A stretch of 64,000 bases of DNA, from the NCBI RefSeq assembly GCF_024298765.1, contig NZ_CP101210.1. One strand, 5' to 3'. This document shows, piece after piece, positions 1 to 64,000 of the stretch; within the stretch, counting starts at the first letter, position 1; the number at the start of each line of letters is the position of its first letter. Both the position numbers and the translations under genes were made by a program. Below the pieces are notes generated by a model. It searched no databases. It saw nothing but the letters and a program-made list of their open reading frames with translations, and had not been told where the DNA came from. Source of the stretch: Escherichia coli. GTDB lineage: Bacteria; Pseudomonadota; Gammaproteobacteria; Enterobacterales; Enterobacteriaceae.

Positions 1-62
1 TCGCGCTGTGCGTCTTCAAGTGATGAGTGGTCGAGGGCCAGTTGCAGAAGTGGTCGGCTCAT
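1..62 (-). CDS. sgbH: 3-keto-L-gulonate-6-phosphate decarboxylase, N-terminal fragment (runs off window start)
   Basis: Reverse complement of nt 1-62 translates MSRPLLQLALDHSSLEDAQR; start codon overlaps lyxK stop (ATGA). Confidence 0.75.
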   Translation of the reverse strand, partial: MSRPLLQLALDHSSLEDAQR

Positions 63-1555
63 AATGTGTGCTCCTTGATGCGGGCGTGAAAGCCCTGAAG
101 TGCGGCAATGAGATGCTGATAACGTTGGTATTTTTGTTGGTAAAGCTGATGGGCGGTCATATCCGGCAGCAGGGTGCGTACCGGGTGCTGTAAATCACGT
201 TGGGCTTCGCTGAAATCGCGATAAACTCCGGTGCCGACGCGGGCGGCAAGTGCCGCACCAAAGCAGCCGGTTTCTTCCACCTGCGGCAGCTCGATACGCA
301 GACCGCTGACGTCCGCCAGCATTTGCATCCAGACATCGGAGTGCGCCGGACCGCCAGTGACGCGCAGGGTGTGCACATCAGTAAAACGTTCGCGCATCCG
401 GTTGAGATGGGTCATATGGCTGAACACCACGCCTTCATAAATGGCCTGCAACAGGTGTACGCGGGTGTGAATGGCCTGCATCCCGTAGAAACCGCTGGTC
501 ATCTCGAGTCCAGCGTTGCTGCCGTACAGGAACGGCAGGAAAAAGAGATCGCCCCCGGCCTTCGGCAAGCTGGCAACGGCCTGGTTGATCTCATCAAACG
601 AGATTTCTCCCCACTGTGTGGTAAACCATTCGAGATTGCCGGAAGAGGTGGGGCTTGCTTCATGAACGATAAATTGACCATCGTTAACGTAGCGACCATA
701 GACATACGGATGCGCTTCACCGTCACGTAAACCACGGGTTATGCCGCTGGTCACCGCCCAGGTGCCCATCACCGCATTGAGGGTAAATTCGTCTTCGATC
801 CCGGCGCAGAGTGCGGTGGAAACCACATCAAACAGGCCGCCGACAACGGGCGTACCCGCTTTCAGACCGGTCAGTGCGGCTGTCTGAGCGGTGATCTCCC
901 CGCAGATTTCGGCAGATCCGACAACAAGTGGCAGGGCGTGGTTGATTTCAGCGATTCCCAGCCAGTCGGTGAGGCACGGGTCATATTCCCCAAGACTCAT
1001 GTTGTAGAGATTGGACTCAGAAATATTGCTCTCTTCGCAACCTTTGACGCCGGTTAAACACCAGCGCAGGTAGTCGTGCGTCATCATCACGCAGCCAATT
1101 TGCGCGTAGCGTTCTGGTTCGTGCTCTTTCAGCCAGCGTAACAGCGACACCGGATGCCCGGTCCACAAGGTTTGTCGGGTCAGCGGGTAGAGTTTTTCCG
1201 GGATGCCATCTTCCTGCCAGCGACGAACGATTTCCATCGCCCGGCGATCCGAGGACAAAATGGCGTTACCGAGCGGCTTGTCGTTTTTATCCAGCAAAAA
1301 CAAGCCCTTTCCCTGTGCGGAGATGCCGATACCGACAATTTGTTCCCCGCTAACACCAGAATGAGTAAGCAGGGCGCGAATGACAGCCATGCAGCATTGC
1401 CACAGTTCTGCCATATCGCGCTCTGCCCAACCTGGCTGCGGGCTTAATGCGCACAGCGGCAGGCGCTGCACGCCTGCCTCCCGGCCTTCGCGGTCATACA
1501 GCCCGGCTTTCAGCCAGCTACCGCCACAATCTAACCCCAGCCAGTATTGCGTCAT
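59..1555 (-). CDS. lyxK: L-xylulose / 3-keto-L-gulonate kinase (FGGY family)
   Basis: 498-aa ORF with FGGY kinase N-terminus (LGLDCGGS); conserved position after yiaMNO. Confidence 0.9.
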   Translation of the reverse strand: MTQYWLGLDCGGSWLKAGLYDREGREAGVQRLPLCALSPQPGWAERDMAELWQCCMAVIRALLTHSGVSGEQIVGIGISAQGKGLFLLDKNDKPLGNAILSSDRRAMEIVRRWQEDGIPEKLYPLTRQTLWTGHPVSLLRWLKEHEPERYAQIGCVMMTHDYLRWCLTGVKGCEESNISESNLYNMSLGEYDPCLTDWLGIAEINHALPLVVGSAEICGEITAQTAALTGLKAGTPVVGGLFDVVSTALCAGIEDEFTLNAVMGTWAVTSGITRGLRDGEAHPYVYGRYVNDGQFIVHEASPTSSGNLEWFTTQWGEISFDEINQAVASLPKAGGDLFFLPFLYGSNAGLEMTSGFYGMQAIHTRVHLLQAIYEGVVFSHMTHLNRMRERFTDVHTLRVTGGPAHSDVWMQMLADVSGLRIELPQVEETGCFGAALAARVGTGVYRDFSEAQRDLQHPVRTLLPDMTAHQLYQQKYQRYQHLIAALQGFHARIKEHTL

Positions 1556-1558
1556 GGT

Positions 1559-2545
1559 TTATTGCACCTCATCCACGGCTTTCAGCAGCTCAGCGCCCTG
1601 CGGAACATCTTTAACAAACATGTCGCGGACCTGAGTACCCAGTGCGTCGCTAAAGGCTTTGCGGTCGAGATCGGTGATGACTTCCACGCCCGCTTCTTTC
1701 ATGCCGTCGATGATTTTTTGCTGATCTTCGGCAACCAGTTTGCGCTGGTAGTTACCCGCTTCCTGCGCAGATGAGATCAGCGCCTGCTGGAACTCTGGGG
1801 TTAAGCCGTCAAACTTCGCTTTGTTGATCACCACCAGAAGCGGGGAATAGGCGTGATGGGTCAGAGAAAGGTATTTCTGCACTTCGAAAAATTTTGCTGA
1901 CCAGACGACGTTGATAGGGTGTTCCTGAGCGTCGATAGTGCGGGTTTCCAGCCCGGTATAGACTTCGGCAAACGGCATCGGGATCGGGTTAGCGCCAAAG
2001 ACTTTGAATGCGGCGATATTCATCGGGCTATTGTTGGTGCGGATTTTCAGCCCTTTCAGGTCAGCAGGTGTTTTCACTGGCGCACGCGAGTTGGTGACAT
2101 CGCGCCAGCCGTTTTCCCAATAGGCCAGTACTTTCAGTCCTTTACCTTCAAGGGAGACTTTCAGGTCATCACCGACTTTGCCGTCGAGCGTTTTATGCGC
2201 GTGGGCGGTATCGCGGAACAGGAAAGGGACATCAAGCAGGTTCATCACAGGTGACAACCCGGCAAAGTTATTCGAGCCGGACATTTCCATATCGATGGTG
2301 CCGCCACGTACGCCGCTGATCATCGCCTGTGCGTTACCGAGAGTACTGTCCGGGAACAGTTTTAATTTCAGCTCGCCTTTGGTTCTCTCCTGCAATAAAT
2401 CATTGAATTTTTTCGCCGCAATATGTTGCGAGTCGGTTTGTGAGGTTTCATAACCGAAACGTAAAGATTGCGCCGCCAGTGAAGATGTACTAAATGCAGC
2501 CAGGCCAGCAATGAATAATGCGTAGGTTACAGAGCGTAATTTCAT
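1559..2545 (-). CDS. yiaO: TRAP transporter periplasmic solute-binding protein (2,3-diketo-L-gulonate)
   Basis: 328-aa ORF with signal peptide; DctP-like; adjacent to TRAP permease genes. Confidence 0.9.
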   Translation of the reverse strand: MKLRSVTYALFIAGLAAFSTSSLAAQSLRFGYETSQTDSQHIAAKKFNDLLQERTKGELKLKLFPDSTLGNAQAMISGVRGGTIDMEMSGSNNFAGLSPVMNLLDVPFLFRDTAHAHKTLDGKVGDDLKVSLEGKGLKVLAYWENGWRDVTNSRAPVKTPADLKGLKIRTNNSPMNIAAFKVFGANPIPMPFAEVYTGLETRTIDAQEHPINVVWSAKFFEVQKYLSLTHHAYSPLLVVINKAKFDGLTPEFQQALISSAQEAGNYQRKLVAEDQQKIIDGMKEAGVEVITDLDRKAFSDALGTQVRDMFVKDVPQGAELLKAVDEVQ

Positions 2546-2557
2546 AATATTTTCCTT

Positions 2558-3835
2558 TTAATTAATCCATTTCAAAGGGAGGATGATGAGATCGGGAATA
2601 AAAACAAATACGACTAATAATGAATATAAAACCAGGACGTAAGGGAAAACGCCTCTGACTGCATCATCGAATTTGAGTTTTGCCACCCCTGAAATAACGT
2701 TAAGCACATTACCGATAGGCGGTGTAATTAAGCCGATTGAGCAGTTAATGATAAACATGACACCGAAATAAATCGGATCGATTCCTGCCTCTTTAACTAA
2801 AGGCATTAATACCGGGGTAAGAATTAATACCGTCGGCGTTAAATCCATGACCATGCCGACAATCAGGATAGCCACCATAATGACGATAAACAGCAGACGC
2901 GGTGAATCGACCAGCGGTTGCAGTAAATCAGAAACCATCATCGGCAGTTCAGCAATGGTGATCAGCCAGGCGGAAACTTGTGCCGAGGCTACCAGAAACA
3001 TCACCACTGAGGTCGTTTTCGCTGCGCCAATGAGCACATGCCAAAGTGTGGCGAAGGTCATTTCACGGTAAATAACTGTGGCGACAAACAGCGCATAGAA
3101 AGCAGCAACGGCCCCGGCTTCGGTAGGGGTAAACAGACCGGAGCGAAACCCGCCAATAATGATGACTGGAAGAAACAGCGCCCAGATACCGGAGACAAAA
3201 GAGTGCCAGATTTCCTGCATCGTTGCTTTTTGCTGGCGGGGTAAATTAAGGCGACTGGCCTGCCACCACCAGGTAAGCATCAGCGTTGCGCCCATCATCA
3301 TGCCAGGGGCAATGCCCGCCATAAACAGCTTACTGATGGATAATCCGCTGGAAACGCCGAAAATAATAAACGGAATGGAAGGGGGAATAATTGGCGCGAT
3401 AATGCCGCCAGAGGCAATCAGCCCCGCAGCCCGGTTGACCGGGTAGTTAGCGCTGCGCATCATCGGCACTAATAGCGCGGCAACGGCGGCGGTATCAGCA
3501 ACAGCAGAACCAGAAAGGCTCGCCATAATCATAGCCGCCAGCACGCCGACGTAGCCCAACCCGCCAGGTTTATGCCCCACCAGTTTCATCGGCAGGTCAA
3601 CAATGCGTTTTGACAAGCCGCCCGCATTCATGATTTCACCCGCCAGCACAAAGAACGGAATCGCCAGCAGGGAGAAGCTGTCGGCTCCGTTCACCAGCGT
3701 TTGTGCCATGATCTGGACATCAAACATGTCCAGCCAGAACATTAACGCCGCTCCGCACAACAACAGTGCCCAGGCAATAGGCAAACCGATAGCAATACCA
3801 CCCAACAGACAGCCCAGAAAAATCAGCACAGCCAT
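2558..3835 (-). CDS. yiaN: TRAP transporter large permease subunit
   Basis: 425-aa highly hydrophobic ORF, DctM-like. Confidence 0.9.
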   Translation of the reverse strand: MAVLIFLGCLLGGIAIGLPIAWALLLCGAALMFWLDMFDVQIMAQTLVNGADSFSLLAIPFFVLAGEIMNAGGLSKRIVDLPMKLVGHKPGGLGYVGVLAAMIMASLSGSAVADTAAVAALLVPMMRSANYPVNRAAGLIASGGIIAPIIPPSIPFIIFGVSSGLSISKLFMAGIAPGMMMGATLMLTWWWQASRLNLPRQQKATMQEIWHSFVSGIWALFLPVIIIGGFRSGLFTPTEAGAVAAFYALFVATVIYREMTFATLWHVLIGAAKTTSVVMFLVASAQVSAWLITIAELPMMVSDLLQPLVDSPRLLFIVIMVAILIVGMVMDLTPTVLILTPVLMPLVKEAGIDPIYFGVMFIINCSIGLITPPIGNVLNVISGVAKLKFDDAVRGVFPYVLVLYSLLVVFVFIPDLIILPLKWIN

Positions 3836-3837
3836 GA

Positions 3838-4311
3838 TTAAGCTCCTTGCGGTGGCGACGTTAGAGAATTGCTACGCGTGATGAGTTGATATAAATGACG
3901 CAGTTCAAAGAATGCGATAACGAGGCTGGTGGGCAGACAAGCGGCATACATCAGGCCGATGGGCAAACCGAGGATCGGTGAATAATCGCTCCAGTCCTGA
4001 ATTGTTTTTAGCGTTGCGCCCCAGGCCAGTGCGCCACAAATAAATAAGATTAAGGAATGGGTAACCAGAGCGACTCGTCGCTGCCATGCGGGGGAGAGTT
4101 TCTCCACCAGAAAGGTGACCTGAACGTGGGCGTTATCCATAAAAGCCACAATCGCGCCAATAAATGTTAACCAGACAAATAAATAACGTGACAATTCATC
4201 TACAGATAAAATGCTTGTCTGAAAACCATATCTTAAAATAATGTTTATAAACACAATACAGGAAAGTACGGCGAGATTAATCGCCAGTATTGCTTCAAGT
4301 ATTTTTTTCAT
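3838..4311 (-). CDS. yiaM: TRAP transporter small permease subunit
   Basis: 157-aa hydrophobic ORF, DctQ-like, 2 nt upstream of yiaN. Confidence 0.88.
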
Positions 4312-4428
4312 AGCTATTCCTTGAGGCTATGTCTGTCATAATTCAAGTTGCATGTGCAGCAACCTAAATTATTAATATAGTTAGAGCAATAACATTACCC
4401 AGGCGTTCTGGCGTAGACGATTATTCGA

Positions 4429-4899
<471 letters not shown>

Positions 4900-4907
4900 T
4901 TATCTCC

Positions 4908-5906
4908 TTATAACGCTTGGATTTTTGCCCACACGCTGTCATCAACGGTAATACCGTTACGGCGGTTTTCGGCCAGCAGGGTAGTAAATTCGTGGCCGGG
5001 TAAGCGAATGGCCTGATTTTCGTCAGCGCGTTCAGCGGTGGTAACGTAATCCATGATGCGTTGCAGTTTGGCATCGCGGGTGGGGCCGTCGATAAGCTTA
5101 TCTACTTCAATGGCAATAAAAATTTGTGAAATGCCGTATTCGTCGCTGTTGTCCTGGGTGACTTCGGCAACCGATGCGCCGTCAGAAAGGAGAGTGGCGA
5201 TCATATCCAGCACAATCGACATGCCCGAACCTTTCCAGTAACCCATCGGCAAAATGCGGCGATTCTTCTCGATAACGCCAGGTTCTTTGGTCAAATTGCC
5301 CTCATCATCAAAGCCACCATCGACCGGGAGCTGACGGCCTGCCAGACGGTTAACTTCTAACATGCCGTAAGAGAACATCGACATCGACATATCGACCATG
5401 GTGATTGGGGTAGAAGGAATGGCGACGATCAGCGGGTTAGTGCCGATGCGACACTCTTTTGCGCCCCACGGCGGCATTACGGCGATGGAGTTGGTCCAGC
5501 AAATGCCAATATAGCCTTTTTCCGCCGCCTGCCAGCCGTAGCTGCCGCCGCGCATCCAGTGGTTGGCATTACGTAGTGCCACCAGACCAATACCGTGATC
5601 GGCAGCCAGTTCAATGGCGCGATCCATCATCTTTTTCGCTGTCAGGTTACCGATCGAACGCTGGGCGTCCCACTGTTCAATTGCGCCGAGGCTGGTTATA
5701 CGTTTGGGTTGGGCATCAGGAATGATATCGCCGTTTTCCAGTTGTTGAATGAAACGAGGGAAACGGTTGACGCCGTGAGAATAAACGCCGGATTCGGTGG
5801 TGCGGGCGAACATTTCGGCACAGGCATCAGCCGTTTCGCTGTCAACGTCGCGTGAAATTAAGACTCGATTAAAGGCTGCTTTTAACTGCTCAAATGTCAC
5901 TTTCAT
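4908..5906 (-). CDS. yiaK: 2,3-diketo-L-gulonate reductase (Ldh_2 family)
   Basis: 332-aa ORF, first gene of the yiaK-sgb operon. Confidence 0.9.
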
Positions 5907-6106
5907 CCCTGGCTTCCTTGTTTTTTTGATCGCTTTTTTGGCTTAAAATTTCAATATGCGAAATTTGATTTCAAATATATCGATCGCTTTTTAACAAAGC
6001 AATCTGATTGATGAATTTCAAAAAACTTAAAAATCAAGTGGTTATAAATTATCTGTCGAGATCGTGAACTACGACACACTTTGCGCTACCATCTTGACGC
6101 GACAAA
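5907..6106. promoter_or_regulatory. Divergent yiaK / yiaJ promoter region (AT-rich intergenic)
   Basis: 200-bp AT-rich spacer between divergent starts; expected YiaJ operator location. Confidence 0.45.
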
Positions 6107-6955
6107 ATGGGGAAAGAAGTGATGGGAAAAAAAGAGAACGAGATGGCGCAGGAAAAAGAGCGTCCAGCCGGAAGCCAGAGTCTGTTTCGCGGGTTGATGC
6201 TGATTGAGATTTTGAGCAACTATCCAAACGGTTGTCCGTTGGCGCATCTTTCGGAGCTGGCTGGTTTAAATAAGAGTACCGTCCATCGCTTATTGCAGGG
6301 ATTACAATCCTGCGGCTATGTGACCACCGCGCCCGCCGCAGGGAGTTATCGCCTGACCACCAAATTTATTGCCGTCGGGCAGAAGGCGCTGTCTTCGCTG
6401 AATATCATTCATATCGCCGCTCCGCATCTTGAGGCACTGAACATCGCCACTGGTGAAACTATTAACTTCTCCAGCCGCGAAGACGATCACGCTATTTTGA
6501 TTTATAAGCTGGAACCCACAACCGGGATGCTGCGAACCCGTGCCTATATTGGCCAGCATATGCCGCTCTACTGTTCCGCAATGGGCAAGATCTACATGGC
6601 GTTTGGCCACCCGGACTACGTGAAGTCATACTGGGAAAGCCATCAGCATGAGATCCAGCCGTTAACCCGCAATACCATTACCGAGCTGCCCGCGATGTTC
6701 GACGAACTGGCGCACATTCGTGAAAGCGGAGCGGCGATGGACAGAGAAGAAAACGAACTCGGCGTCTCCTGTATTGCTGTTCCGGTGTTTGATATTCATG
6801 GGCGGGTGCCGTACGCCGTGTCGATTTCGCTTTCGACATCACGTCTGAAACAGGTGGGGGAGAAAAATCTCCTGAAACCACTGCGTGAAACCGCGCAGGC
6901 TATTTCTAATGAACTGGGATTTACTGTCAGGGACGACCAGGGCGCGATCACATAA
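6107..6955 (+). CDS. yiaJ: IclR-family transcriptional repressor of the yiaK-S operon
   Basis: 282-aa ORF with N-terminal HTH and C-terminal IclR effector domain; exact start uncertain. Confidence 0.88.
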   Translation: MGKEVMGKKENEMAQEKERPAGSQSLFRGLMLIEILSNYPNGCPLAHLSELAGLNKSTVHRLLQGLQSCGYVTTAPAAGSYRLTTKFIAVGQKALSSLNIIHIAAPHLEALNIATGETINFSSREDDHAILIYKLEPTTGMLRTRAYIGQHMPLYCSAMGKIYMAFGHPDYVKSYWESHQHEIQPLTRNTITELPAMFDELAHIRESGAAMDREENELGVSCIAVPVFDIHGRVPYAVSISLSTSRLKQVGEKNLLKPLRETAQAISNELGFTVRDDQGAIT

Positions 6956-7050
6956 CGCTTTGGACAAGTGCCAAAACTTTAACATTTCCTTCGTTGGATC
7001 AAAGCAGTAGAGACGCGCTCTCTGGCACTCTGCTGTTTTAGTGCAAAGGA

Positions 7051-7530
7051 GTGATCATGAACCGGTTTATTATTGCGGATGCGACGAAATGTATCGGTTG
7101 CCGTACCTGTGAAGTGGCTTGCGCAGTGTCGCATCAGGAGAATCAGGATTGCGCTGCGTTGTCACCAGACGAGTTTATTTCCCGTATTCGTGTCATTAAA
7201 GACCACACATGGACCACGGCTGTAGCCTGCCATCAGTGTGAAGATGCACCGTGCGCGAATGTCTGCCCTGTTGACGCGATAAGCCGCGAACATGGGCATA
7301 TTTTCGTTGAACAATCACGTTGCATTGGCTGTAAAAGCTGTATGCTGGCTTGCCCGTTTGGTGCGATGGAGGTCGTTTCTTCGCGCAAAAAGGCGAGGGC
7401 GATTAAGTGCGATCTGTGCTGGCATCGGGCGACGGGACCGGCCTGTGTTGAAGCCTGCCCGACAAAGGCGTTGCAGTGCATGGATGTCGAGAAAGTGCAG
7501 CGACATCGGCTACGGCAGCAGCCTGTTTGA
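7051..7530 (+). CDS. ysaA: 4Fe-4S ferredoxin-type protein
   Basis: 159-aa ORF with repeated CxxCxxCxxxCP cysteine clusters. Confidence 0.85.
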   Translation: MIMNRFIIADATKCIGCRTCEVACAVSHQENQDCAALSPDEFISRIRVIKDHTWTTAVACHQCEDAPCANVCPVDAISREHGHIFVEQSRCIGCKSCMLACPFGAMEVVSSRKKARAIKCDLCWHRATGPACVEACPTKALQCMDVEKVQRHRLRQQPV

Positions 7531-7564
7531 AACGTTTTTCCGGCGTTTCTCAACGCAGGGATAG

Positions 7565-7680
7565 TGCGCTTTGTTTATGCCGGATGCGGCTAAAACGCCT
7601 TATCCGGCCTACAAATTCTACCAAATTCAATATATTGCAGAAATCATGTAGGCCTGATAAGCGTAGCGCATCAGGCAATT
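7565..7680. repeat. REP / BIME palindromic units
   Basis: gccggatgcggc...gccttatccggcctac and gtaggcctgataagcg...gcatcaggc motifs between convergent ysaA and avtA. Confidence 0.7.
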
Positions 7681-7681
7681 T

Positions 7682-8935
7682 TTAGTGACTTTCAGCCCAG
7701 GCTCTTTCTATCTCTTCTGCCAGAATCTTCACACCCGCCTCAATTTTCTCCGGCTCCGGCACGTAGTTCATGCGCATACATTGATGTGTATGTGGCCACG
7801 GTTTATCCAGCCCTGGGAAGAAGTTGTGCCCCGGCACCATCAGCACGCCGCGTGCTTTCAGGCGCTGATAGAGCTGCTCGGTCGTAATGGGCAAATCCTT
7901 AAACCATAGCCAGAGGAAAATGGCTCCTTCCGGTTTATGAATCAGGCAGCGATCTTCCGGTAAATAGCGGCGAATGATGGCGATAGTTTCCTGAACACGC
8001 TGGTAGTAAAACGGTTTGATGACTGTTTCAGACAGGCGCAGCAGATCGTTACGCTTAATCATTTCACACATCATCGCCGGACCAATACCGCCAGGTGCCA
8101 GGCTGATAATGCCGTTCATATTGGTGATGGCGGTGATGATTTTTTCATTGGCGATGATAATGCCGCAGCGGGAGCCAGGTAGACCCAGCTTGGAAAGACT
8201 CATGCACAGTACGATATTCGGATTCCACAGCGGGCGCGCTTCGCTGAAGATGATACCCGGGAACGGGACGCCATAAGCGTTATCAATCACCAGCGGAATG
8301 CCATGTTGATTCGCCAGCGCGTCAAGCTTCAGCAACTCTTCGTCAGTAATCACATTGCCTGTTGGATTCGTCGGCCGGGAGACGCAAATCATCCCGGTTT
8401 CTTCGCCAATATGCAGATGCTCAAAATCGACGTGGTATTTAAACTGGCCTTCCGGCAGCAGTTCAATATTCGGACGCGCAGAGACAAACAGATCTTCTTC
8501 CAGTCCGGCGTCAGCGTAGCCAATGTATTCCGGTGCCAGCGGAAACAGCACTTTTTTGACCCGACCATCGGCACGGCGTCCGGCGAAAAGATTAAATAAG
8601 TAGAAAAACGCGCTCTGGCTGCCGTTTGTTAGTGCAATATTCTGTGGTTCGATATCCCAACCCAACTTCTCGCGCAGCATTCCGGCAAGCAGTGTGAGTA
8701 GCTCCGTTTTCCCCTGTGGACCGTCGTAATTGCACAGTGCATCAGTCGCTTTGCCACTTTCCAGCATGTCGGTCAGTAGCGTCTGGAAGTAGTCCTGCAT
8801 TTCCGGGATCTGCGCCGGATTACCGCCGCCGAGCATAATCGCGCCGGGCGTGCGTAAACCGTCGTTCAGATCTTCCATCAGCAGCGTAATGCCGGAGTGG
8901 CGGGTAAATTTGTCACCAAAAAGGGAGAATGTCAT
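7682..8935 (-). CDS. avtA: Valine-pyruvate aminotransferase (transaminase C)
   Basis: ORF trimmed to conserved start MTFSLFGDKF (417 aa); aminotransferase class I fold. Confidence 0.9.
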   Translation of the reverse strand: MTFSLFGDKFTRHSGITLLMEDLNDGLRTPGAIMLGGGNPAQIPEMQDYFQTLLTDMLESGKATDALCNYDGPQGKTELLTLLAGMLREKLGWDIEPQNIALTNGSQSAFFYLFNLFAGRRADGRVKKVLFPLAPEYIGYADAGLEEDLFVSARPNIELLPEGQFKYHVDFEHLHIGEETGMICVSRPTNPTGNVITDEELLKLDALANQHGIPLVIDNAYGVPFPGIIFSEARPLWNPNIVLCMSLSKLGLPGSRCGIIIANEKIITAITNMNGIISLAPGGIGPAMMCEMIKRNDLLRLSETVIKPFYYQRVQETIAIIRRYLPEDRCLIHKPEGAIFLWLWFKDLPITTEQLYQRLKARGVLMVPGHNFFPGLDKPWPHTHQCMRMNYVPEPEKIEAGVKILAEEIERAWAESH

Positions 8936-9112
8936 AGCGGGATATCTGTCGAACTCTGTAGCAAGGAAGGTAACAATAACGCTACATTTGCTGGGGTGCA
9001 AATCGCTCTGTTGAAGAGGGAGCGGTGCTTTATCCTGCAACGCTGATTAGAGCTGACATTTTATCCTGGTTGGCGGCTTCCCGAGGTACTGACGAACGGG
9101 AAGCCGGAAAAG

Positions 9113-11143
9113 TCACTGTTGCCCAGCCCAGATGACCAGCACTTTATCGTCGCCATGCTCACGAACAAAGCCGTAGCCCTGCTTCAGTGAAAGTGTCGTT
9201 TGTTTGCCCTCGCCAATTGCGGGATGGCGGGCGCGGAACTGGCTGATTTTCTGCCAGTGCGCGACGCTGGCGGCAGATTTACCGCTAACATCCTGCCAGT
9301 TCATATCCGAACGCGTACCTTGCAGCGGATCCGAACCGGTGGGGCCGAACGGACGCGAGGATTCATCACCATAAAAGATTTGTACCGCGCCTGGCGCTAA
9401 TAATAATAACTCTGCTGCTTTGTCGCCTCCTTCACGGAACAGGCGGGTATCATGCGACGAGAGGTAGCTCAACACGTTGAAATCCTGCAATTTCTCCGCC
9501 ATTTGCTGCCAGGTCGTATCCATCTGCGCCAGACAATCGACTGCTTTAGCCGCCTGCTCCTGATAATCGAAATTGATCATCGCATCGAAGCCGTGGCGAT
9601 AGTAGTCACTTTGCATCACGCCGTGGCCCCAGGCTTCACCGGTCATCCAGAACGGTTTGTCATCTAATGTTTTGTCGGGGTTAGCTTTTTTCCATTCGCG
9701 AAGTGCGGCGCTGGCTTCGGTTTTCAGTTGCTGCCAGGCGGGCAACTCAACATGTTTGGCGGTGTCGACCCGAAAACCATCAATCCCATAGTCGCGAACC
9801 CACTGACTTAACCAGTGGGTTAAGTAATCGCGAGGGGTAAAACCGTCGATGACTTTAGCGTGGGTATCCGTTTTGTTTTTATAGAACACCGGCAGACCAG
9901 AAGCGGTCGTTGATTCGGTTTTGATATCCGGCAAAAAGGCCAGCGACATAGTGAGATCGTCGAATCCAGGATTGTCGTAATCGCCGATATCGGTTCTGAT
10001 CCAGTTTTTTCCCCACCATTTATCCCAGCCTGTTTTGTCGCTGAAATTAATGTAATCGTTAAAGCTATGCCAGGTTTGCCCGGCGGCAGGTTTCCAGTCG
10101 CTCCAGCGTTCACCCAACGTTTTTTTCACTTCGTCACCAGAAAGATATAACGCGCCAAACTGATACTCCTGCATATCCGCCAGTGTGGCATAGCCGGTGT
10201 GGTTCATCACGACATCAAAGAGAATACGAATACCGCGCTGATGCGCGCTATCAACCAGTGTCCGTAGAGCGGCTTCACTGCCCATATTGGCATCAAGATT
10301 CGTCCAGTCCTGTGTGTAATAACCGTGGTAGGCATAATGCGGGAAATCGCCTTTTGTACCGCCGCCGACCCAGCCGTGAATTTGCTCAAATGGGGCGCTT
10401 ATCCACAAAGCATTGACGCCCAGCTGCTGGAGGTAATCCAGTTTGTTGGTCAGGCCGCGTAAATCGCCGCCGTGAAAAGTGCCAATTTCTGCCATACCGT
10501 CTTTATGACGTCCGTAACTCTGGTCATTACTGGGATCGCCGTTTTCGAAACGATCTGTCAGCACAAAGTAAACCGTGGCGTTATGCCAGTCGAAAGGGGC
10601 AGGGGCGTCAGTTTCTGCCCGTTCCAGCAGGAGTAAACCGTTGCTGGTGGCAGCGGGTTGTAACGTTATTTGACCGTTCTTCACTATCGCAATTTGCTGG
10701 CTGTAATAATCCCGGACTGCGGCTCCCTCCGGAAAAGTGGCGCTGACATCCAGTGTGAGCGGTAATCCATCCCATTTCGGGCATTCACGGACCAGGCTTG
10801 CTACCGGTTCGACGGCGTTCTGGATGGAAATCATCAATGTTGGTGTACCGGAGCGGGTGTCTAGTTGCAGCGTATATTCGCCATCCCTGAACAATCGCCA
10901 TTGAGGTGGCGTGTTGCTACAAGGTTGCAGGGAAAGCATCTGATTGAGTTTTATCGCATCCGCAGGCTGCCAGCACTGTTGGTCAAAATTTAGCGTTAGT
11001 GGACGCGTACCTTTGGGCAACTGCGCGTGGCTGACAAATGTTCCCGTCCCCTGTTCGCTAAAGGCGGGAAACCCCGGAGAAGTCCAGCTGGCGGCAACGG
11101 CGAAGCCAGGAAGGAGTGTCAGAAAACAGGCGGCGAGTTTCAT
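9113..11143 (-). CDS. malS: Periplasmic alpha-amylase
   Basis: 676-aa ORF with signal peptide (MKLAACFLTLLPGFAVA) and GH13 motifs. Confidence 0.92.
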   Translation of the reverse strand: MKLAACFLTLLPGFAVAASWTSPGFPAFSEQGTGTFVSHAQLPKGTRPLTLNFDQQCWQPADAIKLNQMLSLQPCSNTPPQWRLFRDGEYTLQLDTRSGTPTLMISIQNAVEPVASLVRECPKWDGLPLTLDVSATFPEGAAVRDYYSQQIAIVKNGQITLQPAATSNGLLLLERAETDAPAPFDWHNATVYFVLTDRFENGDPSNDQSYGRHKDGMAEIGTFHGGDLRGLTNKLDYLQQLGVNALWISAPFEQIHGWVGGGTKGDFPHYAYHGYYTQDWTNLDANMGSEAALRTLVDSAHQRGIRILFDVVMNHTGYATLADMQEYQFGALYLSGDEVKKTLGERWSDWKPAAGQTWHSFNDYINFSDKTGWDKWWGKNWIRTDIGDYDNPGFDDLTMSLAFLPDIKTESTTASGLPVFYKNKTDTHAKVIDGFTPRDYLTHWLSQWVRDYGIDGFRVDTAKHVELPAWQQLKTEASAALREWKKANPDKTLDDKPFWMTGEAWGHGVMQSDYYRHGFDAMINFDYQEQAAKAVDCLAQMDTTWQQMAEKLQDFNVLSYLSSHDTRLFREGGDKAAELLLLAPGAVQIFYGDESSRPFGPTGSDPLQGTRSDMNWQDVSGKSAASVAHWQKISQFRARHPAIGEGKQTTLSLKQGYGFVREHGDDKVLVIWAGQQ

Positions 11144-11462
11144 GGCGGATGAGTCCTTATTGCTGCGATTTCAGACAGTTTGCCAGCGATAAGCCAGACA
11201 AAACTCATCCCTGAGCGGTAAGTCCACAGGATGAGAAGCAAGGGTGAGCGATCGCGCACAAAAAACGGCTGAATTTTGCGATAAACCCCACATTTTCTGC
11301 GATTTAGCGCCAATCTGAATCGTTAACTCGTGACATAGTTTCAGATTTGGACTATTCCTTGGGGTGCTCTTGACAGCTATTTTTGATATGATTTGAGATT
11401 CAACTCTCAAATTTGTGAAAAATATAAGGTGTTGGAATGATTAAATCCGACCAGGAGACCTG
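11144..11462. promoter_or_regulatory. Divergent malS / bax promoter region with MalT-box-like GGATGA
   Basis: GGATGA hexamer near 11228 upstream of malS; malS is MalT-dependent (established knowledge). Confidence 0.4.
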
Positions 11463-12287
11463 ATGATTTTGACTCCCATACGACGATATGGGGCGATGAT
11501 TCTTATGTTACTCACTCTGGTGTTTTCGAGTGAGGTGTTAGCGAAGACGCACACAACAACAGCGAGTCAAAAGTCCCACTTAACTAAAGCTAGTAATAAA
11601 CAGGTAAGCAGTAAACAAGAGTATTCTCGCAATAGTGCAAAGAGTAGTTCACTTCCTGATTTGCGAAAATACCCTTCCGGAACACCAAGGAAAAAGGCGT
11701 TTCTCCGGACCGTAATGCCTTACATTACCAGCCAAAATGCAGCCATTACTGCGGAACGTAACTGGCTGATTTCAAAACAGTATCAGGGCCAATGGTCACC
11801 TGCTGAGCGTGCGCGTCTGAAAGACATCGCCAAACGCTACAAGGTGAAATGGTCTGGTAATACGCGAAAAATCCCGTGGAATACCTTGCTCGAACGCGTA
11901 GACATTATCCCCACCAGTATGGTGGCGACGATGGCTGCAGCAGAAAGCGGTTGGGGAACGTCGAAGCTGGCGCGCAACAACAACAATCTGTTCGGCATGA
12001 AATGCATGAAAGGACGTTGTACTAATGCGCCGGGTAAAGTGAAGGGGTACTCACAGTTTAGTTCTGTCAAAGAATCGGTGAGCGCCTATGTTACTAACCT
12101 GAATACGCATCCGGCTTACTCTTCGTTCCGTAAATCGCGTGCACAGCTGCGTAAAGCGGATCAGGAAGTGACTGCCACAGCGATGATTCACAAGTTGAAG
12201 GGCTACTCGACCAAAGGGAAGAGTTATAACAACTACCTGTTCGCAATGTACCAGGATAACCAACGGTTAATCGCGGCACATATGTAA
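11463..12287 (+). CDS. bax: Bax protein, putative glucosaminidase
   Basis: 274-aa ORF with signal peptide and C-terminal glucosaminidase-like domain. Confidence 0.85.
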   Translation: MILTPIRRYGAMILMLLTLVFSSEVLAKTHTTTASQKSHLTKASNKQVSSKQEYSRNSAKSSSLPDLRKYPSGTPRKKAFLRTVMPYITSQNAAITAERNWLISKQYQGQWSPAERARLKDIAKRYKVKWSGNTRKIPWNTLLERVDIIPTSMVATMAAAESGWGTSKLARNNNNLFGMKCMKGRCTNAPGKVKGYSQFSSVKESVSAYVTNLNTHPAYSSFRKSRAQLRKADQEVTATAMIHKLKGYSTKGKSYNNYLFAMYQDNQRLIAAHM

Positions 12288-12300
12288 TTGCATTTCCTCG

Positions 12301-12338
12301 AGCCTTATCCGACTTGTCAGTCGGATAAGGCTTTTGCT
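12301..12338 (+). terminator. Rho-independent terminator after bax
   Basis: Perfect hairpin gccttatccgact-tgtc-agtcggataaggc followed by TTTTG. Confidence 0.65.
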
Positions 12339-12394
12339 CGCATCAGGTGGTTGTGCTGAGTTACCTGATGCGACGCCGACAATTCTCATCATCG

Positions 12395-13573
12395 CTACAA
12401 CATGACCTCGCTATTTACATCGCGATACTCTTTTGGCGTCGTGTCATATGCTTTTTTAAAAACAGAGTAGAAATATTGCAGCGATGGATAACCGCACATT
12501 TGCGATATCTCATTGATCGACAAGGTGGTTGAAATCAGCAGACTGCGCGCTTTCTCCAGCTTCTCGGCATGAATCATGGCATGGATGGTTTCACCCACCT
12601 CTTCTTTAAAACGCTTCTCAAGATTGGAGCGTGATATGCCCACCGCATCGAGTACCTGATCCACTTTAATCCCTTTACAGGCGTGATTACGAATGTAATG
12701 CATGGCCTGAATAACGGCGGGATCGGTCAGCGAGCGGTAATCTGTTGAGCGCCGTTCAATGACGCGAACTGGTGGGACCAAAATCCGCTGTAGCGGCATT
12801 TCTTCTTTATCTAATAATCGATGCAACAGTTTTGCCGCCTGATAGCCCATTTGCCGCGCGCCCTGAGCGACCGAAGAAAGGGCGACACGCGACAGATAGC
12901 GGGTCAGTTCTTCGTTATCGATGCCAATCACGCATAATTTTTCCGGTACGGGAATATGTAGATGTTCACATACTTGCAGAATATGCCGCGCCCGGGCGTC
13001 AGTAACGGCAATAATCCCGGTTTGCGGTGGCAGCGTTTGTAGCCAGTCTGCCAGCCGATTTTGCGCATGTTGCCAGTTCTCTGGCGCGGTTTCTAACCCC
13101 TGATAAACCACTCCGCGATACTTTTCTTCGGCGACAAGCTGACGAAATGCATATTCGCGTTCAGTGGCCCAACGTTTGCCGCTTGATTCCGGAAGACCAT
13201 AAAAAGCAAAGCGGTTAACGCCTTTCTCTTTTAAATGCAAAAATGCGCTTTCAACCAGCGCATAGTTATCGGTGGCAATGTAATGAACGGGTGGGTAACT
13301 TTCTGCAAGGTGATACGAGCCGCCAACCCCAACAATAGGGACGTGGACATCAGCCAGCGCTTGCTCGATCTGTTTGTCGTCGAAGTCGGCAATGACGCCA
13401 TCTCCCAACCAGTCCTTGATTTTATCAATGCGGGCGCGGAAATCTTCTTCAATGAAAATATCCCATTCCGATTGTGACGCCTGTAAATATTCCCCTACGC
13501 CTTCTACTACCTGCCGGTCATAGGCTTTATTGGCATTGAACAGTAATGTGATGCGGTGACGTTTAGTAAACAT
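12395..13573 (-). CDS. xylR: AraC-family xylose-responsive activator
   Basis: 392-aa ORF: periplasmic-binding-like sensor domain plus C-terminal AraC HTH. Confidence 0.93.
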   Translation of the reverse strand: MFTKRHRITLLFNANKAYDRQVVEGVGEYLQASQSEWDIFIEEDFRARIDKIKDWLGDGVIADFDDKQIEQALADVHVPIVGVGGSYHLAESYPPVHYIATDNYALVESAFLHLKEKGVNRFAFYGLPESSGKRWATEREYAFRQLVAEEKYRGVVYQGLETAPENWQHAQNRLADWLQTLPPQTGIIAVTDARARHILQVCEHLHIPVPEKLCVIGIDNEELTRYLSRVALSSVAQGARQMGYQAAKLLHRLLDKEEMPLQRILVPPVRVIERRSTDYRSLTDPAVIQAMHYIRNHACKGIKVDQVLDAVGISRSNLEKRFKEEVGETIHAMIHAEKLEKARSLLISTTLSINEISQMCGYPSLQYFYSVFKKAYDTTPKEYRDVNSEVML

Positions 13574-13595
13574 GGTTCTTTTCCTGCTGAATCAT

Positions 13596-13640
13596 GCAAA
13601 AACTCAAAACCGGTAATACGTTACCGGCTTTGAGAAAATT
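13596..13640 (-). terminator. Hairpin terminator after xylH (between xylH and xylR)
   Basis: On minus strand aaagccggtaacgtattaccggttt followed by a T-run. Confidence 0.5.
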
Positions 13641-13650
13641 TTTATCAAAA

Positions 13651-14832
13651 TCAAGAACGGCGTTTGGTTGCGGAGTCCATCCATACTGCCAGCAACAGAA
13701 TCGCACCTTTAACGATATACTGCCAGAAGGTCGGTACATCCATCATACTCATGCCGTTATCCAGTGAAGCCATGATGAATGCCCCCATTACCGCTCCGGC
13801 AACGCTTCCCACACCGCCAGCCAGACTGGTGCCGCCAATCACGCATGCGGCAATTGCGTCCAGTTCGGCGATATTTCCCGCAGAAGGTGAACCAGCGCCA
13901 AGTCGAGAACTGAGGATTAATCCGGCGATAGCGACCATTAATCCGTTAATAGCGAATACGGCAAGTTTGGTGCGTTCAACGTTAATCCCGGAGAGACGTG
14001 CTGCTTCCAGATTGCCGCCGATGGCATAAATGCGTCGTCCAAATGCCGTCCGCGTTGCCATAAACATTCCGCCGAGTAACAGCAACGTCAGCAGCAGAAC
14101 GGGAGTGGGAACGCCACGGTAATCGTTCAACAGCCAGATTGCGCCTAAGACGATAATCGCCGTTAATGACTGGCGACCGACAACTGCGGTAGAGGCCGGA
14201 GACTGCAAACCCAAAGCCTGACGGCGCATTCTTCCGCGCCATTGCCAGCCAACAAAAGCCATTAAGCCAAGCGCGCCAATGATGAAGCCGGTGCTGGCGG
14301 GTAGATAGCTTTGCCCAATTTGTGACATCGCGGCGCTGGTGGGGGATACAGTCGTGCCGTTGGTGATGCCAATGAGTATGCCGCGAAATGCCAACATGCC
14401 CGCGAGGGTGACAATAAATGAAGGGACTTTGCGGTACGCTACCCACCATCCGTTCCAGGCACCGAGAAGCAGTCCCAGAACCAAAGTCACAATGATGGTC
14501 AGTGGCAAAGGCCAGCCTAGCCAGACGTCACAAATCGCCGCGACGCCACCTAATAGCCCCATCATTGAGCCGACGGAAAGGTCGATTTCAGCAGAAATTA
14601 TGACGAACACCATTCCTACTGCGAGGATGCCGGTAATCGCGGTCTGGCGTAACAGGTTGGAGACGTTACGGGCGCTTAAGTAGGCACCATCGGTGGTCCA
14701 GGTAAAGAACAGCATGATTGCGATGATAGCTGCAATCATCACGAAGACCTGCAAATTCAGTGACTTCAGCCCGGAAAAGCCACCGGATGTCGGTACGGCC
14801 AATTTCACTTCAGACGGATTGCTTTTCGACAT
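13651..14832 (-). CDS. xylH: Xylose ABC transporter permease
   Basis: 393-aa hydrophobic ORF; start overlaps xylG end by 23 nt. Confidence 0.93.
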
Positions 14833-16351
14833 GATGTTCGCTCCTCAATGCGGCTTCCATCACCTGCTCCTGAGTCAGGTTATGATTTATCAGGTTGGCT
14901 TTTAGTTTCCCTTCATGCATCACCAGTACACGATCGCTAAGGCCGAGCACTTCAGGTAATTCGGAAGAGATGACAATAACGGCAATACCCTGCTGGACGA
15001 GTTGGTTAATTAATTTGTAGATCTCGTATTTCGCGCCAATATCGATACCCCTGGTAGGTTCATCAAGAATGAGAATGCGCGGGTTGAGTAACAGACAGCG
15101 AGCGAGGATCGCTTTTTGTTGATTGCCGCCGCTCAAACATCCAATAGCAAGGTCGGGGGACGACGTTTTAACTTTGAGTTGCTGGATTGATTCCAGAATA
15201 CATTTTTGCTCTGCCGCGTCATCAAGCTGGCTAATACCGCCGGTAAATTTATTGAGTGCGGCGAGGGTAATATTTTTACCAACCGCCATTACCGGAACGA
15301 TGCCGTCGCGCTTTCTGTCTTCGGGGACCATCGCAATCCCCTGGGCGATGGCTTGCTGACAGTTACGAATATCTACCTGTTTGCCGTCAATATAAATTTT
15401 TCCTTCCCATTGTCCGGGCCACACACCAAACAGGCACTGAATGGTCTCGGTACGTCCGGCACCAACGAGTCCGGCAATACCCAGTATTTCGCCACGTTTC
15501 AGGGAAAACGAGACATCATTAACTCGTTTAATATGACGATTAACCGGATGCCATGCCGTCAGATGTTCAATACGTAATATTTCATCTCCGGTGGTATGTG
15601 GTTCATTTGGGTAAAGCGCGGTTAACTCTCGCCCGACCATCATGGTGATAATATCGTCTTCACTCATTCCGGCAGCATCACGCGTACCAATGTGCTGACC
15701 GTCGCGAATAACGCAAATCGTATCGGAAATCGCTTTGACTTCGTTGAGTTTATGCGAAATATAAATACAGGCGATACCGTGCTGTTGCAGATCGCGAATA
15801 ATATCCAGTAAAACCGACGTTTCCTGCTCAGTTAATGAGGCTGTCGGTTCATCGAGAATTAACAAACGCACCTGTTTATTAAGTGCCTTGGCAATTTCAA
15901 CCAGTTGTTGTTGCCCAAGCCCTAAATCGCCAACGCGGGTATCGGGTGAAATGGATAAACTGACCTGTGCGAGCAGCTTCTGACAGCGTAGCGTCATCAG
16001 GTCATAATCCATAATGCCATTGTGGGTTATTTCGTTACCCAGGAAGATATTTTCCAGCACGGTCAATTCTTTCACCAGGGCCAATTCCTGGTGAATGATG
16101 GCGATACCTTTGCGTTCGGTATCGCGGATGTGACTCGCCTGAATCTCTTCTCCCGCAAAAATAATTTCGCCTTCGTAGGAGCCATGGGGATAAATACCAC
16201 ACAGCACTTTCATCAGCGTTGATTTACCAGACCCATTTTCCCCACAGAGTGAGACGATTTCGCCAGCATTCAACCGCAAGCTGACGTTATCAATCGCCTT
16301 CACACTGCCGAAGGTTTTGGTAATGTTCTTCATTTCAAGTAGATAAGGCAT
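14810..16351 (-). CDS. xylG: Xylose ABC transporter ATP-binding protein (tandem ABC domains)
   Basis: 513-aa ORF with two Walker A motifs ([17 protein letters not shown]). Confidence 0.93.
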
Positions 16352-16428
16352 AACGACTCCACCTAAGCCAATTCATTCACGCGGCATGGAGAGAAATCAC
16401 GCCCCCGCTCTGCGCCGGGGCGTAACGC

Positions 16429-17421
16429 TTACAGCTCGCTCTCTTTGTGGAATCCGTCTTTAACTACCGTGTCTTTGATGTTGTTTTTATTCACATCGAT
16501 CGGTGTCAGCAGGCGGGAGGGAACATCTTTCAGGCCATTATTCAGTGTGGTATCTGCTTTTGGTTCCTGACCATTGCCCAACTCAACGGCAATTTCTGCG
16601 GCAGTATTTGCCAACAACGTAATAGGTTTATACACCGTCATAGTTTGCGTACCGGCAGCAATACGTTTAATACCTGCGAGATCCGCATCCTGGCCGGAAA
16701 TTGCTACTTTCCCTGATAAACCTTGCGCGCTTAATGCCTGAATTGCCCCACCTGCGGTGGCATCGTTTGAGGCAACTACAGCATCAATTTTGTTATTATT
16801 GGCGGTTAGCGCGTTTTCCATAATTTTCAATGCGTTTTCCGGTAACCAGCCATCAACCCATTGGTCACCAACGACTTTAATTTTTCCAGAATCAACGTAA
16901 GGTTTTAACACTTTCATTTGTCCGGCGCGGAACAGCTTAGCGTTGTTATCTACCGGCGAGCCGCCCATCAGGAAGTAATTACCTTGCGGAACAATATCGA
17001 CCAGGGCTTTTGCCTGCAGTTCACCGACTTTTTCGTTATCGAAAGAAATATAAAAATCGATATCCGCATCGTTAATCATACGGTCGTAAGCTAATACTTT
17101 AATACCTTCTTGTTTGGCTTCTTTTACAACGTTACTTAATACCTGACCGTTATAAGGAATAATGACAAGAACATCGACACCCCGGTTAATCATGTTTTCA
17201 ATCTGCGACATTTGTGTTTCTTCATTGCCATTTGCAGACTGTACAAATACTTTCGCGCCGAGAGATTCTGCTTTTTTCACAAAAATATCTCGATCTTTTT
17301 GCCAGCGTTCAAGACGGAGATCATCAATCGCCATACCTATTTTGACTTCTTTGGCGTGTGCCGCAACGTTGGTAAGCAGAAGTGAGGTGCAAAGGGTGAG
17401 TAGAATGTTCTTTATTTTCAT
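16429..17421 (-). CDS. xylF: D-xylose ABC transporter periplasmic binding protein
   Basis: ORF trimmed to MKIKNILLTL start (330 aa) with signal peptide. Confidence 0.92.
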   Translation of the reverse strand: MKIKNILLTLCTSLLLTNVAAHAKEVKIGMAIDDLRLERWQKDRDIFVKKAESLGAKVFVQSANGNEETQMSQIENMINRGVDVLVIIPYNGQVLSNVVKEAKQEGIKVLAYDRMINDADIDFYISFDNEKVGELQAKALVDIVPQGNYFLMGGSPVDNNAKLFRAGQMKVLKPYVDSGKIKVVGDQWVDGWLPENALKIMENALTANNNKIDAVVASNDATAGGAIQALSAQGLSGKVAISGQDADLAGIKRIAAGTQTMTVYKPITLLANTAAEIAVELGNGQEPKADTTLNNGLKDVPSRLLTPIDVNKNNIKDTVVKDGFHKESEL

Positions 17422-17499
17422 GGTGTAGGGCCTTCTGTAGTTAGAGGACAGCTTTAATAAGTAACAATCACCGCGATAAACGTAACCAATTTTTAGCAA

Positions 17500-17786
17500 C
17501 TAAACAGGGGAAAACAATTACAGATTTTTATCTTTCGATTACGATTTTTGGTTTATTTCTTGATTTATGACAGAGATCTTACTTTTGTTGCGCAATTGTA
17601 CTTATTGCATTTTTCTCTTCGAGGAATTACCCAGTTTCATCATTCCATTTTATTTTGCGAGCGAGCGCACACTTGTGAATTATCTCAATAGCAGTGTGAA
17701 ATAACATAATTGAGCAACTGAAAGGGAGTGCCCAATATTACGACATCATCCATCACCCGCGGCATTACCTGATTATGGAGTTCAAT
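17500..17786. promoter_or_regulatory. Divergent xylF / xylA control region (XylR and CRP sites expected)
   Basis: 287-bp AT-rich spacer with TGTGA half-sites (ttgtgaattatc, cagtgtgaaat) between divergent operons. Confidence 0.5.
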
Positions 17787-19109
17787 ATGCAAGCCTATTT
17801 TGACCAGCTCGATCGCGTTCGTTATGAAGGCTCAAAATCCTCTAACCCGTTAGCATTCCATCACTATAATCCCGACGAACTGGTGTTGGGCAAGCGTATG
17901 GAAGAGCACTTGCGTTTTGCCGCCTGCTACTGGCACACCTTCTGCTGGAACGGGGCGGACATGTTTGGTGTGGGGGCGTTTAATCGTCCGTGGCAGCAGC
18001 CTGGTGAGGCACTGGCGTTGGCGAAGCGTAAAGCAGATGTCGCATTTGAGTTTTTCCACAAGTTACATGTGCCATTTTATTGCTTCCACGATGTAGATGT
18101 TTCCCCTGAGGGCGCGTCGTTAAAAGAGTACATCAATAATTTTGCGCAAATGGTTGATGTCCTGGCAGGCAAGCAAGAAGAGAGCGGCGTGAAGCTGCTG
18201 TGGGGAACTGCTAACTGCTTTACAAACCCTCGCTATGGCGCGGGTGCGGCGACGAACCCAGATCCTGAAGTCTTCAGTTGGGCGGCAACGCAAGTTGTTA
18301 CAGCGATGGAAGCAACCCATAAATTGGGCGGTGAAAACTATGTCCTGTGGGGCGGTCGTGAAGGTTACGAAACGCTGTTAAATACCGACTTGCGTCAGGA
18401 GCGTGAACAACTGGGCCGCTTTATGCAAATGGTGGTTGAGCATAAACATAAAATCGGTTTCCAGGGCACGTTGCTTATCGAACCGAAACCGCAAGAACCG
18501 ACCAAACATCAATATGATTACGATGCTGCGACGGTCTATGGCTTCCTGAAACAGTTTGGTCTGGAAAAAGAGATTAAACTGAATATTGAAGCTAACCACG
18601 CGACGCTGGCAGGTCACTCTTTCCATCATGAAATAGCCACCGCCATTGCGCTTGGCCTGTTCGGTTCTGTCGACGCCAACCGTGGCGATGCACAACTGGG
18701 CTGGGACACCGACCAGTTCCCGAACAGTGTGGAAGAGAATGCGCTGGTGATGTATGAAATTCTCAAAGCAGGCGGTTTCACCACTGGCGGTCTGAACTTC
18801 GATGCCAAAGTACGTCGTCAAAGTACTGATAAATATGATCTGTTTTACGGTCATATCGGCGCGATGGATACGATGGCGTTGGCGCTGAAAATTGCAGCAC
18901 GCATGATTGAAGATGGCGAGCTGGATAAACGCATCGCGCAGCGTTATTCCGGCTGGAATAGCGAATTAGGCCAGCAAATCCTGAACGGCCAAATGTCACT
19001 GGCAGATTTAGCCAAATATGCTCAGGAACACAATTTGTCTCCGGTGCATCAGAGTGGTCGCCAGGAGCAACTGGAAAATCTGGTAAATCATTATCTGTTC
19101 GACAAATAA
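17787..19109 (+). CDS. xylA: Xylose isomerase
   Basis: ORF trimmed to MQAYFDQL start (440 aa); conserved xylose isomerase motifs. Confidence 0.95.
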
Positions 19110-19129
19110 CGGCTAACTGTGCAGTCCGT

Positions 19130-19167
19130 TGGCCCGGTTATCGGTAGCGATACCGGGCATTTTTTTA
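19130..19167 (+). terminator. Hairpin plus T-run between xylA and xylB
   Basis: cccggttatcggtagcgataccggg followed by cattttttt. Confidence 0.45.
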
Positions 19168-19180
19168 AGGAACGATCGAT

Positions 19181-20635
19181 ATGTATATCGGGATAGATCT
19201 TGGCACCTCGGGCGTAAAAGTTATTTTGCTCAACGAGCAGGGTGAGGTGGTTGCTTCGCAAACGGAAAAGCTGACCGTTTCGCGCCCGCATCCACTCTGG
19301 TCGGAACAAGACCCGGAACAGTGGTGGCAGGCAACTGACCGCGCAATGAAAGCTCTGGGCGATCAGCATTCTCTGCAGGACGTTAAAGCATTGGGTATTG
19401 CCGGCCAGATGCACGGTGCAACCTTACTGGATGCCCAGCAACGGGTATTACGCCCTGCCATTTTGTGGAACGACGGGCGCTGTGCGCAAGAGTGCACTTT
19501 GCTGGAAGCGCGAGTTCCGCAATCGCGGGTGATTACCGGCAACCTGATGATGCCCGGATTTACTGCGCCTAAATTGCTATGGGTTCAGCGGCATGAGCCG
19601 GAGATATTCCGTCAAATCGATAAAGTATTATTACCGAAAGATTACTTGCGTCTGCGTATGACGGGGGAGTTTGCCAGCGATATGTCTGACGCAGCTGGCA
19701 CTATGTGGCTGGATGTCGCAAAGCGTGACTGGAGCGATCTCATGCTGCAGGCTTGCCACTTATCTCGTGACCAGATGCCCGCATTATACGAAGGCAGCGA
19801 AATTACTGGTGCTTTGTTACCTGAAGTTGCGAAAGCGTGGGGTATGGCGGCGGTGCCAGTTATCGCAGGCGGTGGCGACAATGCAGCTGGTGCGGTTGGT
19901 GTGGGAATGGTTGATGCTAATCAGGCAATGTTATCGCTGGGGACGTCGGGGGTCTATTTTGCTGTCAGCGAAGGGGTCTTAAGCAAGCCAGAAAGCGCCG
20001 TACATAGCTTTTGCCATGCGTTACCGCAACGTTGGCATTTAATGTCTGTAATGCTGAGTGCGGCTTCGTGTCTGGATTGGGCCGCGAAATTAACCGGCCT
20101 GAGCAATGTCCCTGCTTTAATCACTGCAGCTCGACAGGCTGATGAAAGTGCCGAGCCAGTTTGGTTTCTGCCTTATCTTTCCGGCGAGCGTACACCACAC
20201 AATAATCCCCAGGCGAAAGGGGTTTTCTTTGGTTTGACTCATCAACATGGCCCCAATGAACTGGCGCGAGCAGTGCTGGAAGGCGTGGGTTATGCGCTGG
20301 CAGATGGCATGGATGTCGTGCATGCCTGCGGCATTAAACCGCAAAGTGTTACGTTGATTGGTGGCGGGGCGCGTAGTGAGTACTGGCGTCAAATGCTGGC
20401 GGACATCAGCGGTCAGCAACTGGATTACCGCACGGGTGGCGATGTGGGGCCAGCACTGGGCGCAGCAAGGCTGGCGCAGATTGCGGCGAATCCAGAGAAA
20501 TCGCTCATTGAGTTGTTGCCGCAACTACCATTAGAACAGTCGCATCTACCAGATGCGCAGCGTTATGCCGCTTATCAGCCACGACGAGAAACGTTCCGTC
20601 GCCTCTATCAGCAACTTCTGCCATTAATGGCGTAA
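19181..20635 (+). CDS. xylB: Xylulokinase
   Basis: 484-aa FGGY kinase (MYIGIDLGTSGVK). Confidence 0.95.
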   Translation: MYIGIDLGTSGVKVILLNEQGEVVASQTEKLTVSRPHPLWSEQDPEQWWQATDRAMKALGDQHSLQDVKALGIAGQMHGATLLDAQQRVLRPAILWNDGRCAQECTLLEARVPQSRVITGNLMMPGFTAPKLLWVQRHEPEIFRQIDKVLLPKDYLRLRMTGEFASDMSDAAGTMWLDVAKRDWSDLMLQACHLSRDQMPALYEGSEITGALLPEVAKAWGMAAVPVIAGGGDNAAGAVGVGMVDANQAMLSLGTSGVYFAVSEGVLSKPESAVHSFCHALPQRWHLMSVMLSAASCLDWAAKLTGLSNVPALITAARQADESAEPVWFLPYLSGERTPHNNPQAKGVFFGLTHQHGPNELARAVLEGVGYALADGMDVVHACGIKPQSVTLIGGGARSEYWRQMLADISGQQLDYRTGGDVGPALGAARLAQIAANPEKSLIELLPQLPLEQSHLPDAQRYAAYQPRRETFRRLYQQLLPLMA

Positions 20636-20761
20636 ACGTTATCCCCTGCCTGACCGGGTGGGGGATAATTCACATCTATATATCTCAGTAATTAATTAAT
20701 ATTTAGTATGAATTTATTCTGAAAATCATTTGTTAATGGCATTTTTCAGTTTTGTCTTTCG

Positions 20762-21145
20762 TTGGTTACTCGTAATGTATCGCTGGTAGATATGGAGATC
20801 GTTATGAAAACCTCAAAGACTGTGGCAAAACTATTATTTGTTGTCGGGGCGCTGGTTTATCTGGTTGGGCTATGGATCTCATGCCCATTGTTAAGTGGAA
20901 AAGGTTATTTTCTTGGCGTGTTAATGACGGCAACTTTTGGCAACTATGCATATCTTCGCGCAGAAAAACTTGGGCAACTGGATGATTTTTTTATCCACGT
21001 CTGTCAGTTGGTAGCGTTAATCACTATCGGTCTCTTGTTTATCGGTGTTTTAAACGCACCTATCAATGCTTATGAAATGGTGATCTACCCCATCGCCTTT
21101 TTTGTCTGCTTGTTTGGTCAAATGCGTTTGTTTCGCTCGGCATGA
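20762..21145 (+). CDS. yiaA: Inner membrane protein YiaA
   Basis: Hydrophobic ORF paralogous to the downstream yiaB; true start may lie upstream. Confidence 0.75.
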   Translation: MVTRNVSLVDMEIVMKTSKTVAKLLFVVGALVYLVGLWISCPLLSGKGYFLGVLMTATFGNYAYLRAEKLGQLDDFFIHVCQLVALITIGLLFIGVLNAPINAYEMVIYPIAFFVCLFGQMRLFRSA

Positions 21146-21187
21146 GCAACATAAAGTTCTTACACATTCAGGAATGAAAGGAATACT

Positions 21188-21628
21188 GTGATGGACAACA
21201 AAATATCAACCTATTCTCCGGCATTTAGTATTGTTTCATGGGTAGCCCTTATTGGCGGTATTGTTACCTATCTGTTAGGACTATGGAATGCAGAGATGCA
21301 GTTAAATGAAAAAGGGTATTATTTTGCCGTACTGGTATTAGGTTTGTTTTCCGCGGCGTCTTATCAAAAGACCGTTCGGGACAAGTATGAAGGCATACCT
21401 ACCACCCCCATTTATTATATGACTTGCCTGACGGTCTTTATTATCTCTGTTGCGTTGTTGCTGGTAGGTCTATGGAATGCAACGTTATTACTCAGCGAAA
21501 AAGGCTTTTATGGGCTGGCTTTCTTCTTAAGCTTGTTTGGTGCAGTAGCGGTGCAGAAGAATATTCGTGATGCCGGAATAAACCCACCAAAAGAAACACA
21601 GGTTACCCAGGAAGAATACAGCGAATAA
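21188..21628 (+). CDS. yiaB: Inner membrane protein YiaB
   Basis: Hydrophobic ORF beginning [14 protein letters not shown]; exact start uncertain. Confidence 0.75.
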
Positions 21629-21638
21629 TTCACATAAG

Positions 21639-21668
21639 CCCGGTTAGTCCAATGTAACCGGGCTTTTA
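21639..21668. terminator. Bidirectional hairpin terminator between yiaB and wecH
   Basis: aagcccggtt...aaccgggctttt hairpin between convergent genes. Confidence 0.55.
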
Positions 21669-22664
21669 CTAACTCACTAATCTGTTTCTGTCGATTCGTT
21701 GTACCAGCATAGAAAGTAACAAACTCGCTGCCAACGTCGCGCAAAAGATCCAAATAATATCGAGTATTGGCCAGTTTTTAAGCTCAATCCCCCGGGTGCG
21801 CAGTGCATGGATAATCAATGCATGGAACCCGTATATACCTAACGAATGGCGGGAGATTAAGCCAAGTCCGCAAATGGTACGCGTATACAGCGTGTTTTTA
21901 ACCAGAGTCAATAACGCGATTGCGCAGATAAAAACCATCGGCCCACAGTAAAGATACCAGGTATCGGCAAAATTTCCGCGCCACTGTAATTCATATAATG
22001 TCCCGCGAGAGATAATAAAAACCCCCGTCGCAAACAGTGCGGCGCTCACCCACGACAGTGCTTTATGCTGTGTGTCCATCATCCCTATAGCGCGGCCCAA
22101 CATGCCATAAAGGATGTAGTAAAAAGTATCGCCATTGATATATAAGTTAATTGGCAGCCATTCAAAACCGTCGATTTTCTGCGGCACAGTATTTGGGTTA
22201 GCGATGATACCAATCACCACCATTAGCACCAGCAACATTTTTCCGCCGACGTTCTTCACCTGAATCAGCGGTGAAACCAGATAAATCACTGCAATCGCGA
22301 AGAAAAACCATAAATGGTAAAACACTGGCTTTTGCAGCAGGTTTTTCAGCGCTAACTCCACATTGATGGAGGTAAACAGCGCAATGTAGAGCAGTGCGAT
22401 TGCGCTATAAAAAAGCAGACATAAGCCGATACGCAAGAAATGGCGCGGCTGGGCGCTGCGTTCGCCAAAAAAGAGATAGCCGGAAATCATGAAAAATAGC
22501 GGCACGCTGACACGAGAGGCAGAATTCAGAACATTGGCGATATCCCAGGTGACGGGGCTAACACTATGAGCATTGGTCACATACCAGGTAGTGGTGTGAA
22601 TCATCACCACCATTAAACACGCTATCCCTCGCAGGTTATCAATCCAGTAAATTTTGGGCTGCAT
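21669..22664 (-). CDS. wecH: Membrane O-acetyltransferase (acyltransferase 3 family)
   Basis: 331-aa polytopic membrane ORF matching WecH/YiaH. Confidence 0.85.
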
Positions 22665-22838
22665 CTGTGTCTCTGTATCTGGTTAAAAAAAGTCTGACCG
22701 ATAAATCATTCGGTTGGCGCACTGGAATAATCTGAGTTTTATCACTACAGCTTATAGAGGCTTAAGGAAATTCGTAAGATATCAGCCACTATACCGATAT
22801 AAATAATAAGACTCACCTGCAAACCAGACGGTAATTTA

Positions 22839-23147
22839 ATGATGATGAACTCTTTCTTTCCGGCAATGGCGCTTATGGTGCTTATGGCGCTAGTGGGTTG
22901 TTCTACACCGCCACCCGTGCAGAAAGCACAACGGGTAAAGGTTGATCCTCTGCGTTCGTTGAATATGGAAGCGTTATGCAAGGATCAGGCGGCGAAACGT
23001 TATAACACCGGCGAGCAAAAAATCGACGTCACCGCATTTGAACAGTTCCAGGGAAGCTACGAAATGCGCGGTTATACCTTCCGTAAAGAGCAGTTTGTCT
23101 GTTCTTTTGACGCAGATGGCCATTTTTTGCATCTTTCCATGCGTTAA
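22839..23147 (+). CDS. ysaB: Small lipoprotein YsaB
   Basis: 102-aa ORF with lipobox LVGC after the signal sequence. Confidence 0.8.
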   Translation: MMMNSFFPAMALMVLMALVGCSTPPPVQKAQRVKVDPLRSLNMEALCKDQAAKRYNTGEQKIDVTAFEQFQGSYEMRGYTFRKEQFVCSFDADGHFLHLSMR

Positions 23148-23241
23148 GCCCTGCTTTTTCCCGTTTCGTACTGTATATCTTCCATCCAGCGGGTATACTG
23201 ATCCCTTCCTTTAAATCCACACGTATCCAGCACGAAATAAT

Positions 23242-24153
23242 ATGCAAAAGTTTGATACCAGGACCTTCCAGGGCTTGATCCTGACCTTACAGGATTACTG
23301 GGCTCGCCAGGGCTGCACCATTGTTCAACCATTGGACATGGAAGTCGGCGCGGGAACCTCTCACCCAATGACCTGTCTGCGCGCGCTGGGGCCAGAACCG
23401 ATGGCGGCTGCTTATGTTCAGCCTTCTCGTCGCCCGACCGATGGTCGCTACGGCGAAAACCCCAACCGTTTACAGCACTACTATCAGTTCCAGGTGGTCA
23501 TTAAGCCATCGCCGGACAATATTCAGGAGCTGTACCTTGGTTCTCTGAAAGAGCTGGGCATGGACCCGACCATCCACGACATCCGTTTCGTGGAAGATAA
23601 CTGGGAAAACCCGACGCTGGGTGCCTGGGGGCTGGGCTGGGAAGTGTGGCTGAACGGCATGGAAGTGACGCAGTTCACTTACTTCCAGCAGGTTGGTGGT
23701 CTGGAGTGTAAACCGGTTACCGGCGAGATCACCTACGGTCTGGAACGTCTGGCAATGTACATTCAGGGCGTAGACAGCGTTTACGACCTGGTCTGGAGCG
23801 ACGGCCCGCTGGGTAAAACCACCTATGGCGACGTGTTCCATCAGAACGAAGTGGAGCAGTCCACTTACAACTTCGAATACGCGGATGTGGACTTCCTGTT
23901 CACCTGCTTTGAGCAGTACGAGAAAGAAGCGCAGCAGCTGCTGGCGCTGGAAAATCCGCTGCCGCTGCCAGCCTACGAGCGTATTCTGAAAGCCGCCCAC
24001 AGCTTCAACCTGCTGGATGCGCGTAAAGCCATCTCCGTCACCGAGCGTCAGCGCTATATTCTGCGCATTCGCACCCTGACCAAAGCAGTGGCAGAAGCAT
24101 ACTACGCTTCCCGTGAAGCCCTCGGCTTCCCGATGTGCAACAAAGATAAGTAA
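23242..24153 (+). CDS. glyQ: Glycine--tRNA ligase alpha subunit
   Basis: 303-aa ORF, highly conserved GlyQ. Confidence 0.97.
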
Positions 24154-24162
24154 GAGGCGGCT

Positions 24163-26232
24163 ATGTCTGAGAAAACTTTTCTGGTGGAAATCGGCACTGA
24201 AGAGCTGCCACCAAAAGCACTGCGCAGCCTGGCTGAGTCCTTTGCTGCGAACTTTACTGCGGAGCTGGATAACGCTGGCCTCGCACACGGCACCGTTCAA
24301 TGGTTTGCTGCTCCGCGTCGTCTGGCGCTTAAAGTAGCTAACCTGGCGGAAGCGCAACCGGATCGTGAAATCGAAAAACGCGGCCCGGCGATTGCCCAGG
24401 CGTTCGACGCTGAAGGCAAACCGAGCAAAGCGGCAGAAGGCTGGGCGCGTGGTTGCGGTATTACCGTTGACCAGGCTGAGCGTCTGACTACCGATAAAGG
24501 CGAATGGCTGCTGTATCGCGCCCACGTGAAGGGCGAAAGCACTGAAGCACTGCTGCCGAATATGGTTGCGACTTCGCTGGCGAAACTGCCGATCCCGAAA
24601 CTGATGCGTTGGGGTGCAAGCGACGTGCACTTCGTGCGTCCGGTGCACACCGTGACCCTGCTGCTGGGCGACAAAGTTATTCCGGCTACCATTCTGGGCA
24701 TTCAGTCCGATCGCGTGATTCGCGGCCACCGCTTTATGGGCGAGCCGGAATTCACTATCGACAATGCTGATCAGTATCCGGAAATTCTGCGTGAGCGCGG
24801 GAAAGTCATCGCCGATTACGAAGAACGTAAGGCGAAGATTAAAGCCGATGCCGAAGAAGCGGCGCGTAAGATTGGCGGTAACGCTGACTTAAGCGAAAGC
24901 CTGTTGGAAGAAGTCGCTTCGCTGGTGGAATGGCCGGTTGTGCTGACCGCAAAATTCGAAGAGAAATTCCTCGCGGTGCCGTCTGAAGCGCTGGTTTACA
25001 CCATGAAAGGTGACCAGAAATACTTCCCGGTGTATGCGAACGACGGCAAACTGCTGCCGAACTTTATCTTCGTTGCCAACATCGAATCGAAAGATCCGCA
25101 GCAAATTATCTCTGGTAACGAGAAAGTCGTTCGTCCACGTCTGGCGGATGCCGAGTTCTTCTTCAACACCGACCGTAAAAAACGTCTGGAAGATAACCTG
25201 CCGCGCCTGCAAACCGTGCTGTTCCAGCAACAGCTGGGTACGCTGCGTGACAAGACTGACCGCATCCAGGCGCTGGCTGGCTGGATTGCTGAACAGATTG
25301 GCGCTGACGTTAACCACGCTACCCGTGCGGGCCTGCTGTCCAAGTGCGACCTGATGACCAACATGGTCTTCGAGTTCACCGACACCCAGGGCGTTATGGG
25401 GATGCACTACGCGCGTCACGATGGCGAAGCGGAAGATGTTGCCGTGGCGCTGAACGAGCAGTATCAGCCGCGCTTTGCCGGTGATGACCTGCCGTCTAAC
25501 CCGGTAGCCTGTGCGCTGGCGATTGCTGACAAGATGGATACTCTGGCGGGTATCTTCGGTATCGGCCAGCATCCGAAAGGCGACAAAGACCCGTTTGCGT
25601 TGCGTCGTGCCGCACTTGGCGTGCTGCGTATTATCGTTGAGAAGAACCTCAACCTTGATCTGCAAACGCTGACCGAAGAAGCGGTGCGTCTGTATGGCGA
25701 TAAGCTGACTAATACCAACGTAGTTGATGATGTTATCGACTTTATGCTCGGTCGCTTCCGCGCCTGGTATCAGGACGAAGGTTACACCGTTGATACCATC
25801 CAGGCGGTACTGGCGCGTCGTCCGACTCGTCCGGCAGATTTCGATGCCCGTATGAAGGCGGTATCGCACTTCCGTACTCTGGATGCGGCAGCGTCACTGG
25901 CGGCGGCAAACAAGCGTGTATCTAACATTCTGGCGAAGTCTGACGAAGTGCTGAGCGATCGCGTGAATGCTTCTACTCTGAAAGAGCCGGAAGAAATTAA
26001 ACTGGCGATGCAAGTTGTGGTGCTGCGCGACAAGCTGGAGCCGTACTTCGCTGAAGGTCGTTACCAGGACGCGCTGGTCGAACTGGCTGAATTGCGTGAA
26101 CCGGTTGATGCCTTCTTCGATAAAGTGATGGTCATGGTTGATGACAAAGAATTGCGAATCAACCGTCTTACCATGCTGGAGAAACTGCGCGAATTATTCC
26201 TGCGCGTTGCGGATATTTCGCTGTTACAGTAA
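24163..26232 (+). CDS. glyS: Glycine--tRNA ligase beta subunit
   Basis: 689-aa ORF 10 nt downstream of glyQ. Confidence 0.97.
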
Positions 26233-26246
26233 TAACGCCGTTATTA

Positions 26247-26276
26247 AAAAGCCTGCCATCTGGCAGGCTTTTTTAT
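26247..26276 (+). terminator. Rho-independent terminator of glyQS
   Basis: aaaagcctgccatctggcaggcttttttat. Confidence 0.75.
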
Positions 26277-26399
26277 CGCTAAATAATAGAGCAACCTTTA
26301 ATAATCTTCTGCTGAATAAAGATTGTCTCATATATTAATTTTATGAGATTTTTTTAGGATTATATCAAGGAGAAGAAACGAACTTATTAAGCTAGAATA

Positions 26400-26553
26400 G
26401 CTGTGGGTGCTTGAGACTGTTTGTCTCAGGTATTCACCGAAAGGCAGACAGAGAAAAGCCCCACCTGACTATAAATCAAAGTGAGGCTACCCTATGCCTG
26501 AACACCATAAGGTTAGCCTCTTACTCGTTGGAAATCAACACAGGAGGCTGGGA
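26400..26553. promoter_or_regulatory. hokA leader region (mok start and expected antisense sokA target)
   Basis: In-frame upstream ORF from 26494 and SD aggagg before hokA; Sok-like antisense expected on the opposite strand but not positioned. Confidence 0.4.
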
Positions 26554-26706
26554 ATGCCGCAGAAATATAGATTGCTTTCTTTAATAGTGATTTGTTTCAC
26601 GCTTTTATTTTTTACCTGGATGGTAAGAGATTCACTGTGTGAATTGCATATTAAACAGGGAAGTTATGAGCTGGCGGCATTTTTAGCCTGCAATTTGAAA
26701 GAGTAA
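26554..26706 (+). CDS. hokA: Hok-family type I toxin (50 aa)
   Basis: MPQKYRLLSLIVICFTLLFFTWMVRDSLCELHIKQGSYELAAFLACNLKE; single TM helix. Confidence 0.85.
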   Translation: MPQKYRLLSLIVICFTLLFFTWMVRDSLCELHIKQGSYELAAFLACNLKE

Positions 26707-26722
26707 GAGACTTTGGCGGGAA

Positions 26723-26748
26723 GTTATTCCCGCCTTTCTTACGGCGTT
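26723..26748 (+). terminator. Hairpin terminator after hokA
   Basis: ggcgggaagttattcccgcc followed by tttctt. Confidence 0.5.
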
Positions 26749-26893
26749 GCGCATTCTCATTGCACCCAAATTTATTCTTCACAAAAATAACACTAGATTC
26801 TATTACGCGATCGATTATTTATTTCCTGAAAAACAAATAAAAAAATCCCCGCCAAATGGCAGGGATCTTAGATTCTGTGCTTTTAAGCAGAGA

Positions 26894-27106
26894 TTACAGG
26901 CTGGTTACGTTACCAGCTGCCGGGCCTTTAGCGCCGCTTTCGATGGTGAAGGACACTTTCTGACCTTCGTCCAGAGATTTGTAACCATCGTTCTGGATAG
27001 CAGAGAAGTGTACGAACACGTCTTTAGAGCCATCGTCAGGAGTGATGAAGCCGAAGCCTTTGTCAGCGTTGAACCATTTTACGATACCAGTCATTTTACC
27101 GGACAT
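26894..27106 (-). CDS. cspA: Major cold-shock protein CspA
   Basis: 70-aa [24 protein letters not shown], exact CspA sequence. Confidence 0.97.
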
Positions 27107-27266
27107 AGTGTATTACCTTTAATAATTAAGTGTGCCTTTCGGCGATATGGCGTGCTTTACAGATTTTGAAGCGTTAAAGGAATGTGCACTACGAGGGGTA
27201 TCAACGATAACTCTTGAAGGGACTTGCCTTACTACACTGCTTTAATGGTCTGTACGTCAAACCGTT
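27107..27266 (-). promoter_or_regulatory. cspA long 5' UTR (cold-box / thermosensor leader)
   Basis: About 160 nt between the conserved cspA start and upstream promoter-like AT-rich sequence; known long cspA leader. Confidence 0.5.
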
Positions 27267-27329
27267 GATGTGCATTAAGCCACGCATTGGCGGGTGATGC
27301 AACAATTATTTTTCATATTTATGATTAAT

Positions 27330-27361
27330 CGGTTGGAAAACGGTCCTGTCATCAGGACCGT
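27330..27361 (-). terminator. Hairpin terminator after yiaG
   Basis: On minus strand acggtcctgatgacaggaccgtttt. Confidence 0.5.
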
Positions 27362-27386
27362 AAACAGCAATAAAGTGGATAAAAGT

Positions 27387-27677
27387 CTATTCCATCAACT
27401 GCTTACTTAATGCCGGGTTGGCTTGAATCAAACGCATCAATTTTAGTTCGGCACTTGAAGGCTTCACGCGTCTGGATTCCCATTCCTTTACCATGGCGAC
27501 TGATACGCCCAAAACCCGGGCGAAATCATCGATTTTTAACCCTGTCCCTTTTCGTAACTGCTCAATTTCGGTACAGGACGTTGTTCTGTGCGTCAGGGTA
27601 ATTTTCTGCGTTTCATCTTTAAAAACAATCTGTTCCAGGCTGCTCAACAGCTCATGCATTGGATCTTTATATTCCAT
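27387..27677 (-). CDS. yiaG: XRE-family HTH transcriptional regulator
   Basis: 96-aa ORF with Cro/C1-type HTH. Confidence 0.85.
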   Translation of the reverse strand: MEYKDPMHELLSSLEQIVFKDETQKITLTHRTTSCTEIEQLRKGTGLKIDDFARVLGVSVAMVKEWESRRVKPSSAELKLMRLIQANPALSKQLME

Positions 27678-28110
27678 TGAAAACTCCTCAAATCACACTG
27701 CGGGATCGTGAATTGCATCGAAGCTCATTAAGAATAGTCGGGAAAAACAGACATAGCGGGGTGTAGTCAGGGCATGCTCTGGCTATGATTCGATTCAGCC
27801 AGTCATTTAGCGTGACTTATAGCCACCTAACGATCTGATAAATGCCGATATATCTCTTACCACTCCCGGTTTGTAAAGATTTCGAAAATCTAACGTTCTG
27901 CGAAGGCGTAAATCTCAGGCTACAAAAAAAGCAACGGCACTATCATTTTTTAACAATGAAACAACAAATTGACCTTGTTTCATTTTCTCCATGATTTTAC
28001 CAGGAAGATTACGTAGAAAGGGTATCCTGCAAGCCTGTCCTGGACTATCCTTGTCACGTCAGACACGCGTGTGTCGTTGTGCGCTTTTTTTGGGTGAAAG
28101 GAGTAAGAAA

Positions 28111-28821
28111 ATGGCGACAGGAAAGTCCTGCTCTCGCTGGTTTGCGCCTCTTGCGGCGTTATTAATGGTAGTTAGCCTGAGTGGGTGTTTTGATAAAGAA
28201 GGCGATCAGCGTAAAGCGTTTATCGACTTCCTGCAGAATACAGTGATGCGTAGCGGTGAACGTCTACCAACCCTGACTGCCGATCAGAAAAAACAGTTTG
28301 GTCCTTTTGTCTCTGATTACGCGATTCTGTATGGTTATTCTCAGCAGGTGAATCAGGCGATGGATTCCGGTCTGCGCCCGGTTGTAGACAGCGTTAACGC
28401 AATTCGCGTACCGCAGGATTACGTTACGCAAAGCGGCCCACTGCGTGAAATGAACGGTTCTCTGGGCGTACTGGCGCAACAGCTGCAAAATGCGAAGTTG
28501 CAGGCCGATGCTGCGCACTCTGCGCTAAAACAGAGCGATGACCTGAAACCGGTCTTCGATCAGGCATTCACCAAAGTGGTAACGACGCCAGCTGATGCGT
28601 TGCAACCGTTGATTCCGGCGGCACAAACTTTCACGCAACAACTGGTGATGGTTGGAGACTACATTGCTCAGCAAGGTACTCAGGTGAGCTTTGTCGCAAA
28701 TGGCATCCAGTTCCCGACTTCGCAGCAGGCAAGTGAATATAACAAACTGATTGCGCCATTACCGGCACAACATCAGGCGTTTAATCAGGCCTGGACTACA
28801 GCAGTTACTGCAACCCAATAA
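28111..28821 (+). CDS. yiaF: DUF3053 lipoprotein
   Basis: ORF trimmed to MATGKSCSRWF start (236 aa); lipobox LSGC. Confidence 0.82.
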   Translation: MATGKSCSRWFAPLAALLMVVSLSGCFDKEGDQRKAFIDFLQNTVMRSGERLPTLTADQKKQFGPFVSDYAILYGYSQQVNQAMDSGLRPVVDSVNAIRVPQDYVTQSGPLREMNGSLGVLAQQLQNAKLQADAAHSALKQSDDLKPVFDQAFTKVVTTPADALQPLIPAAQTFTQQLVMVGDYIAQQGTQVSFVANGIQFPTSQQASEYNKLIAPLPAQHQAFNQAWTTAVTATQ

Positions 28822-28831
28822 AGAGTAAAAG

Positions 28832-28858
28832 CCCGAGCGATTATCGGGCTTTACTCCA
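28832..28858. terminator. Bidirectional hairpin between yiaF and ghrB
   Basis: aagcccgagcgattatcgggcttt between convergent stops. Confidence 0.5.
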
Positions 28859-28870
28859 CGCAGTCGCGGC

Positions 28871-29845
28871 TTAGTCCGCGACGTGCGGATTCACACAGTT
28901 CTTCTCAACCTTTCCTTGTAACGCATCAATCAAGTTATCCACGGCACAGGCGGCCATGCCATAACGCGTCTCATGAGTGGCAGATCCAATATGCGGTACT
29001 GCGACGACGTTGGCCATTGAGAGCAACGGCGAATCTACTGACAGTGGCTCTTGTTCGAAGACATCCAGCCCGGCAGCGTGAATTTCCCCTTTCTGCAATG
29101 CAGCAATCAGTGCATTTTCATCAACCACCGGGCCACGTCCGGCATTAATGAAAATGGCGGAGGATTTCATTTTGGCGAATTGTTCTGCGCCAAATAGATG
29201 ATACGTCTCATCAGTTAACGGCAGGATCAGGCAAACGAAATCTGACTCTTGTAACAGTGTATCCAAATCGCAGTAGCGGGCGTTGAAGCGTTCTTCTGCT
29301 TCTTTATGGTGGCGGCGCGCGTTATAGAGGATGGGCATGTTGAAGCCAAAGTGCGCACGTTGTGCCAGCGCCATGCCGATCCGTCCCATCCCGACAATGC
29401 CCAGTGTTTTATGGTGAACGTCAGTGCCGTACCAGTCCGGGCCTATGCTCGCGGTCCATTCGCCTGCTTTTACTCGTTCTGCTACCTCCACAACCCGACG
29501 AGCGGTAGACAATACCAGCGCCATCAGCGTATCGGCGACGGTTTCTGTTAATACGGTTGGCGTGTGCATCAGCAGAATTTTTCGGGCGGTAAGCGCATCG
29601 ACATCAAAATTGTCATAGCCTACGGAGATCGTTGATGTGGCACGCAGTTTCGGCATTTTTTCCAGCAATGCGGCATCAACATTCTCGTTTGAACCCAGTA
29701 AACCTTCAGCTTCGGCAAGAATTGCTGCATTTTGTTCGATGGTTTGTGGGCTGAGGTTTGCCACCTGGTGAACGGTGAAATGTTCTTGCAGGCGTTGCAG
29801 TAAATCATCAGGTAAGGCTTTGTAGAGGATAACGGACGGCTTCAT
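28871..29845 (-). CDS. ghrB: Glyoxylate/hydroxypyruvate reductase B (2-ketogluconate reductase)
   Basis: ORF trimmed to MKPSVILYK start (324 aa); D-2-hydroxyacid dehydrogenase fold. Confidence 0.9.
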
Positions 29846-29948
29846 GCTTCTCTCCATTCACTGATAAGGCGATCACCTTAGCCTGAAATATGATGAAGGA
29901 AAACTGAAGAATGCCAGGTGATTTCTGCATCACCTGACATGAAAGGGA

Positions 29949-30608
29949 TTACAGTGGGCTTAAGGTAATTTCTACACGGCGGTTTTGCGCCTTACCTTCT
30001 GCGGTGCTGTTGCTGGCGATTGGGTTAGCCGGGCCAAGGCCCTGAGTACGGATGCGGCTGGCGTCCACGCCCTGGGTGATCAACGCGCTGGCAACGGAAT
30101 CCGCACGCTGCTGGGAGAGACGCATGTTCAGGTCGTGACCCCCCGTGCTGTCGGTATAACCAATCACGTTAACCGCCGTTTTCGGATACTCTTTCAGTAC
30201 CATTGCCACGCCGGTCAGGGTGTTAGCGCCCGCCGGTTTCAGGGTTGCGCTGCTGCTGTCGAAGGTCACATTGTTCGGCATATTGAGGATAATGTTATCC
30301 CCGCTGCGGGTTACGCTAACACCAGTGCCGCGCATTTTGTCACGCAGCTTCGCTTCCTGCACATCCATGTAATAACCAACGCCGCCGCCCAGAGCTGCGC
30401 CTGCTGCTGCGCCAATCAGCGCGCCTTTACCGCGATCTTTCTTCGAAGAAGAGAGCGCACCAATACCCGCGCCAACGAGAGAGCCCAGACCTGCGCCGAT
30501 AGCAGATTTACCTGCTTCGCGTTCGCCGGTGTAAGGGTTAGTTGTACAGCCAGATACCGCCAGAGCGCCACTCACTACGGCGGCAATAAGATAAACACGT
30601 TTCTTCAT
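29949..30608 (-). CDS. yiaD: OmpA-family outer membrane lipoprotein
   Basis: 219-aa ORF with lipobox (VSGC) and C-terminal OmpA-like domain. Confidence 0.88.
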   Translation of the reverse strand: MKKRVYLIAAVVSGALAVSGCTTNPYTGEREAGKSAIGAGLGSLVGAGIGALSSSKKDRGKGALIGAAAGAALGGGVGYYMDVQEAKLRDKMRGTGVSVTRSGDNIILNMPNNVTFDSSSATLKPAGANTLTGVAMVLKEYPKTAVNVIGYTDSTGGHDLNMRLSQQRADSVASALITQGVDASRIRTQGLGPANPIASNSTAEGKAQNRRVEITLSPL

Positions 30609-30760
30609 TGTTAATCCTTAATAACCTTTTTATTCTTTGCCACGGGTTCTGTGGCGGGAGATTATGCCGCGTGAACATGAAGATTATTCCTGGGAATACT
30701 CGGAAATTTGTAAGTAATATTTAACTGCTCAATACATCTAACCTTTCAGGAGTCTTCGGT

Positions 30761-33094
30761 TTGGCCAACTCATCCTCACGATATTCCGTTCTGACTGCCG
30801 CCCACTGGGGGCCTATGCTGGTTGAAACCGACGGCGAAACCGTGTTTAGCTCGCGTGGCGCGTTAGCCACAGGAATGGAAAACTCCTTGCAGAGCGCGGT
30901 TCGCGACCAGGTTCACAGCAATACGCGGGTGCGATTTCCAATGGTGCGCAAAGGCTTTCTTGCGTCACCGGAAAATCCGCAAGGCATTCGTGGGCAGGAT
31001 GAATTTGTTCGCGTGAGTTGGGATGAGGCGCTGGAGCTTATTCACCATCAACATAAACGCATTCGTGAGGCTTATGGTCCGGCATCGATTTTTGCTGGTT
31101 CCTACGGCTGGCGTTCAAACGGCGTGCTGCATAAGGCCTCGACATTATTACAACGCTATATGGCGCTGGCAGGCGGTTATACCGGGCATCTGGGGGATTA
31201 TTCGACCGGCGCGGCACAGGCGATCATGCCGTATGTCGTGGGTGGCAGCGAAGTTTATCAACAGCAAACCAGTTGGCCGCTGGTGCTGGAACATAGCGAT
31301 GTCGTGGTGCTGTGGAGTGCTAATCCACTCAATACGCTGAAAATTGCGTGGAATGCATCCGATGAGCAGGGGCTTTCTTACTTTTCCGCACTGCGTGACA
31401 GCGGGAAAAAGCTGATCTGCATTGATCCAATGCGATCGGAAACCGTCGATTTCTTTGGCGATAAAATGGAGTGGGTGGCACCGCACATGGGCACCGATGT
31501 TGCGCTGATGCTGGGGATCGCCCATACGCTGGTGGAAAATGGTTGGCACGACGAAGCGTTTCTGACGCGTTGCACCACAGGTTATGACGTCTTCGCCTCT
31601 TATTTGCTGGGCGAGAGTGACGGAATAGCGAAAACCGCCGAGTGGGCGGCAGAGATTTGTGGGGTTAACGCAGAGAAAATCCGCGAACTGGCGGCTATTT
31701 TCCACCAAAACACCACCATGCTGATGGCTGGCTGGGGAATGCAGCGCCAACAGTTTGGTGAACAAAAACACTGGATGATCGTCACGCTGGCGGCAATGTT
31801 GGGGCAAATCGGCACACCCGGCGGCGGTTTTGGTCTTTCTTACCATTTTGCCAATGGTGGTAACCCCACGCGCCGCGCTGCGGTGCTCTCTTCCATGCAG
31901 GGCAGCTTGCCGGGTGGCTGCGATGCGGTAGATAAAATCCCTGTTGCCCGCATTGTTGAAGCACTGGAAAACCCTGGTGGCGCATATCAACACAACGGTA
32001 TGGACCGACATTTCCCGGATATTCGTTTTATCTGGTGGGCGGGCGGTGCCAACTTTACTCATCATCAGGATACCAATCGCCTGATCCGTGCCTGGCAAAA
32101 ACCGGAGCTGGTGGTGATCTCTGAATGCTTCTGGACGGCTGCGGCGAAACACGCGGATATCGTTCTGCCTGCGACCACTTCGTTTGAGCGTATTGATCTC
32201 ACCATGACCGGCGATTACAGTAATCAGCATCTGGTGCCGATGAAGCAAGTGGTGCCTCCACGTTATGAAGCGCGTAATGATTTTGATGTCTTTGCCGAGT
32301 TGAGTGAACGTTGGGAGAAGGGCGGCTATGCGCGGTTTACGGAAGGAAAAAGTGAGCTGCAATGGCTGGAAACGTTTTATAACGTTGCCCGGCAGCGCGG
32401 GGCAAGCCAGCAGGTTGAATTGCCGCCATTTGCTGAGTTCTGGGAAGCCAACCAGTTAATTGAGATGCCGGAAAACCCGGACAGTGAGCGGTTTATTCGC
32501 TTCGCCGATTTTCGCCGCGATCCGCAGGCGCATCCATTAAAAACCGCCAGCGGTAAGATTGAAATCTTCTCGCAGCGTATTGCCGATTATGGTTACCCGG
32601 ATTGCCCTGGGCATCCGATGTGGCTGGAGCCGGATGAGTGGCAGGGCAATGCCGAACCAGAACAGTTGCAGGTACTTTCTGCCCATCCGGCGCACCGCCT
32701 GCACAGCCAACTGAATTACAGCTCTCTGCGCGAATTATACGCGGTGGCAAATCGTGAGCCTGTCACCATTCATCCTGACGATGCCCAGGCGCGCGGCATA
32801 CAAGATGGCGATATTGTTCGGTTGTGGAACGCACGCGGGCAAATTCTTGCCGGAGCGGTCATTAGCGAGGGAATTAAACCTGGCGTGATTTGTATTCATG
32901 AAGGGGCATGGCCGGATCTGGATTTAACCGCTGACGGTATTTGTAAAAACGGCGCGGTGAACGTTCTGACCAAAGATCTCCCCAGCTCGCGGCTGGGGAA
33001 TGGCTGTGCGGGTAATACGGCGCTGGCATGGCTGGAAAAATACAACGGTCCGGAACTGACACTTACAGCGTTTGAACCACCGGCCAGCTCATAA
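30761..33094 (+). CDS. bisC: Biotin sulfoxide reductase (molybdopterin oxidoreductase)
   Basis: 777-aa ORF starting at TTG ([10 protein letters not shown]). Confidence 0.93.
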
Positions 33095-33503
33095 TCCAGG
33101 TGGGTAGTTGGGTTTCATCCTGCCATGCGCAGTCGACAATGTGAAAACCCTGCGCATGGTAGAAATCTATCGCCGGTTGATTTTTTTGATAAACCTCCAG
33201 CAACAGATGGGGATGGCGCTGCTGCACATACTGCATTAGCGCCTTACCAATACCGCGTCTGACGGCCTTCGGTGCGACAAACATTGCTGCGAGGAATCGG
33301 CCTTCCATAATGCTGACAAAACCGAGAAGCTTACCGTCTTCTTCCCAGACCCAGTTTTGCGCGTTGGCAAGATAGGCATCCCGCACCAGCGGAATGCAAT
33401 CACGCCAGTAATTCGCTTTTATAAAGGGATGCCCCCAGGTTGTACTTTCCAGCCACAGTTCGAGGATCGCGGGGAGTTCTGAACGTTGCGCTTCCCGAAT
33501 CAT
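33063..33503 (-). CDS. yiaC: GNAT-family N-acetyltransferase
   Basis: 146-aa ORF with acetyltransferase motifs; 3' end overlaps bisC 3' end. Confidence 0.85.
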
Positions 33504-34063
33504 GGTTTATTTCCCGGATAGCAACAGCAGCCAACCACATGATCATTCACCAGCCCACATGCCTGCATAAAGGAGTAACAGATTGTGGTACCAACAAACT
33601 TAAAACCACGCTTTTTCAGGGCTTTAGATAGAGCGTCGGAGGCGGGCGTAGATGTAGGGATTTCGCTCAACGTTGTGGCTTGTGTCACCTGTGGTTGATG
33701 ATTGACAAACGACCAGACAAAGTCGGCAAACGGTTCGCCGTTCTGTTCCATTTGCAGGTACGCCCGCGCATTACCAATAATTGCCTGAATTTTCCCGCGA
33801 TGGCGGATAATCCCGGCGTCCTGTACCAGTCTTTCGACATCCTCTTCCTGCATTGCAGCCACCTTCACCGGATCGAACTGATGAAAGCTGGCGCGATAGT
33901 TTTCGCGTTTTTTGAGGACGGTGATCCACGATAATCCAGCCTGCTGCCCTTCAAGGCAGATCATTTCGAACAGTTTTTTACTGTCAGTTTCAGGCACGCC
34001 CCACTCATTATCATGGTAGGCAATATAAAGCGGGTCCTGACTCACCCAGCCGCAACGTTCCAT
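33500..34063 (-). CDS. tag: 3-methyladenine DNA glycosylase I
   Basis: ORF trimmed to MERCGWVSQDPLYIAYHDNEWG start (187 aa); start overlaps yiaC by 4 nt. Confidence 0.92.
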   Translation of the reverse strand: MERCGWVSQDPLYIAYHDNEWGVPETDSKKLFEMICLEGQQAGLSWITVLKKRENYRASFHQFDPVKVAAMQEEDVERLVQDAGIIRHRGKIQAIIGNARAYLQMEQNGEPFADFVWSFVNHQPQVTQATTLSEIPTSTPASDALSKALKKRGFKFVGTTICYSFMQACGLVNDHVVGCCCYPGNKP

Positions 34064-34214
34064 ACTTTCCCTCGCTATGTACCCGATCGTAAAAATTTCA
34101 GCCGCTTTTCTTGACGCATCGGTGAAAAAGTCAATATTTAATACAGGGCTACTATGCCCGATATCCTTCATACAATGACAATAATATTGCCGAATTCGGC
34201 TCTTCCCTGGAGTC

Positions 34215-34919
34215 GTGTTAATGATCATAAAAAAAAGCGGTGGTCGCTGGCAGCTAAGCCTGCTGGCGAGTGTGGTAATCAGTGCCTTTTTTCTCAACAC
34301 AGCTTACGCCTGGCAACAAGAATATATCGTTGATACGCAACCCGGACATTCCACAGAGCGTTACACCTGGGATAGCGATCATCAACCTGATTACAACGAT
34401 ATTTTGTCGCAACGTATTCAAAGTAGCCAAAGGGCGCTGGGACTGGAAGTCAATCTGGCGGAAGAAACTCCTGTGGATGTGACCAGCAGTATGAGTATGG
34501 GCTGGAATTTTCCTTTATATGAGCAGGTTACAACCGGCCCGGTCGCGGCATTACATTACGATGGCACAACCACCTCGATGTATAACGAGTTTGGCGACAG
34601 TACTACCACGCTGGCCGATCCGTTATGGCATGCCAGCGTGAGTACCTTAGGCTGGCGTGTTGACTCCCGGCTTGGCGATCTCCGACCCTGGGCGCAAATC
34701 AGCTATAACCAGCAATTTGGCGAGAATATCTGGAAGGCGCAATCAGGCCTGAGCCGGATGACGGCGACAAACCAGAACGGCAACTGGCTGGATGTCACCG
34801 TAGGCGCTGATATGTTGCTCAATCAAAATATTGCCGCCTATGCGGCGCTATCTCAGGCAGAAAATACCACTAACAATAGCGACTATCTGTATACGATGGG
34901 GGTTAGTGCCAGATTTTAA
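34215..34919 (+). CDS. yhjY: Autotransporter beta-domain-like outer membrane protein
   Basis: 234-aa ORF with signal peptide and C-terminal beta-barrel ending in F. Confidence 0.8.
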   Translation: MLMIIKKSGGRWQLSLLASVVISAFFLNTAYAWQQEYIVDTQPGHSTERYTWDSDHQPDYNDILSQRIQSSQRALGLEVNLAEETPVDVTSSMSMGWNFPLYEQVTTGPVAALHYDGTTTSMYNEFGDSTTTLADPLWHASVSTLGWRVDSRLGDLRPWAQISYNQQFGENIWKAQSGLSRMTATNQNGNWLDVTVGADMLLNQNIAAYAALSQAENTTNNSDYLYTMGVSARF

Positions 34920-35033
34920 CGTAACAGTCACAATTAAAACCATTGAGTAACAATAGTTGTGGTGATAGTGGGTGCTAACTTACTAAATAATAAATTTGGT
35001 GAATAATTGTCGAGTCATTCATTCCTGAACTAA

Positions 35034-35064
35034 TGCATTTCATTCCGTTCTGATGGCATTTCAT
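35034..35064 (+). promoter_or_regulatory. Direct repeats TGCATTTCAT-N11-GGCATTTCAT (YpdB/LytTR-type site) upstream of yhjX
   Basis: Two 10-bp repeats 21 bp apart start-to-start, about 90 bp upstream of yhjX; matches the reported YpdB site architecture. Confidence 0.55.
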
Positions 35065-35147
35065 GCCGTTTTTCCCCAGGCATAAAGTGCACTTCGTTAT
35101 GGTTGTCAGCAGAGATTTTTCCTTTTTATTACTGCAGGAATACTGCC

Positions 35148-36356
35148 ATGACACCTTCAAATTATCAGCGTACCCGCTGGTTGACACTCATCGGTACTAT
35201 CATTACCCAGTTTGCGCTGGGGTCGGTTTATACCTGGAGCCTGTTTAACGGCGCGCTTTCTGCCAAGCTGGATGCGCCGGTAAGCCAGGTCGCTTTCTCT
35301 TTCGGCTTGTTAAGTCTGGGGCTGGCAATTTCATCTTCTGTTGCGGGGAAATTACAGGAACGTTTTGGCGTTAAACGCGTCACTATGGCTTCCGGCATTT
35401 TGCTGGGATTAGGCTTCTTCCTGACAGCGCATTCTGACAACCTGATGATGCTGTGGTTAAGCGCCGGTGTGCTGGTCGGTCTGGCGGATGGCGCGGGTTA
35501 CCTGCTGACGCTCTCTAACTGCGTGAAGTGGTTCCCGGAGCGTAAAGGTCTGATCTCCGCGTTCGCTATCGGTTCTTATGGTCTGGGTAGCCTGGGTTTC
35601 AAATTTATCGACACGCAGCTGCTCGAAACGGTGGGTCTGGAAAAAACTTTTGTGATTTGGGGAGCGATTGCGCTGGTGATGATTGTTTTCGGCGCAACGT
35701 TAATGAAAGACGCACCAAAACAGGAAGTGAAAACCAGCAATGGTGTCGTGGAGAAAGATTACACGCTGGCAGAGTCGATGCGTAAACCGCAGTACTGGAT
35801 GTTAGCGGTAATGTTCCTGACTGCCTGCATGAGCGGCCTGTACGTGATTGGGGTAGCGAAAGATATCGCCCAAAGTCTGGCACACCTTGATGTGGTTTCC
35901 GCAGCCAATGCAGTCACTGTTATTTCCATCGCCAACCTTTCAGGTCGTCTGGTTCTGGGGATACTGTCTGACAAAATCGCCCGAATCCGTGTTATCACCA
36001 TTGGTCAGGTGATTTCGCTGGTGGGTATGGCGGCCCTGCTGTTTGCACCATTGAATGCAGTGACGTTCTTTGCAGCGATTGCCTGCGTGGCGTTTAACTT
36101 TGGCGGCACTATCACGGTGTTCCCGTCACTGGTCAGTGAGTTCTTCGGCCTCAATAACCTGGCGAAAAACTACGGTGTGATTTATCTCGGTTTCGGTATC
36201 GGCAGCATTTGTGGGTCGATTATCGCCTCACTGTTTGGCGGCTTCTATGTGACCTTCTACGTGATTTTCGCCCTGCTGATTCTGTCACTGGCGCTCTCTA
36301 CGACGATTCGTCAGCCAGAGCAGAAAATGTTGCGTGAGGCGCATGGCTCCCTTTAA
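35148..36356 (+). CDS. yhjX: MFS transporter (pyruvate-inducible)
   Basis: ORF trimmed to MTPSNYQRTRW start (402 aa); 12-TM MFS. Confidence 0.9.
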   Translation: MTPSNYQRTRWLTLIGTIITQFALGSVYTWSLFNGALSAKLDAPVSQVAFSFGLLSLGLAISSSVAGKLQERFGVKRVTMASGILLGLGFFLTAHSDNLMMLWLSAGVLVGLADGAGYLLTLSNCVKWFPERKGLISAFAIGSYGLGSLGFKFIDTQLLETVGLEKTFVIWGAIALVMIVFGATLMKDAPKQEVKTSNGVVEKDYTLAESMRKPQYWMLAVMFLTACMSGLYVIGVAKDIAQSLAHLDVVSAANAVTVISIANLSGRLVLGILSDKIARIRVITIGQVISLVGMAALLFAPLNAVTFFAAIACVAFNFGGTITVFPSLVSEFFGLNNLAKNYGVIYLGFGIGSICGSIIASLFGGFYVTFYVIFALLILSLALSTTIRQPEQKMLREAHGSL

Positions 36357-36433
36357 TCATCTGCCGCGAGCTACTGGGCTTTAGCCTTAGTGTGAATCAA
36401 ACGCTTCAACGCAATGTATAAACAATGACGCGT

Positions 36434-36460
36434 AAAATTTGGGCCAGTTAACTGGCCCTT
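36434..36460 (+). terminator. Rho-independent terminator after yhjX
   Basis: gggccagttaactggccc followed by tttttac. Confidence 0.6.
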
Positions 36461-36679
36461 TTTACTGCTTTTTGTAACGCTAAAGTCTCTTTTCAAACTT
36501 GCATTTTTGTAAATTTGTGCTTCGTGCACACTCTTTCCCCACACTTTTTCCCTTTGCTGTGGTCTACTTATTCGCGCGTGTAGATTTTACTTATCTGACT
36601 ACCTCCGCACTTTTCCCCTGCCTGGCCTGAAAAGCCATTAAGCAGGGTGTTATCACCTGTTTGTCCAGGGTTTGTTTGC

Positions 36680-38371
36680 ATGAGATACATCAAATCGATT
36701 ACACAGCAGAAGCTGAGCTTTTTGCTTGCAATCTATATTGGCCTTTTTATGAATGGCGCGGTTTTTTACCGCCGCTTCGGCAGCTATGCGCACGATTTTA
36801 CCGTCTGGAAAGGCATTTCTGCTGTTGTTGAACTGGCCGCCACCGTACTGGTGACCTTCTTTTTACTACGTCTTCTTTCGCTGTTTGGCCGCCGTAGCTG
36901 GCGTATTCTGGCGTCGCTGGTGGTGCTCTTTTCCGCAGGTGCCAGCTATTACATGACCTTCCTTAATGTGGTCATTGGTTATGGCATCATCGCTTCCGTC
37001 ATGACCACCGATATCGACCTGTCAAAAGAAGTTGTTGGTCTGAACTTTATTCTCTGGTTAATCGCCGTAAGTGCATTGCCTCTTATCCTTATCTGGAATA
37101 ACCGCTGTCGTTACACCTTGCTCCGACAGCTGCGAACCCCTGGACAGCGTATTCGCAGCCTGGCGGTCGTCGTGCTAGCTGGTATTATGGTTTGGGCACC
37201 GATTCGTTTGCTGGATATCCAGCAGAAGAAAGTGGAGAGGGCGACCGGTGTTGATTTGCCAAGCTATGGCGGCGTCGTAGCGAACTCTTATCTGCCATCA
37301 AACTGGCTTTCGGCATTGGGGCTGTATGCCTGGGCGCGGGTCGATGAATCTTCCGATAACAATTCATTGCTTAATCCGGCGAAGAAATTCACTTATCAGG
37401 CACCGCAAAACGTTGATGACACTTATGTCGTGTTTATCATCGGTGAAACTACGCGTTGGGACCATATGGGCATTTTCGGCTATGAGCGTAATACCACGCC
37501 GAAGCTGGCCCAGGAGAAAAATCTGGCGGCGTTCCGTGGCTATTCTTGTGACACGGCGACCAAACTTTCTCTGCGTTGCATGTTTGTACGAGAGGGTGGA
37601 GCGGAAGATAATCCGCAGCGCACATTAAAAGAACAGAACATTTTCGCGGTGCTGAAGCAGTTAGGATTCAGTTCTGACCTCTACGCTATGCAGAGCGAAA
37701 TGTGGTTCTACAGCAACACGATGGCGGACAACATTGCTTATCGTGAGCAGATTGGTGCGGAGCCACGTAACCGTGGCAAGCCGGTAGATGATATGTTGCT
37801 GGTAGACGAAATGCAGCAATCGCTGGGGCGCAACCCGGATGGCAAGCATCTGATCATTTTGCATACCAAAGGTTCGCACTTTAACTACACCCAGCGTTAC
37901 CCGCGCAGCTTTGCGCAGTGGAAGCCGGAATGTATTGGTGTTGATAGCGGCTGTACCAAAGCGCAGATGATCAACTCCTATGACAACTCGGTGACCTATG
38001 TGGATCACTTTATCTCCAGCGTGATTGATCAGGTTCGCGATAAGAAAGCGATTGTGTTCTACGCAGCTGACCACGGTGAGTCAATTAACGAACGCGAGCA
38101 CCTGCACGGCACGCCGCGTGAACTGGCACCGCCGGAACAGTTCCGTGTGCCGATGATGGTCTGGATGTCGGATAAATATCTGGAAAATCCGGTCAATGCG
38201 CAGGCATTTGCGCAGCTGAAAAAAGAAGCCGACATGAAAGTGCCACGCCGTCACGTAGAGCTGTACGACACCATTATGGGGTGTCTTGGCTATACTTCAC
38301 CTGATGGTGGAATTAACGAAAACAACAACTGGTGTCACATCCCGCAGGCAAAAGAGGCAGCGGCTAACTAA
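36680..38371 (+). CDS. eptB: Kdo2-lipid A phosphoethanolamine transferase
   Basis: ORF trimmed to [10 protein letters not shown] start (563 aa); N-terminal TM domain plus sulfatase-like domain. Confidence 0.92.
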
Positions 38372-38462
38372 GCGGCCTGCTGACTTTCTCGCCGATCAAA
38401 AGGCATTTTGCTATTAAGGGATTGACGAGGGCGTATCTGCGCAGTAAGATGCGCCCCGCATT

Positions 38463-38539
<77 letters not shown>

Positions 38540-38545
38540 AATTCG

Positions 38546-38576
38546 AAAAGCCTGCTCAGCGAGCAGGCTTTTTTGC
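38546..38576 (+). terminator. proK Rho-independent terminator
   Basis: aaaagcctgctcagcgagcaggcttttttg immediately after the tRNA. Confidence 0.8.
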
Positions 38577-38632
38577 ATTTGTTGACCCGTCCTGAATAGC
38601 GTTGACACGTTCCTGACTTAAATCCGGAGAAC

Positions 38633-39037
38633 GTGATGATGACTGAGTTCAAACGCACCCAACGTGATTATCCTCTATCCTTTAAAATAGCTGTTGTTGA
38701 GCAGGTTGAAAAAGGCGAGATGACCTATAAACAGGCCCAGCAGCGGTATGGCATTCAGGGGCGCTCCACCGTTCTTGTCTGGTTACGTAAATATGGCCGG
38801 CTTGACTGGAGTCCTGGACTTCCTGACCTGGTGAAGAGGAAACTGCCTGTGACTCAGACAACTATCCCGCTCACACCCGAGCAAAGAATCAGGGAACTTG
38901 AAGCGCAGCTTGAGCTGGCGAACCAGAAAGCTGAGTTTTTTGAGTCAGTTATCAATGTCCTTAAAAATGATTACGGGGTGAGTATCGTAAAAAAGCGGCC
39001 CGGCAAGTCCTCGCGCAAAGTCCGGCCCCCAAAATAA
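38633..39037 (+). CDS. IS3-family transposase OrfA (HTH)
   Basis: 134-aa ORF with HTH region and leucine-zipper-like C-terminus; slippery A_AAA_AAG near 38986. Confidence 0.85.
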   Translation: MMMTEFKRTQRDYPLSFKIAVVEQVEKGEMTYKQAQQRYGIQGRSTVLVWLRKYGRLDWSPGLPDLVKRKLPVTQTTIPLTPEQRIRELEAQLELANQKAEFFESVINVLKNDYGVSIVKKRPGKSSRKVRPPK

Positions 39038-39039
39038 CT

Positions 39040-39891
39040 GTGACGCGTGCATGTCTGTTCCTGGGACACAGCAGACAGGCATGGTATCAGGACAACACAA
39101 GGCGCAGAAAACGGCAGGAACATCATGCTCAGGTTCTTGATTTTGTTGCCCGTGTCAGATGTCGTCAGCCCCGAATCGGTGCGCGTAAGCTGCACTATCT
39201 GCTGAACACTCAGGCCGATAAAAGGCTGAATATCGGGCGAGACCGCCTGTTTAACCTGCTCGATGAATACCGACTCCTGGTGCCAGTAAAACGGGCATAT
39301 CACAAAACTACCAACAGTCATCATCGCTTCTACCGACATCCAAACCTGCTTAAACCAGGCCCTGAACAGGTTACCGCTCTTGAACCAGAACAGGTCTGGG
39401 TCGCCGATATTACTTACCTTCCACTGCGCAATGGTACGGCCTATCTGAGTCTGGTCACCGATGCCTGCTCCAGAAAAATTATGGGCTACCATGTTGGGGA
39501 AAACCTGCAGACAGAAAATGTGGTAAAAGCGTTCAGACAGGCGCTGAGGCTGAGAAAAACGACGAGTCCCCTGGTGCATCATTCTGACAGGGGGCTGCAA
39601 TACTGTTCAGCGCTCTATCAGTCAGTTCATGAAAGAAATGGAATAACCTGTTCAATGACGGATGGTTATGACTGCTACCAGAACGCACTGGCTGAGCGAA
39701 TAAACGGTATCCTGAAAAATGAGTTTTTACTCTCGCGTCCTGCAGACCTGGCGCAGGCCCGGGAAATGGTCAAAGAGTCCGTGGCAATTTATAACCATGA
39801 GCGGCCACATCTGGCTCTGAAATACAAAACACCCGATGACGTTCATCAGGCGTTTTACAGACAGAAAAGTGTCAACGTATATCAGGACTAG
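39040..39891 (+). CDS. IS3-family transposase OrfB (DDE integrase core)
   Basis: 283-aa ORF in the -1 frame relative to orfA; rve-type catalytic residues (WVADITY, HSDRGLQY, ERING). Confidence 0.85.
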   Translation: MTRACLFLGHSRQAWYQDNTRRRKRQEHHAQVLDFVARVRCRQPRIGARKLHYLLNTQADKRLNIGRDRLFNLLDEYRLLVPVKRAYHKTTNSHHRFYRHPNLLKPGPEQVTALEPEQVWVADITYLPLRNGTAYLSLVTDACSRKIMGYHVGENLQTENVVKAFRQALRLRKTTSPLVHHSDRGLQYCSALYQSVHERNGITCSMTDGYDCYQNALAERINGILKNEFLLSRPADLAQAREMVKESVAIYNHERPHLALKYKTPDDVHQAFYRQKSVNVYQD

Positions 39892-39897
39892 TCATGT

Positions 39898-40111
39898 AGC
39901 CTATGAGGATGAGAACCTCCGGGGGCAGGGAGGTTCGACTCGAGCGAAGCGAGAGAACGTTGCGCCAGCAACGGCCCGCAGGGCGAGCCACGAAGTGGCG
40001 AGTAATCCTCTATCACCGACCAAATTCGAAAAGCCTGCTCAACGAGCAGGCTTTTTTGCATCTGTAGCCCATGAGGATGAGAACCTCCGGGGGCGGGGAG
40101 GTTCGACTCGA
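39898..40111 (+). repeat. att-like direct repeat: second copy of proK 3' end plus terminator, with two copies of a 46-bp element
   Basis: aatcctctatcaccgacca plus terminator at about 40004-40058 duplicates 38521-38576; agccYatgaggatgagaacctccgggggcRgggaggttcgactcga at 39898-39943 and 40066-40111. Confidence 0.7.
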
Positions 40112-40190
40112 CGTAGGCCTGATAAGACGCGCCAGCGTCGCATCAGGCAAATGTACCGGCCCATTGTCGGATTCGGCGCGACCGCCTTAT
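40112..40190. repeat. REP palindromic unit(s)
   Basis: gtaggcctgataagacgcgccagcgtcgcatcaggc, canonical E. coli REP. Confidence 0.7.
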
Positions 40191-40735
40191 CCGATCTACA
40201 CACCACACATTTCCCTGCCAAATTTGCGCCCCATATCTCACTATCCATTAACGGATTTGTGACAGAAACCATTGTCTTTTTTTATATTTGCTTAAATCTT
40301 TTTTTGCGTTACTTATGGCTGGCGCTGGCATTTTCCGCTGTGCGTTTTAGCGTTCATGGTATTAATCGCTCAGATATCCACCTTTACCTCAGATTTTTTT
40401 CATTAAATGCATAAAACTTAATCACCAAATGTTGCTAAATATTAAGCTGATTGTTCTGGTTGTGTTGGCGTAGCACAAATTTCTCTGCTGCAAATAGCTG
40501 TTTGAAGTTTTTTTAATCTTTGTTTGTGGATTCTCACCGTTGGTGTAAATCCCGGTTGGCTGTATTGACGTTTTCACATTCTGTTGACAGATTGTAGGTC
40601 ACGAGGGGCATTTTATGGAGGATCCGCACTGTTACACTGATGTTAATTAGTACGGCATCCCCACCTCATAACGTTGACCCGACCGGGCAAAAAACAAAAA
40701 AGGTCAGGCAGCGACAACCCACTGCAAAGGGTTAA

Positions 40736-40760
40736 AACAACAAACATCACAATTGGAGCA
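40736..40760 (+). promoter_or_regulatory. CA-rich dppA leader element (GcvB sRNA target region)
   Basis: aacaacaaacatcacaattggagc just upstream of the dppA start; GcvB pairing to this leader is established knowledge. Confidence 0.45.
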
Positions 40761-40765
40761 GAATA

Positions 40766-42373
40766 ATGCGTATTTCCTTGAAAAAGTCAGGGATGCTGAA
40801 GCTTGGTCTCAGCCTGGTGGCTATGACCGTCGCAGCAAGTGTTCAGGCTAAAACTCTGGTTTATTGCTCAGAAGGATCTCCGGAAGGGTTTAACCCGCAG
40901 CTGTTTACCTCCGGCACCACCTATGACGCCTCTTCCGTACCGCTTTATAACCGTCTGGTTGAATTTAAAATCGGCACCACTGAAGTGATCCCGGGCCTCG
41001 CTGAAAAGTGGGAAGTCAGCGAAGACGGTAAAACCTATACCTTCCATCTGCGTAAAGGTGTGAAGTGGCACGACAATAAAGAATTCAAACCGACGCGCGA
41101 ACTGAATGCCGATGACGTAGTGTTCTCGTTCGATCGTCAGAAAAACGCGCAAAACCCGTACCATAAAGTTTCTGGCGGTAGCTACGAATACTTTGAAGGC
41201 ATGGGCTTGCCGGAGCTGATCAGCGAAGTGAAAAAGGTGGACGACAACACCGTTCAGTTTGTGCTGACTCGACCGGAAGCGCCGTTCCTCGCTGACCTGG
41301 CAATGGACTTCGCCTCTATTCTGTCAAAAGAATATGCTGACGCGATGATGAAAGCCGGTACACCGGAAAAACTGGACCTCAACCCAATCGGCACCGGTCC
41401 GTTCCAGTTACAGCAGTACCAAAAAGATTCCCGTATCCGCTACAAAGCGTTTGATGGCTACTGGGGCACCAAACCGCAGATCGATACGCTGGTTTTCTCT
41501 ATTACCCCTGATGCTTCCGTGCGTTACGCGAAATTGCAGAAGAATGAATGCCAGGTGATGCCGTACCCGAACCCGGCAGATATCGCTCGCATGAAGCAGG
41601 ATAAATCCATCAATCTGATGGAAATGCCGGGGCTTAACGTCGGCTATCTTTCATATAACGTGCAGAAAAAACCACTTGATGACGTGAAAGTTCGCCAGGC
41701 TCTGACCTACGCGGTGAACAAAGACGCGATCATCAAAGCGGTTTATCAGGGCGCGGGCGTGGCAGCGAAAAACCTGATCCCGCCAACCATGTGGGGCTAT
41801 AACGACGACGTTCAGGACTACACCTACGATCCCGAAAAAGCGAAAGCCTTGCTGAAAGAAGCGGGCCTGGAAAAAGGCTTCTCCATCGACCTGTGGGCAA
41901 TGCCGGTACAACGTCCGTATAACCCGAATGCTCGCCGCATGGCAGAGATGATTCAGGCAGACTGGGCGAAAGTGGGCGTGCAGGCCAAAATTGTCACCTA
42001 CGAATGGGGTGAGTATCTCAAGCGTGCGAAAGATGGCGAGCATCAGACGGTAATGATGGGCTGGACTGGCGACAACGGGGATCCGGATAACTTCTTCGCC
42101 ACCCTGTTCAGCTGCGCCGCCTCTGAACAAGGCTCCAACTACTCAAAATGGTGCTACAAACCGTTTGAAGATCTGATTCAACCGGCGCGTGCCACCGACG
42201 ACCATAACAAACGTGTTGAACTGTACAAACAAGCGCAGGTGGTGATGCACGATCAGGCTCCGGCACTGATCATCGCTCACTCCACCGTATTTGAACCGGT
42301 ACGCAAAGAAGTTAAAGGCTATGTGGTTGATCCATTAGGCAAACATCACTTCGAAAACGTCTCTATCGAATAA
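40766..42373 (+). CDS. dppA: Dipeptide ABC transporter periplasmic binding protein
   Basis: 535-aa ORF with signal peptide; SBP family 5. Confidence 0.96.
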   Translation: MRISLKKSGMLKLGLSLVAMTVAASVQAKTLVYCSEGSPEGFNPQLFTSGTTYDASSVPLYNRLVEFKIGTTEVIPGLAEKWEVSEDGKTYTFHLRKGVKWHDNKEFKPTRELNADDVVFSFDRQKNAQNPYHKVSGGSYEYFEGMGLPELISEVKKVDDNTVQFVLTRPEAPFLADLAMDFASILSKEYADAMMKAGTPEKLDLNPIGTGPFQLQQYQKDSRIRYKAFDGYWGTKPQIDTLVFSITPDASVRYAKLQKNECQVMPYPNPADIARMKQDKSINLMEMPGLNVGYLSYNVQKKPLDDVKVRQALTYAVNKDAIIKAVYQGAGVAAKNLIPPTMWGYNDDVQDYTYDPEKAKALLKEAGLEKGFSIDLWAMPVQRPYNPNARRMAEMIQADWAKVGVQAKIVTYEWGEYLKRAKDGEHQTVMMGWTGDNGDPDNFFATLFSCAASEQGSNYSKWCYKPFEDLIQPARATDDHNKRVELYKQAQVVMHDQAPALIIAHSTVFEPVRKEVKGYVVDPLGKHHFENVSIE

Positions 42374-42399
42374 TTAAAAGCCATACAAGACTGATGGCA

Positions 42400-42560
42400 A
42401 AGGCAAAACTGCCTGATGCGCTCCGCTTATCAGGCCTACGAAAATTCTGCAATGTATTGAATTTGCACGATTTTGTAGGCCGGATAAGGCGTTAACGCCG
42501 CATCCGGCATAAACAAAGCGCACTTTGTCAACAATCTGCATACCCGGTGGCGCTGTGCCT
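42400..42560. repeat. REP / BIME cluster in the dppA-dppB intergenic region
   Basis: Several palindromic units (gcctgatgcgctccgcttatcaggcctac, gtaggccggataaggcgttaacgccgcatccggc). Confidence 0.75.
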
Positions 42561-42680
42561 CTGCGTGCAGCGCCATCCGGCAGCAATACTTCATTCCCTG
42601 TTCCACAAGGGCGGGAATTGATTTGTGAGCAATACAGACACGCAGTTCCAGGCTGCGGGTCATTATAGAGAATCCGGGTT

Positions 42681-43700
42681 ATGTTGCAGTTTATTCTCCG
42701 ACGTTTGGGACTCGTCATCCCCACGTTTATCGGTATTACCCTTCTCACATTTGCCTTTGTCCACATGATCCCGGGCGATCCGGTGATGATCATGGCGGGC
42801 GAACGTGGGATCTCCCCAGAGCGTCACGCGCAATTGCTGGCTGAACTCGGCTTAGATAAACCGATGTGGCAGCAGTATCTCCATTACATTTGGGGCGTAA
42901 TGCACGGTGATTTAGGCATTTCGATGAAAAGCCGAATTCCGGTATGGGAAGAGTTCGTGCCGCGCTTTCAGGCCACGCTGGAACTTGGCGTCTGCGCGAT
43001 GATTTTTGCGACCGCAGTCGGGATTCCGGTTGGTGTGCTGGCTGCGGTTAAACGTGGTTCCATTTTCGATCACACAGCGGTTGGCCTGGCGCTGACCGGC
43101 TACTCGATGCCAATTTTCTGGTGGGGCATGATGCTGATCATGCTGGTTTCGGTGCACTGGAACCTGACGCCCGTCTCCGGTCGCGTGAGCGACATGGTGT
43201 TCCTCGATGATTCCAATCCGTTAACCGGTTTTATGCTGATCGACACCGCCATCTGGGGTGAAGACGGTAACTTTATCGATGCCGTCGCCCATATGATCTT
43301 GCCCGCCATTGTGCTGGGTACTATCCCGCTGGCGGTCATTGTGCGTATGACACGCTCCTCGATGCTGGAAGTGCTGGGTGAAGATTACATCCGCACCGCG
43401 CGCGCCAAAGGGTTGACCCGCCTTAGGGTGATTATCGTCCATGCGCTGCGTAACGCGATGCTGCCGGTGGTGACCGTTATCGGCCTGCAGGTGGGAACGT
43501 TGCTGGCGGGGGCGATTCTGACCGAAACCATCTTCTCGTGGCCCGGTCTGGGGCGCTGGTTGATTGACGCACTGCAACGCCGCGACTATCCGGTAGTGCA
43601 GGGCGGCGTATTGCTGGTGGCGACGATGATTATCCTCGTCAACTTGCTGGTCGATCTGCTGTACGGCGTGGTGAACCCGCGTATTCGTCATAAGAAGTAA
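42681..43700 (+). CDS. dppB: Dipeptide ABC transporter permease
   Basis: 339-aa ORF, BPD permease. Confidence 0.95.
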   Translation: MLQFILRRLGLVIPTFIGITLLTFAFVHMIPGDPVMIMAGERGISPERHAQLLAELGLDKPMWQQYLHYIWGVMHGDLGISMKSRIPVWEEFVPRFQATLELGVCAMIFATAVGIPVGVLAAVKRGSIFDHTAVGLALTGYSMPIFWWGMMLIMLVSVHWNLTPVSGRVSDMVFLDDSNPLTGFMLIDTAIWGEDGNFIDAVAHMILPAIVLGTIPLAVIVRMTRSSMLEVLGEDYIRTARAKGLTRLRVIIVHALRNAMLPVVTVIGLQVGTLLAGAILTETIFSWPGLGRWLIDALQRRDYPVVQGGVLLVATMIILVNLLVDLLYGVVNPRIRHKK

Positions 43701-43709
43701 GGGGACATC

Positions 43710-44612
43710 ATGTCACAGGTTACTGAAAATAAAGTGATTAGCGCACCGGTGCCGATGACCCCGTTACAGGAGTTCTGGCACTATTTTAAACGCAACAAAG
43801 GCGCGGTCGTCGGGCTGGTTTACGTCGTCATCGTGCTGTTTATCGCGATCTTTGCCAACTGGATTGCACCCTATAACCCGGCGGAACAGTTCCGCGATGC
43901 ACTGCTCGCCCCGCCAGCCTGGCAGGAAGGCGGCAGCATGGCGCACTTGCTGGGCACCGATGACGTAGGCCGTGATGTGCTGTCGCGTCTGATGTACGGT
44001 GCGCGATTGTCACTGCTGGTTGGCTGTCTGGTAGTTGTGTTATCGCTGATTATGGGCGTTATTCTCGGCCTGATCGCCGGTTACTTCGGCGGCCTGGTCG
44101 ATAACATCATCATGCGCGTGGTCGATATCATGCTGGCGCTGCCAAGTCTGCTGTTGGCACTGGTGCTGGTGGCGATTTTCGGCCCGTCGATTGGTAACGC
44201 AGCGCTGGCGCTGACCTTCGTTGCCTTGCCGCACTATGTGCGCTTAACACGCGCCGCCGTGCTGGTGGAAGTTAACCGCGATTACGTTACCGCGTCTCGC
44301 GTGGCAGGTGCCGGGGCAATGCGCCAGATGTTTATTAACATCTTCCCGAACTGCCTTGCGCCGCTGATTGTTCAGGCGTCGCTCGGTTTCTCTAACGCCA
44401 TTCTCGATATGGCTGCTCTTGGTTTCCTCGGCATGGGGGCGCAGCCGCCAACGCCGGAGTGGGGCACCATGCTCTCCGACGTGTTGCAGTTCGCGCAAAG
44501 CGCCTGGTGGGTCGTGACCTTCCCGGGTCTGGCGATCCTGCTGACGGTGCTGGCATTTAACCTGATGGGTGACGGTCTGCGTGACGCGCTCGATCCCAAA
44601 CTGAAGCAGTAA
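43710..44612 (+). CDS. dppC: Dipeptide ABC transporter permease
   Basis: 300-aa ORF, BPD permease. Confidence 0.95.
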
Positions 44613-44622
44613 GAGGTTCGAG

Positions 44623-45606
44623 ATGGCGTTATTAAATGTAGATAAATTATCGGTGCATTTCGGCGACGAAAGCGCACCGTTCCGCGCCGTAGACCGCATC
44701 AGCTACAGCGTAAAACAGGGCGAAGTGGTCGGGATTGTGGGGGAGTCTGGCTCCGGTAAATCGGTCAGTTCGCTGGCGATTATGGGGCTGATTGATTATC
44801 CGGGCCGCGTAATGGCGGAAAAGCTGGAGTTTAACGGTCAGGATTTGCAGCGTATCTCGGAAAAAGAGCGCCGCAACCTTGTGGGTGCCGAAGTGGCGAT
44901 GATCTTCCAGGACCCGATGACCAGCCTTAACCCGTGCTACACCGTGGGTTTCCAGATTATGGAAGCGATTAAGGTGCATCAGGGCGGTAATAAGAGCACT
45001 CGTCGTCAGCGGGCGATTGACTTGTTGAATCAGGTCGGTATTCCCGATCCGGCTTCGCGTCTGGATGTTTACCCGCATCAGCTTTCCGGCGGCATGAGCC
45101 AGCGCGTGATGATTGCCATGGCGATTGCCTGTCGGCCAAAACTGCTGATTGCCGATGAACCAACCACTGCGCTGGACGTGACCATTCAGGCGCAAATCAT
45201 TGAACTACTGCTGGAGCTACAGCAGAAAGAGAACATGGCGCTGGTGTTAATTACCCATGACCTGGCGCTGGTGGCGGAAGCGGCACATAAAATCATCGTG
45301 ATGTATGCCGGTCAGGTGGTGGAAACGGGCGATGCGCACGCCATCTTCCATGCGCCGCGTCACCCGTATACTCAGGCATTGCTGCGTGCGCTGCCGGAAT
45401 TTGCTCAGGATAAAGAACGTCTGGCGTCGTTGCCAGGTGTTGTTCCCGGCAAGTATGACCGCCCGAACGGCTGCCTGCTTAACCCGCGCTGCCCCTATGC
45501 CACTGACAGATGTCGCGCTGAAGAACCGGCGCTGAATATGCTTGCTGACGGGCGTCAGTCCAAATGCCATTACCCACTTGATGATGCCGGGAGGCCGACA
45601 CTATGA
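44623..45606 (+). CDS. dppD: Dipeptide ABC transporter ATP-binding protein
   Basis: 327-aa ORF with Walker A GESGSGKS. Confidence 0.95.
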
Positions 45607-54687: not shown

Positions 54688-57302
54688 GTATCCTGACCCG
54701 GTGGTTGCTTATCCCGCCGGTCAACGCACGGCTTATTGGGCGTTATCGCGATTATCGTCGTCACGGCGCGTCGGCTTTCAGCGCGACGCTCGGCTGTTTC
54801 TGGATGATCCTGGCCTGGATTTTTATTCCGCTGGAGCACCCGCGCTGGCAGCGTATTCGCGCAGAACATAAAAACCTGTATCCGCATATCAACGCCTCGC
54901 GTCCGCGTCCGCTGGACCCGGTCCGTTATCTTATTCAAACATGCTGGTTACTGATCGGTGCATCGCGCAAAGAAACGCCGAAACCGCGCAGGCGGGCATT
55001 TTCAGGTCTACAAAATATTCGTGGACGTTACCATCAATGGATGAACGAGCTGCCTGAGCGCGTTAGCCATAAAACACAGCATCTTGATGAGAAAAAAGAG
55101 CTCGGTCATTTGAGTGCCGGGGCGCGGCGGTTGATCCTTGGTATCATCGTCACCTTCTCGCTGATTCTGGCGTTAATCTGCGTTACTCAGCCGTTTAACC
55201 CGCTAGCGCAGTTTATCTTCCTGATGCTGCTGTGGGGGGTAGCGCTGATCGTACGGCGGATGCCGGGGCGCTTCTCGGCGCTGATGCTGATTGTGCTGTC
55301 GCTGACCGTTTCTTGCCGTTATATCTGGTGGCGTTACACCTCGACGTTAAACTGGGACGATCCGGTCAGCCTGGTGTGCGGGCTTATTCTGCTCTTCGCT
55401 GAAACGTACGCGTGGATTGTGCTGGTGCTCGGCTATTTCCAGGTCGTATGGCCTCTGAATCGTCAGCCGGTGCCATTGCCGAAAGATATGTCGCTGTGGC
55501 CGTCGGTGGATATCTTTGTCCCGACTTACAACGAAGATCTCAACGTGGTGAAAAATACCATTTACGCTTCGCTGGGTATCGACTGGCCGAAAGACAAGCT
55601 GAACATCTGGATCCTCGATGACGGCGGCAGGGAAGAGTTTCGCCAGTTTGCGCAAAACGTGGGGGTGAAATATATCGCCCGTACCACTCATGAACATGCG
55701 AAAGCGGGCAACATCAACAATGCGCTGAAATATGCCAAAGGCGAGTTCGTGTCGATATTCGACTGCGACCACGTACCAACGCGATCGTTCCTGCAAATGA
55801 CCATGGGCTGGTTCCTGAAAGAGAAACAGCTGGCGATGATGCAGACGCCGCACCACTTCTTCTCGCCGGATCCGTTTGAACGCAACCTGGGGCGTTTTCG
55901 TAAAACGCCGAACGAAGGCACGCTGTTTTATGGTCTGGTGCAGGACGGCAATGATATGTGGGATGCCACTTTCTTCTGCGGTTCATGTGCGGTGATTCGC
56001 CGTAAGCCGCTGGATGAGATTGGCGGAATTGCTGTCGAAACGGTAACCGAAGATGCGCACACTTCTCTGCGTCTGCACCGTCGAGGCTACACCTCAGCGT
56101 ATATGCGTATTCCGCAGGCAGCGGGGCTGGCGACCGAAAGTCTCTCGGCGCATATCGGTCAGCGTATTCGCTGGGCGCGCGGGATGGTGCAAATCTTCCG
56201 TCTCGATAACCCACTCACCGGTAAAGGGCTGAAGTTTGCTCAGCGGCTGTGCTATGTCAACGCCATGTTCCATTTCTTGTCGGGCATTCCACGGCTGATC
56301 TTCCTGACTGCGCCGCTGGCGTTCCTGCTGTTTCATGCCTACATCATCTACGCGCCAGCGTTGATGATCGCCCTGTTCGTGCTACCGCATATGATCCATG
56401 CCAGCCTGACTAACTCGAAGATCCAGGGCAAATATCGCCACTCTTTCTGGAGTGAAATCTACGAAACAGTGCTGGCGTGGTATATCGCACCACCGACGCT
56501 GGTGGCGCTGATTAACCCGCACAAAGGCAAATTTAACGTCACCGCCAAAGGTGGACTGGTGGAAGAAGAGTACGTCGACTGGGTGATCTCGCGGCCCTAC
56601 ATCTTCCTTGTTCTGCTCAACCTGGTGGGCGTAGCGGTTGGGATCTGGCGCTACTTCTATGGTCCGCCAACTGAGATGCTCACCGTGGTCGTCAGTATGG
56701 TGTGGGTATTCTACAACCTGATTATTCTCGGCGGCGCAGTCGCAGTATCGGTAGAAAGCAAACAGGTACGCCGATCGCACCGCGTGGAGATGACGATGCC
56801 CGCAGCAATTGCCCGCGAAGATGGTCACCTCTTCTCGTGTACCGTTCAGGATTTCTCCGACGGTGGTTTGGGGATCAAGATCAACGGTCAGGCGCAGATT
56901 CTGGAAGGGCAGAAAGTGAATCTGTTGCTTAAACGCGGTCAGCAGGAATACGTCTTCCCGACCCAGGTGGCGCGCGTGATGGGTAATGAAGTTGGGTTGA
57001 AATTAATGCCGCTCACCACCCAGCAACATATCGATTTTGTGCAGTGTACGTTTGCCCGTGCGGATACATGGGCGCTCTGGCAGGACAGCTATCCGGAAGA
57101 TAAGCCGCTGGAAAGTCTGCTGGATATTCTGAAGCTCGGCTTCCGTGGCTACCGCCATCTGGCGGAGTTTGCGCCTTCTTCGGTGAAGGGCATATTCCGT
57201 GTGCTGACTTCTCTGGTTTCCTGGGTTGTATCGTTTATTCCGCGCCGCCCGGAGCGGAGCGAAACGGCACAACCATCGGATCAGGCTTTGGCTCAACAAT
57301 GA
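54684..57302 (+). CDS. bcsA: Cellulose synthase catalytic subunit (GT2, PilZ domain)
   Basis: ORF trimmed to MSILTRWLLIPPVNARL start (872 aa); QxxRW motif (QRIRWARG). Confidence 0.95.
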   Translation: MSILTRWLLIPPVNARLIGRYRDYRRHGASAFSATLGCFWMILAWIFIPLEHPRWQRIRAEHKNLYPHINASRPRPLDPVRYLIQTCWLLIGASRKETPKPRRRAFSGLQNIRGRYHQWMNELPERVSHKTQHLDEKKELGHLSAGARRLILGIIVTFSLILALICVTQPFNPLAQFIFLMLLWGVALIVRRMPGRFSALMLIVLSLTVSCRYIWWRYTSTLNWDDPVSLVCGLILLFAETYAWIVLVLGYFQVVWPLNRQPVPLPKDMSLWPSVDIFVPTYNEDLNVVKNTIYASLGIDWPKDKLNIWILDDGGREEFRQFAQNVGVKYIARTTHEHAKAGNINNALKYAKGEFVSIFDCDHVPTRSFLQMTMGWFLKEKQLAMMQTPHHFFSPDPFERNLGRFRKTPNEGTLFYGLVQDGNDMWDATFFCGSCAVIRRKPLDEIGGIAVETVTEDAHTSLRLHRRGYTSAYMRIPQAAGLATESLSAHIGQRIRWARGMVQIFRLDNPLTGKGLKFAQRLCYVNAMFHFLSGIPRLIFLTAPLAFLLFHAYIIYAPALMIALFVLPHMIHASLTNSKIQGKYRHSFWSEIYETVLAWYIAPPTLVALINPHKGKFNVTAKGGLVEEEYVDWVISRPYIFLVLLNLVGVAVGIWRYFYGPPTEMLTVVVSMVWVFYNLIILGGAVAVSVESKQVRRSHRVEMTMPAAIAREDGHLFSCTVQDFSDGGLGIKINGQAQILEGQKVNLLLKRGQQEYVFPTQVARVMGNEVGLKLMPLTTQQHIDFVQCTFARADTWALWQDSYPEDKPLESLLDILKLGFRGYRHLAEFAPSSVKGIFRVLTSLVSWVVSFIPRRPERSETAQPSDQALAQQ

Positions 57303-57312
57303 TGATAACGCG

Positions 57313-59652
57313 ATGAAAAGAAAACTATTCTGGATTTGTGCAGTGGCTATGGGGATGAGTGCGTTCCCCTCTTTCATGACGCAGGCGACGCCAGCAACGC
57401 AACCACTGATCAATGCTGAGCCAGCTGTAGCCGCCCAGACGGAACAAAATCCGCAGGTGGGGCAAGTGATGCCGGGAGTGCAGGGCGCTGATGCGCCAGT
57501 CGTGGCGCAGAACGGTCCTTCGCGTGATGTGAAGCTGACCTTTGCGCAAATTGCGCCGCCGCCGGGCAGCATGGTGCTACGTGGCATTAACCCGAACGGC
57601 AGCATTGAGTTTGGTATGCGCAGCGATGAAGTGGTGACGAAGGCGATGCTCAATCTCGAATACACGCCATCGCCATCGTTACTGCCTGTCCAGTCGCAGT
57701 TAAAGGTTTATCTCAATGATGAACTGATGGGCGTGCTGCCAGTGACCAAAGAACAGTTGGGTAAAAAAACGCTGGCACAAATGCCAATTAACCCACTGTT
57801 TATTACCGACTTCAACCGTGTGCGGCTGGAGTTTGTCGGTCATTATCAGGACGTGTGCGAAAACCCGGCCAGCACCACGCTTTGGCTGGATGTTGGGCGG
57901 AGCAGTGGACTGGATCTGACCTATCAGACCCTGAATGTGAAGAATGACCTGTCACACTTCCCGGTGCCATTCTTTGACCCGCGTGATAACCGTACTAACA
58001 CCTTGCCGATGGTCTTTGCGGGTGCGCCGGATGTCGGGCTGCAACAAGCATCTGCCATTGTCGCCTCGTGGTTTGGTTCGCGTTCTGGCTGGCGTGGGCA
58101 GAACTTCCCGGTGCTCTATAACCAATTGCCGGATCGCAATGCCATCGTTTTTGCCACCAATGACAAACGCCCGGACTTCCTGCGCGATCATCCGGCGGTA
58201 AAAGCCCCGGTGATTGAAATGATCAACCATCCGCAGAATCCTTATGTCAAACTGCTGGTGGTGTTTGGTCGTGACGACAAAGACCTGTTGCAGGCAGCGA
58301 AAGGTATCGCTCAGGGTAACATTCTGTTCCGTGGTGAAAGCGTGGTAGTGAATGAAGTGAAACCGCTGCTACCGCGTAAGCCGTACGATGCGCCGAACTG
58401 GGTGCGTACCGATCGTCCGGTTACCTTTGGTGAACTGAAAACCTATGAAGAACAGTTACAATCCAGCGGTCTTGAGCCAGCAGCGATTAACGTTTCGCTA
58501 AACCTGCCGCCGGATCTCTACCTGATGCGCAGTACCGGCATTGATATGGATATTAATTATCGCTACACCATGCCGCCAGTGAAAGACAGCTCACGGATGG
58601 ATATCAGCCTGAATAACCAGTTCCTGCAATCCTTCAACCTGAGCAGTAAACAGGAGGCGAACCGCCTGCTGCTGCGTATTCCGGTATTACAAGGTTTGCT
58701 GGATGGCAAAACGGATGTCTCTATTCCGGCGCTGAAACTGGGCGCGACCAACCAGCTGCGCTTTGACTTTGAGTATATGAACCCGATGCCGGGCGGTTCG
58801 GTGGATAACTGCATTACCTTCCAGCCGGTGCAGAATCATGTGGTGATTGGTGATGATTCCACCATCGACTTCTCGAAGTATTACCACTTCATCCCGATGC
58901 CGGATCTACGCGCCTTTGCTAACGCGGGCTTCCCGTTCAGCCGGATGGCGGATCTGTCACAAACCATCACCGTGATGCCGAAAGCGCCTAACGAAGCACA
59001 GATGGAAACCTTGCTGAATACCGTTGGCTTTATCGGTGCGCAGACGGGCTTCCCGGCGATTAACCTGACGGTGACCGATGATGGCAGCACTATTCAGGGG
59101 AAAGATGCCGACATCATGATCGTCGGTGGTATCCCGGACAAACTGAAAGACGACAAGCAGATCGACCTGTTGGTGCAGGCGACCGAAAGCTGGGTGAAAA
59201 CGCCGATGCGCCAGACCCCGTTCCCCGGCATTGTACCGGACGAGAGCGATCGCGCGGCAGAAACTCAGTCAACGCTGACCTCTTCAGGTGCGATGGCAGC
59301 GGTGATTGGCTTCCAGTCGCCGTATAACGACCAGCGTAGCGTGATTGCGCTGCTGGCAGATAGCCCACGCGGTTATGAAATGCTTAACGATGCGGTGAAC
59401 GATAGCGGCAAACGCGCCACCATGTTCGGTTCGGTCGCGGTGATCCGCGAGTCCGGTATCAATAGCCTGCGTGTTGGCGACGTCTATTACGTTGGCCATC
59501 TGCCGTGGTTCGAACGCTTATGGTATGCGCTGGCAAACCATCCGATTCTGCTGGCGGTGCTGGCGGCAATCAGCGTCGTGCTGCTGGCATGGGTACTGTG
59601 GCGTCTGCTGCGTATTATCAGCCGTCGTCGTCTTAACCCGGATAACGAGTAA
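57313..59652 (+). CDS. bcsB: Cellulose synthase periplasmic subunit BcsB
   Basis: ORF trimmed to MKRKLFWICAVAMGMSAF start (779 aa); C-terminal TM anchor. Confidence 0.95.
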   Translation: MKRKLFWICAVAMGMSAFPSFMTQATPATQPLINAEPAVAAQTEQNPQVGQVMPGVQGADAPVVAQNGPSRDVKLTFAQIAPPPGSMVLRGINPNGSIEFGMRSDEVVTKAMLNLEYTPSPSLLPVQSQLKVYLNDELMGVLPVTKEQLGKKTLAQMPINPLFITDFNRVRLEFVGHYQDVCENPASTTLWLDVGRSSGLDLTYQTLNVKNDLSHFPVPFFDPRDNRTNTLPMVFAGAPDVGLQQASAIVASWFGSRSGWRGQNFPVLYNQLPDRNAIVFATNDKRPDFLRDHPAVKAPVIEMINHPQNPYVKLLVVFGRDDKDLLQAAKGIAQGNILFRGESVVVNEVKPLLPRKPYDAPNWVRTDRPVTFGELKTYEEQLQSSGLEPAAINVSLNLPPDLYLMRSTGIDMDINYRYTMPPVKDSSRMDISLNNQFLQSFNLSSKQEANRLLLRIPVLQGLLDGKTDVSIPALKLGATNQLRFDFEYMNPMPGGSVDNCITFQPVQNHVVIGDDSTIDFSKYYHFIPMPDLRAFANAGFPFSRMADLSQTITVMPKAPNEAQMETLLNTVGFIGAQTGFPAINLTVTDDGSTIQGKDADIMIVGGIPDKLKDDKQIDLLVQATESWVKTPMRQTPFPGIVPDESDRAAETQSTLTSSGAMAAVIGFQSPYNDQRSVIALLADSPRGYEMLNDAVNDSGKRATMFGSVAVIRESGINSLRVGDVYYVGHLPWFERLWYALANHPILLAVLAAISVVLLAWVLWRLLRIISRRRLNPDNE

Positions 59653-59658
59653 TTGAAG

Positions 59659-60765
59659 ATGAATGTGTTGCGTAGTGGACTCGTGACGATGCTGCTGCTG
59701 GCTGCCTTTAGTGTTCAGGCAGCCTGTACCTGGCCTGCCTGGGAGCAGTTTAAAAAGGATTACATCAGTCAGGAAGGGCGCGTCATCGACCCCAGCGACG
59801 CGCGCAAAATCACCACCTCCGAAGGGCAAAGTTACGGCATGTTCTTTGCCCTGGCGGCTAACGACCGTGCAGCTTTCGATAATCTTCTCGACTGGACGCA
59901 GAACAATCTCGCACAGGGTTCTTTAAAAGAACATTTGCCCGCCTGGCTGTGGGGCAAGAAAGAGAACAGTAAGTGGGAAGTGCTGGACAGCAATTCGGCC
60001 TCCGATGGTGATGTCTGGATGGCCTGGGCGTTGCTGGAGGCGGGGCGTTTGTGGAAAGAGCAGCGTTATACCGACATCGGCAGCGCATTGCTAAAACGTA
60101 TCGCGCGGGAGGAAGTGGTGACGGTGCCTGGGCTGGGCTCCATGTTGTTACCGGGCAAAGTGGGATTTGCAGAGGATAACAGCTGGCGTTTTAACCCCAG
60201 CTACCTGCCGCCGACGCTGGCGCAGTATTTCACCCGCTTTGGCGCGCCGTGGACCACGCTGCGCGAAACCAATCAACGTTTATTGCTGGAAACCGCCCCG
60301 AAAGGCTTTTCGCCAGACTGGGTGCGCTATGAGAAAGACAAAGGCTGGCAGCTAAAAGCCGAAAAAACATTGATCAGCAGCTACGACGCTATCCGCGTTT
60401 ACATGTGGGTAGGCATGATGCCTGACAGCGATCCGCAAAAAGCGCGGATGCTCAACCGGTTTAAACCGATGGCGACATTCACTGAGAAAAACGGTTATCC
60501 GCCGGAAAAAGTGGATGTGGCTACGGGGAAAGCGCAGGGTAAAGGACCGGTCGGTTTTTCTGCCGCCATGCTGCCCTTTTTACAAAACCGCGATGCGCAG
60601 GCCGTTCAGCGCCAGCGCGTGGCCGATAACTTTCCTGGCAGCGATGCCTATTACAACTATGTGCTGACCCTGTTTGGACAAGGCTGGGATCAACACCGTT
60701 TCCGCTTCTCGACAAAAGGTGAGTTATTACCTGACTGGGGCCAGGAATGCGCAAATTCACACTAA
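59659..60765 (+). CDS. bcsZ: Endo-1,4-beta-glucanase (GH8)
   Basis: ORF trimmed to [10 protein letters not shown] start (368 aa); signal peptide. Confidence 0.93.
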
Positions 60766-63700
60766 ACATATTCACGCTTTCCCTCGGTCTGGCCGTCATG
60801 CCGATGGTCGAGGCAGCACCAACCGCTCAGCAACAGTTGCTGGAGCAAGTTCGGTTAGGCGAAGCGACCCATCGTGAAGACCTGGTGCAACAGTCGTTGT
60901 ATCGTCTGGAACTTATTGATCCGAATAACCCGGACGTCGTTGCCGCCCGTTTCCGTTCTCTGTTACGTCAGGGCGATATTGATGGCGCGCAAAAACAGCT
61001 CGATCGGCTGTCGCAGTTAGCGCCGAGTTCAAATGCGTATAAATCGTCGCGGACCACAATGTTGCTTTCCACGCCGGATGGTCGTCAGGCACTGCAACAG
61101 GCAAGATTGCAGGCGACGACCGGTCATGCAGAAGAAGCTGTGGCGAGTTACAACAAACTGTTCAACGGTGCGCCGCCGGAAGGTGACATTGCCGTCGAGT
61201 ACTGGAGTACGGTGGCGAAAATTCCAGCTCGCCGTGGCGAAGCGATTAATCAGCTAAAACGCATTAATGCGGATACGCCGGGCAATACGGGCCTGCAAAA
61301 CAATCTGGCGCTATTGCTGTTTAGTAGCGATCGCCGTGACGAAGGTTTTGCTGTCCTGGAACAGATGGCGAAATCAAACGCCGGGCGCGAAGGGGCCTCT
61401 AAAATCTGGTACGGGCAGATTAAAGACATGCCCGTCAGCGATGCCAGCGTGTCGGCGCTGAAAAAATATCTCTCGATCTTTAGCGATGGCGATAGCGTGG
61501 CGGCTGCACAATCGCAACTGGCAGAACAGCAAAAACAGCTGGCCGACCCTGCTTTCCGCGCTCGTGCGCAAGGTTTAGCGGCGGTGGACTCTGGTATGGC
61601 GGGTAAAGCCATTCCCGAACTACAACAGGCGGTGCGGGCGAACCCGAAAGACAGTGAGACTCTGGGGGCGCTGGGCCAGGCGTATTCTCAGAAAGGCGAT
61701 CGCGCCAATGCGGTGGCGAATCTGGAAAAAGCCCTCGCCCTGGATCCGCACAGCAGCAACAACGACAAATGGAACAGTCTGCTGAAAGTAAACCGCTACT
61801 GGCTGGCAATCCAGCAGGGCGATGCTGCGCTGAAAGCCAATAATCCTGACCGGGCGGAACGGTTGTTCCAGCAGGCACGTAATGTCGATAACACCGACAG
61901 CTATGCGGTGCTGGGGCTGGGCGATGTGGCGATGGCACGCAAAGATTACCCCGCCGCTGAACGCTATTACCAGCAGACGCTGCGTATGGACAGTAGCAAC
62001 ACTAACGCCGTGCGCGGGCTGGCGAATATTTACCGCCAGCAGTCGCCAGAAAAAGCCGAAGCGTTTATCGCCTCGCTCTCTGCCAGTCAGCGGCGCAGCA
62101 TTGATGATATCGAACGCAGCCTGCAAAACGACCGTCTGGCACAGCAGGCAGAGGCACTGGAAAAGCAGGGCAAATGGGTGCAGGCGGCAGCACTTCAGCG
62201 GCAACGACTGGCGCTGGCCCCCGGCAGTGTATGGATTACTTACCGACTTTCACAGGATCTCTGGCAGGCCGGACAACGCAGCCAGGCCGATACGTTAATG
62301 CGTAATCTGGCGCAGCAGAAGCCGAACGACCCGGAGCAGGTTTACGCTTACGGGCTGTATCTCTCTGGTCATGACCAGGACAGAGCGGCGCTGGCGCATA
62401 TCAACAGCCTGCCGCGCGCGCAGTGGAGCAGCAATATTCAGGAGCTGGTTAATCGACTGCAAAGCGATCAGGTGTTGGAAACCGCTAATCGCCTGCGAGA
62501 AAGCGGCAAAGAAGCTGAAGCGGAAGCGATGCTGCGCCAGCAACCACCTTCCACGCGCATAGACCTCACGCTGGCTGACTGGGCGCAACAACGACGTGAT
62601 TACACCGCCGCTCGCGCTGCATATCAGAATGTCCTGACGCGGGAGCCAACTAACGCCGATGCCATTCTTGGTCTGACGGAAGTGGATATTGCTGCCGGTG
62701 ACAAAGCGGCGGCACGTAGCCAGCTGGCGAAACTGCCCGCCACTGATAACGCCTCTCTGAACACTCAGCGGCGCGTGGCGCTGGCGCAGGCGCAGCTTGG
62801 CGATACCGCAGCGGCGCAGCAGACGTTTAATAAGTTGATCCCGCTGGCAAAATCTCAGCCGCCGTCGATGGAAAGTGCGATGGTACTGCGTGATGGTGCG
62901 AAGTTTGAAGCGCAGGCGGGCGATCCAACGCAGGCGCTGGAAACCTACAAAGACGCGATGGTTGCATCCGGTGTGACCACGACGCGTCCGCTGGATAACG
63001 ACACCTTTACCCGACTGACCCGCAATGACGAGAAAGATGACTGGCTGAAACGCGGCGTGCGCAGCGATGCGGCGGACCTCTATCGCCAGCAGGATCTTAA
63101 CGTCACCCTTGAGCATGATTACTGGGGTTCGAGCGGCACCGGTGGTTACTCCGATCTGAAAGCGCACACTACCATGTTGCAGGTGGATGCGCCGTATTCT
63201 GACGGGCGGATGTTCTTTCGCAGTGATTTCGTCAATATGAACGTCGGCAGTTTCTCCACTAATGCCGATGGTAAATGGGATGACAACTGGGGCACCTGTA
63301 CATTACAGGATTGTAGCGGCAACCGCAGCCAGTCGGATTCCGGTGCCAGCGTGGCGGTCGGTTGGCGCAACGACACCTGGAGCTGGGATATCGGCACCAC
63401 GCCGATGGGCTTCAACGTGGTGGATGTGGTCGGCGGCATCAGTTACAGCGATGATATCGGGCCGCTGGGTTACACCGTTAACGCCCACCGTCGGCCCATC
63501 TCCAGTTCTTTGCTGGCCTTTGGTGGGCAAAAAGACTCCCCGAGCAATACCGGGAAAAAATGGGGCGGCGTGCGTGCCGACGGCGTGGGGCTAAGTCTGA
63601 GTTACGATAAAGGTGAAGCAAACGGCGTCTGGGCATCGCTTAGCGGTGATCAGTTAACTGGTAAAAATGTCGAAGATAACTGGCGCGTGCGCTGGATGAC

Positions 63701-64000
63701 GGGCTATTACTATAAGGTCATCAACCAGAACAATCGCCGCGTCACCATCGGCCTGAACAACATGATCTGGCATTACGACAAAGACCTGAGTGGCTACTCA
63801 CTCGGTCAGGGCGGTTACTACAGTCCGCAGGAATACCTGTCGTTTGCCATACCGGTGATGTGGCGGGAGCGCACGGAAAACTGGTCGTGGGAGCTGGGGG
63901 CGTCTGGCTCGTGGTCGCATTCACGCACCAAAACCATGCCGCGTTATCCGCTGATGAATCTGATCCCGACCGACTGGCAGGAAGAAGCTGCGCGGCAATC
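60747..64000 (+). CDS. bcsC: Cellulose synthase outer membrane subunit BcsC (TPR plus beta-barrel), 3'-truncated by window end
   Basis: Open frame from ATG at 60747 ([25 protein letters not shown]) to window end; absent from ORF track because it has no stop. Confidence 0.9.

What the first reader, a model, noticed from the sequence alone, without database searches (positions are those of the whole stretch)
1..64000. No undescribed multi-gene system apparent; strain is not K-12
Every gene-sized interval is accounted for by a well-known E. coli gene, and intergenic regions are explained by promoters, REP elements and terminators. The differences from K-12 noted above (IS at proK, four ldr units, different bcsQ lesion, IS-free hokA) indicate a different strain background rather than a novel system.
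Basis: inference. Interest (0 to 1): 0.15.

Follow-up and report, generated by a model that had tools for sequence, protein, structure and literature searches.

The report
Ordinary E. coli core chromosome, non-K-12 strain
This 64-kb window is an ordinary, fully annotated stretch of the E. coli core chromosome from a poultry-associated ST117-type strain; it differs from K-12 only by an insertion sequence, extra copies of a small toxin-antitoxin repeat, a short REP-element difference and a different knockout mutation in a cellulose gene.

Summary
The window differs at 3 bases in 64,000 from E. coli strain 104 (chicken, NZ_CP029164.1, 1038922-1102921). It is collinear with K-12 MG1655 3,748,638-3,685,920 at about 97.4% identity. 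All 54 protein-coding genes have full-length, syntenic K-12 orthologues at 94-100% amino-acid identity.

Only four differences from K-12 exceed 50 bp:
- A 1312-bp intact IS3-family element, with a TGT target duplication, lies 43 nt downstream of proK. It occupies this site in 71 of 5,426 complete genomes.
- There are four 483-bp ldr/rdl units where K-12 has one. Copy number ranges from 1 to 4 across strains.
- The K-12 IS150 at hokA is absent, leaving hokA/mokA/sok intact.
- The bax-xylR spacer carries a shorter REP element.

bcsQ carries TAA at codon 27, whereas K-12 has TAG at codon 6. This allele is found in only 16 genomes, a subset of the near-identical lineage. Two near-identical genomes, D10 and 14EC020, are published as ST117.

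No segment lacks an E. coli counterpart. Rfam, PADLOC and Pfam checks turned up nothing unexplained. The window is ordinary and of low interest.

The parts
1..5906 (-). 3' end of the sgbH/ulaD-like gene, then lyxK and yiaO, N, M, L, K (2,3-diketo-L-gulonate utilisation operon)
   Evidence: Strain 104 annotation. Products are 94.8-100% identical to K-12.
6107..26232 (.). yiaJ/plaR, ysaA, avtA, malS, bax, xylR, xylHGF, xylAB, yiaB, yiaA, wecH, ysaB, glyQ, glyS: core genes collinear with K-12
   Evidence: ysaB has a 9-bp in-frame insertion at 22880.
12336..12359 (.). Point in the bax-xylR spacer where K-12 carries about 112 bp of other sequence, including a REP unit. The window has a single REP-like palindrome here.
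   Evidence: BLAST block boundary. Both sequences were printed side by side.
26405..26706 (+). Intact hokA/mokA/sok type I toxin-antitoxin locus. mokA is 26494-26706 and hokA is 26554-26706. There is no IS150.
   Evidence: Rfam sok model matches 1-157/157 at 124 bits. The mokA-hokA frame is open. HokA is 94% identical to K-12 HokA. The K-12 IS150 at 3720633-3722075 is absent.
26839..27266 (-). cspA with its 5'-UTR thermoregulator
   Evidence: Rfam RF01766 at 501 bits. The protein is 100% identical to K-12 CspA.
27387..38371 (.). yiaG, yiaF, ghrB, yiaD, bisC, yiaC, tag, yhjY, yhjX, eptB: core genes collinear with K-12
38463..38539 (+). proK, tRNA-Pro(CGG), followed by its terminator hairpin at 38546-38577
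   Evidence: ARAGORN, Rfam tRNA, sequence
38583..39894 (+). Intact IS3-family insertion sequence of 1312 bp. The 3-bp target duplication TGT lies at 38580-38582 and 39895-39897.
   Evidence: Inverted repeat I1. orfA matches HTH_28 and orfB matches rve/rve_3. Slippery AAAAAAG at 38989. The element is absent from the K-12 locus. It occupies this site in 71 of 5426 genomes. It is full-length in 250 of 5426 genomes.
39889..40111 (+). RtT-like tRNA-linked repeat. It has about 1.6 copies of a 168-bp unit carrying the last 19 nt of proK plus the terminator. The first copy (38521-38582 plus 39895-40003) is split by the IS.
   Evidence: Rfam RtT at 100 bits, 39889-40022. Direct repeats D1 and D2. The same repeat is present in K-12.
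40116..40196 (-). REP/BIME element, detected as an Rfam naRNA4 hit, upstream of the dppA regulatory region
   Evidence: Conserved with K-12.
40766..47908 (.). dppABCDF and yhjV
48175..50024 (+). Tandem array of four 483-bp LDR units. The ldr ORFs are at 48384-48491, 48867-48974, 49350-49457 and 49833-49940 (+). The rdl antisense RNAs are at 48270-48335, 48753-48818, 49236-49301 and 49719-49784 (-).
   Evidence: Tandem Repeats Finder, Rfam rdlD x4, peptides. K-12 has one unit. Other strains have 1-4.
50027..53462 (-). bcsG, bcsF, bcsE
53735..64000 (+). bcsR, bcsQ (pseudogene), bcsA, bcsB, bcsZ, bcsC (cut by the window end)
54013..54015 (+). Premature TAA at codon 27 of bcsQ (CAA in K-12), directly followed by ATG at codon 28
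   Evidence: The exact 61-mer occurs in 16 of 5426 genomes. PGAP notes 'internal stop' in strains 104 and D10.

Best explanation
The window is a core-chromosome segment of an E. coli strain of the ST117-type, poultry-associated lineage. It corresponds to K-12 MG1655 3.686-3.749 Mb, running from lyxK to bcsC. It holds no undescribed multi-gene system.

Every difference from K-12 larger than 50 bp comes from a known process:
- an IS3-family element transposed into the RtT-like repeat just downstream of the proK terminator;
- unequal recombination expanded the ldr/rdl type I toxin-antitoxin repeat to four units;
- the K-12-specific IS150 insertion in the hokA locus is absent;
- REP-element content differs in the bax-xylR spacer.

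In addition, a point mutation (CAA to TAA at bcsQ codon 27) is independent of the K-12 lesion. By inference it inactivates BcsQ, and with it cellulose secretion, in a sub-clade of the lineage.
For: Shown directly:
- The window has 3 mismatches in 64,000 bases against strain 104.
- Many E. coli genomes cover it 100% at about 100% identity.
- It is collinear with K-12 at 93-99.8% identity in every 500-bp bin. Gaps occur only at the IS, the ldr array, the IS150 site and the bax-xylR spacer.
- All 54 CDS have full-length syntenic K-12 orthologues at 94-100% identity.
- The IS anatomy is complete.
- The ldr array is supported, and its copy number is polymorphic across strains.
- The bcsQ codons were compared directly.
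- D10 and 14EC020, both near-identical to the window, are ST117 according to PMC5508776 and PMC6206212.
- Rfam at gathering and at E-value thresholds finds only known elements.
- PADLOC finds nothing on nine of ten y-gene products.
- Long antisense ORFs have no Pfam domain.

From the literature:
- Tandem ldr-rdl duplication is lineage-specific (PMC2887945).
- Chromosomal hok/sok loci are either intact or disrupted by insertions (PMC4147584).
- Lineage-specific loss-of-function mutations in bcs genes, including BcsQ nonsense mutations, are already described (PMC10881479).
Against: Nothing contradicts this reading. There are four caveats:
- The comparison collection holds only complete RefSeq E. 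coli genomes.
- The ST117 assignment is indirect. It rests on near-identical genomes that were typed in papers, not on MLST of the source genome.
- About a dozen y-genes (yiaA, yiaB, yiaF, yiaG, yiaL, ysaA, ysaB, yhjY, yhjV, bax) are of poorly known function. 'Accounted for' therefore means annotated and conserved, not understood.
- The functional consequence of bcsQ Q27* was not measured.
Confidence: 0.95

Rival explanations
1. A foreign or undescribed multi-gene element is hidden in the window, and the first reader misassigned it to a known gene.
For: None. The only window-specific DNA relative to K-12 is the 1312-bp IS and three extra ldr units.
Against: The whole window matches many E. coli genomes at about 100% identity. 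Every CDS has a syntenic K-12 orthologue. The per-500-bp identity profile shows no divergent block. PADLOC and Pfam checks were negative. The YiaD hits to ZorB models are the generic OmpA/MotB peptidoglycan-binding domain of a protein 100% identical to K-12 YiaD, and there are no Zor partners.
Confidence: 0.02
2. The differences are more than neutral strain background. On this view the bcsQ Q27* allele is an adaptive loss of cellulose production in an ST117 sub-clade, paralleling the convergent bcs inactivation reported in ST95 and other ExPEC lineages.
For: The allele is confined to 16 of 5426 genomes, a subset of the roughly 71 near-identical genomes. Most are avian isolates, with some from humans and a dog. 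It is independent of the K-12 lesion. The stop removes everything after residue 26. Any restart at ATG-28 would lose the N-terminal GxxGxGTT nucleotide-binding motif. PMC10881479 documents clonal expansion after bcs loss-of-function mutations, including BcsQ nonsense mutations, in many STs.
Against: No phenotype data exist. Sixteen related genomes may represent a single neutral mutation that hitch-hiked. ST117 is not mentioned in the main text of PMC10881479. Even if true, this is another member of a described phenomenon, not a new system.
Confidence: 0.35
3. The window comes from a K-12 derivative or laboratory strain that has acquired a few rearrangements.
For: Gene order is identical to K-12.
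Against: There are about 1,530 substitutions (2.4-2.7% divergence) spread evenly along the window. The K-12 signature lesions, bcsQ TAG-6 and IS150 at hokA, are absent. The closest genomes are poultry, pig, dog and human isolates.
Confidence: 0

Closest known systems
E. coli K-12 MG1655 (NC_000913.3), 3,685,920-3,748,638, bcsC to lyxK
   Same: Gene content and order are identical, and all 54 CDS are orthologous at 94-100% amino-acid identity. Both carry the same RtT-like repeat downstream of proK, the same REP positions at ysaA-avtA and dppA-dppB, and the cspA thermoregulator.
   Different: Nucleotide divergence is about 2.5%. K-12 has IS150 in hokA/mokA, one ldr/rdl unit, bcsQ TAG at codon 6, about 112 bp of other sequence in the bax-xylR spacer and no IS at proK. 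The window has an intact hokA locus, four ldr units, bcsQ TAA at codon 27 and an IS3-family element after proK.
E. coli strain 104 (NZ_CP029164.1) and other ST117-type genomes (D10, 14EC020, EC12, CT282 and others)
   Same: Strain 104 has 3 mismatches over 64 kb. These genomes share the IS at proK, four ldr units and the bcsQ Q27* allele.
   Different: No listed genome was shown to be identical over the whole window. Other members of the roughly 71-genome lineage, such as 13P477T, 20Ec-P-124 and E371, are not among the 16 carriers of the Q27* 61-mer.
Ldr/Rdl (LDR) type I toxin-antitoxin repeats of E. coli
   Same: Each unit has a 35-aa Ldr peptide 94-97% identical to K-12 LdrD and a cis-antisense Rdl RNA matching Rfam rdlD at 80-90 bits. 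The tandem arrangement resembles K-12 ldrABC.
   Different: There are four units at the ldrD position instead of one. The unit-1 peptide has M26L, and all four have F3L relative to K-12 LdrD.
Lineage-specific bcs loss-of-function mutations in ExPEC (PMC10881479) and the K-12 bcsQ TAG-6 lesion
   Same: A premature stop in bcsQ sits at the head of the bcsQABZC operon and is clonally restricted.
   Different: The codon differs (27), the lineage differs, and the phenotype has not been tested here.

Membership tests
IS3-family insertion sequence | Length of 1.2-1.55 kb with imperfect terminal inverted repeats ending 5'-TG...CA-3' | tested here: met
   The element is 1312 bp (38583-39894), running TGACCC...TAGTCA, with 36-nt arms 75% complementary.
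IS3-family insertion sequence | Two overlapping ORFs, orfA with an HTH and orfB with a DDE/rve domain, joined by -1 programmed frameshifting at an A6G-type slippery site | tested here: met
   orfA matches HTH_28 and orfB matches rve and rve_3. AAAAAAG lies at 38989 near the end of orfA. PGAP annotates 'programmed frameshift'. Frameshifting itself was not assayed.
IS3-family insertion sequence | Short (3-5 bp) target-site duplication and an empty site in related genomes | tested here: met
   TGT flanks both ends. K-12 and most genomes have the uninterrupted site.
Ldr/Rdl type I toxin-antitoxin (LDR repeat) | A 35-aa hydrophobic Ldr peptide ORF | tested here: met
   There are four ORFs, 94-97% identical to K-12 LdrD.
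Ldr/Rdl type I toxin-antitoxin (LDR repeat) | A cis-encoded antisense Rdl RNA opposite the 5' leader of ldr | tested here: met
   Four Rfam rdlD hits at 80-90 bits (gathering score 50) lie on the opposite strand, 49 nt upstream of each ldr start.
Ldr/Rdl type I toxin-antitoxin (LDR repeat) | Toxicity of Ldr and repression by Rdl | not testable with these tools
   This needs expression experiments.
Hok/Sok type I toxin-antitoxin (chromosomal hokA) | A roughly 50-aa Hok ORF with an overlapping in-frame mok leader ORF | tested here: met
   The mokA-hokA frame is open over 70 codons, and HokA is 50 aa and 94% identical to K-12 HokA.
Hok/Sok type I toxin-antitoxin (chromosomal hokA) | An uninterrupted sok/leader region | tested here: met
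   The Rfam sok model matches full length (1-157/157) at 124 bits. There is no IS150.
Hok/Sok type I toxin-antitoxin (chromosomal hokA) | A functional killing and antisense control circuit (fbi, tac and dcb elements, processing) | not tested
   The fold-back elements of the mRNA were not analysed, so function is unknown.
E. coli-type Bcs cellulose secretion system | A complete gene set in divergent operons: bcsRQABZC and bcsEFG | tested here: met
   All genes are present and syntenic. bcsC is cut by the window end.
E. coli-type Bcs cellulose secretion system | An intact bcsQ reading frame, which is essential for secretion | tested here: not met
   TAA at codon 27. The system is therefore predicted to be non-functional. 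This is an inference, as for the K-12 lesion.
RtT / tRNA-linked repeat | A repeat unit downstream of a tRNA gene that carries the 3'-terminal nucleotides of that tRNA and matches the RtT covariance model | tested here: met
   Rfam RtT scores 100 bits against a gathering score of 45. A 67-nt repeat that includes the last 19 nt of proK recurs at 40004-40070.
Zorya anti-phage system (considered because of the PADLOC hit) | ZorA and ZorB together with their ZorC/D or ZorE partners in one operon | tested here: not met
   Only YiaD matches ZorB models, and only over the OmpA/MotB-like C-terminal domain. Its neighbours are ghrB and bisC. YiaD is 100% identical to K-12 YiaD.

The most novel reading that the evidence does not exclude
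The bcsQ Q27* allele (TAA directly followed by ATG-28) marks a cellulose-negative sub-clade of the poultry-associated ST117 lineage. On this reading it arose independently of the K-12 lesion and adds ST117 to the lineages showing convergent attenuation of cellulose production. The adjacent TAA-ATG might also allow termination-reinitiation that limits polarity on bcsA.
Probability: 0.3. Interest if true: 0.25.

Novelty: already known. Interest (0 to 1): 0.05.

Why it matters
It matters little. The result confirms that this window can be set aside as ordinary core genome. Its modest value lies in three lineage markers: the IS3-family element after proK in 71 of 5,426 genomes, bcsQ Q27* in 16 of 5,426, and four ldr units. 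These could serve to type an ST117 sub-clade. The independent bcsQ nonsense mutation is also a testable further example of the cellulose-loss pattern already published for ExPEC.

Tried and rejected
- PADLOC scan of ten poorly characterised products (YiaG, YiaF, YiaB, YiaA, YhjY, Bax, YsaA, YsaB, YiaL, YiaD). The only hits were YiaD against ZorB/MotB models. I rejected these as the generic OmpA-like domain.
- Pfam scan of seven long unannotated or antisense ORFs: 23470-24729, 31148-32362, 24889-25869, 62295-63167, 57003-57665, 38971-39600 and 39836-40414. None had a domain, so I treat them as shadow ORFs.
- Rfam scan at a permissive E-value. It added only sub-threshold hits: STnc370 at the glyS terminator, weak sok-model similarity in the ldr leaders, REP-derived naRNA4, and a Rev41 hit at 34 bits against a gathering score of 535.
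- Naming the IS. PGAP calls it only 'IS3 family transposase', and I found no named element. From memory, its ends differ from IS2, IS3, IS150, IS600, IS629 and IS911.
- A literature search for hokA/IS150 returned mostly irrelevant papers. The statement that K-12 hok loci are IS-disrupted rests on the K-12 annotation and a general review.
- No genome in the listed hits was shown to be identical across all 64 kb, so the exact source strain was not identified.
Full report
**Identity of the window.** Megablast of the three thirds of the window against 5,426 complete E. coli genomes found 100% coverage at about 100% identity in many genomes. Between 71 and 77 genomes were at least 99% identical, and nearly all the rest fell at 95-99%. 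A base-by-base comparison with E. coli strain 104 (chicken, China; NZ_CP029164.1, 1038922-1102921) gives 3 mismatches in 64,000 bases, at 5965, 9837 and 18986. Two of the near-identical genomes are typed in the literature. D10 (CP010157) is ST117 according to PMC5508776, and 14EC020 (CP024138) is ST117 according to PMC6206212. The window therefore comes from an ST117-type, poultry-associated lineage and not from K-12. This lineage assignment is indirect.

**Whole-window alignment to K-12.** The window is collinear with MG1655 3,748,638 to 3,685,920 on the reverse strand, in five blocks of 97.3-97.6% identity. A 500-bp identity profile ranges from 93.4% to 99.8% and shows no divergent island.

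Four differences exceed 50 bp:
- In the bax-xylR spacer, window 12336-12359 stands in for about 112 bp of K-12 sequence. The two versions differ in REP-element content.
- K-12 carries IS150 (3720633-3722075) inside mokA/hokA, whereas the window is uninterrupted there.
- The window has a 1312-bp insertion at 38583-39894.
- The window has four 483-bp ldr/rdl units where K-12 has one.

Small indels inside the blocks are single bases, apart from a 9-bp in-frame insertion in ysaB at 22880.

**Gene content.** Using the strain 104 coordinates, all 54 CDS translate to products with full-length matches at the syntenic K-12 position, at 94-100% amino-acid identity. The lowest are HokA (94%), YsaB (94.1%) and YiaL (94.8%). 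Genes, the tRNA and the IS cover 87.7% of the window. The largest non-coding gap is 871 bp (39895-40765). It contains the RtT-like repeat, a REP element and the dppA regulatory region, and it is also present in K-12.

**RNA families and other screens.** Rfam at gathering thresholds finds the following:
- the cspA thermoregulator;
- the sok region of hokA;
- RtT;
- four rdlD copies;
- proK;
- REP-derived families (naRNA4 and ES036).

A permissive scan adds only sub-threshold hits. PADLOC finds nothing on nine of ten poorly characterised products. YiaD matches ZorB models only through its OmpA/MotB-like domain, and it is 100% identical to K-12 YiaD, with ghrB and bisC as neighbours. Seven long antisense or unannotated ORFs have no Pfam domain.

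**The IS at proK.** The element begins TGACCC and ends TAGTCA, with 36-nt imperfect terminal inverted repeats and a TGT target duplication. It encodes an HTH orfA and an rve-domain orfB, with an AAAAAAG slippery motif at 38989. It is therefore an intact IS3-family element without cargo.

It lies 43 nt past the 3' end of proK and 8 nt after the T-run of the terminator, so the tRNA gene and its terminator are untouched. The insertion falls inside the first copy of a 168-bp tRNA-linked repeat. That repeat carries the last 19 nt of proK plus the terminator, and it recurs at 40004-40070. Rfam recognises it as RtT at 100 bits. K-12 has the same repeat, uninterrupted.

A junction-spanning query shows the IS at this site in 71 of 5,426 genomes. 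The IS itself is full-length in 250 of 5,426 genomes, at 1-5 copies per genome.

**The ldr/rdl array.** Tandem Repeats Finder gives period 483 and 3.8 copies with 96% matches at 48175-50024. Each unit has a 35-aa Ldr ORF on the + strand and an Rdl RNA on the - strand. Units 2-4 encode the same peptide. Unit 1 has M26L, and all four differ from K-12 LdrD by F3L. Other complete genomes carry 1, 2, 3 or 4 units at this position; APEC O78, for example, has four. Lineage-specific tandem duplication of ldr-rdl is described in PMC2887945.

**hokA.** The mokA-hokA reading frame (26494-26706) is open, and the Rfam sok model matches over its full length. I did not test whether the locus is functional.

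**bcsQ.** The window has TTG at codon 6 and TAA at codon 27, whereas K-12 has TAG at codon 6 and CAA at codon 27. The TAA is directly followed by ATG at codon 28. A restart there would lack the N-terminal GVRGGVGTTT motif.

The exact 61-mer around the TAA occurs in 16 of 5,426 genomes. Most are avian isolates, with D10 (dog), 14EC020, MSHS 133 and FDAARGOS_1286 (human) and one wastewater isolate. All other genomes differ by at least one base in the 61-mer. PGAP marks bcsQ as a pseudogene with an internal stop in strains 104 and D10.

Lineage-restricted loss-of-function mutations in bcs genes, including BcsQ nonsense mutations, have been published as convergent evolution in ST95 and many other STs (PMC10881479). 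This allele is therefore a further instance of a known pattern. Its effect on cellulose production is inferred, not shown.

**Verdict.** The stated refutation condition, an inserted segment with no counterpart in E. coli, is not met. The window is ordinary core genome, and interest is very low. The only mildly useful by-products are three lineage markers and a testable prediction of cellulose loss in an ST117 sub-clade.

Noticed in passing
window 54013-54018: The bcsQ premature TAA (codon 27) is immediately followed by ATG (codon 28). The allele occurs in only 16 of 5,426 complete genomes, a mostly avian subset of the roughly 71 genomes that share the IS at proK.
   Followed up: partly
window 38521-38587, 39889-40111: A 168-bp tRNA-linked repeat contains the last 19 nt of proK plus its terminator and matches Rfam RtT. 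The IS splits its first copy. The first 6 nt of the Rfam RtT hit (39889-39894) are actually the IS end.
   Followed up: partly
window 26894-27106 (-): RefSeq/PGAP names this gene 'cspE' in strain 104. The product is 100% identical to K-12 CspA, and the cspA thermoregulator model covers the locus at 501 bits.
   Followed up: yes
window 22880-22888: A 9-bp in-frame insertion in ysaB adds three residues to the signal-peptide region of the lipoprotein, giving 102 aa against 99 aa in K-12.
   Followed up: partly
window 29949-30608 (-): YiaD matches seven PADLOC ZorB/MotB models (best E = 4e-17) through its OmpA-like C-terminal domain. There are no Zor partners nearby, so this is a false lead for Zorya.
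   Followed up: yes
window 48716-48869, 49199-49352, 49682-49835 (+): The Rfam sok (hok leader) model gives weak sub-threshold hits of 28-30 bits on the ldr leaders of units 2-4. This hints at similar leader architecture in the two type I toxin families.
   Followed up: no
window 7563-7682 and 42405-42524: The REP/BIME elements in the ysaA-avtA and dppA-dppB spacers are inverted copies of the same repeat type. They are 88-90% identical to each other's K-12 counterparts, and both hit Rfam ES036.
   Followed up: partly
window 12336-12375: The bax-xylR spacer has a single REP-like palindrome where K-12 has about 112 bp of other sequence including a different REP.
   Followed up: yes
window 48384-48491: The first ldr unit encodes an M26L variant of the peptide encoded by units 2-4. 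Unit 1 differs from units 2 and 3 at 20-21 of 483 positions, whereas units 2 and 3 differ at 13.
   Followed up: partly
other genomes, hits H86-H90: In some E. coli genomes a three-unit ldr array next to yhjV is not followed by bcsG. This suggests deletions or rearrangements of the bcs region in those strains.
   Followed up: no
window 26240-26306 (-): A sub-threshold Rfam STnc370 hit (46 bits, gathering score 54) overlaps the glyS terminator hairpin.
   Followed up: no

Follow-up and report, generated by a model that had tools for sequence, protein, structure and literature searches.

Positions 26277-26770 of the DNA stretch analysed here (the window, 64,000 nucleotides of Escherichia coli sequence) are best explained as an uninterrupted hokA/mokA/sokA type I toxin-antitoxin module of the ancestral type, which is intact in sequence, encodes a toxin that is very probably competent and is most likely silent in assays of post-segregational killing (PSK) and of rifampicin-induced killing; we put the probability of this reading at about 0.85. 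The open reading frame (ORF) at the centre of the segment is the hokA orthologue of the glyS-cspA locus, given both the equivalog score of its product and its conserved neighbours. Upstream lies glyS (24163-26232, + strand, a 689-aa ORF) and downstream cspA (26894-27106, - strand, assigned by position and by a full-length match to the Rfam cspA thermoregulator, 501 bits), followed by yiaG, yiaF and ghrB, in the same order as in K-12 and E. coli C. Most RefSeq records name this cspA gene 'cspE', a naming quirk at odds with its position and with the Rfam match. The region 26100-27150 is 100% identical to that of E. coli strain 104, a chicken isolate, in whose record the same ORF is annotated as hokA (WP_001135743.1) and nothing is annotated by PGAP between glyS, hokA and cspA.

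The left edge of the hokA intergenic region is the intrinsic terminator of glyS, read from the sequence at 26250..26274 (+ strand; stem AGCCTGCC/GGCAGGCT followed by a T run). Several sub-threshold Rfam matches at 26133-26306 (STnc370, the Phe, Thr and Trp leaders and the rnk leader) were rejected as terminator look-alikes, all of them falling on the glyS terminator hairpin. Between this terminator and the hokA promoter, there is an AT-rich hairpin (26326-26355, + strand; TCTCATA...TATGAGA and seven T), which may act as a second barrier against read-through from glyS into hokA. As originally predicted, the spacing between glyS and hokA is only 321 bp, with no insertion sequence, and a blastn search with the K-12 IS150 as the query detected no IS150 DNA anywhere in the window.

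Hok is a small inner-membrane toxin. The hokA ORF of the window (26554-26706, + strand) encodes 50 aa (MPQKYRLLSLIVICFTLLFFTWMVRDSLCELHIKQGSYELAAFLACNLKE) and is preceded by the Shine-Dalgarno sequence SDhok, AGGAGG (26542-26547, + strand), 5' of the hokA ATG at 26554, so that the expectation of an intact Hok ORF with a good ribosome-binding site was confirmed. The protein matches the Pfam family HOK_GEF (PF01848) over profile positions 1-42 of 42 (81.9 bits, E = 2.4e-23) and the NCBIfam HokA equivalog NF007290 with 131.5 bits (cut-off 89). The translation contains the residues C14, T16, L28-C29-E30, E39 and C46, which match the conserved Hok positions listed in a recent preprint (bioRxiv 10.1101/2025.08.07.668861), according to which the HokA coding sequence is toxic when overexpressed and encodes both cysteines, so that no RNA editing is needed.

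The remaining elements of the module were positioned according to their collinearity with the R1-type hok/sok of pMTY1886_IncFII (L005). The Rfam family RF01794 (hok leader) was matched over its full length, model positions 1-157 of 157, with 124 bits (gathering score 59; E = 3.1e-29), and the predicted hokA mRNA leader (26405-26556, + strand) comprises the tac stem, a second hairpin and the SDmok/sokT hairpin. The inferred 5' end of the mRNA, with the tac element (GGGUGCUUGAGA; 26405..26416, + strand), coincides with the first position of the RF01794 match. Six nucleotides upstream of this end, there is a putative -10 box, TAGAAT (26393-26398, + strand), placed using the start of the RF01794 match and the collinearity with L005, where TATGAT is found 6 nt before GGCGC. 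A good, recognisable -35 box of the hokA promoter was not found, which agrees with a weak promoter. A generic sigma-70 promoter scan of 26200-26900 did not call this promoter or that of sokA; this result was not counted as absence because the well-studied sok promoter of R1 (TTGCGC-17-TATCCT) would fail the same criteria.

The mok Shine-Dalgarno sequence, SDmok, is the GAGG at 26483-26486 (+ strand), 7 nt upstream of the mok ATG, with the same spacing as in the R1-type locus. According to the ORF list and the translations, the mokA reading frame (26494-26706, + strand) has 70 codons and is in frame with hokA in the window allele; by homology, translation of mok and hok would be coupled at this locus. 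The in-frame arrangement, in which mok is read through as a 70-aa extended Hok, is found in the window, UTI89, O157:H7 and E. coli C. Strains KE21 and ST131 carry a 1-nt deletion in the GGG run before the hok ATG (window 26550-26553), which puts mok out of frame with hok and yields a 29-codon mok ending inside hok.

On the opposite strand, a putative sokA antisense unit (26448..26538, - strand) is collinear, in both promoter and RNA, with R1-type sok. Its candidate -35 box is TTGATT (plus-strand 26533-26538), separated by a 17-nt spacer from a -10 box, TAACCT (plus-strand 26510-26515), that matches the consensus at 3 of the 6 positions; compared with the R1 arrangement TTGCGC-17-TATCCT, the sequence TTGATT-17-TAACCT shares the spacer motif GTAAGAGGC. 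The SokA RNA would run from about 26503 down to about 26448 (- strand), with the start site placed by homology only, and would end at a terminator hairpin (26457-26488) followed by a UUUUCUCU tail, with a predicted folding energy of -23.9 kcal/mol. By homology, SokA is probably expressed from this locus, and later literature describes SokA as regulating hokA in E. coli C.

The predicted full-length RNA (26405-26775) has a minimum free energy (MFE) of -137.9 kcal/mol, far below that of shuffled sequences (z = -7.3). In the predicted MFE fold, 26405-26416 pairs with the fbi-like fold-back element (UCUCAUUGCACCC; 26755-26767, + strand), which is complementary to the mRNA 5' end, through GGGUGC:GCACCC and UGAGA:UCUCA (tac/fbi). 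A ucb-like box, CUCUUACUC (26518-26526, + strand), forms a 9-bp pairing with a dcb-like box, GAGUAAGAG (26701-26709, + strand), which spans the hokA stop codon, in all predicted folds, and a predicted 16-bp helix, 26545-26560 with 26674-26689, sequesters the hok SD and AUG. Trimming of the 3' end beyond fbi changes the predicted fold, and the 5' end, 26405-26412, now pairs with 26456-26462, which is the Rfam consensus stem. Also present in all folds is a terminator-like, GC-rich hairpin (GGCGGGAA/UUCCCGCC) followed by UUUCUU (26715-26734, + strand). This hairpin is homologous to an internal hairpin of the R1 hok 3' untranslated region (UTR; positions 767-788 of L005), and, together with UUUCUU, could in principle end transcription before fbi; no hairpin terminator was found directly after fbi. 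On the other strand, the small ORF ysaE (23 aa, MRNAVRKAGITSRQSLLLFQIAG) is open at 26683-26754 (- strand), overlapping the dcb-to-fbi part of the hokA 3' UTR; the K-12 annotation includes ysaE, opposite the 3' end of hokA, and the sequence-identical record of strain 104 does not list it.

As judged from the sequence, every element of a hok/sok-type module is present, the sokA unit as a candidate: the search of the leader proposed with the original prediction located the Sok-complementary region, SDmok and the candidate tac/fbi and ucb/dcb complements, in support of the description of the locus as intact. By homology with the R1 system, the elements and predicted folds of the window suggest the following mechanism, in which the start and stop of hokA transcription and the RNA processing would likewise follow the R1 pattern. 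A weak promoter, with its -10 box at 26393-26398, would produce a hokA mRNA of roughly 360 nt from near 26405. In the full-length mRNA, the tac-fbi and ucb-dcb pairings would form and the start region of hok (SD and AUG) would be sequestered, such that the RNA would be neither translated nor bound by the antisense RNA. Trimming of the 3' end would take off fbi, upon which the 5' end would form the local tac stem instead and SDmok and the Sok target would become accessible. Translation of mok (26494 onwards) would then permit Hok translation. The short, unstable SokA (- strand, about 26503 to 26448) would pair with the mok initiation region and so block the translation of Hok.

Whether such a module fires is a separate matter from its integrity, and here the proposal that the module may be functional held only in part. 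The structure is indeed intact; however, the IS-free hokA of E. coli C, which is 97% identical, is reported to be negative both for PSK and for killing induced by rifampicin (Pedersen & Gerdes 1999, cited in bioRxiv 10.1101/2025.08.07.668861). Because the near-identical E. coli C allele is reported to be silent in both assays, we predict that hokA of the window is silent as well. The behaviour of the two alleles could differ, though, considering the sequence differences at 26402-26404, the consensus SDhok and the I24V replacement.

The statement that K-12 carries IS150 between glyS and hokA proved correct. In K-12 MG1655, a 1,443-bp IS150 occupies this interval and sits inside the hokA/sokA leader; thus, K-12 is not IS-free, and the concern that it might share the identical IS-free arrangement was dispelled by the alignment. 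The left flank of the element ends at the position corresponding to window 26482 and the right flank resumes at 26522, with 39 bp (26483-26521) missing and no target-site duplication. This loss removes SDmok, the mok ATG, the sokA -10 box and the 5' half of SokA, and the hokA promoter, tac and the first 78 nt are left on the far side of IS150. Insertion of IS150 with a deletion and without a duplication is a described class ('IS150-del'), known from the LTEE (bioRxiv 10.1101/2024.06.02.596822), and the K-12 insertion at hokA fits it. In ST131 (L002) and strain W, IS150 has the reverse orientation and forms a simple insertion, with AAGTG (26479-26483) duplicated. Thus, the stretch struck by IS150 in other strains spans 26479..26521, the ST131/W type being located at 26479-26483 and the K-12 type replacing 26483-26521, and this stretch is whole in the window.

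To place the window allele within the species, 5,426 complete E. coli genomes were surveyed. A 1,051-bp query was matched over at least 80% of its length in one piece in 2,831 of the 5,426 genomes, and a 120-bp core spanning both IS150 sites was whole in 2,800 (approximately 52%). The K-12-type IS150 junction was present in 1,667 genomes (about 31%), and the ST131-type junction in at most 1,167, some of which represent plasmid hok loci, leaving, by subtraction, about 950 genomes (about 17%) with a chromosomal ST131-type insertion. Altogether, in about 48% of the E. coli genomes, including K-12, the hokA leader is broken by IS150. The majority of E. coli thus has an IS-free hokA, and the state seen in K-12 is derived. 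The rarity of the IS-free arrangement that the original prediction implied is therefore contradicted (2,800/5,426), and this arrangement has been published more than once. The IS-free hokA/sokA locus, which is carried by about half of the sequenced E. coli, is already known and was described in 1999: Pedersen & Gerdes (Mol Microbiol 32:1090), as cited in later papers, reported that the K-12 chromosome has five hok loci and that other strains carry versions free of insertion sequences. In addition, an AIEC strain has been explicitly reported to have an IS-free hokA.

IS150 is found directly 5' of SDmok, within the Sok terminator hairpin, in four settings. Two of these are the chromosomal hokA insertions, in opposite orientations and only a few bases apart. 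The third is the R1-type hok of plasmid pMHW-2 (L004, 1183-2600), where IS150 lies between ...CCACCA and CCACGAGG, with CCA duplicated. The fourth is the hokC site of REL606, reported from laboratory evolution (PMC5419217), where position 16,972 (L016) falls between ...atcaacc and CGAGG. A literature search for an IS150/hok hot-spot yielded nothing specific. The recurrence of IS150 at hok leaders suggests either that IS150 prefers this target or that selection acts to silence hok loci. Conceivably, IS-free hokA/sokA alleles are active in natural isolates and the IS150 pattern reflects selection to silence the toxin, or else IS150 has an as yet undefined sequence- or structure-specific target in the Sok terminator/SDmok region; both proposals are speculative.

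The same pattern bears on the possibility that the module in the window is fully active, such that loss of SokA upon transcription arrest or stress would lead to HokA synthesis and membrane damage, with a role, e.g., in persistence, abortive infection of phages or anti-addiction against plasmid hok. At least two IS150 insertion events at or beside the same leader site, in opposite orientations and affecting about 48% of the genomes, would fit selection against an active toxin, and IS150 entered the same site in the R1-type plasmid hok and, in laboratory evolution, in hokC (PMC5419217). The intact state of all regulatory elements, the consensus SDhok (AGGAGG, compared to AGGGGG in E. coli C) and the encoding of both cysteines by a HokA reported to be toxic on overexpression are compatible with activity as well. 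However, target-site preference explains the recurrent IS150 insertions equally well, more than half of the genomes keep the locus intact, so that any cost would not be large, and the sole IS-free hokA that was tested, that of E. coli C, reportedly showed neither PSK nor activation by rifampicin. We consider full activity unlikely.

Alignment of about 11 alleles, including those of the window and E. coli C, revealed further variation. Each of the 10 full-length alleles sampled retains an open Hok ORF and the conserved residues, with about five polymorphisms in HokA (I24V, E36G, S37N, K47N and F15C). SDhok is polymorphic, being AGGGGG in E. coli C, O157:H7 and UTI89 versus AGGAGG in the window. 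In O145:NM FWSEC0002 (L008, 486-500), TGTACTG, the first 7 nt of an IS150 end, replaces AGG of SDmok (window approximately 26483-26486), which looks like the scar of an imprecise IS150 loss; the same allele was counted in 32 complete genomes, among them further O145 strains, e.g. RM9872. In strain KV7, a 98-bp deletion (window approximately 26482-26578) takes out SDmok, mok, the sokA promoter and the first hokA codons, and PGAP still calls a 45-aa 'hokA'. The window has neither this deletion nor the O145:NM-type lesion. In strain 405, an insertion of about 394 bp (L012, 1064-1435) between the hokA 3' UTR and the cspA terminator (window approximately 26780-26843) contains a 123-aa ORF annotated by PGAP as 'yidD' (membrane protein insertion efficiency factor).

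A different possibility is that the IS-free state of the window is secondary, an ancestor having carried IS150 that was then excised or removed through recombination with an IS-free allele. Loss of IS150 does yield alleles that look IS-free, as exemplified by TGTACTG in O145:NM. However, the hokA allele of the window carries no IS scar, no duplicated target and no loss of the 39 bp, and its 26470-26530 segment is collinear with many IS-free alleles of different lineages. A secondary origin is thus highly improbable, and the specific reading of the window as an IS-excision revertant was rejected for want of a scar.

A further possibility, to our minds doubtful but deserving consideration, is that the locus is a relic in decay, which looks intact but is non-functional owing to subtle defects (e.g. 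weak promoters, a missing 3' terminator or changes in processing) and is kept only by drift and by linkage to its essential neighbours. The negative results reported for the PSK and rifampicin tests in E. coli C would be accounted for in this manner, as would the poor matches of the promoters to the consensus and the existence of several routes of inactivation in the species, namely two classes of IS150 insertions, the scar allele of 32 genomes and the 98-bp deletion of KV7. Conversely, the Hok ORF is open in 10 of 10 full-length alleles, only the KV7 deletion allele being truncated, and the RNA folds far better than the shuffled controls (z = -7.3). In addition, the predicted tac/fbi, ucb/dcb and SD-sequestering complements are kept across divergent alleles and compensated relative to R1. 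We favour the reading of the locus as an intact module that is silent in the two assays.

Elsewhere in the window, there is another insertion sequence and another set of type I toxin-antitoxin loci. The different insertion sequence noted at proK was recovered as an IS3-family element (38633-39891, + strand; orfA 134 aa, orfB 283 aa; NCBIfam transpos_IS3, 260 bits) located directly after tRNA-Pro(CGG) (38463-38539); E. coli C has no gene annotated between this tRNA and dppA. Identification of this element as IS150 was rejected, there being no blastn match and a single tblastx match with 32% identity. The segment 48270-49940 holds a tandem array of four ldr/rdl copies repeating at intervals of about 483 bp, with four Rfam rdlD matches (- strand) and four intact 35-aa Ldr ORFs (+ strand); at this locus, E. 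coli C has a single ldrD, between bcsG and yhjV.

With respect to hokA, it is K-12 that is atypical, and the wild-type hokA/sokA belongs to the E. coli majority. For annotation, the strain has a structurally complete type I module, which could be used as natural material to find out whether hok loci on chromosomes ever fire. The recurrence of IS150 at one leader position is a modest side point on the target choice of insertion sequences or on selection.

Among known systems, the closest is the locus of E. coli C (NZ_CP020543.1), which shares the glyS-hokA-cspA arrangement, the absence of an insertion sequence, the same elements and the same predicted mRNA fold, including tac/fbi. Over the glyS-cspA interval, 642 of the 661 positions are identical (97%). 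The 19 differences include TGT in the window versus CAC in E. coli C at 26402-26404, just upstream of +1, and a 2-nt difference in the 3' UTR at 26749-26750; the sole protein difference is V24 in the window versus I24 in E. coli C. In K-12 MG1655, hokA occupies the same chromosomal position, the Hok ORF is intact and the sequence is 97.5% identical from 26522 onward, with HokA differing from that of the window at I24V, E36G and K47N.

The R1 hok/sok system (parB) and its relatives, such as that of pMTY1886_IncFII (L005), have the same organisation, with hok, an overlapping mok and, as a candidate in the window, an antisense sok, and a leader of the same RF01794 family. However, the window hokA is chromosomal whereas R1 hok is plasmid-borne, and the Hok proteins are distant paralogues, HokA of the window scoring 54.7 bits on the general Hok subfamily model NF007279, under the 73-bit cut-off. 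PSK is proven for R1 and is reported to be absent for chromosomal hokA. Unlike R1, the window has mok in frame with hok and no terminator hairpin right after fbi. The predicted fold-back, ucb/dcb and SD-sequestering helices are common to the hokA of the window, the hokA of E. coli C and the R1-type hok, where the RNA pairs through GGCGCUU:AAGCGCC (tac/fbi) and CUUACC:GGUAAG (ucb/dcb), and the tac/fbi, ucb/dcb and SD-sequestering helices show compensatory differences between the window and the R1-type RNA.

Follow-up and report, generated by a model that had tools for sequence, protein, structure and literature searches.

Convergent overlapping gene pairs have been reported in Escherichia coli on a scale of 75 (Huvet & Stumpf 2014, PMC4161906). 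Convergent genes can also be classed by their transcripts: where coding sequences overlap, the two mRNAs are complementary at their 3' ends, and the pair therefore qualifies as a convergent excludon. The ExcludonFinder list for MG1655, which comprises 165 convergent excludons detected in at least 50% of 58 transcriptomes, includes yiaC-bisC (PMC12288877). Two further groups bear on how such transcripts end, namely the pairs with bidirectional terminators or RNA polymerase collision of Wang et al. (bioRxiv 10.1101/2022.10.23.513370) and the Rho events mapped by Adams et al. 2021 (PMC7815308). The bisC/yiaC overlap is already known, both from reference annotation and from the published excludon list. 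What is added here is a bisC stop that is fixed and a yiaC stop that is mobile, a complementary partition of constraint between the two proteins, a 14-bp core that is obligatory, and a link to a published region of Rho termination. We read the overlap as genuine and old, a tail-to-tail sharing of coding sequence that is most likely tolerated as a by-product of gene packing and is not a regulatory device.

The window analysed here is a stretch of 64,000 nucleotides from the chromosome of E. coli (contig NZ_CP101210.1). In both the ORF list and RefSeq, bisC lies at 30761..33094 on the (+) strand (777 aa, TTG start, TAA stop at 33092-33094) and yiaC at 33063..33503 on the (-) strand (146 aa, TAA stop at 33063-33065). 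The convergent overlap, visible in the sequence and the ORF list, is the 32 bp at 33063..33094, coding on both strands. At its other end, yiaC meets tag (33500..34063, (-) strand), which lies upstream and overlaps the yiaC start by 4 bp (ATGA, 33500..33503); there is thus no intergenic DNA on either side of yiaC. The bisC part of the shared segment comprises codons 768-777, from L768 (2 nt only) to S777 plus the stop, and the yiaC part comprises codons 137-146, from I137 (again 2 nt only) to L146 plus the stop. Each stop is nested in the other frame: that of bisC falls within yiaC codons I137/M138, and that of yiaC within bisC codons L768/T769. The phase is such that codon position 1 faces position 1, position 2 faces position 3, and position 3 faces position 2, and no wobble position of either gene is free within the overlap. 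Among the eight annotated convergent pairs in the window, this is the sole one with overlapping coding sequences, the other gaps being 29-187 bp.

The first-pass annotation of this DNA had named the two genes, placed them on these coordinates and strands, and described their 3' ends as sharing 32 bp, or about ten codons. The former points agree with the ORF list and with RefSeq for strain 104 and MG1655, and the latter with the sequence, the ORF list, and RefSeq. In K-12 MG1655, RefSeq places yiaC at 3713652..3714092 and bisC at 3714061..3716394, which gives the identical 32-bp overlap. The same overlap is annotated in strain 104 (NZ_CP029164.1, 100% identical to the window over the region tested) and in five more E. 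coli strains spread over the identity range. A 60-bp probe of the junction matches 5420 of 5426 complete E. coli genomes, 3524 of them at 100% and the others at 95-99%. The existence of ten open antisense codons would not in itself be surprising, having an estimated chance of about 60% ((61/64)^10); what is non-random is the conservation of the overlap over 15 Enterobacteriaceae lineages and not any pattern within it.

An important question is whether both C-termini are real. If one of them were shorter, for example if yiaC were a spurious or degenerate ORF, there would be no coding overlap at all, and the first-pass annotation had singled out this outcome as the one that would remove its claim. 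For BisC, the Pfam domains Molybdopterin, Molydop_binding, and Molybdopterin_N identify a biotin sulfoxide/S-N-oxide molybdoenzyme, and the protein is collinear with the DMSO reductases and TorZ in the PDB from residues 7-10 to residues 774-775 of its 777. Its last 120 residues align to the C-termini of DMSO reductase, TorA, and TorZ. The counterpart of the BisC tail is EKYTGPAVTLTGFVAPK in DMSO reductase (3 residues short of the end of that chain), EKYNGTVEQVTAFNGPV in TorA, and EKFIGVAPEVTVFKQP in TorZ. This alignment shows that the BisC tail within the overlap is the ancestral C-terminus of the family, typical in length and sequence, and it rules out a stop-loss extension. Across orthologues, L768, T769, A770, F771, P773, and P774 are invariant and A775 is nearly so; residues 776-777 vary (S or N, then S, P, or A). 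The sequence variability of the tail suggests that it may be disordered; an AF2 model of BisC built with 12 close orthologues had a mean pLDDT of 38 and was unusable.

YiaC is a GNAT protein (Pfam Acetyltransf_1), a lysine acyltransferase for which both lysine acetyltransferase and lactylase activities have been published (PMC6199490, PMC9636275). Its alignment with YjaB (2kcw, 147 aa) runs to residue 134. In an AF2 model built with 26 orthologues (pLDDT 94.9), the last beta-strand consists of residues 133-140 (LPTWIMSW), and residues 141-146 are of low confidence, with 144-146 below 50. Conservation follows the same division: P134, T135, W136, M138, and W140 are invariant across orthologues, and 139 and 141-146 are variable. 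The YiaC end is of normal GNAT length and is not a stop-loss extension. M138-S139-W140, together with two bases of I137, sit within the overlap. The last GNAT strand as modelled therefore extends into the final three bisC codons and the stop, which forces an overlap of at least 14 bp: a YiaC truncated just after W140 would still overlap bisC by 14 bp, and that much is unavoidable.

The reading frames themselves fix the two stops, and both frames are conserved across orthologues with intact tails (identities of 54-99% for YiaC and 83-95% for BisC). Frames and stops are kept across genera, the BisC tail is homologous to that of solved relatives, and the YiaC fold, whose activity has been published, requires residues up to 140. 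A shorter C-terminus on either side is excluded on these grounds, and the notion that the overlap is an artefact of annotation is scarcely credible. The only case that could be set against this, without giving it real support, is a single assembly, OY856296, in which the ends differ. There, YiaC has 193 aa and BisC 722 aa, and two identical TA insertions convert GGCC to GGTACC, probably through a sequencing artefact. Long YiaC forms (193-202 aa) in the protein database were considered as natural stop-loss alleles; OY856296 was the only one examined, and it is most likely an assembly artefact. Loss of the stop in E. coli would add 55 codons to bisC and 62 codons to yiaC.

The comparison across the family covered 15 lineages: E. 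coli, four other Escherichia, E. albertii, Salmonella, Citrobacter amalonaticus, a Raoultella-like contig, Enterobacter ludwigii, Kosakonia, Lelliottia, Pseudescherichia, an Enterobacteriaceae isolate, and a metagenomic contig. A search of genome contigs with YiaC gave only five Escherichia loci, and the other genera were reached through protein searches followed by contig look-ups. In 15 of 15 lineages, tag-yiaC faces bisC with overlapping coding sequences. The first-pass annotation had proposed that conservation of the yiaC stop be checked across strains; the overlap proves to be kept throughout, as is the junction in nearly all E. coli genomes, and it is the position of the stop that drifts in frame.

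The two stops behave differently. That of bisC is fixed, lying at a constant distance from the yiaC start in all 15 lineages, and it is nested in the YiaC I137-M138 codons, where ATT or ATC followed by ATG reads as TAA or TGA on the other strand. That of yiaC shifts in frame between lineages to give an overlap of 23, 32, or 38 bp. The 32-bp form, with TAA or TGA as the yiaC stop, is found in the majority. In the 23-bp form, Q144 has changed from CAA to TAA, and YiaC has 143 aa; in the 38-bp form, found in Kosakonia and Lelliottia, YiaC has 148 aa. For bisC, the substitutions behind these shifts are either synonymous or mild. In the yiaC stop, it is the middle base that pairs with the third position of BisC codon L768, such that CTT gives TAA, CTC gives TGA, and CTG gives TCA (Ser), in which case the stop comes two codons later; all three are synonymous in bisC.

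How two proteins can share the same 32 bp is clear from the distribution of constraint. In 33084..33094, the conserved YiaC strand, (I137)-M138-S139-W140, is read opposite the variable end of BisC (776-777 plus the stop), so that the conserved WIMSW motif faces the last BisC residues, which vary. In 33063..33083, the YiaC tail (141-146), which is of low confidence, and the yiaC stop are read opposite the conserved BisC L-T-A-F-D/E-P-P-A. Dual coding is thus tolerated because the constrained end of each protein faces the variable tail of its partner. The overlap is also the least divergent 32-nt stretch locally, with a mean pairwise difference of 0.137; the flanks reach 0.257 where only yiaC is encoded and 0.204 where only bisC is encoded. 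Of the 32 columns in the overlap, 23 are invariant. Such a minimum of divergence is what dual coding predicts. YiaC Q144-T145 look conserved, but they hitch-hike on BisC A770-F771. In the E. coli-specific BisC D772E, a single nucleotide change also produces D143V in the YiaC tail, and it is conservative in the one protein and radical in the other. Such deep conservation might also stem from selection favouring a regulatory coupling, a possibility that the present data do not separate from dual-coding constraint.

The first-pass annotation also held that there is no room for a terminator, and as regards intergenic DNA this is right, since the coding sequences overlap by 32 bp (a distance of -32 bp) and nothing lies between the stops. 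A bidirectional intrinsic terminator, that is, a GC-rich stem-loop with A- and U-tracts between the two stops, has no DNA in which to form. Any terminator must therefore sit within the partner gene. One explanation for how transcription ends would be that hairpins embedded in each partner's coding sequence act as intrinsic terminators and keep the overlap of the transcripts minimal. The candidate for yiaC is the hairpin at 33000..32978 (-), inside bisC and 63 nt past the yiaC stop, which has 9 pairs (6 of them GC) followed by AUCUUUGGUC and is present in both the MFE and the centroid folds. For bisC, the candidates are a 13-pair hairpin at 33120..33162 (+), 3' of the bisC stop and inside antisense yiaC, or a T7 run near 33181.

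Neither hairpin stands up to comparison. The one on the (-) strand has a poor U-tract, and over ten lineages its consensus fold reaches only -3.6 kcal/mol and shows a single compensatory change against several breaks, which is no convincing covariation; it was rejected as the yiaC terminator. The one on the (+) strand is specific to the window strain, has no U-tract, and is broken by three mismatches in K-12; it was rejected as the bisC terminator and is probably incidental. A consensus scan of the region gave 3 terminator-like sites, compared with 2.6 +/- 1.6 in shuffles, hence no excess. An Rfam search at the junction returned no RNA family, and the TERMITe supplements have no entry for yiaC or bisC. 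In the Term-seq data of Adams et al., a single data set covering three conditions, there is no dominant 3' end in MG1655 3713300-3714499, whereas a Rho-dependent region is reported there (PMC7815308). Termination by embedded hairpins is, in our estimation, improbable.

The Rho region in question was assigned by Adams et al. 2021 (PMC7815308, Supplementary file 2) to MG1655 3714344 (+), antisense to bisC, with a Rho score of 7.3 and a p value of 5.5e-14. In that single data set, with low counts, the reads upstream and downstream of 3714344 were 90 and 23 in untreated cells and 60 and 112 after bicyclomycin (PMC7815308). K-12 and the window are collinear here without indels, and the equivalent position is 32811 on the (-) strand, 252 nt past the yiaC stop. 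Past its last stop, the tag-yiaC transcript continues untranslated and antisense to bisC through 32803..33062 (-), a stretch that is C-rich and G-poor. In 80-nt windows from +1 to +260 after the yiaC stop, the C/G ratio is 1.15-1.93, mostly 1.4-1.9; beyond, it is 0.6-0.85, compared with 1.21 for antisense bisC as a whole. The yiaC strand thus has the untranslated, C-rich, G-poor stretch upstream that characterises Rho terminators, and this RNA, by its base composition, fits a candidate Rho loading region. Analogous Rho events were reported antisense to dppF and yiaF, both of which are also in the window (PMC7815308). Transcripts from the bisC strand are likely to be ended by Rho as well.

Another possibility is that the overlap is kept because of what the transcripts do to one another: convergent transcription of bisC and of tag-yiaC would repress each other and make their expression mutually exclusive. 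This we consider unlikely, as we do, to the same degree, the routes by which it would operate, either RNA polymerase collision or cleavage of the 3' duplex by RNase III. The case for it is that the pair belongs to the published MG1655 excludome, that the arrangement is kept in every one of the Enterobacteriaceae lineages examined, and that the yiaC-strand transcript reaches about 250 nt into bisC, which would give a long potential duplex; a precedent in E. coli is mscL-arfA (PMC10070815). Against this, any expressed pair with overlapping coding sequences scores as an excludon, and inclusion in the list is no evidence of function. Dual coding fully accounts for the conservation, as pulling the junction apart damages one of the proteins. 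Reads on the tag-yiaC strand are low, and Rho already limits read-through. Moreover, bisC and the tag-yiaC genes are not known to be linked in function.

A stronger version would take the family-wide overlap as a selected coupling in which Rho-tuned read-through of tag-yiaC and the 3' duplex set BisC levels, or the reverse. If true, this would tie the repair of methionine and biotin sulfoxides to a DNA-repair and protein-acylation operon across the Enterobacteriaceae; we give it very little credence.

The preferred reading therefore remains that of tolerated gene packing. yiaC is squeezed between tag and bisC, with intergenic DNA absent on both sides. At least 14 bp of the overlap is forced by the last strand of YiaC, and the remainder is a floppy six-residue YiaC tail antisense to BisC LTAF(D/E)PPA. 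Because an intergenic terminator has no room, tag-yiaC transcripts would run on untranslated into antisense bisC, where Rho would halt them about 250 nt downstream, past the C-rich stretch. The first-pass annotation had raised, in hedged form, the idea that convergent transcription could interfere with the two genes; overlap of their transcripts is documented (PMC12288877), and any effect would be small. Given the low read counts on the tag-yiaC strand (PMC7815308), head-on encounters between polymerases should be infrequent, and the effects of collisions and of double-stranded RNA are probably minor.

The bisC/yiaC overlap is ordinary gene packing; the details added here are tidy but unsurprising, and they carry little wider biological weight. 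The pair is nonetheless a clean textbook case of a tolerated two-strand coding overlap. It also has a practical side: deleting or tagging either bisC or yiaC touches the partner, which is relevant to studies of acetylation and lactylation by YiaC. The absence of bisC from BE104 was considered as a natural deletion and is in fact an engineered Datsenko-Wanner FRT scar. In this scar, 40 nt at the 3' end of bisC were deliberately kept, which leaves yiaC intact.

Compared with the systems described at the outset, bisC/yiaC is closest to the convergent overlaps catalogued in E. coli (PMC4161906). As in those, there are two real coding partners on opposite strands, each stop lies inside the coding sequence of the other, the overlap is short, and the orthologous loci are conserved. 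Its phase (length mod 3 = 2) is the commonest described for overlaps of more than 4 nt, and it is more conserved than its flanks, again like known cases. It differs from the very common 4-nt convergent overlaps in being longer and, with at least 14 bp forced, in not being a simple product of stop-codon drift. Like other excludons, the pair has mRNAs whose 3' ends overlap, and it is explicitly included in the MG1655 excludome (PMC12288877). For mscL-arfA, an RNase III-dependent effect on the partner is reported as demonstrated (PMC10070815), whereas the transcript overlap of bisC/yiaC follows trivially from that of the coding sequences. With the pairs of Wang et al. (bioRxiv 10.1101/2022.10.23.513370), it shares the convergent arrangement and the need to prevent read-through into the partner. 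Unlike them, it has no intergenic stem-loop, its coding hairpins are unconserved and without mapped 3' ends, and the only termination event mapped for the yiaC strand depends on Rho (PMC7815308). In this last respect, it resembles the Rho events of Adams et al. 2021 (PMC7815308), with a bicyclomycin-sensitive region antisense to bisC that lies more than 50 nt past the stop and is preceded by C-rich, G-poor RNA.

The gene yiaC lacks intergenic DNA on both sides, since its junction with the upstream gene, tag, is also an overlap, at 33500..33503 in the window. The length of this overlap differs among lineages, as seen in the orthologous loci from other genomes (L004, L006, L008-L014, and L024): E. 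coli and E. albertii share 4 bp (ATGA) between the two genes and E. whittamii just 1 bp; in the other genera examined, where Tag is 192-193 aa long versus 187, the overlap measures 20-23 bp.

Two E. coli assemblies show altered versions of the convergent pair. In OY856296 (locus L015), two identical 2-nt TA insertions, each converting GGCC to GGTACC, lie at the equivalents of about 33082 and 32889 in the window, and they frameshift both yiaC (giving a product of 193 aa) and bisC (722 aa). These insertions are probably a systematic artefact of sequencing or polishing, and an artefact of this type may be behind the clusters of 193-202 aa "YiaC" proteins in the protein database. The bisC deletion in BE104 (L017), equivalent to window 30914..33054, is engineered and has left an FRT scar, flanked by a bisC remnant of 153 nt from the start of the gene and 40 nt from its end; the retention of the latter means that the entire yiaC coding sequence, plus 8 nt, is preserved. 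At the other end of bisC, the RefSeq annotation places the start at a TTG codon at 30761. Confidence in this start is lower than in the stop because the length of BisC varies in automated gene calls (804 aa in Kosakonia and 759 aa in Enterobacter).

Two other convergent pairs in the window are dppF/yhjV (about 46607..46637, with a gap of 29 bp) and yiaF/ghrB (28821..28871, with a gap of 49 bp). The table of Adams et al. that contains the bisC entry (PMC7815308) also lists Rho termination regions antisense to dppF, at MG1655 3702288 (+), and antisense to yiaF, at 3718677 (+), from which we infer read-through from the convergent neighbours, that is, from yhjV into antisense dppF and from ghrB into antisense yiaF. 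The pair yhjV-dppF is also among the listed excludons (PMC12288877).

Elsewhere, the region 38463..40196 contains a tRNA-Pro gene (38463..38539) and, a short way downstream, a transposase of the IS3 family (38636..39891) that has a programmed frameshift, adjoined by a match to RtT RNA (39889..40022); a match to naRNA4 (40116..40196) lies on the other strand. The coding sequence at 26894..27106, which PGAP names "cspE", lies under a full-length Rfam match to the cspA thermoregulator (26839..27266; 501 bits) and takes the place of cspA in the K-12 gene order; its naming in the strain 104 record therefore appears to be mistaken. Four type I toxin-antitoxin modules stand in tandem at 48270..49940, comprising four Ldr toxin coding sequences and four rdlD antitoxin RNAs with a spacing of about 483 bp; K-12 has one ldrD/rdlD at this site. 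Finally, the annotation of the window strain marks bcsQ (53935..54687) as a pseudogene containing an internal stop, a state that resembles the known bcsQ defect of K-12.

Follow-up and report, generated by a model that had tools for sequence, protein, structure and literature searches.

The yhjX locus and its paired repeats

The open reading frames of the analyzed window, a stretch of 64,000 nucleotides of Escherichia coli DNA, reproduced the gene order bisC-yiaC-tag-yhjY-yhjX-eptB that is annotated in K-12 (DH5alpha). When a 401-bp query around the site described below was compared with complete E. coli genomes, matches were found in 5422 of 5426, always between yhjY and yhjX. The product of yhjX was found to be an MFS protein (Pfam MFS_1, E = 3.5e-35). 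Its RefSeq PGAP product name is 'L-lactate MFS transporter', and in the cited literature it is a putative pyruvate transporter.

Upstream of yhjX, two 10-mers were read directly from the sequence and indexed by a script: TGCATTTCAT at 35034-35043 and GGCATTTCAT at 35055-35064, both on the plus strand and separated by the 11-bp spacer TCCGTTCTGAT at 35044-35054. The yhjX ATG at 35148 lies 83 nt 3' of the end of the second 10-mer and 114 nt 3' of the start of the first. An earlier sequence-only reading had placed two 10-bp repeats with an 11-bp spacer at 35034-35064, about 90 bp upstream of yhjX; these coordinates were exact, and the rounded distance is acceptable for the 83 nt measured from the end of the second repeat to the ATG. 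The features of the region are listed here.

about 35011..35068, plus strand: equivalent of the K-12 footprint-sized fragment, from a base-for-base alignment with the same 11-bp spacer
35014..35025, plus strand: box 0 (GTCATTCATTCC), a degenerate third copy set exactly 21 bp 5' of site A
35034..35046, plus strand: site A, the upstream high-affinity YpdB box, TGCATTTCAT with the conserved 3' extension TCC
35044..35054, plus strand: spacer TCCGTTCTGAT, 11 bp between the 10-mers, with 8 nt (35047-35054) between the 13-nt boxes
35055..35067, plus strand: site B, the promoter-proximal low-affinity YpdB box, GGCATTTCAT with the conserved GCC
35098..35103, plus strand: putative -10 hexamer TATGGT of the yhjX promoter, assigned by conservation only
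35148..36356, plus strand: yhjX CDS (402 aa), the regulated target, from the ORF list and from RefSeq-annotated loci in synteny, among them K-12 and UTI89

The window contained eight pairs of exact 9-mers with offsets of 15-30 nt, compared to 3.5 +/- 1.9 in Markov shuffles; short-range pairs of this kind are not rare, and the argument that the repeat is unusual was therefore rejected. Other exact 9-mer direct repeats were seen at 13916, 16811 and 50421 (offset 21), and also at 2805, 44095, 45236 and 440. Since the offsets of all eight pairs were divisible by three, most of these pairs are probably in-frame coding repeats. The window was also searched for a published motif pair specified beforehand, GCATTTCAT-N12-GCATTTCAT, allowing up to three mismatches. 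Against an expectation of 0.11 per window, there was one match with 0 mismatches plus one overlapping match with three mismatches, the latter being the third box, and the match to this pre-specified pair is far from chance. Single copies of GCATTTCAT at 11997 and 59375 (minus strand) were unpaired, consistent with chance, and were dropped as candidates. The pair at 35034-35064 also has the generic geometry of LytTR-type operators (repeats of 9-11 nt, 11-13 nt apart).

Correspondence with the YpdB operator of K-12

The YpdB (PyrR) site of the K-12 yhjX promoter (Fried et al. 2013; Behr et al. 2016, PMC4847170) has the same locus, boxes, 11-bp spacer and flanks as the pair in the window. The target of YpdB in PyhjX is GGCATTTCAT, present twice as a direct repeat, and the two copies were named sites A and B (Behr et al. 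2016, PMC4847170). Site A has a high affinity, about 1.2 nM, with slow on and off kinetics, and the affinity of site B is approximately 10-fold lower; all YpdB binding is lost when A is inactivated but not when B is (PMC4847170). The K-12 fragment given in Table 1 of the same paper, CGCGTCATTCATTCCTGAACTAAGGCATTTCATTCCGTTCTGATGGCATTTCATGCCG, covers all DNase I-protected nucleotides, the footprint limits of Fried et al. 2013 being taken here through PMC4847170, and the paper also reports an effect of flanking bases on expression in vivo.

When this fragment was aligned with the window it fell on 35011-35068 with the same spacer, and 56 of the 58 bases were identical. The two differences from K-12 were at 35013 (A compared to C), outside the boxes, and at 35034 (T compared to G), which is position 1 of site A. 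Box B was an exact copy of GGCATTTCAT, and box A matched it at nine of 10 positions with T at position 1, an allele common to approximately 30% of complete E. coli genomes. The sequence-only reading had given the upstream copy as TGCATTTCAT but left the meaning of the difference aside. The sequence-only reading had likened the repeats to the architecture reported for YpdB at this promoter, and the comparison with the published site bore this out, since that site maps exactly here and not elsewhere in the promoter.

The stretch at 35034-35064 is very probably the known YpdB (PyrR) operator in a common allele, intact and in the correct 21-bp register, and the allele most likely has no effect on control. 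The data establish that the sequence agrees with the published site, where it lies, how far it is conserved and how frequent the allele is; from these we infer that YpdB binds and that pyruvate induces yhjX in this strain. The regulatory site being intact, yhjX should still respond through YpdB when pyruvate is present or under acid or serine stress. The operator is already known, and the current understanding is changed neither by the degeneracy of position 1 in the published motif nor by the one-base difference of K-12-derived reporters from the UPEC promoter.

The genes ypdA and ypdB do not lie within the 64-kb window. They were present at a coverage of at least 80% in 5414 of 5426 complete E. 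coli genomes. In strain 104, a chicken isolate with a 100% match to positions 34850-35250 of the window (401 bp), ypdA, ypdB and ypdC were intact and the YpdA and YpdB proteins were the same as those of K-12. Control 'conserved in this strain', as claimed earlier, is thus a statement made with strain 104 as a proxy. The annotation of these genes has drifted: MG1655 (locus L122, 4672-7118) now names ypdA and ypdB pyrS and pyrR.

The mechanism proposed for this promoter is the one published for K-12. External pyruvate would activate the kinase YpdA, and in UPEC the non-cognate kinase BtsS would also be able to do so. One phosphorylated YpdB monomer would bind to the upstream high-affinity box A and, with box A occupied, a second YpdB monomer would be loaded onto box B, which has low affinity and adjoins the -35 region. 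Recruitment of RNA polymerase would follow, and yhjX, encoding an MFS transporter linked to pyruvate, would be transcribed; the rapid release of YpdB from B and then from A would give rise to pulsed expression (the 'AB-BA' model; PMC4847170).

The motif of BtsR is reportedly ACC[G/A]CT[C/T]A with a 13-bp spacer, as described by Kraxenberger et al. in 2012, and is unlike that of YpdB. BtsR (YehT), acting at btsT/yjiY, belongs to a paralogous pyruvate-sensing LytS/LytTR system of E. coli, whose site is likewise a direct repeat and whose target is a single transporter (PMC5552118). The operators of AgrA and of other LytTR regulators are direct repeats of 9-11 nt, 11-13 nt apart, lying just upstream of a weak -35 and occupied by two LytTR domains (PMC4847170). 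They have no shared consensus, and YpdB instead binds sequentially as monomers, A then B.

Occurrence of the paired boxes in other species

A collection of one genome per species was scanned with exact paired 9-mers at fixed spacing, and at least 120 stretches were obtained. The 18 core columns and the spacing are fixed by the search pattern, so that unbiased information comes from the flanks, position 1 and box 0 alone, and the absence of a species (e.g., Salmonella) from the matches listed means nothing. In at least 28 species of Enterobacteriaceae, the pair preceded the aligned yhjX start by 74-90 nt (by 80-90 nt in all but one of the 28 listed), and the yhjX orthologues downstream of it showed 82-99% identity. 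The genera represented were Escherichia, Citrobacter, Enterobacter, Leclercia, Lelliottia, Kosakonia, Phytobacter, Cedecea, Shimwellia, Mangrovibacter and Pseudescherichia. At a further locus (L114) the pair was present without a YhjX hit because the contig ends.

Among the matches listed, TCC after box A and GCC after box B were invariant in the 28 Enterobacteriaceae, and the gap sequence beyond TCC drifted freely between species in a 30-sequence alignment. As judged from these columns, the conserved boxes would be 13 nt long, KGCATTTCAT[T/G]CC, with an 8-nt gap between them. The 11-bp spacing was the same in all 28 listed loci, but the pattern fixes the spacing and this is no test of register conservation. 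The remaining matches of the scan were unrelated; most were repeats in AT-rich or coding sequence.

In many genomes of Flavobacteriia and Bacteroidia (loci L004, L038, L040, L048, L054, L066, L074, L078, L117 and L120), AT-rich intergenic DNA also carried paired TGCATTTCATCG(A/G) boxes that share the 21-bp register. No YpdB-like gene was detected near these boxes at E < 1e-6, and they may be sites of another LytTR regulator.

In at least 11 non-enteric loci, the pair was located directly after a gene for a LytS-type kinase and a gene for a LytTR regulator. The taxa in which it lay 3' of ypdA-ypdB homologues were Paenibacillus, Clostridium, Romboutsia, Limosilactobacillus and a Spirochaeta MAG. 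In five Paenibacillus species among the matches listed, the next gene was a yhjX homologue with 46-47% identity, and the YpdA and YpdB homologues of Paenibacillus terrae were 63% and 61% identical, respectively, to those of E. coli. These distant loci tie the motif to YpdB-type regulators, an independent guilt-by-association apart from the E. coli experiments.

In Paenibacillus and one other genome, the ypdA-ypdB homologues, the operator and a yhjX-like MFS gene formed one contiguous cassette (L023, 2187-6074; L073, 790-4781; also L021, L027, L111 and L105). The kinases and regulators of the cassette were 57-63% identical to the E. coli proteins, values unusually high for a comparison between phyla that suggest the sensing module was transferred horizontally. 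When translations were read by eye, the next gene was CstA-like in Romboutsia and in the Spirochaeta MAG and LrgA-like in Limosilactobacillus; the loci with the pair downstream of lytS/lytT-like genes were L012, L062, L046, L015 and L082. One operator type seems to serve three unrelated transporter families.

A comparable arrangement has been described for the LytT boxes of B. subtilis pftAB, which are 13 nt long and 8 nt apart and thus have the same 21-bp register (Charbonnier et al. 2017, PMC5626966). As in the yhjX case, a pyruvate-responsive LytS/LytTR system controls a pyruvate transporter (PMC5626966). The target there is the LrgAB-like PftAB rather than the MFS protein YhjX, and the likeness set out here is one of geometry. 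The similarity of the YpdB site to the LytT site was noted by the authors of PMC5626966, and because that similarity is already in print, the idea of presenting cross-phylum operator conservation as a discovery was rejected; it is taken here as support.

Alleles, the third box and the yhjX promoter

The 61-mer of the window at 35015-35075 was found exactly in 1626 of 5426 complete E. coli genomes (approximately 30%) and the K-12 61-mer in 3606 (approximately 66%). The T at 35034 is a major polymorphism rather than a private mutation. The same T allele is present in UTI89 (ST95), which between 35002 and the ATG differs from the window at a single base, 35088. The native yhjX transcript of UTI89 surged as measured by RT-qPCR, and the surge was absent in a btsS ypdB double mutant (PMC9765748). 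The stimulus was acid and not pyruvate added directly, the acid effect being traced by the authors to pyruvate made from serine, and the lux reporter of that study carried the K-12 promoter, so that only the RT-qPCR bears on the T allele (PMC9765748). K-12-derived PyhjX reporters in UPEC are one operator base off the native UPEC promoter.

In the 28 Enterobacteriaceae species among the matches listed, position 1 of box A was G in 19 and T in nine, and that of box B was G in nine and T in 19. Neither A nor C was seen at position 1 in these 28 or in the 11 distant ypdAB/lytST-linked operators among the matches listed, and all four bases occurred there in the unrelated hits of the same scan. The G-to-T change at position 1 of box A looks neutral because this position is G/T-degenerate across the family. 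The occurrence of the allele in 30% of genomes, the G/T variation across species and the induction in UTI89 indicate that the change most likely does not break control. The published 10-mer does not discriminate at its position 1, and motif searches would be better served by KGCATTTCAT or by the 13-nt KGCATTTCAT[T/G]CC.

Upstream of site A, box 0 was found as the 3-mismatch match of the paired pattern. It agreed with box A at nine of 12 positions, and its species consensus agreed at 10-11 of 13 when aligned to the 13-nt box. The consensus was G-Y-C-A-T-T-C-A-T-T-C-C, with columns -20 to -9 almost invariant in the 28 Enterobacteriaceae among the matches listed; box 0 lies outside the search pattern and its conservation is therefore unbiased. 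It is present in the K-12 oligo (PMC4847170, Table 1), inside the DNase I-protected/SPR fragment, and is not named there as a site.

Three other explanations were weighed against that of an intact operator in a neutral allele. That the repeat is a chance or relic duplication without a regulatory role is vanishingly improbable. It could draw on the frequency of exact short-range 9-mer pairs in the window (8 compared to 3.5 expected), but the site matches an experimentally defined binding site, its position is kept in dozens of species among the matches listed while the spacer sequence drifts, and in other phyla it lies alongside ypdAB homologues; what has been published on binding and mutagenesis effectively refutes this explanation. 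We regard it as quite improbable, though less remote, that YpdB binds more weakly when position 1 of box A is T, with pyruvate induction of yhjX attenuated or its threshold shifted relative to K-12. Position 1 was freely G or T in the 28 Enterobacteriaceae and 11 distant operators among the matches listed, UTI89 with the same allele showed a strong ypdB/btsS-dependent surge of the yhjX transcript, and the footprint region has no other difference but 35013, which is outside the boxes. What speaks for weakened binding is that box A must be occupied first, its inactivation abolishing all binding (PMC4847170), and that the published consensus has G at position 1; the split of the alleles (approximately 30% compared to 66%) makes a lineage-level quantitative difference conceivable.

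A three-box operator, in which box 0 would contribute to activation as a weak third YpdB contact or as the site of another factor, is doubtful but the most plausible of the three. Box 0 stands in exact 21-bp phase and resembles box A, it is nearly invariant in the 28 Enterobacteriaceae among the matches listed although it was not used for selection, and it falls within the fragment covering all DNase I-protected bases; in addition, an influence of flanking bases on in vivo expression has been reported (PMC4847170). In contrast, SPR resolved only two binding modes, and the loss of binding when box A alone was mutated means that box 0 cannot bind on its own (PMC4847170); moreover, no comparable third box was seen in Paenibacillus or the other distant operators among the matches listed. 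It is unlikely, somewhat more so than a contribution of box 0 as such, that boxes 0, A and B form a 21-bp array in which box 0 tunes cooperative YpdB loading or DNA bending, and in which, through the G/T polymorphism, the pyruvate threshold or the shape of the pulse would then differ between K-12 and lineages of the kind of ST95 UPEC. For the operator read as intact and in a neutral allele, only quantitative uncertainty is left, about a possible effect of the T allele or of box 0 on affinity.

Downstream of site B, the 30-sequence alignment of the matches listed showed T35098 and A35099 to be invariant and T35103 to be at least 90% conserved, forming a TAnnnT pattern. The hexamer TATGGT at 35098-35103, 30 nt downstream of box B, is likely the -10 of yhjX. 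With the -10 in this position, site B would lie at about -55 to -43, just upstream of a poor -35. The one hit of a generic sigma-70 scan of 34880-35200 was unrelated and lay upstream, with none where the promoter would be expected, and we infer that the yhjX promoter has no recognisable -35, as expected of an activator-dependent promoter.

Behr et al. reportedly found in 2014 that CsrA acts post-transcriptionally on yhjX. In the 5' leader, conserved stretches were observed at 35109-35112 (GCAG), 35133-35139 (TGCAGGA, containing the Shine-Dalgarno) and 35143-35147 (CTGCC), and a UUCCU stretch of the leader is able to pair with AGGA. The fold of the 5' UTR at 35105-35160 was not significant (z = -1.7), and no structured leader is claimed. 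In one water isolate, E. coli DX6 (NZ_CP126345.1; locus L126, 3711-4574), an IS1 was found inserted within site B; lying between the YpdB boxes and yhjX, it is a natural promoter disruption.

What the first reader, a model, noticed from the sequence alone, without database searches (positions are those of the whole stretch)
38583..39894. Strain-specific IS3-family element inserted 41 bp downstream of proK
A 1312-bp element with imperfect terminal inverted repeats (TGA...TCA ends), a 3-bp TGT duplication, and two ORFs arranged for programmed -1 frameshifting at A_AAA_AAG. I do not recall any IS here in K-12, and its OrfA does not match my memory of IS150 InsJ or the IS2/IS3/IS911 OrfA sequences. 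It sits between proK and the dppA regulatory leader.
Basis: partly seen in the sequence, partly recalled or inferred. Interest (0 to 1): 0.45.

Follow-up and report, generated by a model that had tools for sequence, protein, structure and literature searches.

The report
ISSen1-like insertion sequence that targets terminators
The finding is a real, intact 1312-bp IS3-family insertion sequence (an ISSen1 relative) sitting just after the proK tRNA terminator, ordinary as an insertion, but this element and its relatives almost always land 13-15 bases after a terminator hairpin in one orientation, a targeting habit I found no description of.

Summary
Window 38583-39894 is an intact 1312-bp IS3-family element. 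It has imperfect TG...CA inverted repeats, a 3-bp TGT target duplication, orfA and orfB in the 0/-1 frames with an A_AAA_AAG slippery site, and a DD(35)E catalytic domain.

K-12 has the empty site. The proK/IS left junction is present in 71 of 5426 complete E. coli genomes, and a full-length copy is present anywhere in 250. Salmonella plasmid copies about 91% identical are annotated by NCBI's annotation pipeline (PGAP) as "ISSen1 family".

The element sits exactly 14 nt after the stem of the proK intrinsic terminator, left end towards the hairpin. I collected 78 distinct left-end flanks of this element and its relatives from Escherichia, Salmonella, Citrobacter, Klebsiella, Serratia, Erwinia, Pantoea, Tatumella and marine gammaproteobacteria. 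In 71 of them a G/C followed by a T-run begins 13-15 nt before the element, and 53 also have a perfect hairpin of at least 5 bp abutting the run. Only 0.28% of background positions meet that condition.

The rule holds at a terminator-like motif inside a plasmid gene and on the "back side" of the csrC and acrD terminators, so DNA features rather than termination itself appear to be read. Nine literature searches found no description of this. As an insertion it is ordinary; its target selection is a probable new variant.

The parts
38463..38539 (+). proK, tRNA-Pro(CGG), intact
   Evidence: ARAGORN; Rfam tRNA at 60.7 bits
38550..38574 (+). proK intrinsic terminator and the target signal: stem-loop GCCTGCTC-AGC-GAGCAGGC (38550-38568) followed by T6 (38569-38574)
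   Evidence: Terminator scan; sequence. The stem ends 14 nt before the element
38580..38582 (.). Left copy of the 3-bp target-site duplication (TGT)
   Evidence: empty site in K-12
38583..39894 (+). Complete ISSen1-like IS3-family insertion sequence, 1312 bp
   Evidence: 100% identical copies at several loci in other E. coli genomes; about 91% identical to copies PGAP names ISSen1 family
38583..38609 (+). Left inverted repeat (IRL), TGACCCGTCCTGAATAGCGTTGACACG
   Evidence: the first 24 nt are conserved across a clade found in many genera
38636..39037 (+). orfA, 133 aa, with a helix-turn-helix domain at residues 16-54
   Evidence: Pfam HTH_28, 1.5e-6; exact protein found in public collections
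38989..38995 (+). Slippery heptamer A_AAA_AAG for -1 frameshifting from orfA into orfB
   Evidence: Frame arithmetic; the fusion translates to an uninterrupted 418 aa; PGAP note 'programmed frameshift'
38971..39891 (+). orfB reading frame (open from 38971; the 283-aa ORF starts at GTG 39040). It holds the DDE catalytic domain: D in WVADITY, D in HHSDRG, E in NALAERING, with 35 residues between the second D and E
   Evidence: Pfam rve 1e-21 and rve_3 4.9e-20; NCBIfam NF033516 at 260 bits against a cutoff of 160; residue count on the sequence
39868..39894 (+). Right inverted repeat (IRR), ...GTGTCAACGTATATCAGGACTAGTCA
39895..39897 (.). Right copy of the target-site duplication (TGT)
39895..40022 (+). 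RtT-type repeat, host DNA and not part of the element. The Rfam hit is drawn from 39889, so its first 6 nt overlap the element's end
   Evidence: Rfam RF00391, 100.4 bits; the same unit is present in K-12
40033..40057 (+). Second, unoccupied copy of the proK-type terminator (stem-loop plus T6), preceded by a copy of the proK 3' end
40116..40196 (-). REP element (naRNA4 hit), unoccupied host repeat
   Evidence: Rfam RF02564, 68.5 bits
40766..42373 (+). dppA, 535 aa, 871 nt downstream of the element
   Evidence: annotation of the identical locus

Best explanation
The feature is an intact and probably active insertion sequence of the IS3 family, closely related to ISSen1. It makes OrfA, and by -1 ribosomal frameshifting at A_AAA_AAG it makes the OrfAB DDE transposase. 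By analogy with IS911, IS2 and IS3 it should move by copy-out-paste-in through a circular intermediate; this step is inferred, not shown. It inserted between the proK terminator and the first RtT repeat and duplicated TGT. proK and its terminator stay intact and dppA lies 871 nt away, so the insertion is probably neutral for the host. The position is not accidental. The transposition complex of this clade picks DNA that looks like an intrinsic terminator: a GC-rich stem abutting a T-run. It joins the left end (IRL) 13-15 nt after the stem/T-run junction, always 14 nt in the first sample of E. coli copies, and makes a 3-bp duplication of variable sequence. The hairpin is left intact, and the transposase gene reads in the same direction as the strand that carries the T-run. 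The T-run lies roughly one helical turn from the duplicated 3 bp, which suggests one side of the complex reads the A/T tract while the cuts are made next to it (inference). The pattern is shown by comparative sequence data. The protein-DNA contacts, and whether an extruded hairpin is needed, are not shown.
For: Anatomy. Empty sites in K-12: proK, serX, fur. Recent mobility: 100% identical copies at proK, fur, feoC and the csrC side, with up to 5 places per genome. First unbiased sample: 7 distinct E. coli loci, all with hairpin, then 14 nt, then IRL, and with duplications TGT, AGG, CGG, ATA, CGG, CTC, TTA. Scan of one genome per species with the IRL 24-mer, plus plasmid and other loci: 78 distinct IRL flanks. 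In 71 a G/C followed by a T-run starts 13-15 nt before the element (44 at 14 nt), and 53 have a perfect hairpin of at least 5 bp abutting it. In the rest of the window 0.28% of positions qualify (binomial about 1e-116). Position profile: C at -15 in 50 of 61 flanks, T at -13 to -9 in 54-59 of 61, T at -6 in 45 of 61, and the duplicated bases not conserved. Among T-run sites the hairpin frequency was 48 of 63, against 13 of 76 for T-runs outside long ORFs in the window. The rule also holds inside a coding region: F-plasmid trbJ has CCCCT..AGGGG, C, T6, then 14 nt, with duplication GCC. It holds on the non-terminating side of bidirectional terminators too: between the CsrC body and its terminator and between the acrD stop codon and its hairpin. 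The hairpins are host sequences that differ from site to site and are present at the empty sites.
Against: Seven of 78 flanks are non-canonical. L110 and L123 (inside an integrase gene) show no T-run, and in L127 the hairpin and T-run lie 14 nt from the right end instead, so the orientation rule is strong but not absolute. 18 of the 71 T-run sites lack a perfect hairpin of at least 5 bp, including an intragenic site in an MFS transporter gene (L120) and some plasmid sites, so a sequence motif alone may be enough. Selection against insertions in genes inflates the apparent preference for terminators. No transposition assay exists here, and the ISfinder and TnPedia entries could not be consulted, so the behaviour may already be recorded there. 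No significant RNA structure that would stimulate the frameshift was predicted downstream of the heptamer.
Confidence: 0.85

Rival explanations
1. The element reads only a short sequence motif, roughly C-TTTTTT-N-W-T-K about 6-15 bp to the left of the cut. Terminators are hit simply because they are where that motif occurs in places that tolerate an insertion, and the hairpin is irrelevant.
For: The information in the position profile is concentrated in the T-run and the preceding C. 18 of 71 T-run sites lack a perfect hairpin. The intragenic site L120 (GGGC-TTCTTTATTGATAC) and plasmid sites L099 and L104 have the motif without a clear stem.
Against: Hairpins abut 48 of 63 used T-runs, against 13 of 76 T-runs outside long ORFs in the window (P about 1e-24). 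The intragenic trbJ site does have a hairpin. Stem positions -19 to -15 are G/C-rich. Selection cannot be separated from targeting with these data.
Confidence: 0.3
2. Targeting works through single-stranded DNA hairpins exposed at the replication fork, as for IS200/IS605 elements or group IIC introns, so insertions should be biased to one strand relative to fork movement.
For: The target is a hairpin-forming sequence, and the orientation relative to the hairpin and T-run is nearly fixed.
Against: At six chromosomal E. coli sites the element is co-directional with replication at two (proK, acrD) and head-on at four (fur, feoC, serX, csrC side). K-12 strands come; the origin and terminus positions are from general knowledge. 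DDE transposases of the IS3 family act on double-stranded targets and make 3-bp staggered duplications, as seen here.
Confidence: 0.08
3. The element is guided by the transcription termination process itself, for example paused or releasing RNA polymerase or an R-loop, rather than by the DNA.
For: Most sites are genuine terminators of the upstream co-directional gene (proK, fur, feoC, serX, metK and others).
Against: At csrC and acrD the element lies upstream of the hairpin with respect to the only known transcript, next to the T-run on the opposite strand. The trbJ site is inside an operon.
Confidence: 0.06
4. There is no targeting. Insertions are random, and only neutral ones, which happen to lie after terminators, survive. 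A variant of this view is that the hairpin and T-run belong to the mobile unit and travel with it.
For: Intergenic insertions are the ones expected to persist in natural genomes.
Against: Selection cannot produce a fixed 13-15 nt offset and a single orientation in 71 of 78 independent flanks. The hairpins differ between sites and are present at the empty K-12 sites. The 3-bp duplications flank the 1312-bp unit directly.
Confidence: 0.02

Closest known systems
ISSen1 (IS3 family, Salmonella enterica; ISfinder name)
   Same: Same length (1312 bp), the same first 28 nt of the left repeat and a near-identical right end, and the same gene layout. Salmonella plasmid copies 90.8-91.1% identical to the window element are named 'IS3-like element ISSen1 family transposase' by PGAP. 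One such copy (L099) also sits 14 nt after GGC and a T7 run, with duplication CCA.
   Different: About 9% nucleotide divergence, which is below the roughly 95% identity usually taken for the same IS (my recollection of ISfinder practice). PGAP gives the E. coli protein only the generic name 'IS3 family transposase'. The ISfinder reference sequence and its notes were not available. The papers I read mention ISSen1 only as a marker, for example upstream of CRISPR2 in serovar Choleraesuis (PMC3356390).
IS1397, ISKpn1 and ISPsy8 (IS3-family elements that insert into REP palindromic units)
   Same: IS3-family DDE elements whose transposases select a hairpin-forming extragenic sequence (PMC1525189).
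   Different: Those elements insert within the REP palindrome itself. Here the hairpin is any terminator stem of variable sequence and is left intact, and the insertion lies 13-15 nt downstream, past a T-run. The REP element in the window (40116-40196) is unoccupied. Relatedness of the proteins was not tested.
IS1272 / TnSha1 (staphylococci)
   Same: Targets hairpins with little primary sequence conservation, many of which were confirmed as transcription terminators (PMC4923244).
   Different: IS1272 cuts into the stem, deletes part of the hairpin, makes no target duplication and inserts in both orientations. The present element keeps the hairpin, makes a 3-bp duplication, has a fixed offset and a strongly preferred orientation, and belongs to the IS3 family.
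Bacterial class C group II introns
   Same: They insert just downstream of intrinsic terminator stem-loops in a fixed orientation, a 'safe site' strategy (from general knowledge; not tested here).
   Different: They are retroelements with a ribozyme and a reverse transcriptase that act on single-stranded DNA, so there is no relationship in sequence or chemistry.
IS911, IS3, IS2 and IS150 (prototype IS3-family elements)
   Same: Two ORFs in the 0/-1 frames, an A6G slippery site, a DD(35)E domain, TG...CA ends and a 3-bp duplication.
   Different: The prototypes are not known for terminator-linked insertion (general knowledge). The OrfA here matches HTH_28 rather than the usual HTH_Tnp_1 profile. 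Copy-out-paste-in is assumed by analogy only.

Membership tests
IS3 family of insertion sequences | Transposase with an integrase-like (rve) DDE catalytic domain and D..D(35)E spacing | tested here: met
   Pfam rve 1e-21 and rve_3 4.9e-20. NCBIfam NF033516 'IS3 family transposase' at 260.2 bits against a cutoff of 160. 35 residues between the D of HHSDRG and the E of NALAERING (sequence).
IS3 family of insertion sequences | Two consecutive, partly overlapping ORFs in relative frames 0 and -1 with a slippery heptamer in the overlap | tested here: met
   orfA 38636-39037; orfB frame open from 38971; A_AAA_AAG at 38989-38995 in the correct register; the fusion gives an uninterrupted 418 aa.
IS3 family of insertion sequences | Imperfect terminal inverted repeats ending 5'-TG...CA-3' | tested here: met
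   20 of 27 and 26 of 35 matches; ends TGA...TCA.
IS3 family of insertion sequences | Short (3-4 bp) direct target duplication | tested here: met
   TGT in the window. 3-bp duplications at most other complete loci checked. Single copy at the empty K-12 sites.
IS3 family of insertion sequences | Frameshifting actually produces OrfAB, and transposition goes through a circular copy-out intermediate | not testable with these tools
   Only indirect support: identical copies at several loci. No significant downstream RNA structure was predicted.
ISSen1 (same IS, i.e. an isoform) | At least about 95% nucleotide identity to the reference element | tested here: inconclusive
   90.5-91.1% identity to copies PGAP labels ISSen1 family. 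The ISfinder reference itself was not available. Best described as ISSen1-like.
REP-targeting IS3 elements (IS1397, ISKpn1) | Insertion inside REP palindromic units | tested here: not met
   The targets are terminator stems of unrelated sequence, with insertion 13-15 nt downstream. The REP element at 40116-40196 is unoccupied.
IS1272-type hairpin targeting | Blunt insertion into the stem with partial deletion of the hairpin and no target duplication | tested here: not met
   The hairpin is intact and a 3-bp duplication is present, in contrast with PMC4923244.
Terminator-linked, orientation-specific target selection (behaviour proposed here for the ISSen1-like clade) | The left end lies 13-15 nt after a G/C-to-T-run junction, usually the base of a GC-rich hairpin | tested here: met
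   Window: the stem ends at 38568 and the element starts at 38583, 14 nt later. Clade: 71 of 78 flanks, 53 with a perfect hairpin, against 0.28% of background positions.
RtT RNA (Rfam RF00391), considered because PGAP draws it overlapping the element | Match to the RtT covariance model above the gathering score | tested here: met
   100.4 bits against 45, at 39889-40022. It is host DNA also present in K-12. Only the unpaired first 6 model positions run into the element.

The most novel reading that the evidence does not exclude
The ISSen1-like clade of IS3-family elements homes to intrinsic terminators. Its DDE transposase uses the junction between a GC-rich terminator stem and its T-run as a molecular ruler and inserts one helical turn downstream in a preferred orientation. 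This would be a target-selection mode not described for DDE insertion sequences, convergent with class C group II introns. It gives the element a gene-sparing landing site behind nearly every operon and places its transposase gene behind a host terminator.
Probability: 0.5. Interest if true: 0.6.

Novelty: new variant of a known kind. Interest (0 to 1): 0.45.

Why it matters
As a single insertion the feature is routine: a lineage-restricted insertion sequence in a tolerant intergenic spacer, useful at most as a strain marker. The wider pattern matters more.

- It would give an IS3-family clade, spread across Enterobacterales and beyond, a precise target rule that can be predicted from sequence.
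- It would explain why these copies sit behind tRNA genes, small-RNA genes and operon ends. In some strains that includes separating CsrC from its terminator and acrD from its terminator.
- It offers a simple system for asking how a DDE transposase reads DNA shape or structure at a fixed distance.
- It suggests a natural insertion activity that spares genes.
- It is a caution for annotation: RtT and CsrC models are drawn overlapping the element's ends.

Tried and rejected
1. My first automatic hairpin measure gave scattered distances of 8-15 nt, because stems were extended into the A-run/T-run pairing of bidirectional terminators. I replaced it by anchoring on the G/C-to-T-run junction.
2. The Acidovorax and Variovorax loci from the scan at first looked like counter-examples with no terminator. 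Protein comparison showed that in those relatives the 24-mer is the right end, so the flanks are right flanks and say nothing about the rule. I excluded them, and their left flanks remain untested.
3. I looked for an RNA structure stimulating the frameshift downstream of the heptamer. The minimum-energy fold is no better than shuffled sequence (z = +1.8), and Rfam found no frameshift element in the insertion sequence.
4. I considered that the association with 'RtT sRNA' in the annotations meant RtT is the target. I rejected this because most sites have no RtT, and RtT units merely carry terminator copies.
5. I considered that strain 2014C-3338 (proK-RtT-IS-RtT) was an independent hit in the second repeat. 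The junctions are identical to the window's, so it is the same event followed by a change in repeat number.
6. Nine literature searches, covering terminator targeting by insertion sequences, IS3-family target specificity, '1312 bp' and ISSen1, found no description of this behaviour. The library lacks ISfinder, TnPedia and many subscription papers.
7. A promoter scan found no outward-facing promoter at the element's right end.
8. I did not determine the IS3 subgroup or the relatedness to IS1397 and ISKpn1.

Full report
**1. What is in the window**

Reading 38300-40200 shows proK (tRNA-Pro CGG, 38463-38539). It is followed by its intrinsic terminator: stem-loop GCCTGCTC-AGC-GAGCAGGC at 38550-38568 and T6 at 38569-38574. 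Then come GCATT, TGT, and a 1312-bp element at 38583-39894, again followed by TGT.

- The ends are TGA...TCA, and the terminal repeats match at 20 of 27 and 26 of 35 positions.
- orfA (38636-39037, 133 aa) carries a helix-turn-helix domain (Pfam HTH_28).
- The orfB frame is open from 38971 to 39891. It carries rve and rve_3 integrase-core domains and scores 260 bits on NCBIfam 'IS3 family transposase' against a cutoff of 160.
- A_AAA_AAG at 38989-38995 is in the right register for a -1 shift. The fused product is an uninterrupted 418 aa with DD(35)E spacing.
- NCBI's annotation pipeline (PGAP) annotates the identical DNA in other genomes as 'IS3 family transposase, programmed frameshift'.

The only numerical slip is the distance from proK, which is 43 nt including the duplicated TGT rather than 41.

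**2. Is it an insertion, and how common is it?**

K-12 MG1655 has the same proK-dppA spacer without the element. In 5426 complete E. coli genomes:

| Feature | Genomes |
|---|---|
| Any match to the element | 1001 |
| One place covering at least 80% of the element | 250 (up to 5 places per genome) |
| Left junction, proK plus IS | 71 |
| Site with no IS-sized interruption: at least 80% of the reconstructed query in one place, with either number of RtT units | 4585 |

Of the 1009 matching records, 141 have a best place at 99% identity or more. The insertion is thus restricted to certain lineages, not unique to this strain and not universal.

About 700 genomes, mostly of the Nissle and ST131 kind, carry only a 615-bp internally deleted relic at 89.5% identity.

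Salmonella plasmid copies at 90.8-91.1% identity are named 'IS3-like element ISSen1 family transposase'. The element is best called ISSen1-like.

**3. Surroundings**

The spacer is built from RtT-type repeats. Directly after the element lies an RtT unit (Rfam 100.4 bits, drawn from 39889 so that six unpaired model positions overlap the element). After it come:

- a copy of the proK 3' end with a second terminator (40033-40057);
- a partial RtT unit;
- a REP element (40116-40196);
- dppA, starting at 40766.

The element is therefore 871 nt from dppA and shielded from it by a terminator. proK and its own terminator are untouched, and no outward promoter was predicted at the right end. An effect on either gene is unlikely.

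Other strains show the same junctions with zero, one or two RtT units around the element. This means repeat-number change after a single insertion event.

**4. The unexpected part: target choice**

A second copy in strain 2014C-3338 lies just after the fur terminator, with the same geometry: hairpin, T6, 8 more nt including the duplicated AGG, then the left end.

In all seven the left end lies exactly 14 nt after the last base of a GC-rich stem that is followed by a T-run. The orientation is always the same. The 3-bp duplications are unrelated: TGT, AGG, CGG, ATA, CGG, CTC, TTA.

**5. Generality**

I scanned one genome per species for the 24-nt left end. It is shared by a clade of IS3 elements with OrfA 56-100% and OrfB 62-100% identical to the window element. 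The clade occurs in Serratia, Erwinia, Pantoea, Tatumella, Klebsiella, Kluyvera, Citrobacter, unnamed Enterobacteriaceae, and Alteromonas and other gammaproteobacterial MAGs.

In Acidovorax and Variovorax the 24-mer is the right end, so those flanks are uninformative and I excluded them.

With further E. coli chromosomal, plasmid and metagenomic loci there are 78 distinct left flanks:

| Property of the left flank | Count |
|---|---|
| G/C followed by a T-run (at least 5 of 6 T) starting 13-15 nt before the element | 71 of 78 |
| Start at 14 / 13 / 15 nt | 44 / 18 / 9 |
| Also a perfect hairpin of at least 5 bp abutting the run | 53 of 78 |
| Background positions in the rest of the window meeting the hairpin condition | 0.28% |

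The binomial probability is about 1e-116.

The position profile, made on 61 flanks, shows the following:

- C at -15 in 50 of 61 flanks.
- T at -13 to -9 in 54-59 of 61.
- T at -6 in 45 of 61.
- G/C-rich positions at -19 to -15.
- An A-rich stretch at -39 to -32, the A-tract of bidirectional terminators.
- No conservation in the duplicated bases.

**6. What is being read?**

Four observations point to DNA features rather than the act of termination.

- An F-plasmid copy interrupts trbJ inside the tra operon. The site is CCCCT..AGGGG, C, T6, then 14 nt.
- At the csrC locus the element lies between the CsrC body and its own terminator, next to the T-run that is the complement of the A-tract.
- At acrD it lies between the stop codon and the hairpin.
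- The hairpins are native host sequences, present at the empty K-12 sites, so they are not carried by the element.

Whether the stem itself is needed is not settled. Hairpins abut 48 of 63 used T-runs, against 13 of 76 T-runs outside long ORFs in the window. But several used sites have only the T-rich motif (L099, L104, L120), and selection could contribute to the difference.

Orientation relative to replication is mixed, with two co-directional and four head-on among six chromosomal sites (K-12 strands; origin and terminus positions from general knowledge). This argues against a strictly fork-linked single-strand mechanism.

**7. Exceptions**

Seven of 78 flanks break the rule. They include insertions with no T-run (L110 after lptG, L123 inside an integrase gene). 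In one case (L127) the hairpin and T-run lie 14 nt from the right end, so the orientation is reversed at the usual distance. An allele of the same locus has the usual orientation with one extra T.

A few copies lack matching duplications and have chimeric flanks (L100, L103, L116, L121, L126), which suggests recombination between copies.

The preference is strong, about 90%, but not absolute.

**8. Comparison with what is known**

Membership in the IS3 family is met on every sequence criterion tested. The transposition pathway is assumed by analogy.

- The closest named element is ISSen1, at about 91% identity.
- Hairpin-linked targeting has precedents. IS1397, ISKpn1 and ISPsy8 of the same family insert into REP palindromes, with the transposase determining specificity (PMC1525189).
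- IS1272/TnSha1 of staphylococci insert into terminator hairpins, but into the stem, with deletion, without duplication and in both orientations (PMC4923244).
- Class C group II introns insert after terminators by an unrelated mechanism (general knowledge).

The present combination is a DDE element with an intact hairpin, a fixed 13-15 nt offset past the T-run, a 3-bp duplication and a strong orientation bias. Nine searches found no description of it. ISfinder, TnPedia and many subscription papers are outside the searchable library, so prior knowledge cannot be excluded.

**9. Verdict**

The finding as written is correct and, as an insertion, ordinary. It is an annotated, lineage-restricted, probably neutral IS3-family element. 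The added value is the target rule, which I rate as very likely real (about 0.85-0.9) and about even odds of being undescribed. Overall interest is moderate.

Noticed in passing
window 48270-49784: Four tandem Rfam rdlD antitoxin hits spaced about 483 bp apart (48270, 48753, 49236, 49719). This is a four-unit tandem array of the ldr/rdl toxin-antitoxin module.
   Followed up: no
window 39895-40110; L002 (K-12); L003; L094; L008; L107: The proK-dppA spacer is made of RtT-type units, each carrying a copy of the tRNA 3' end and its terminator. The unit number varies between genomes (0, 1 or 2). The serX locus has the same build, with four terminator copies in K-12. Each unit offers another copy of the element's target.
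   Followed up: partly
L015, L040, L041, L062, L063, L077: Solo 24-28-nt left-end remnants, with no transposase gene nearby, sit at the canonical distance after terminators in a gammaproteobacterial MAG, Kluyvera, an Acidovorax MAG, Enterobacteriaceae bacterium LSJC7 and Erwinia sp. S63. L062 has the left end followed by a second partial left end. It is unclear how a copy-out-paste-in element would leave such scars.
   Followed up: partly
L093 (E. coli Nissle, NZ_CP148105.1 4336162-4339776) and about 700 other genomes: A 615-bp internally deleted relic of a related element (89.5% identity) is fixed in many genomes of the Nissle and ST131 kind, next to a tRNA-linked island. It too lies 14 nt after a hairpin and T7.
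   Followed up: partly
L011 (csrC-yihI spacer) and L013 / L113 (acrD-yffB spacer): In some E. coli strains the element separates the CsrC small RNA from its terminator and acrD from its terminator. The Rfam CsrC model is drawn running 37 nt into the element's end. Effects on CsrC 3'-end formation or acrD mRNA were not examined.
   Followed up: no
L044, L046, L060, L064-L076 (Acidovorax, Variovorax): Betaproteobacterial relatives (OrfB about 62% identical) carry the same 24-mer at their right end. Just inside it is a GC-rich hairpin followed by TTTGCATTTT, reading inward. Their left-end flanks, and so their target preference, could not be examined.
   Followed up: partly
L122 / L128 versus L127 / L129 (fimbrial operon / EAL-domain gene spacer): Two alleles of one locus carry the element in opposite orientations at the same position. 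One has a clean GCC/GGC duplication, and the other has an extra T before the left end. This means either two independent hits on one hotspot or an inversion in place.
   Followed up: partly
window 26405-27266: A sok antitoxin RNA hit (26405-26556) lies next to the cspA thermoregulator 5' UTR (26839-27266). These are ordinary E. coli features and are noted only for orientation.
   Followed up: no
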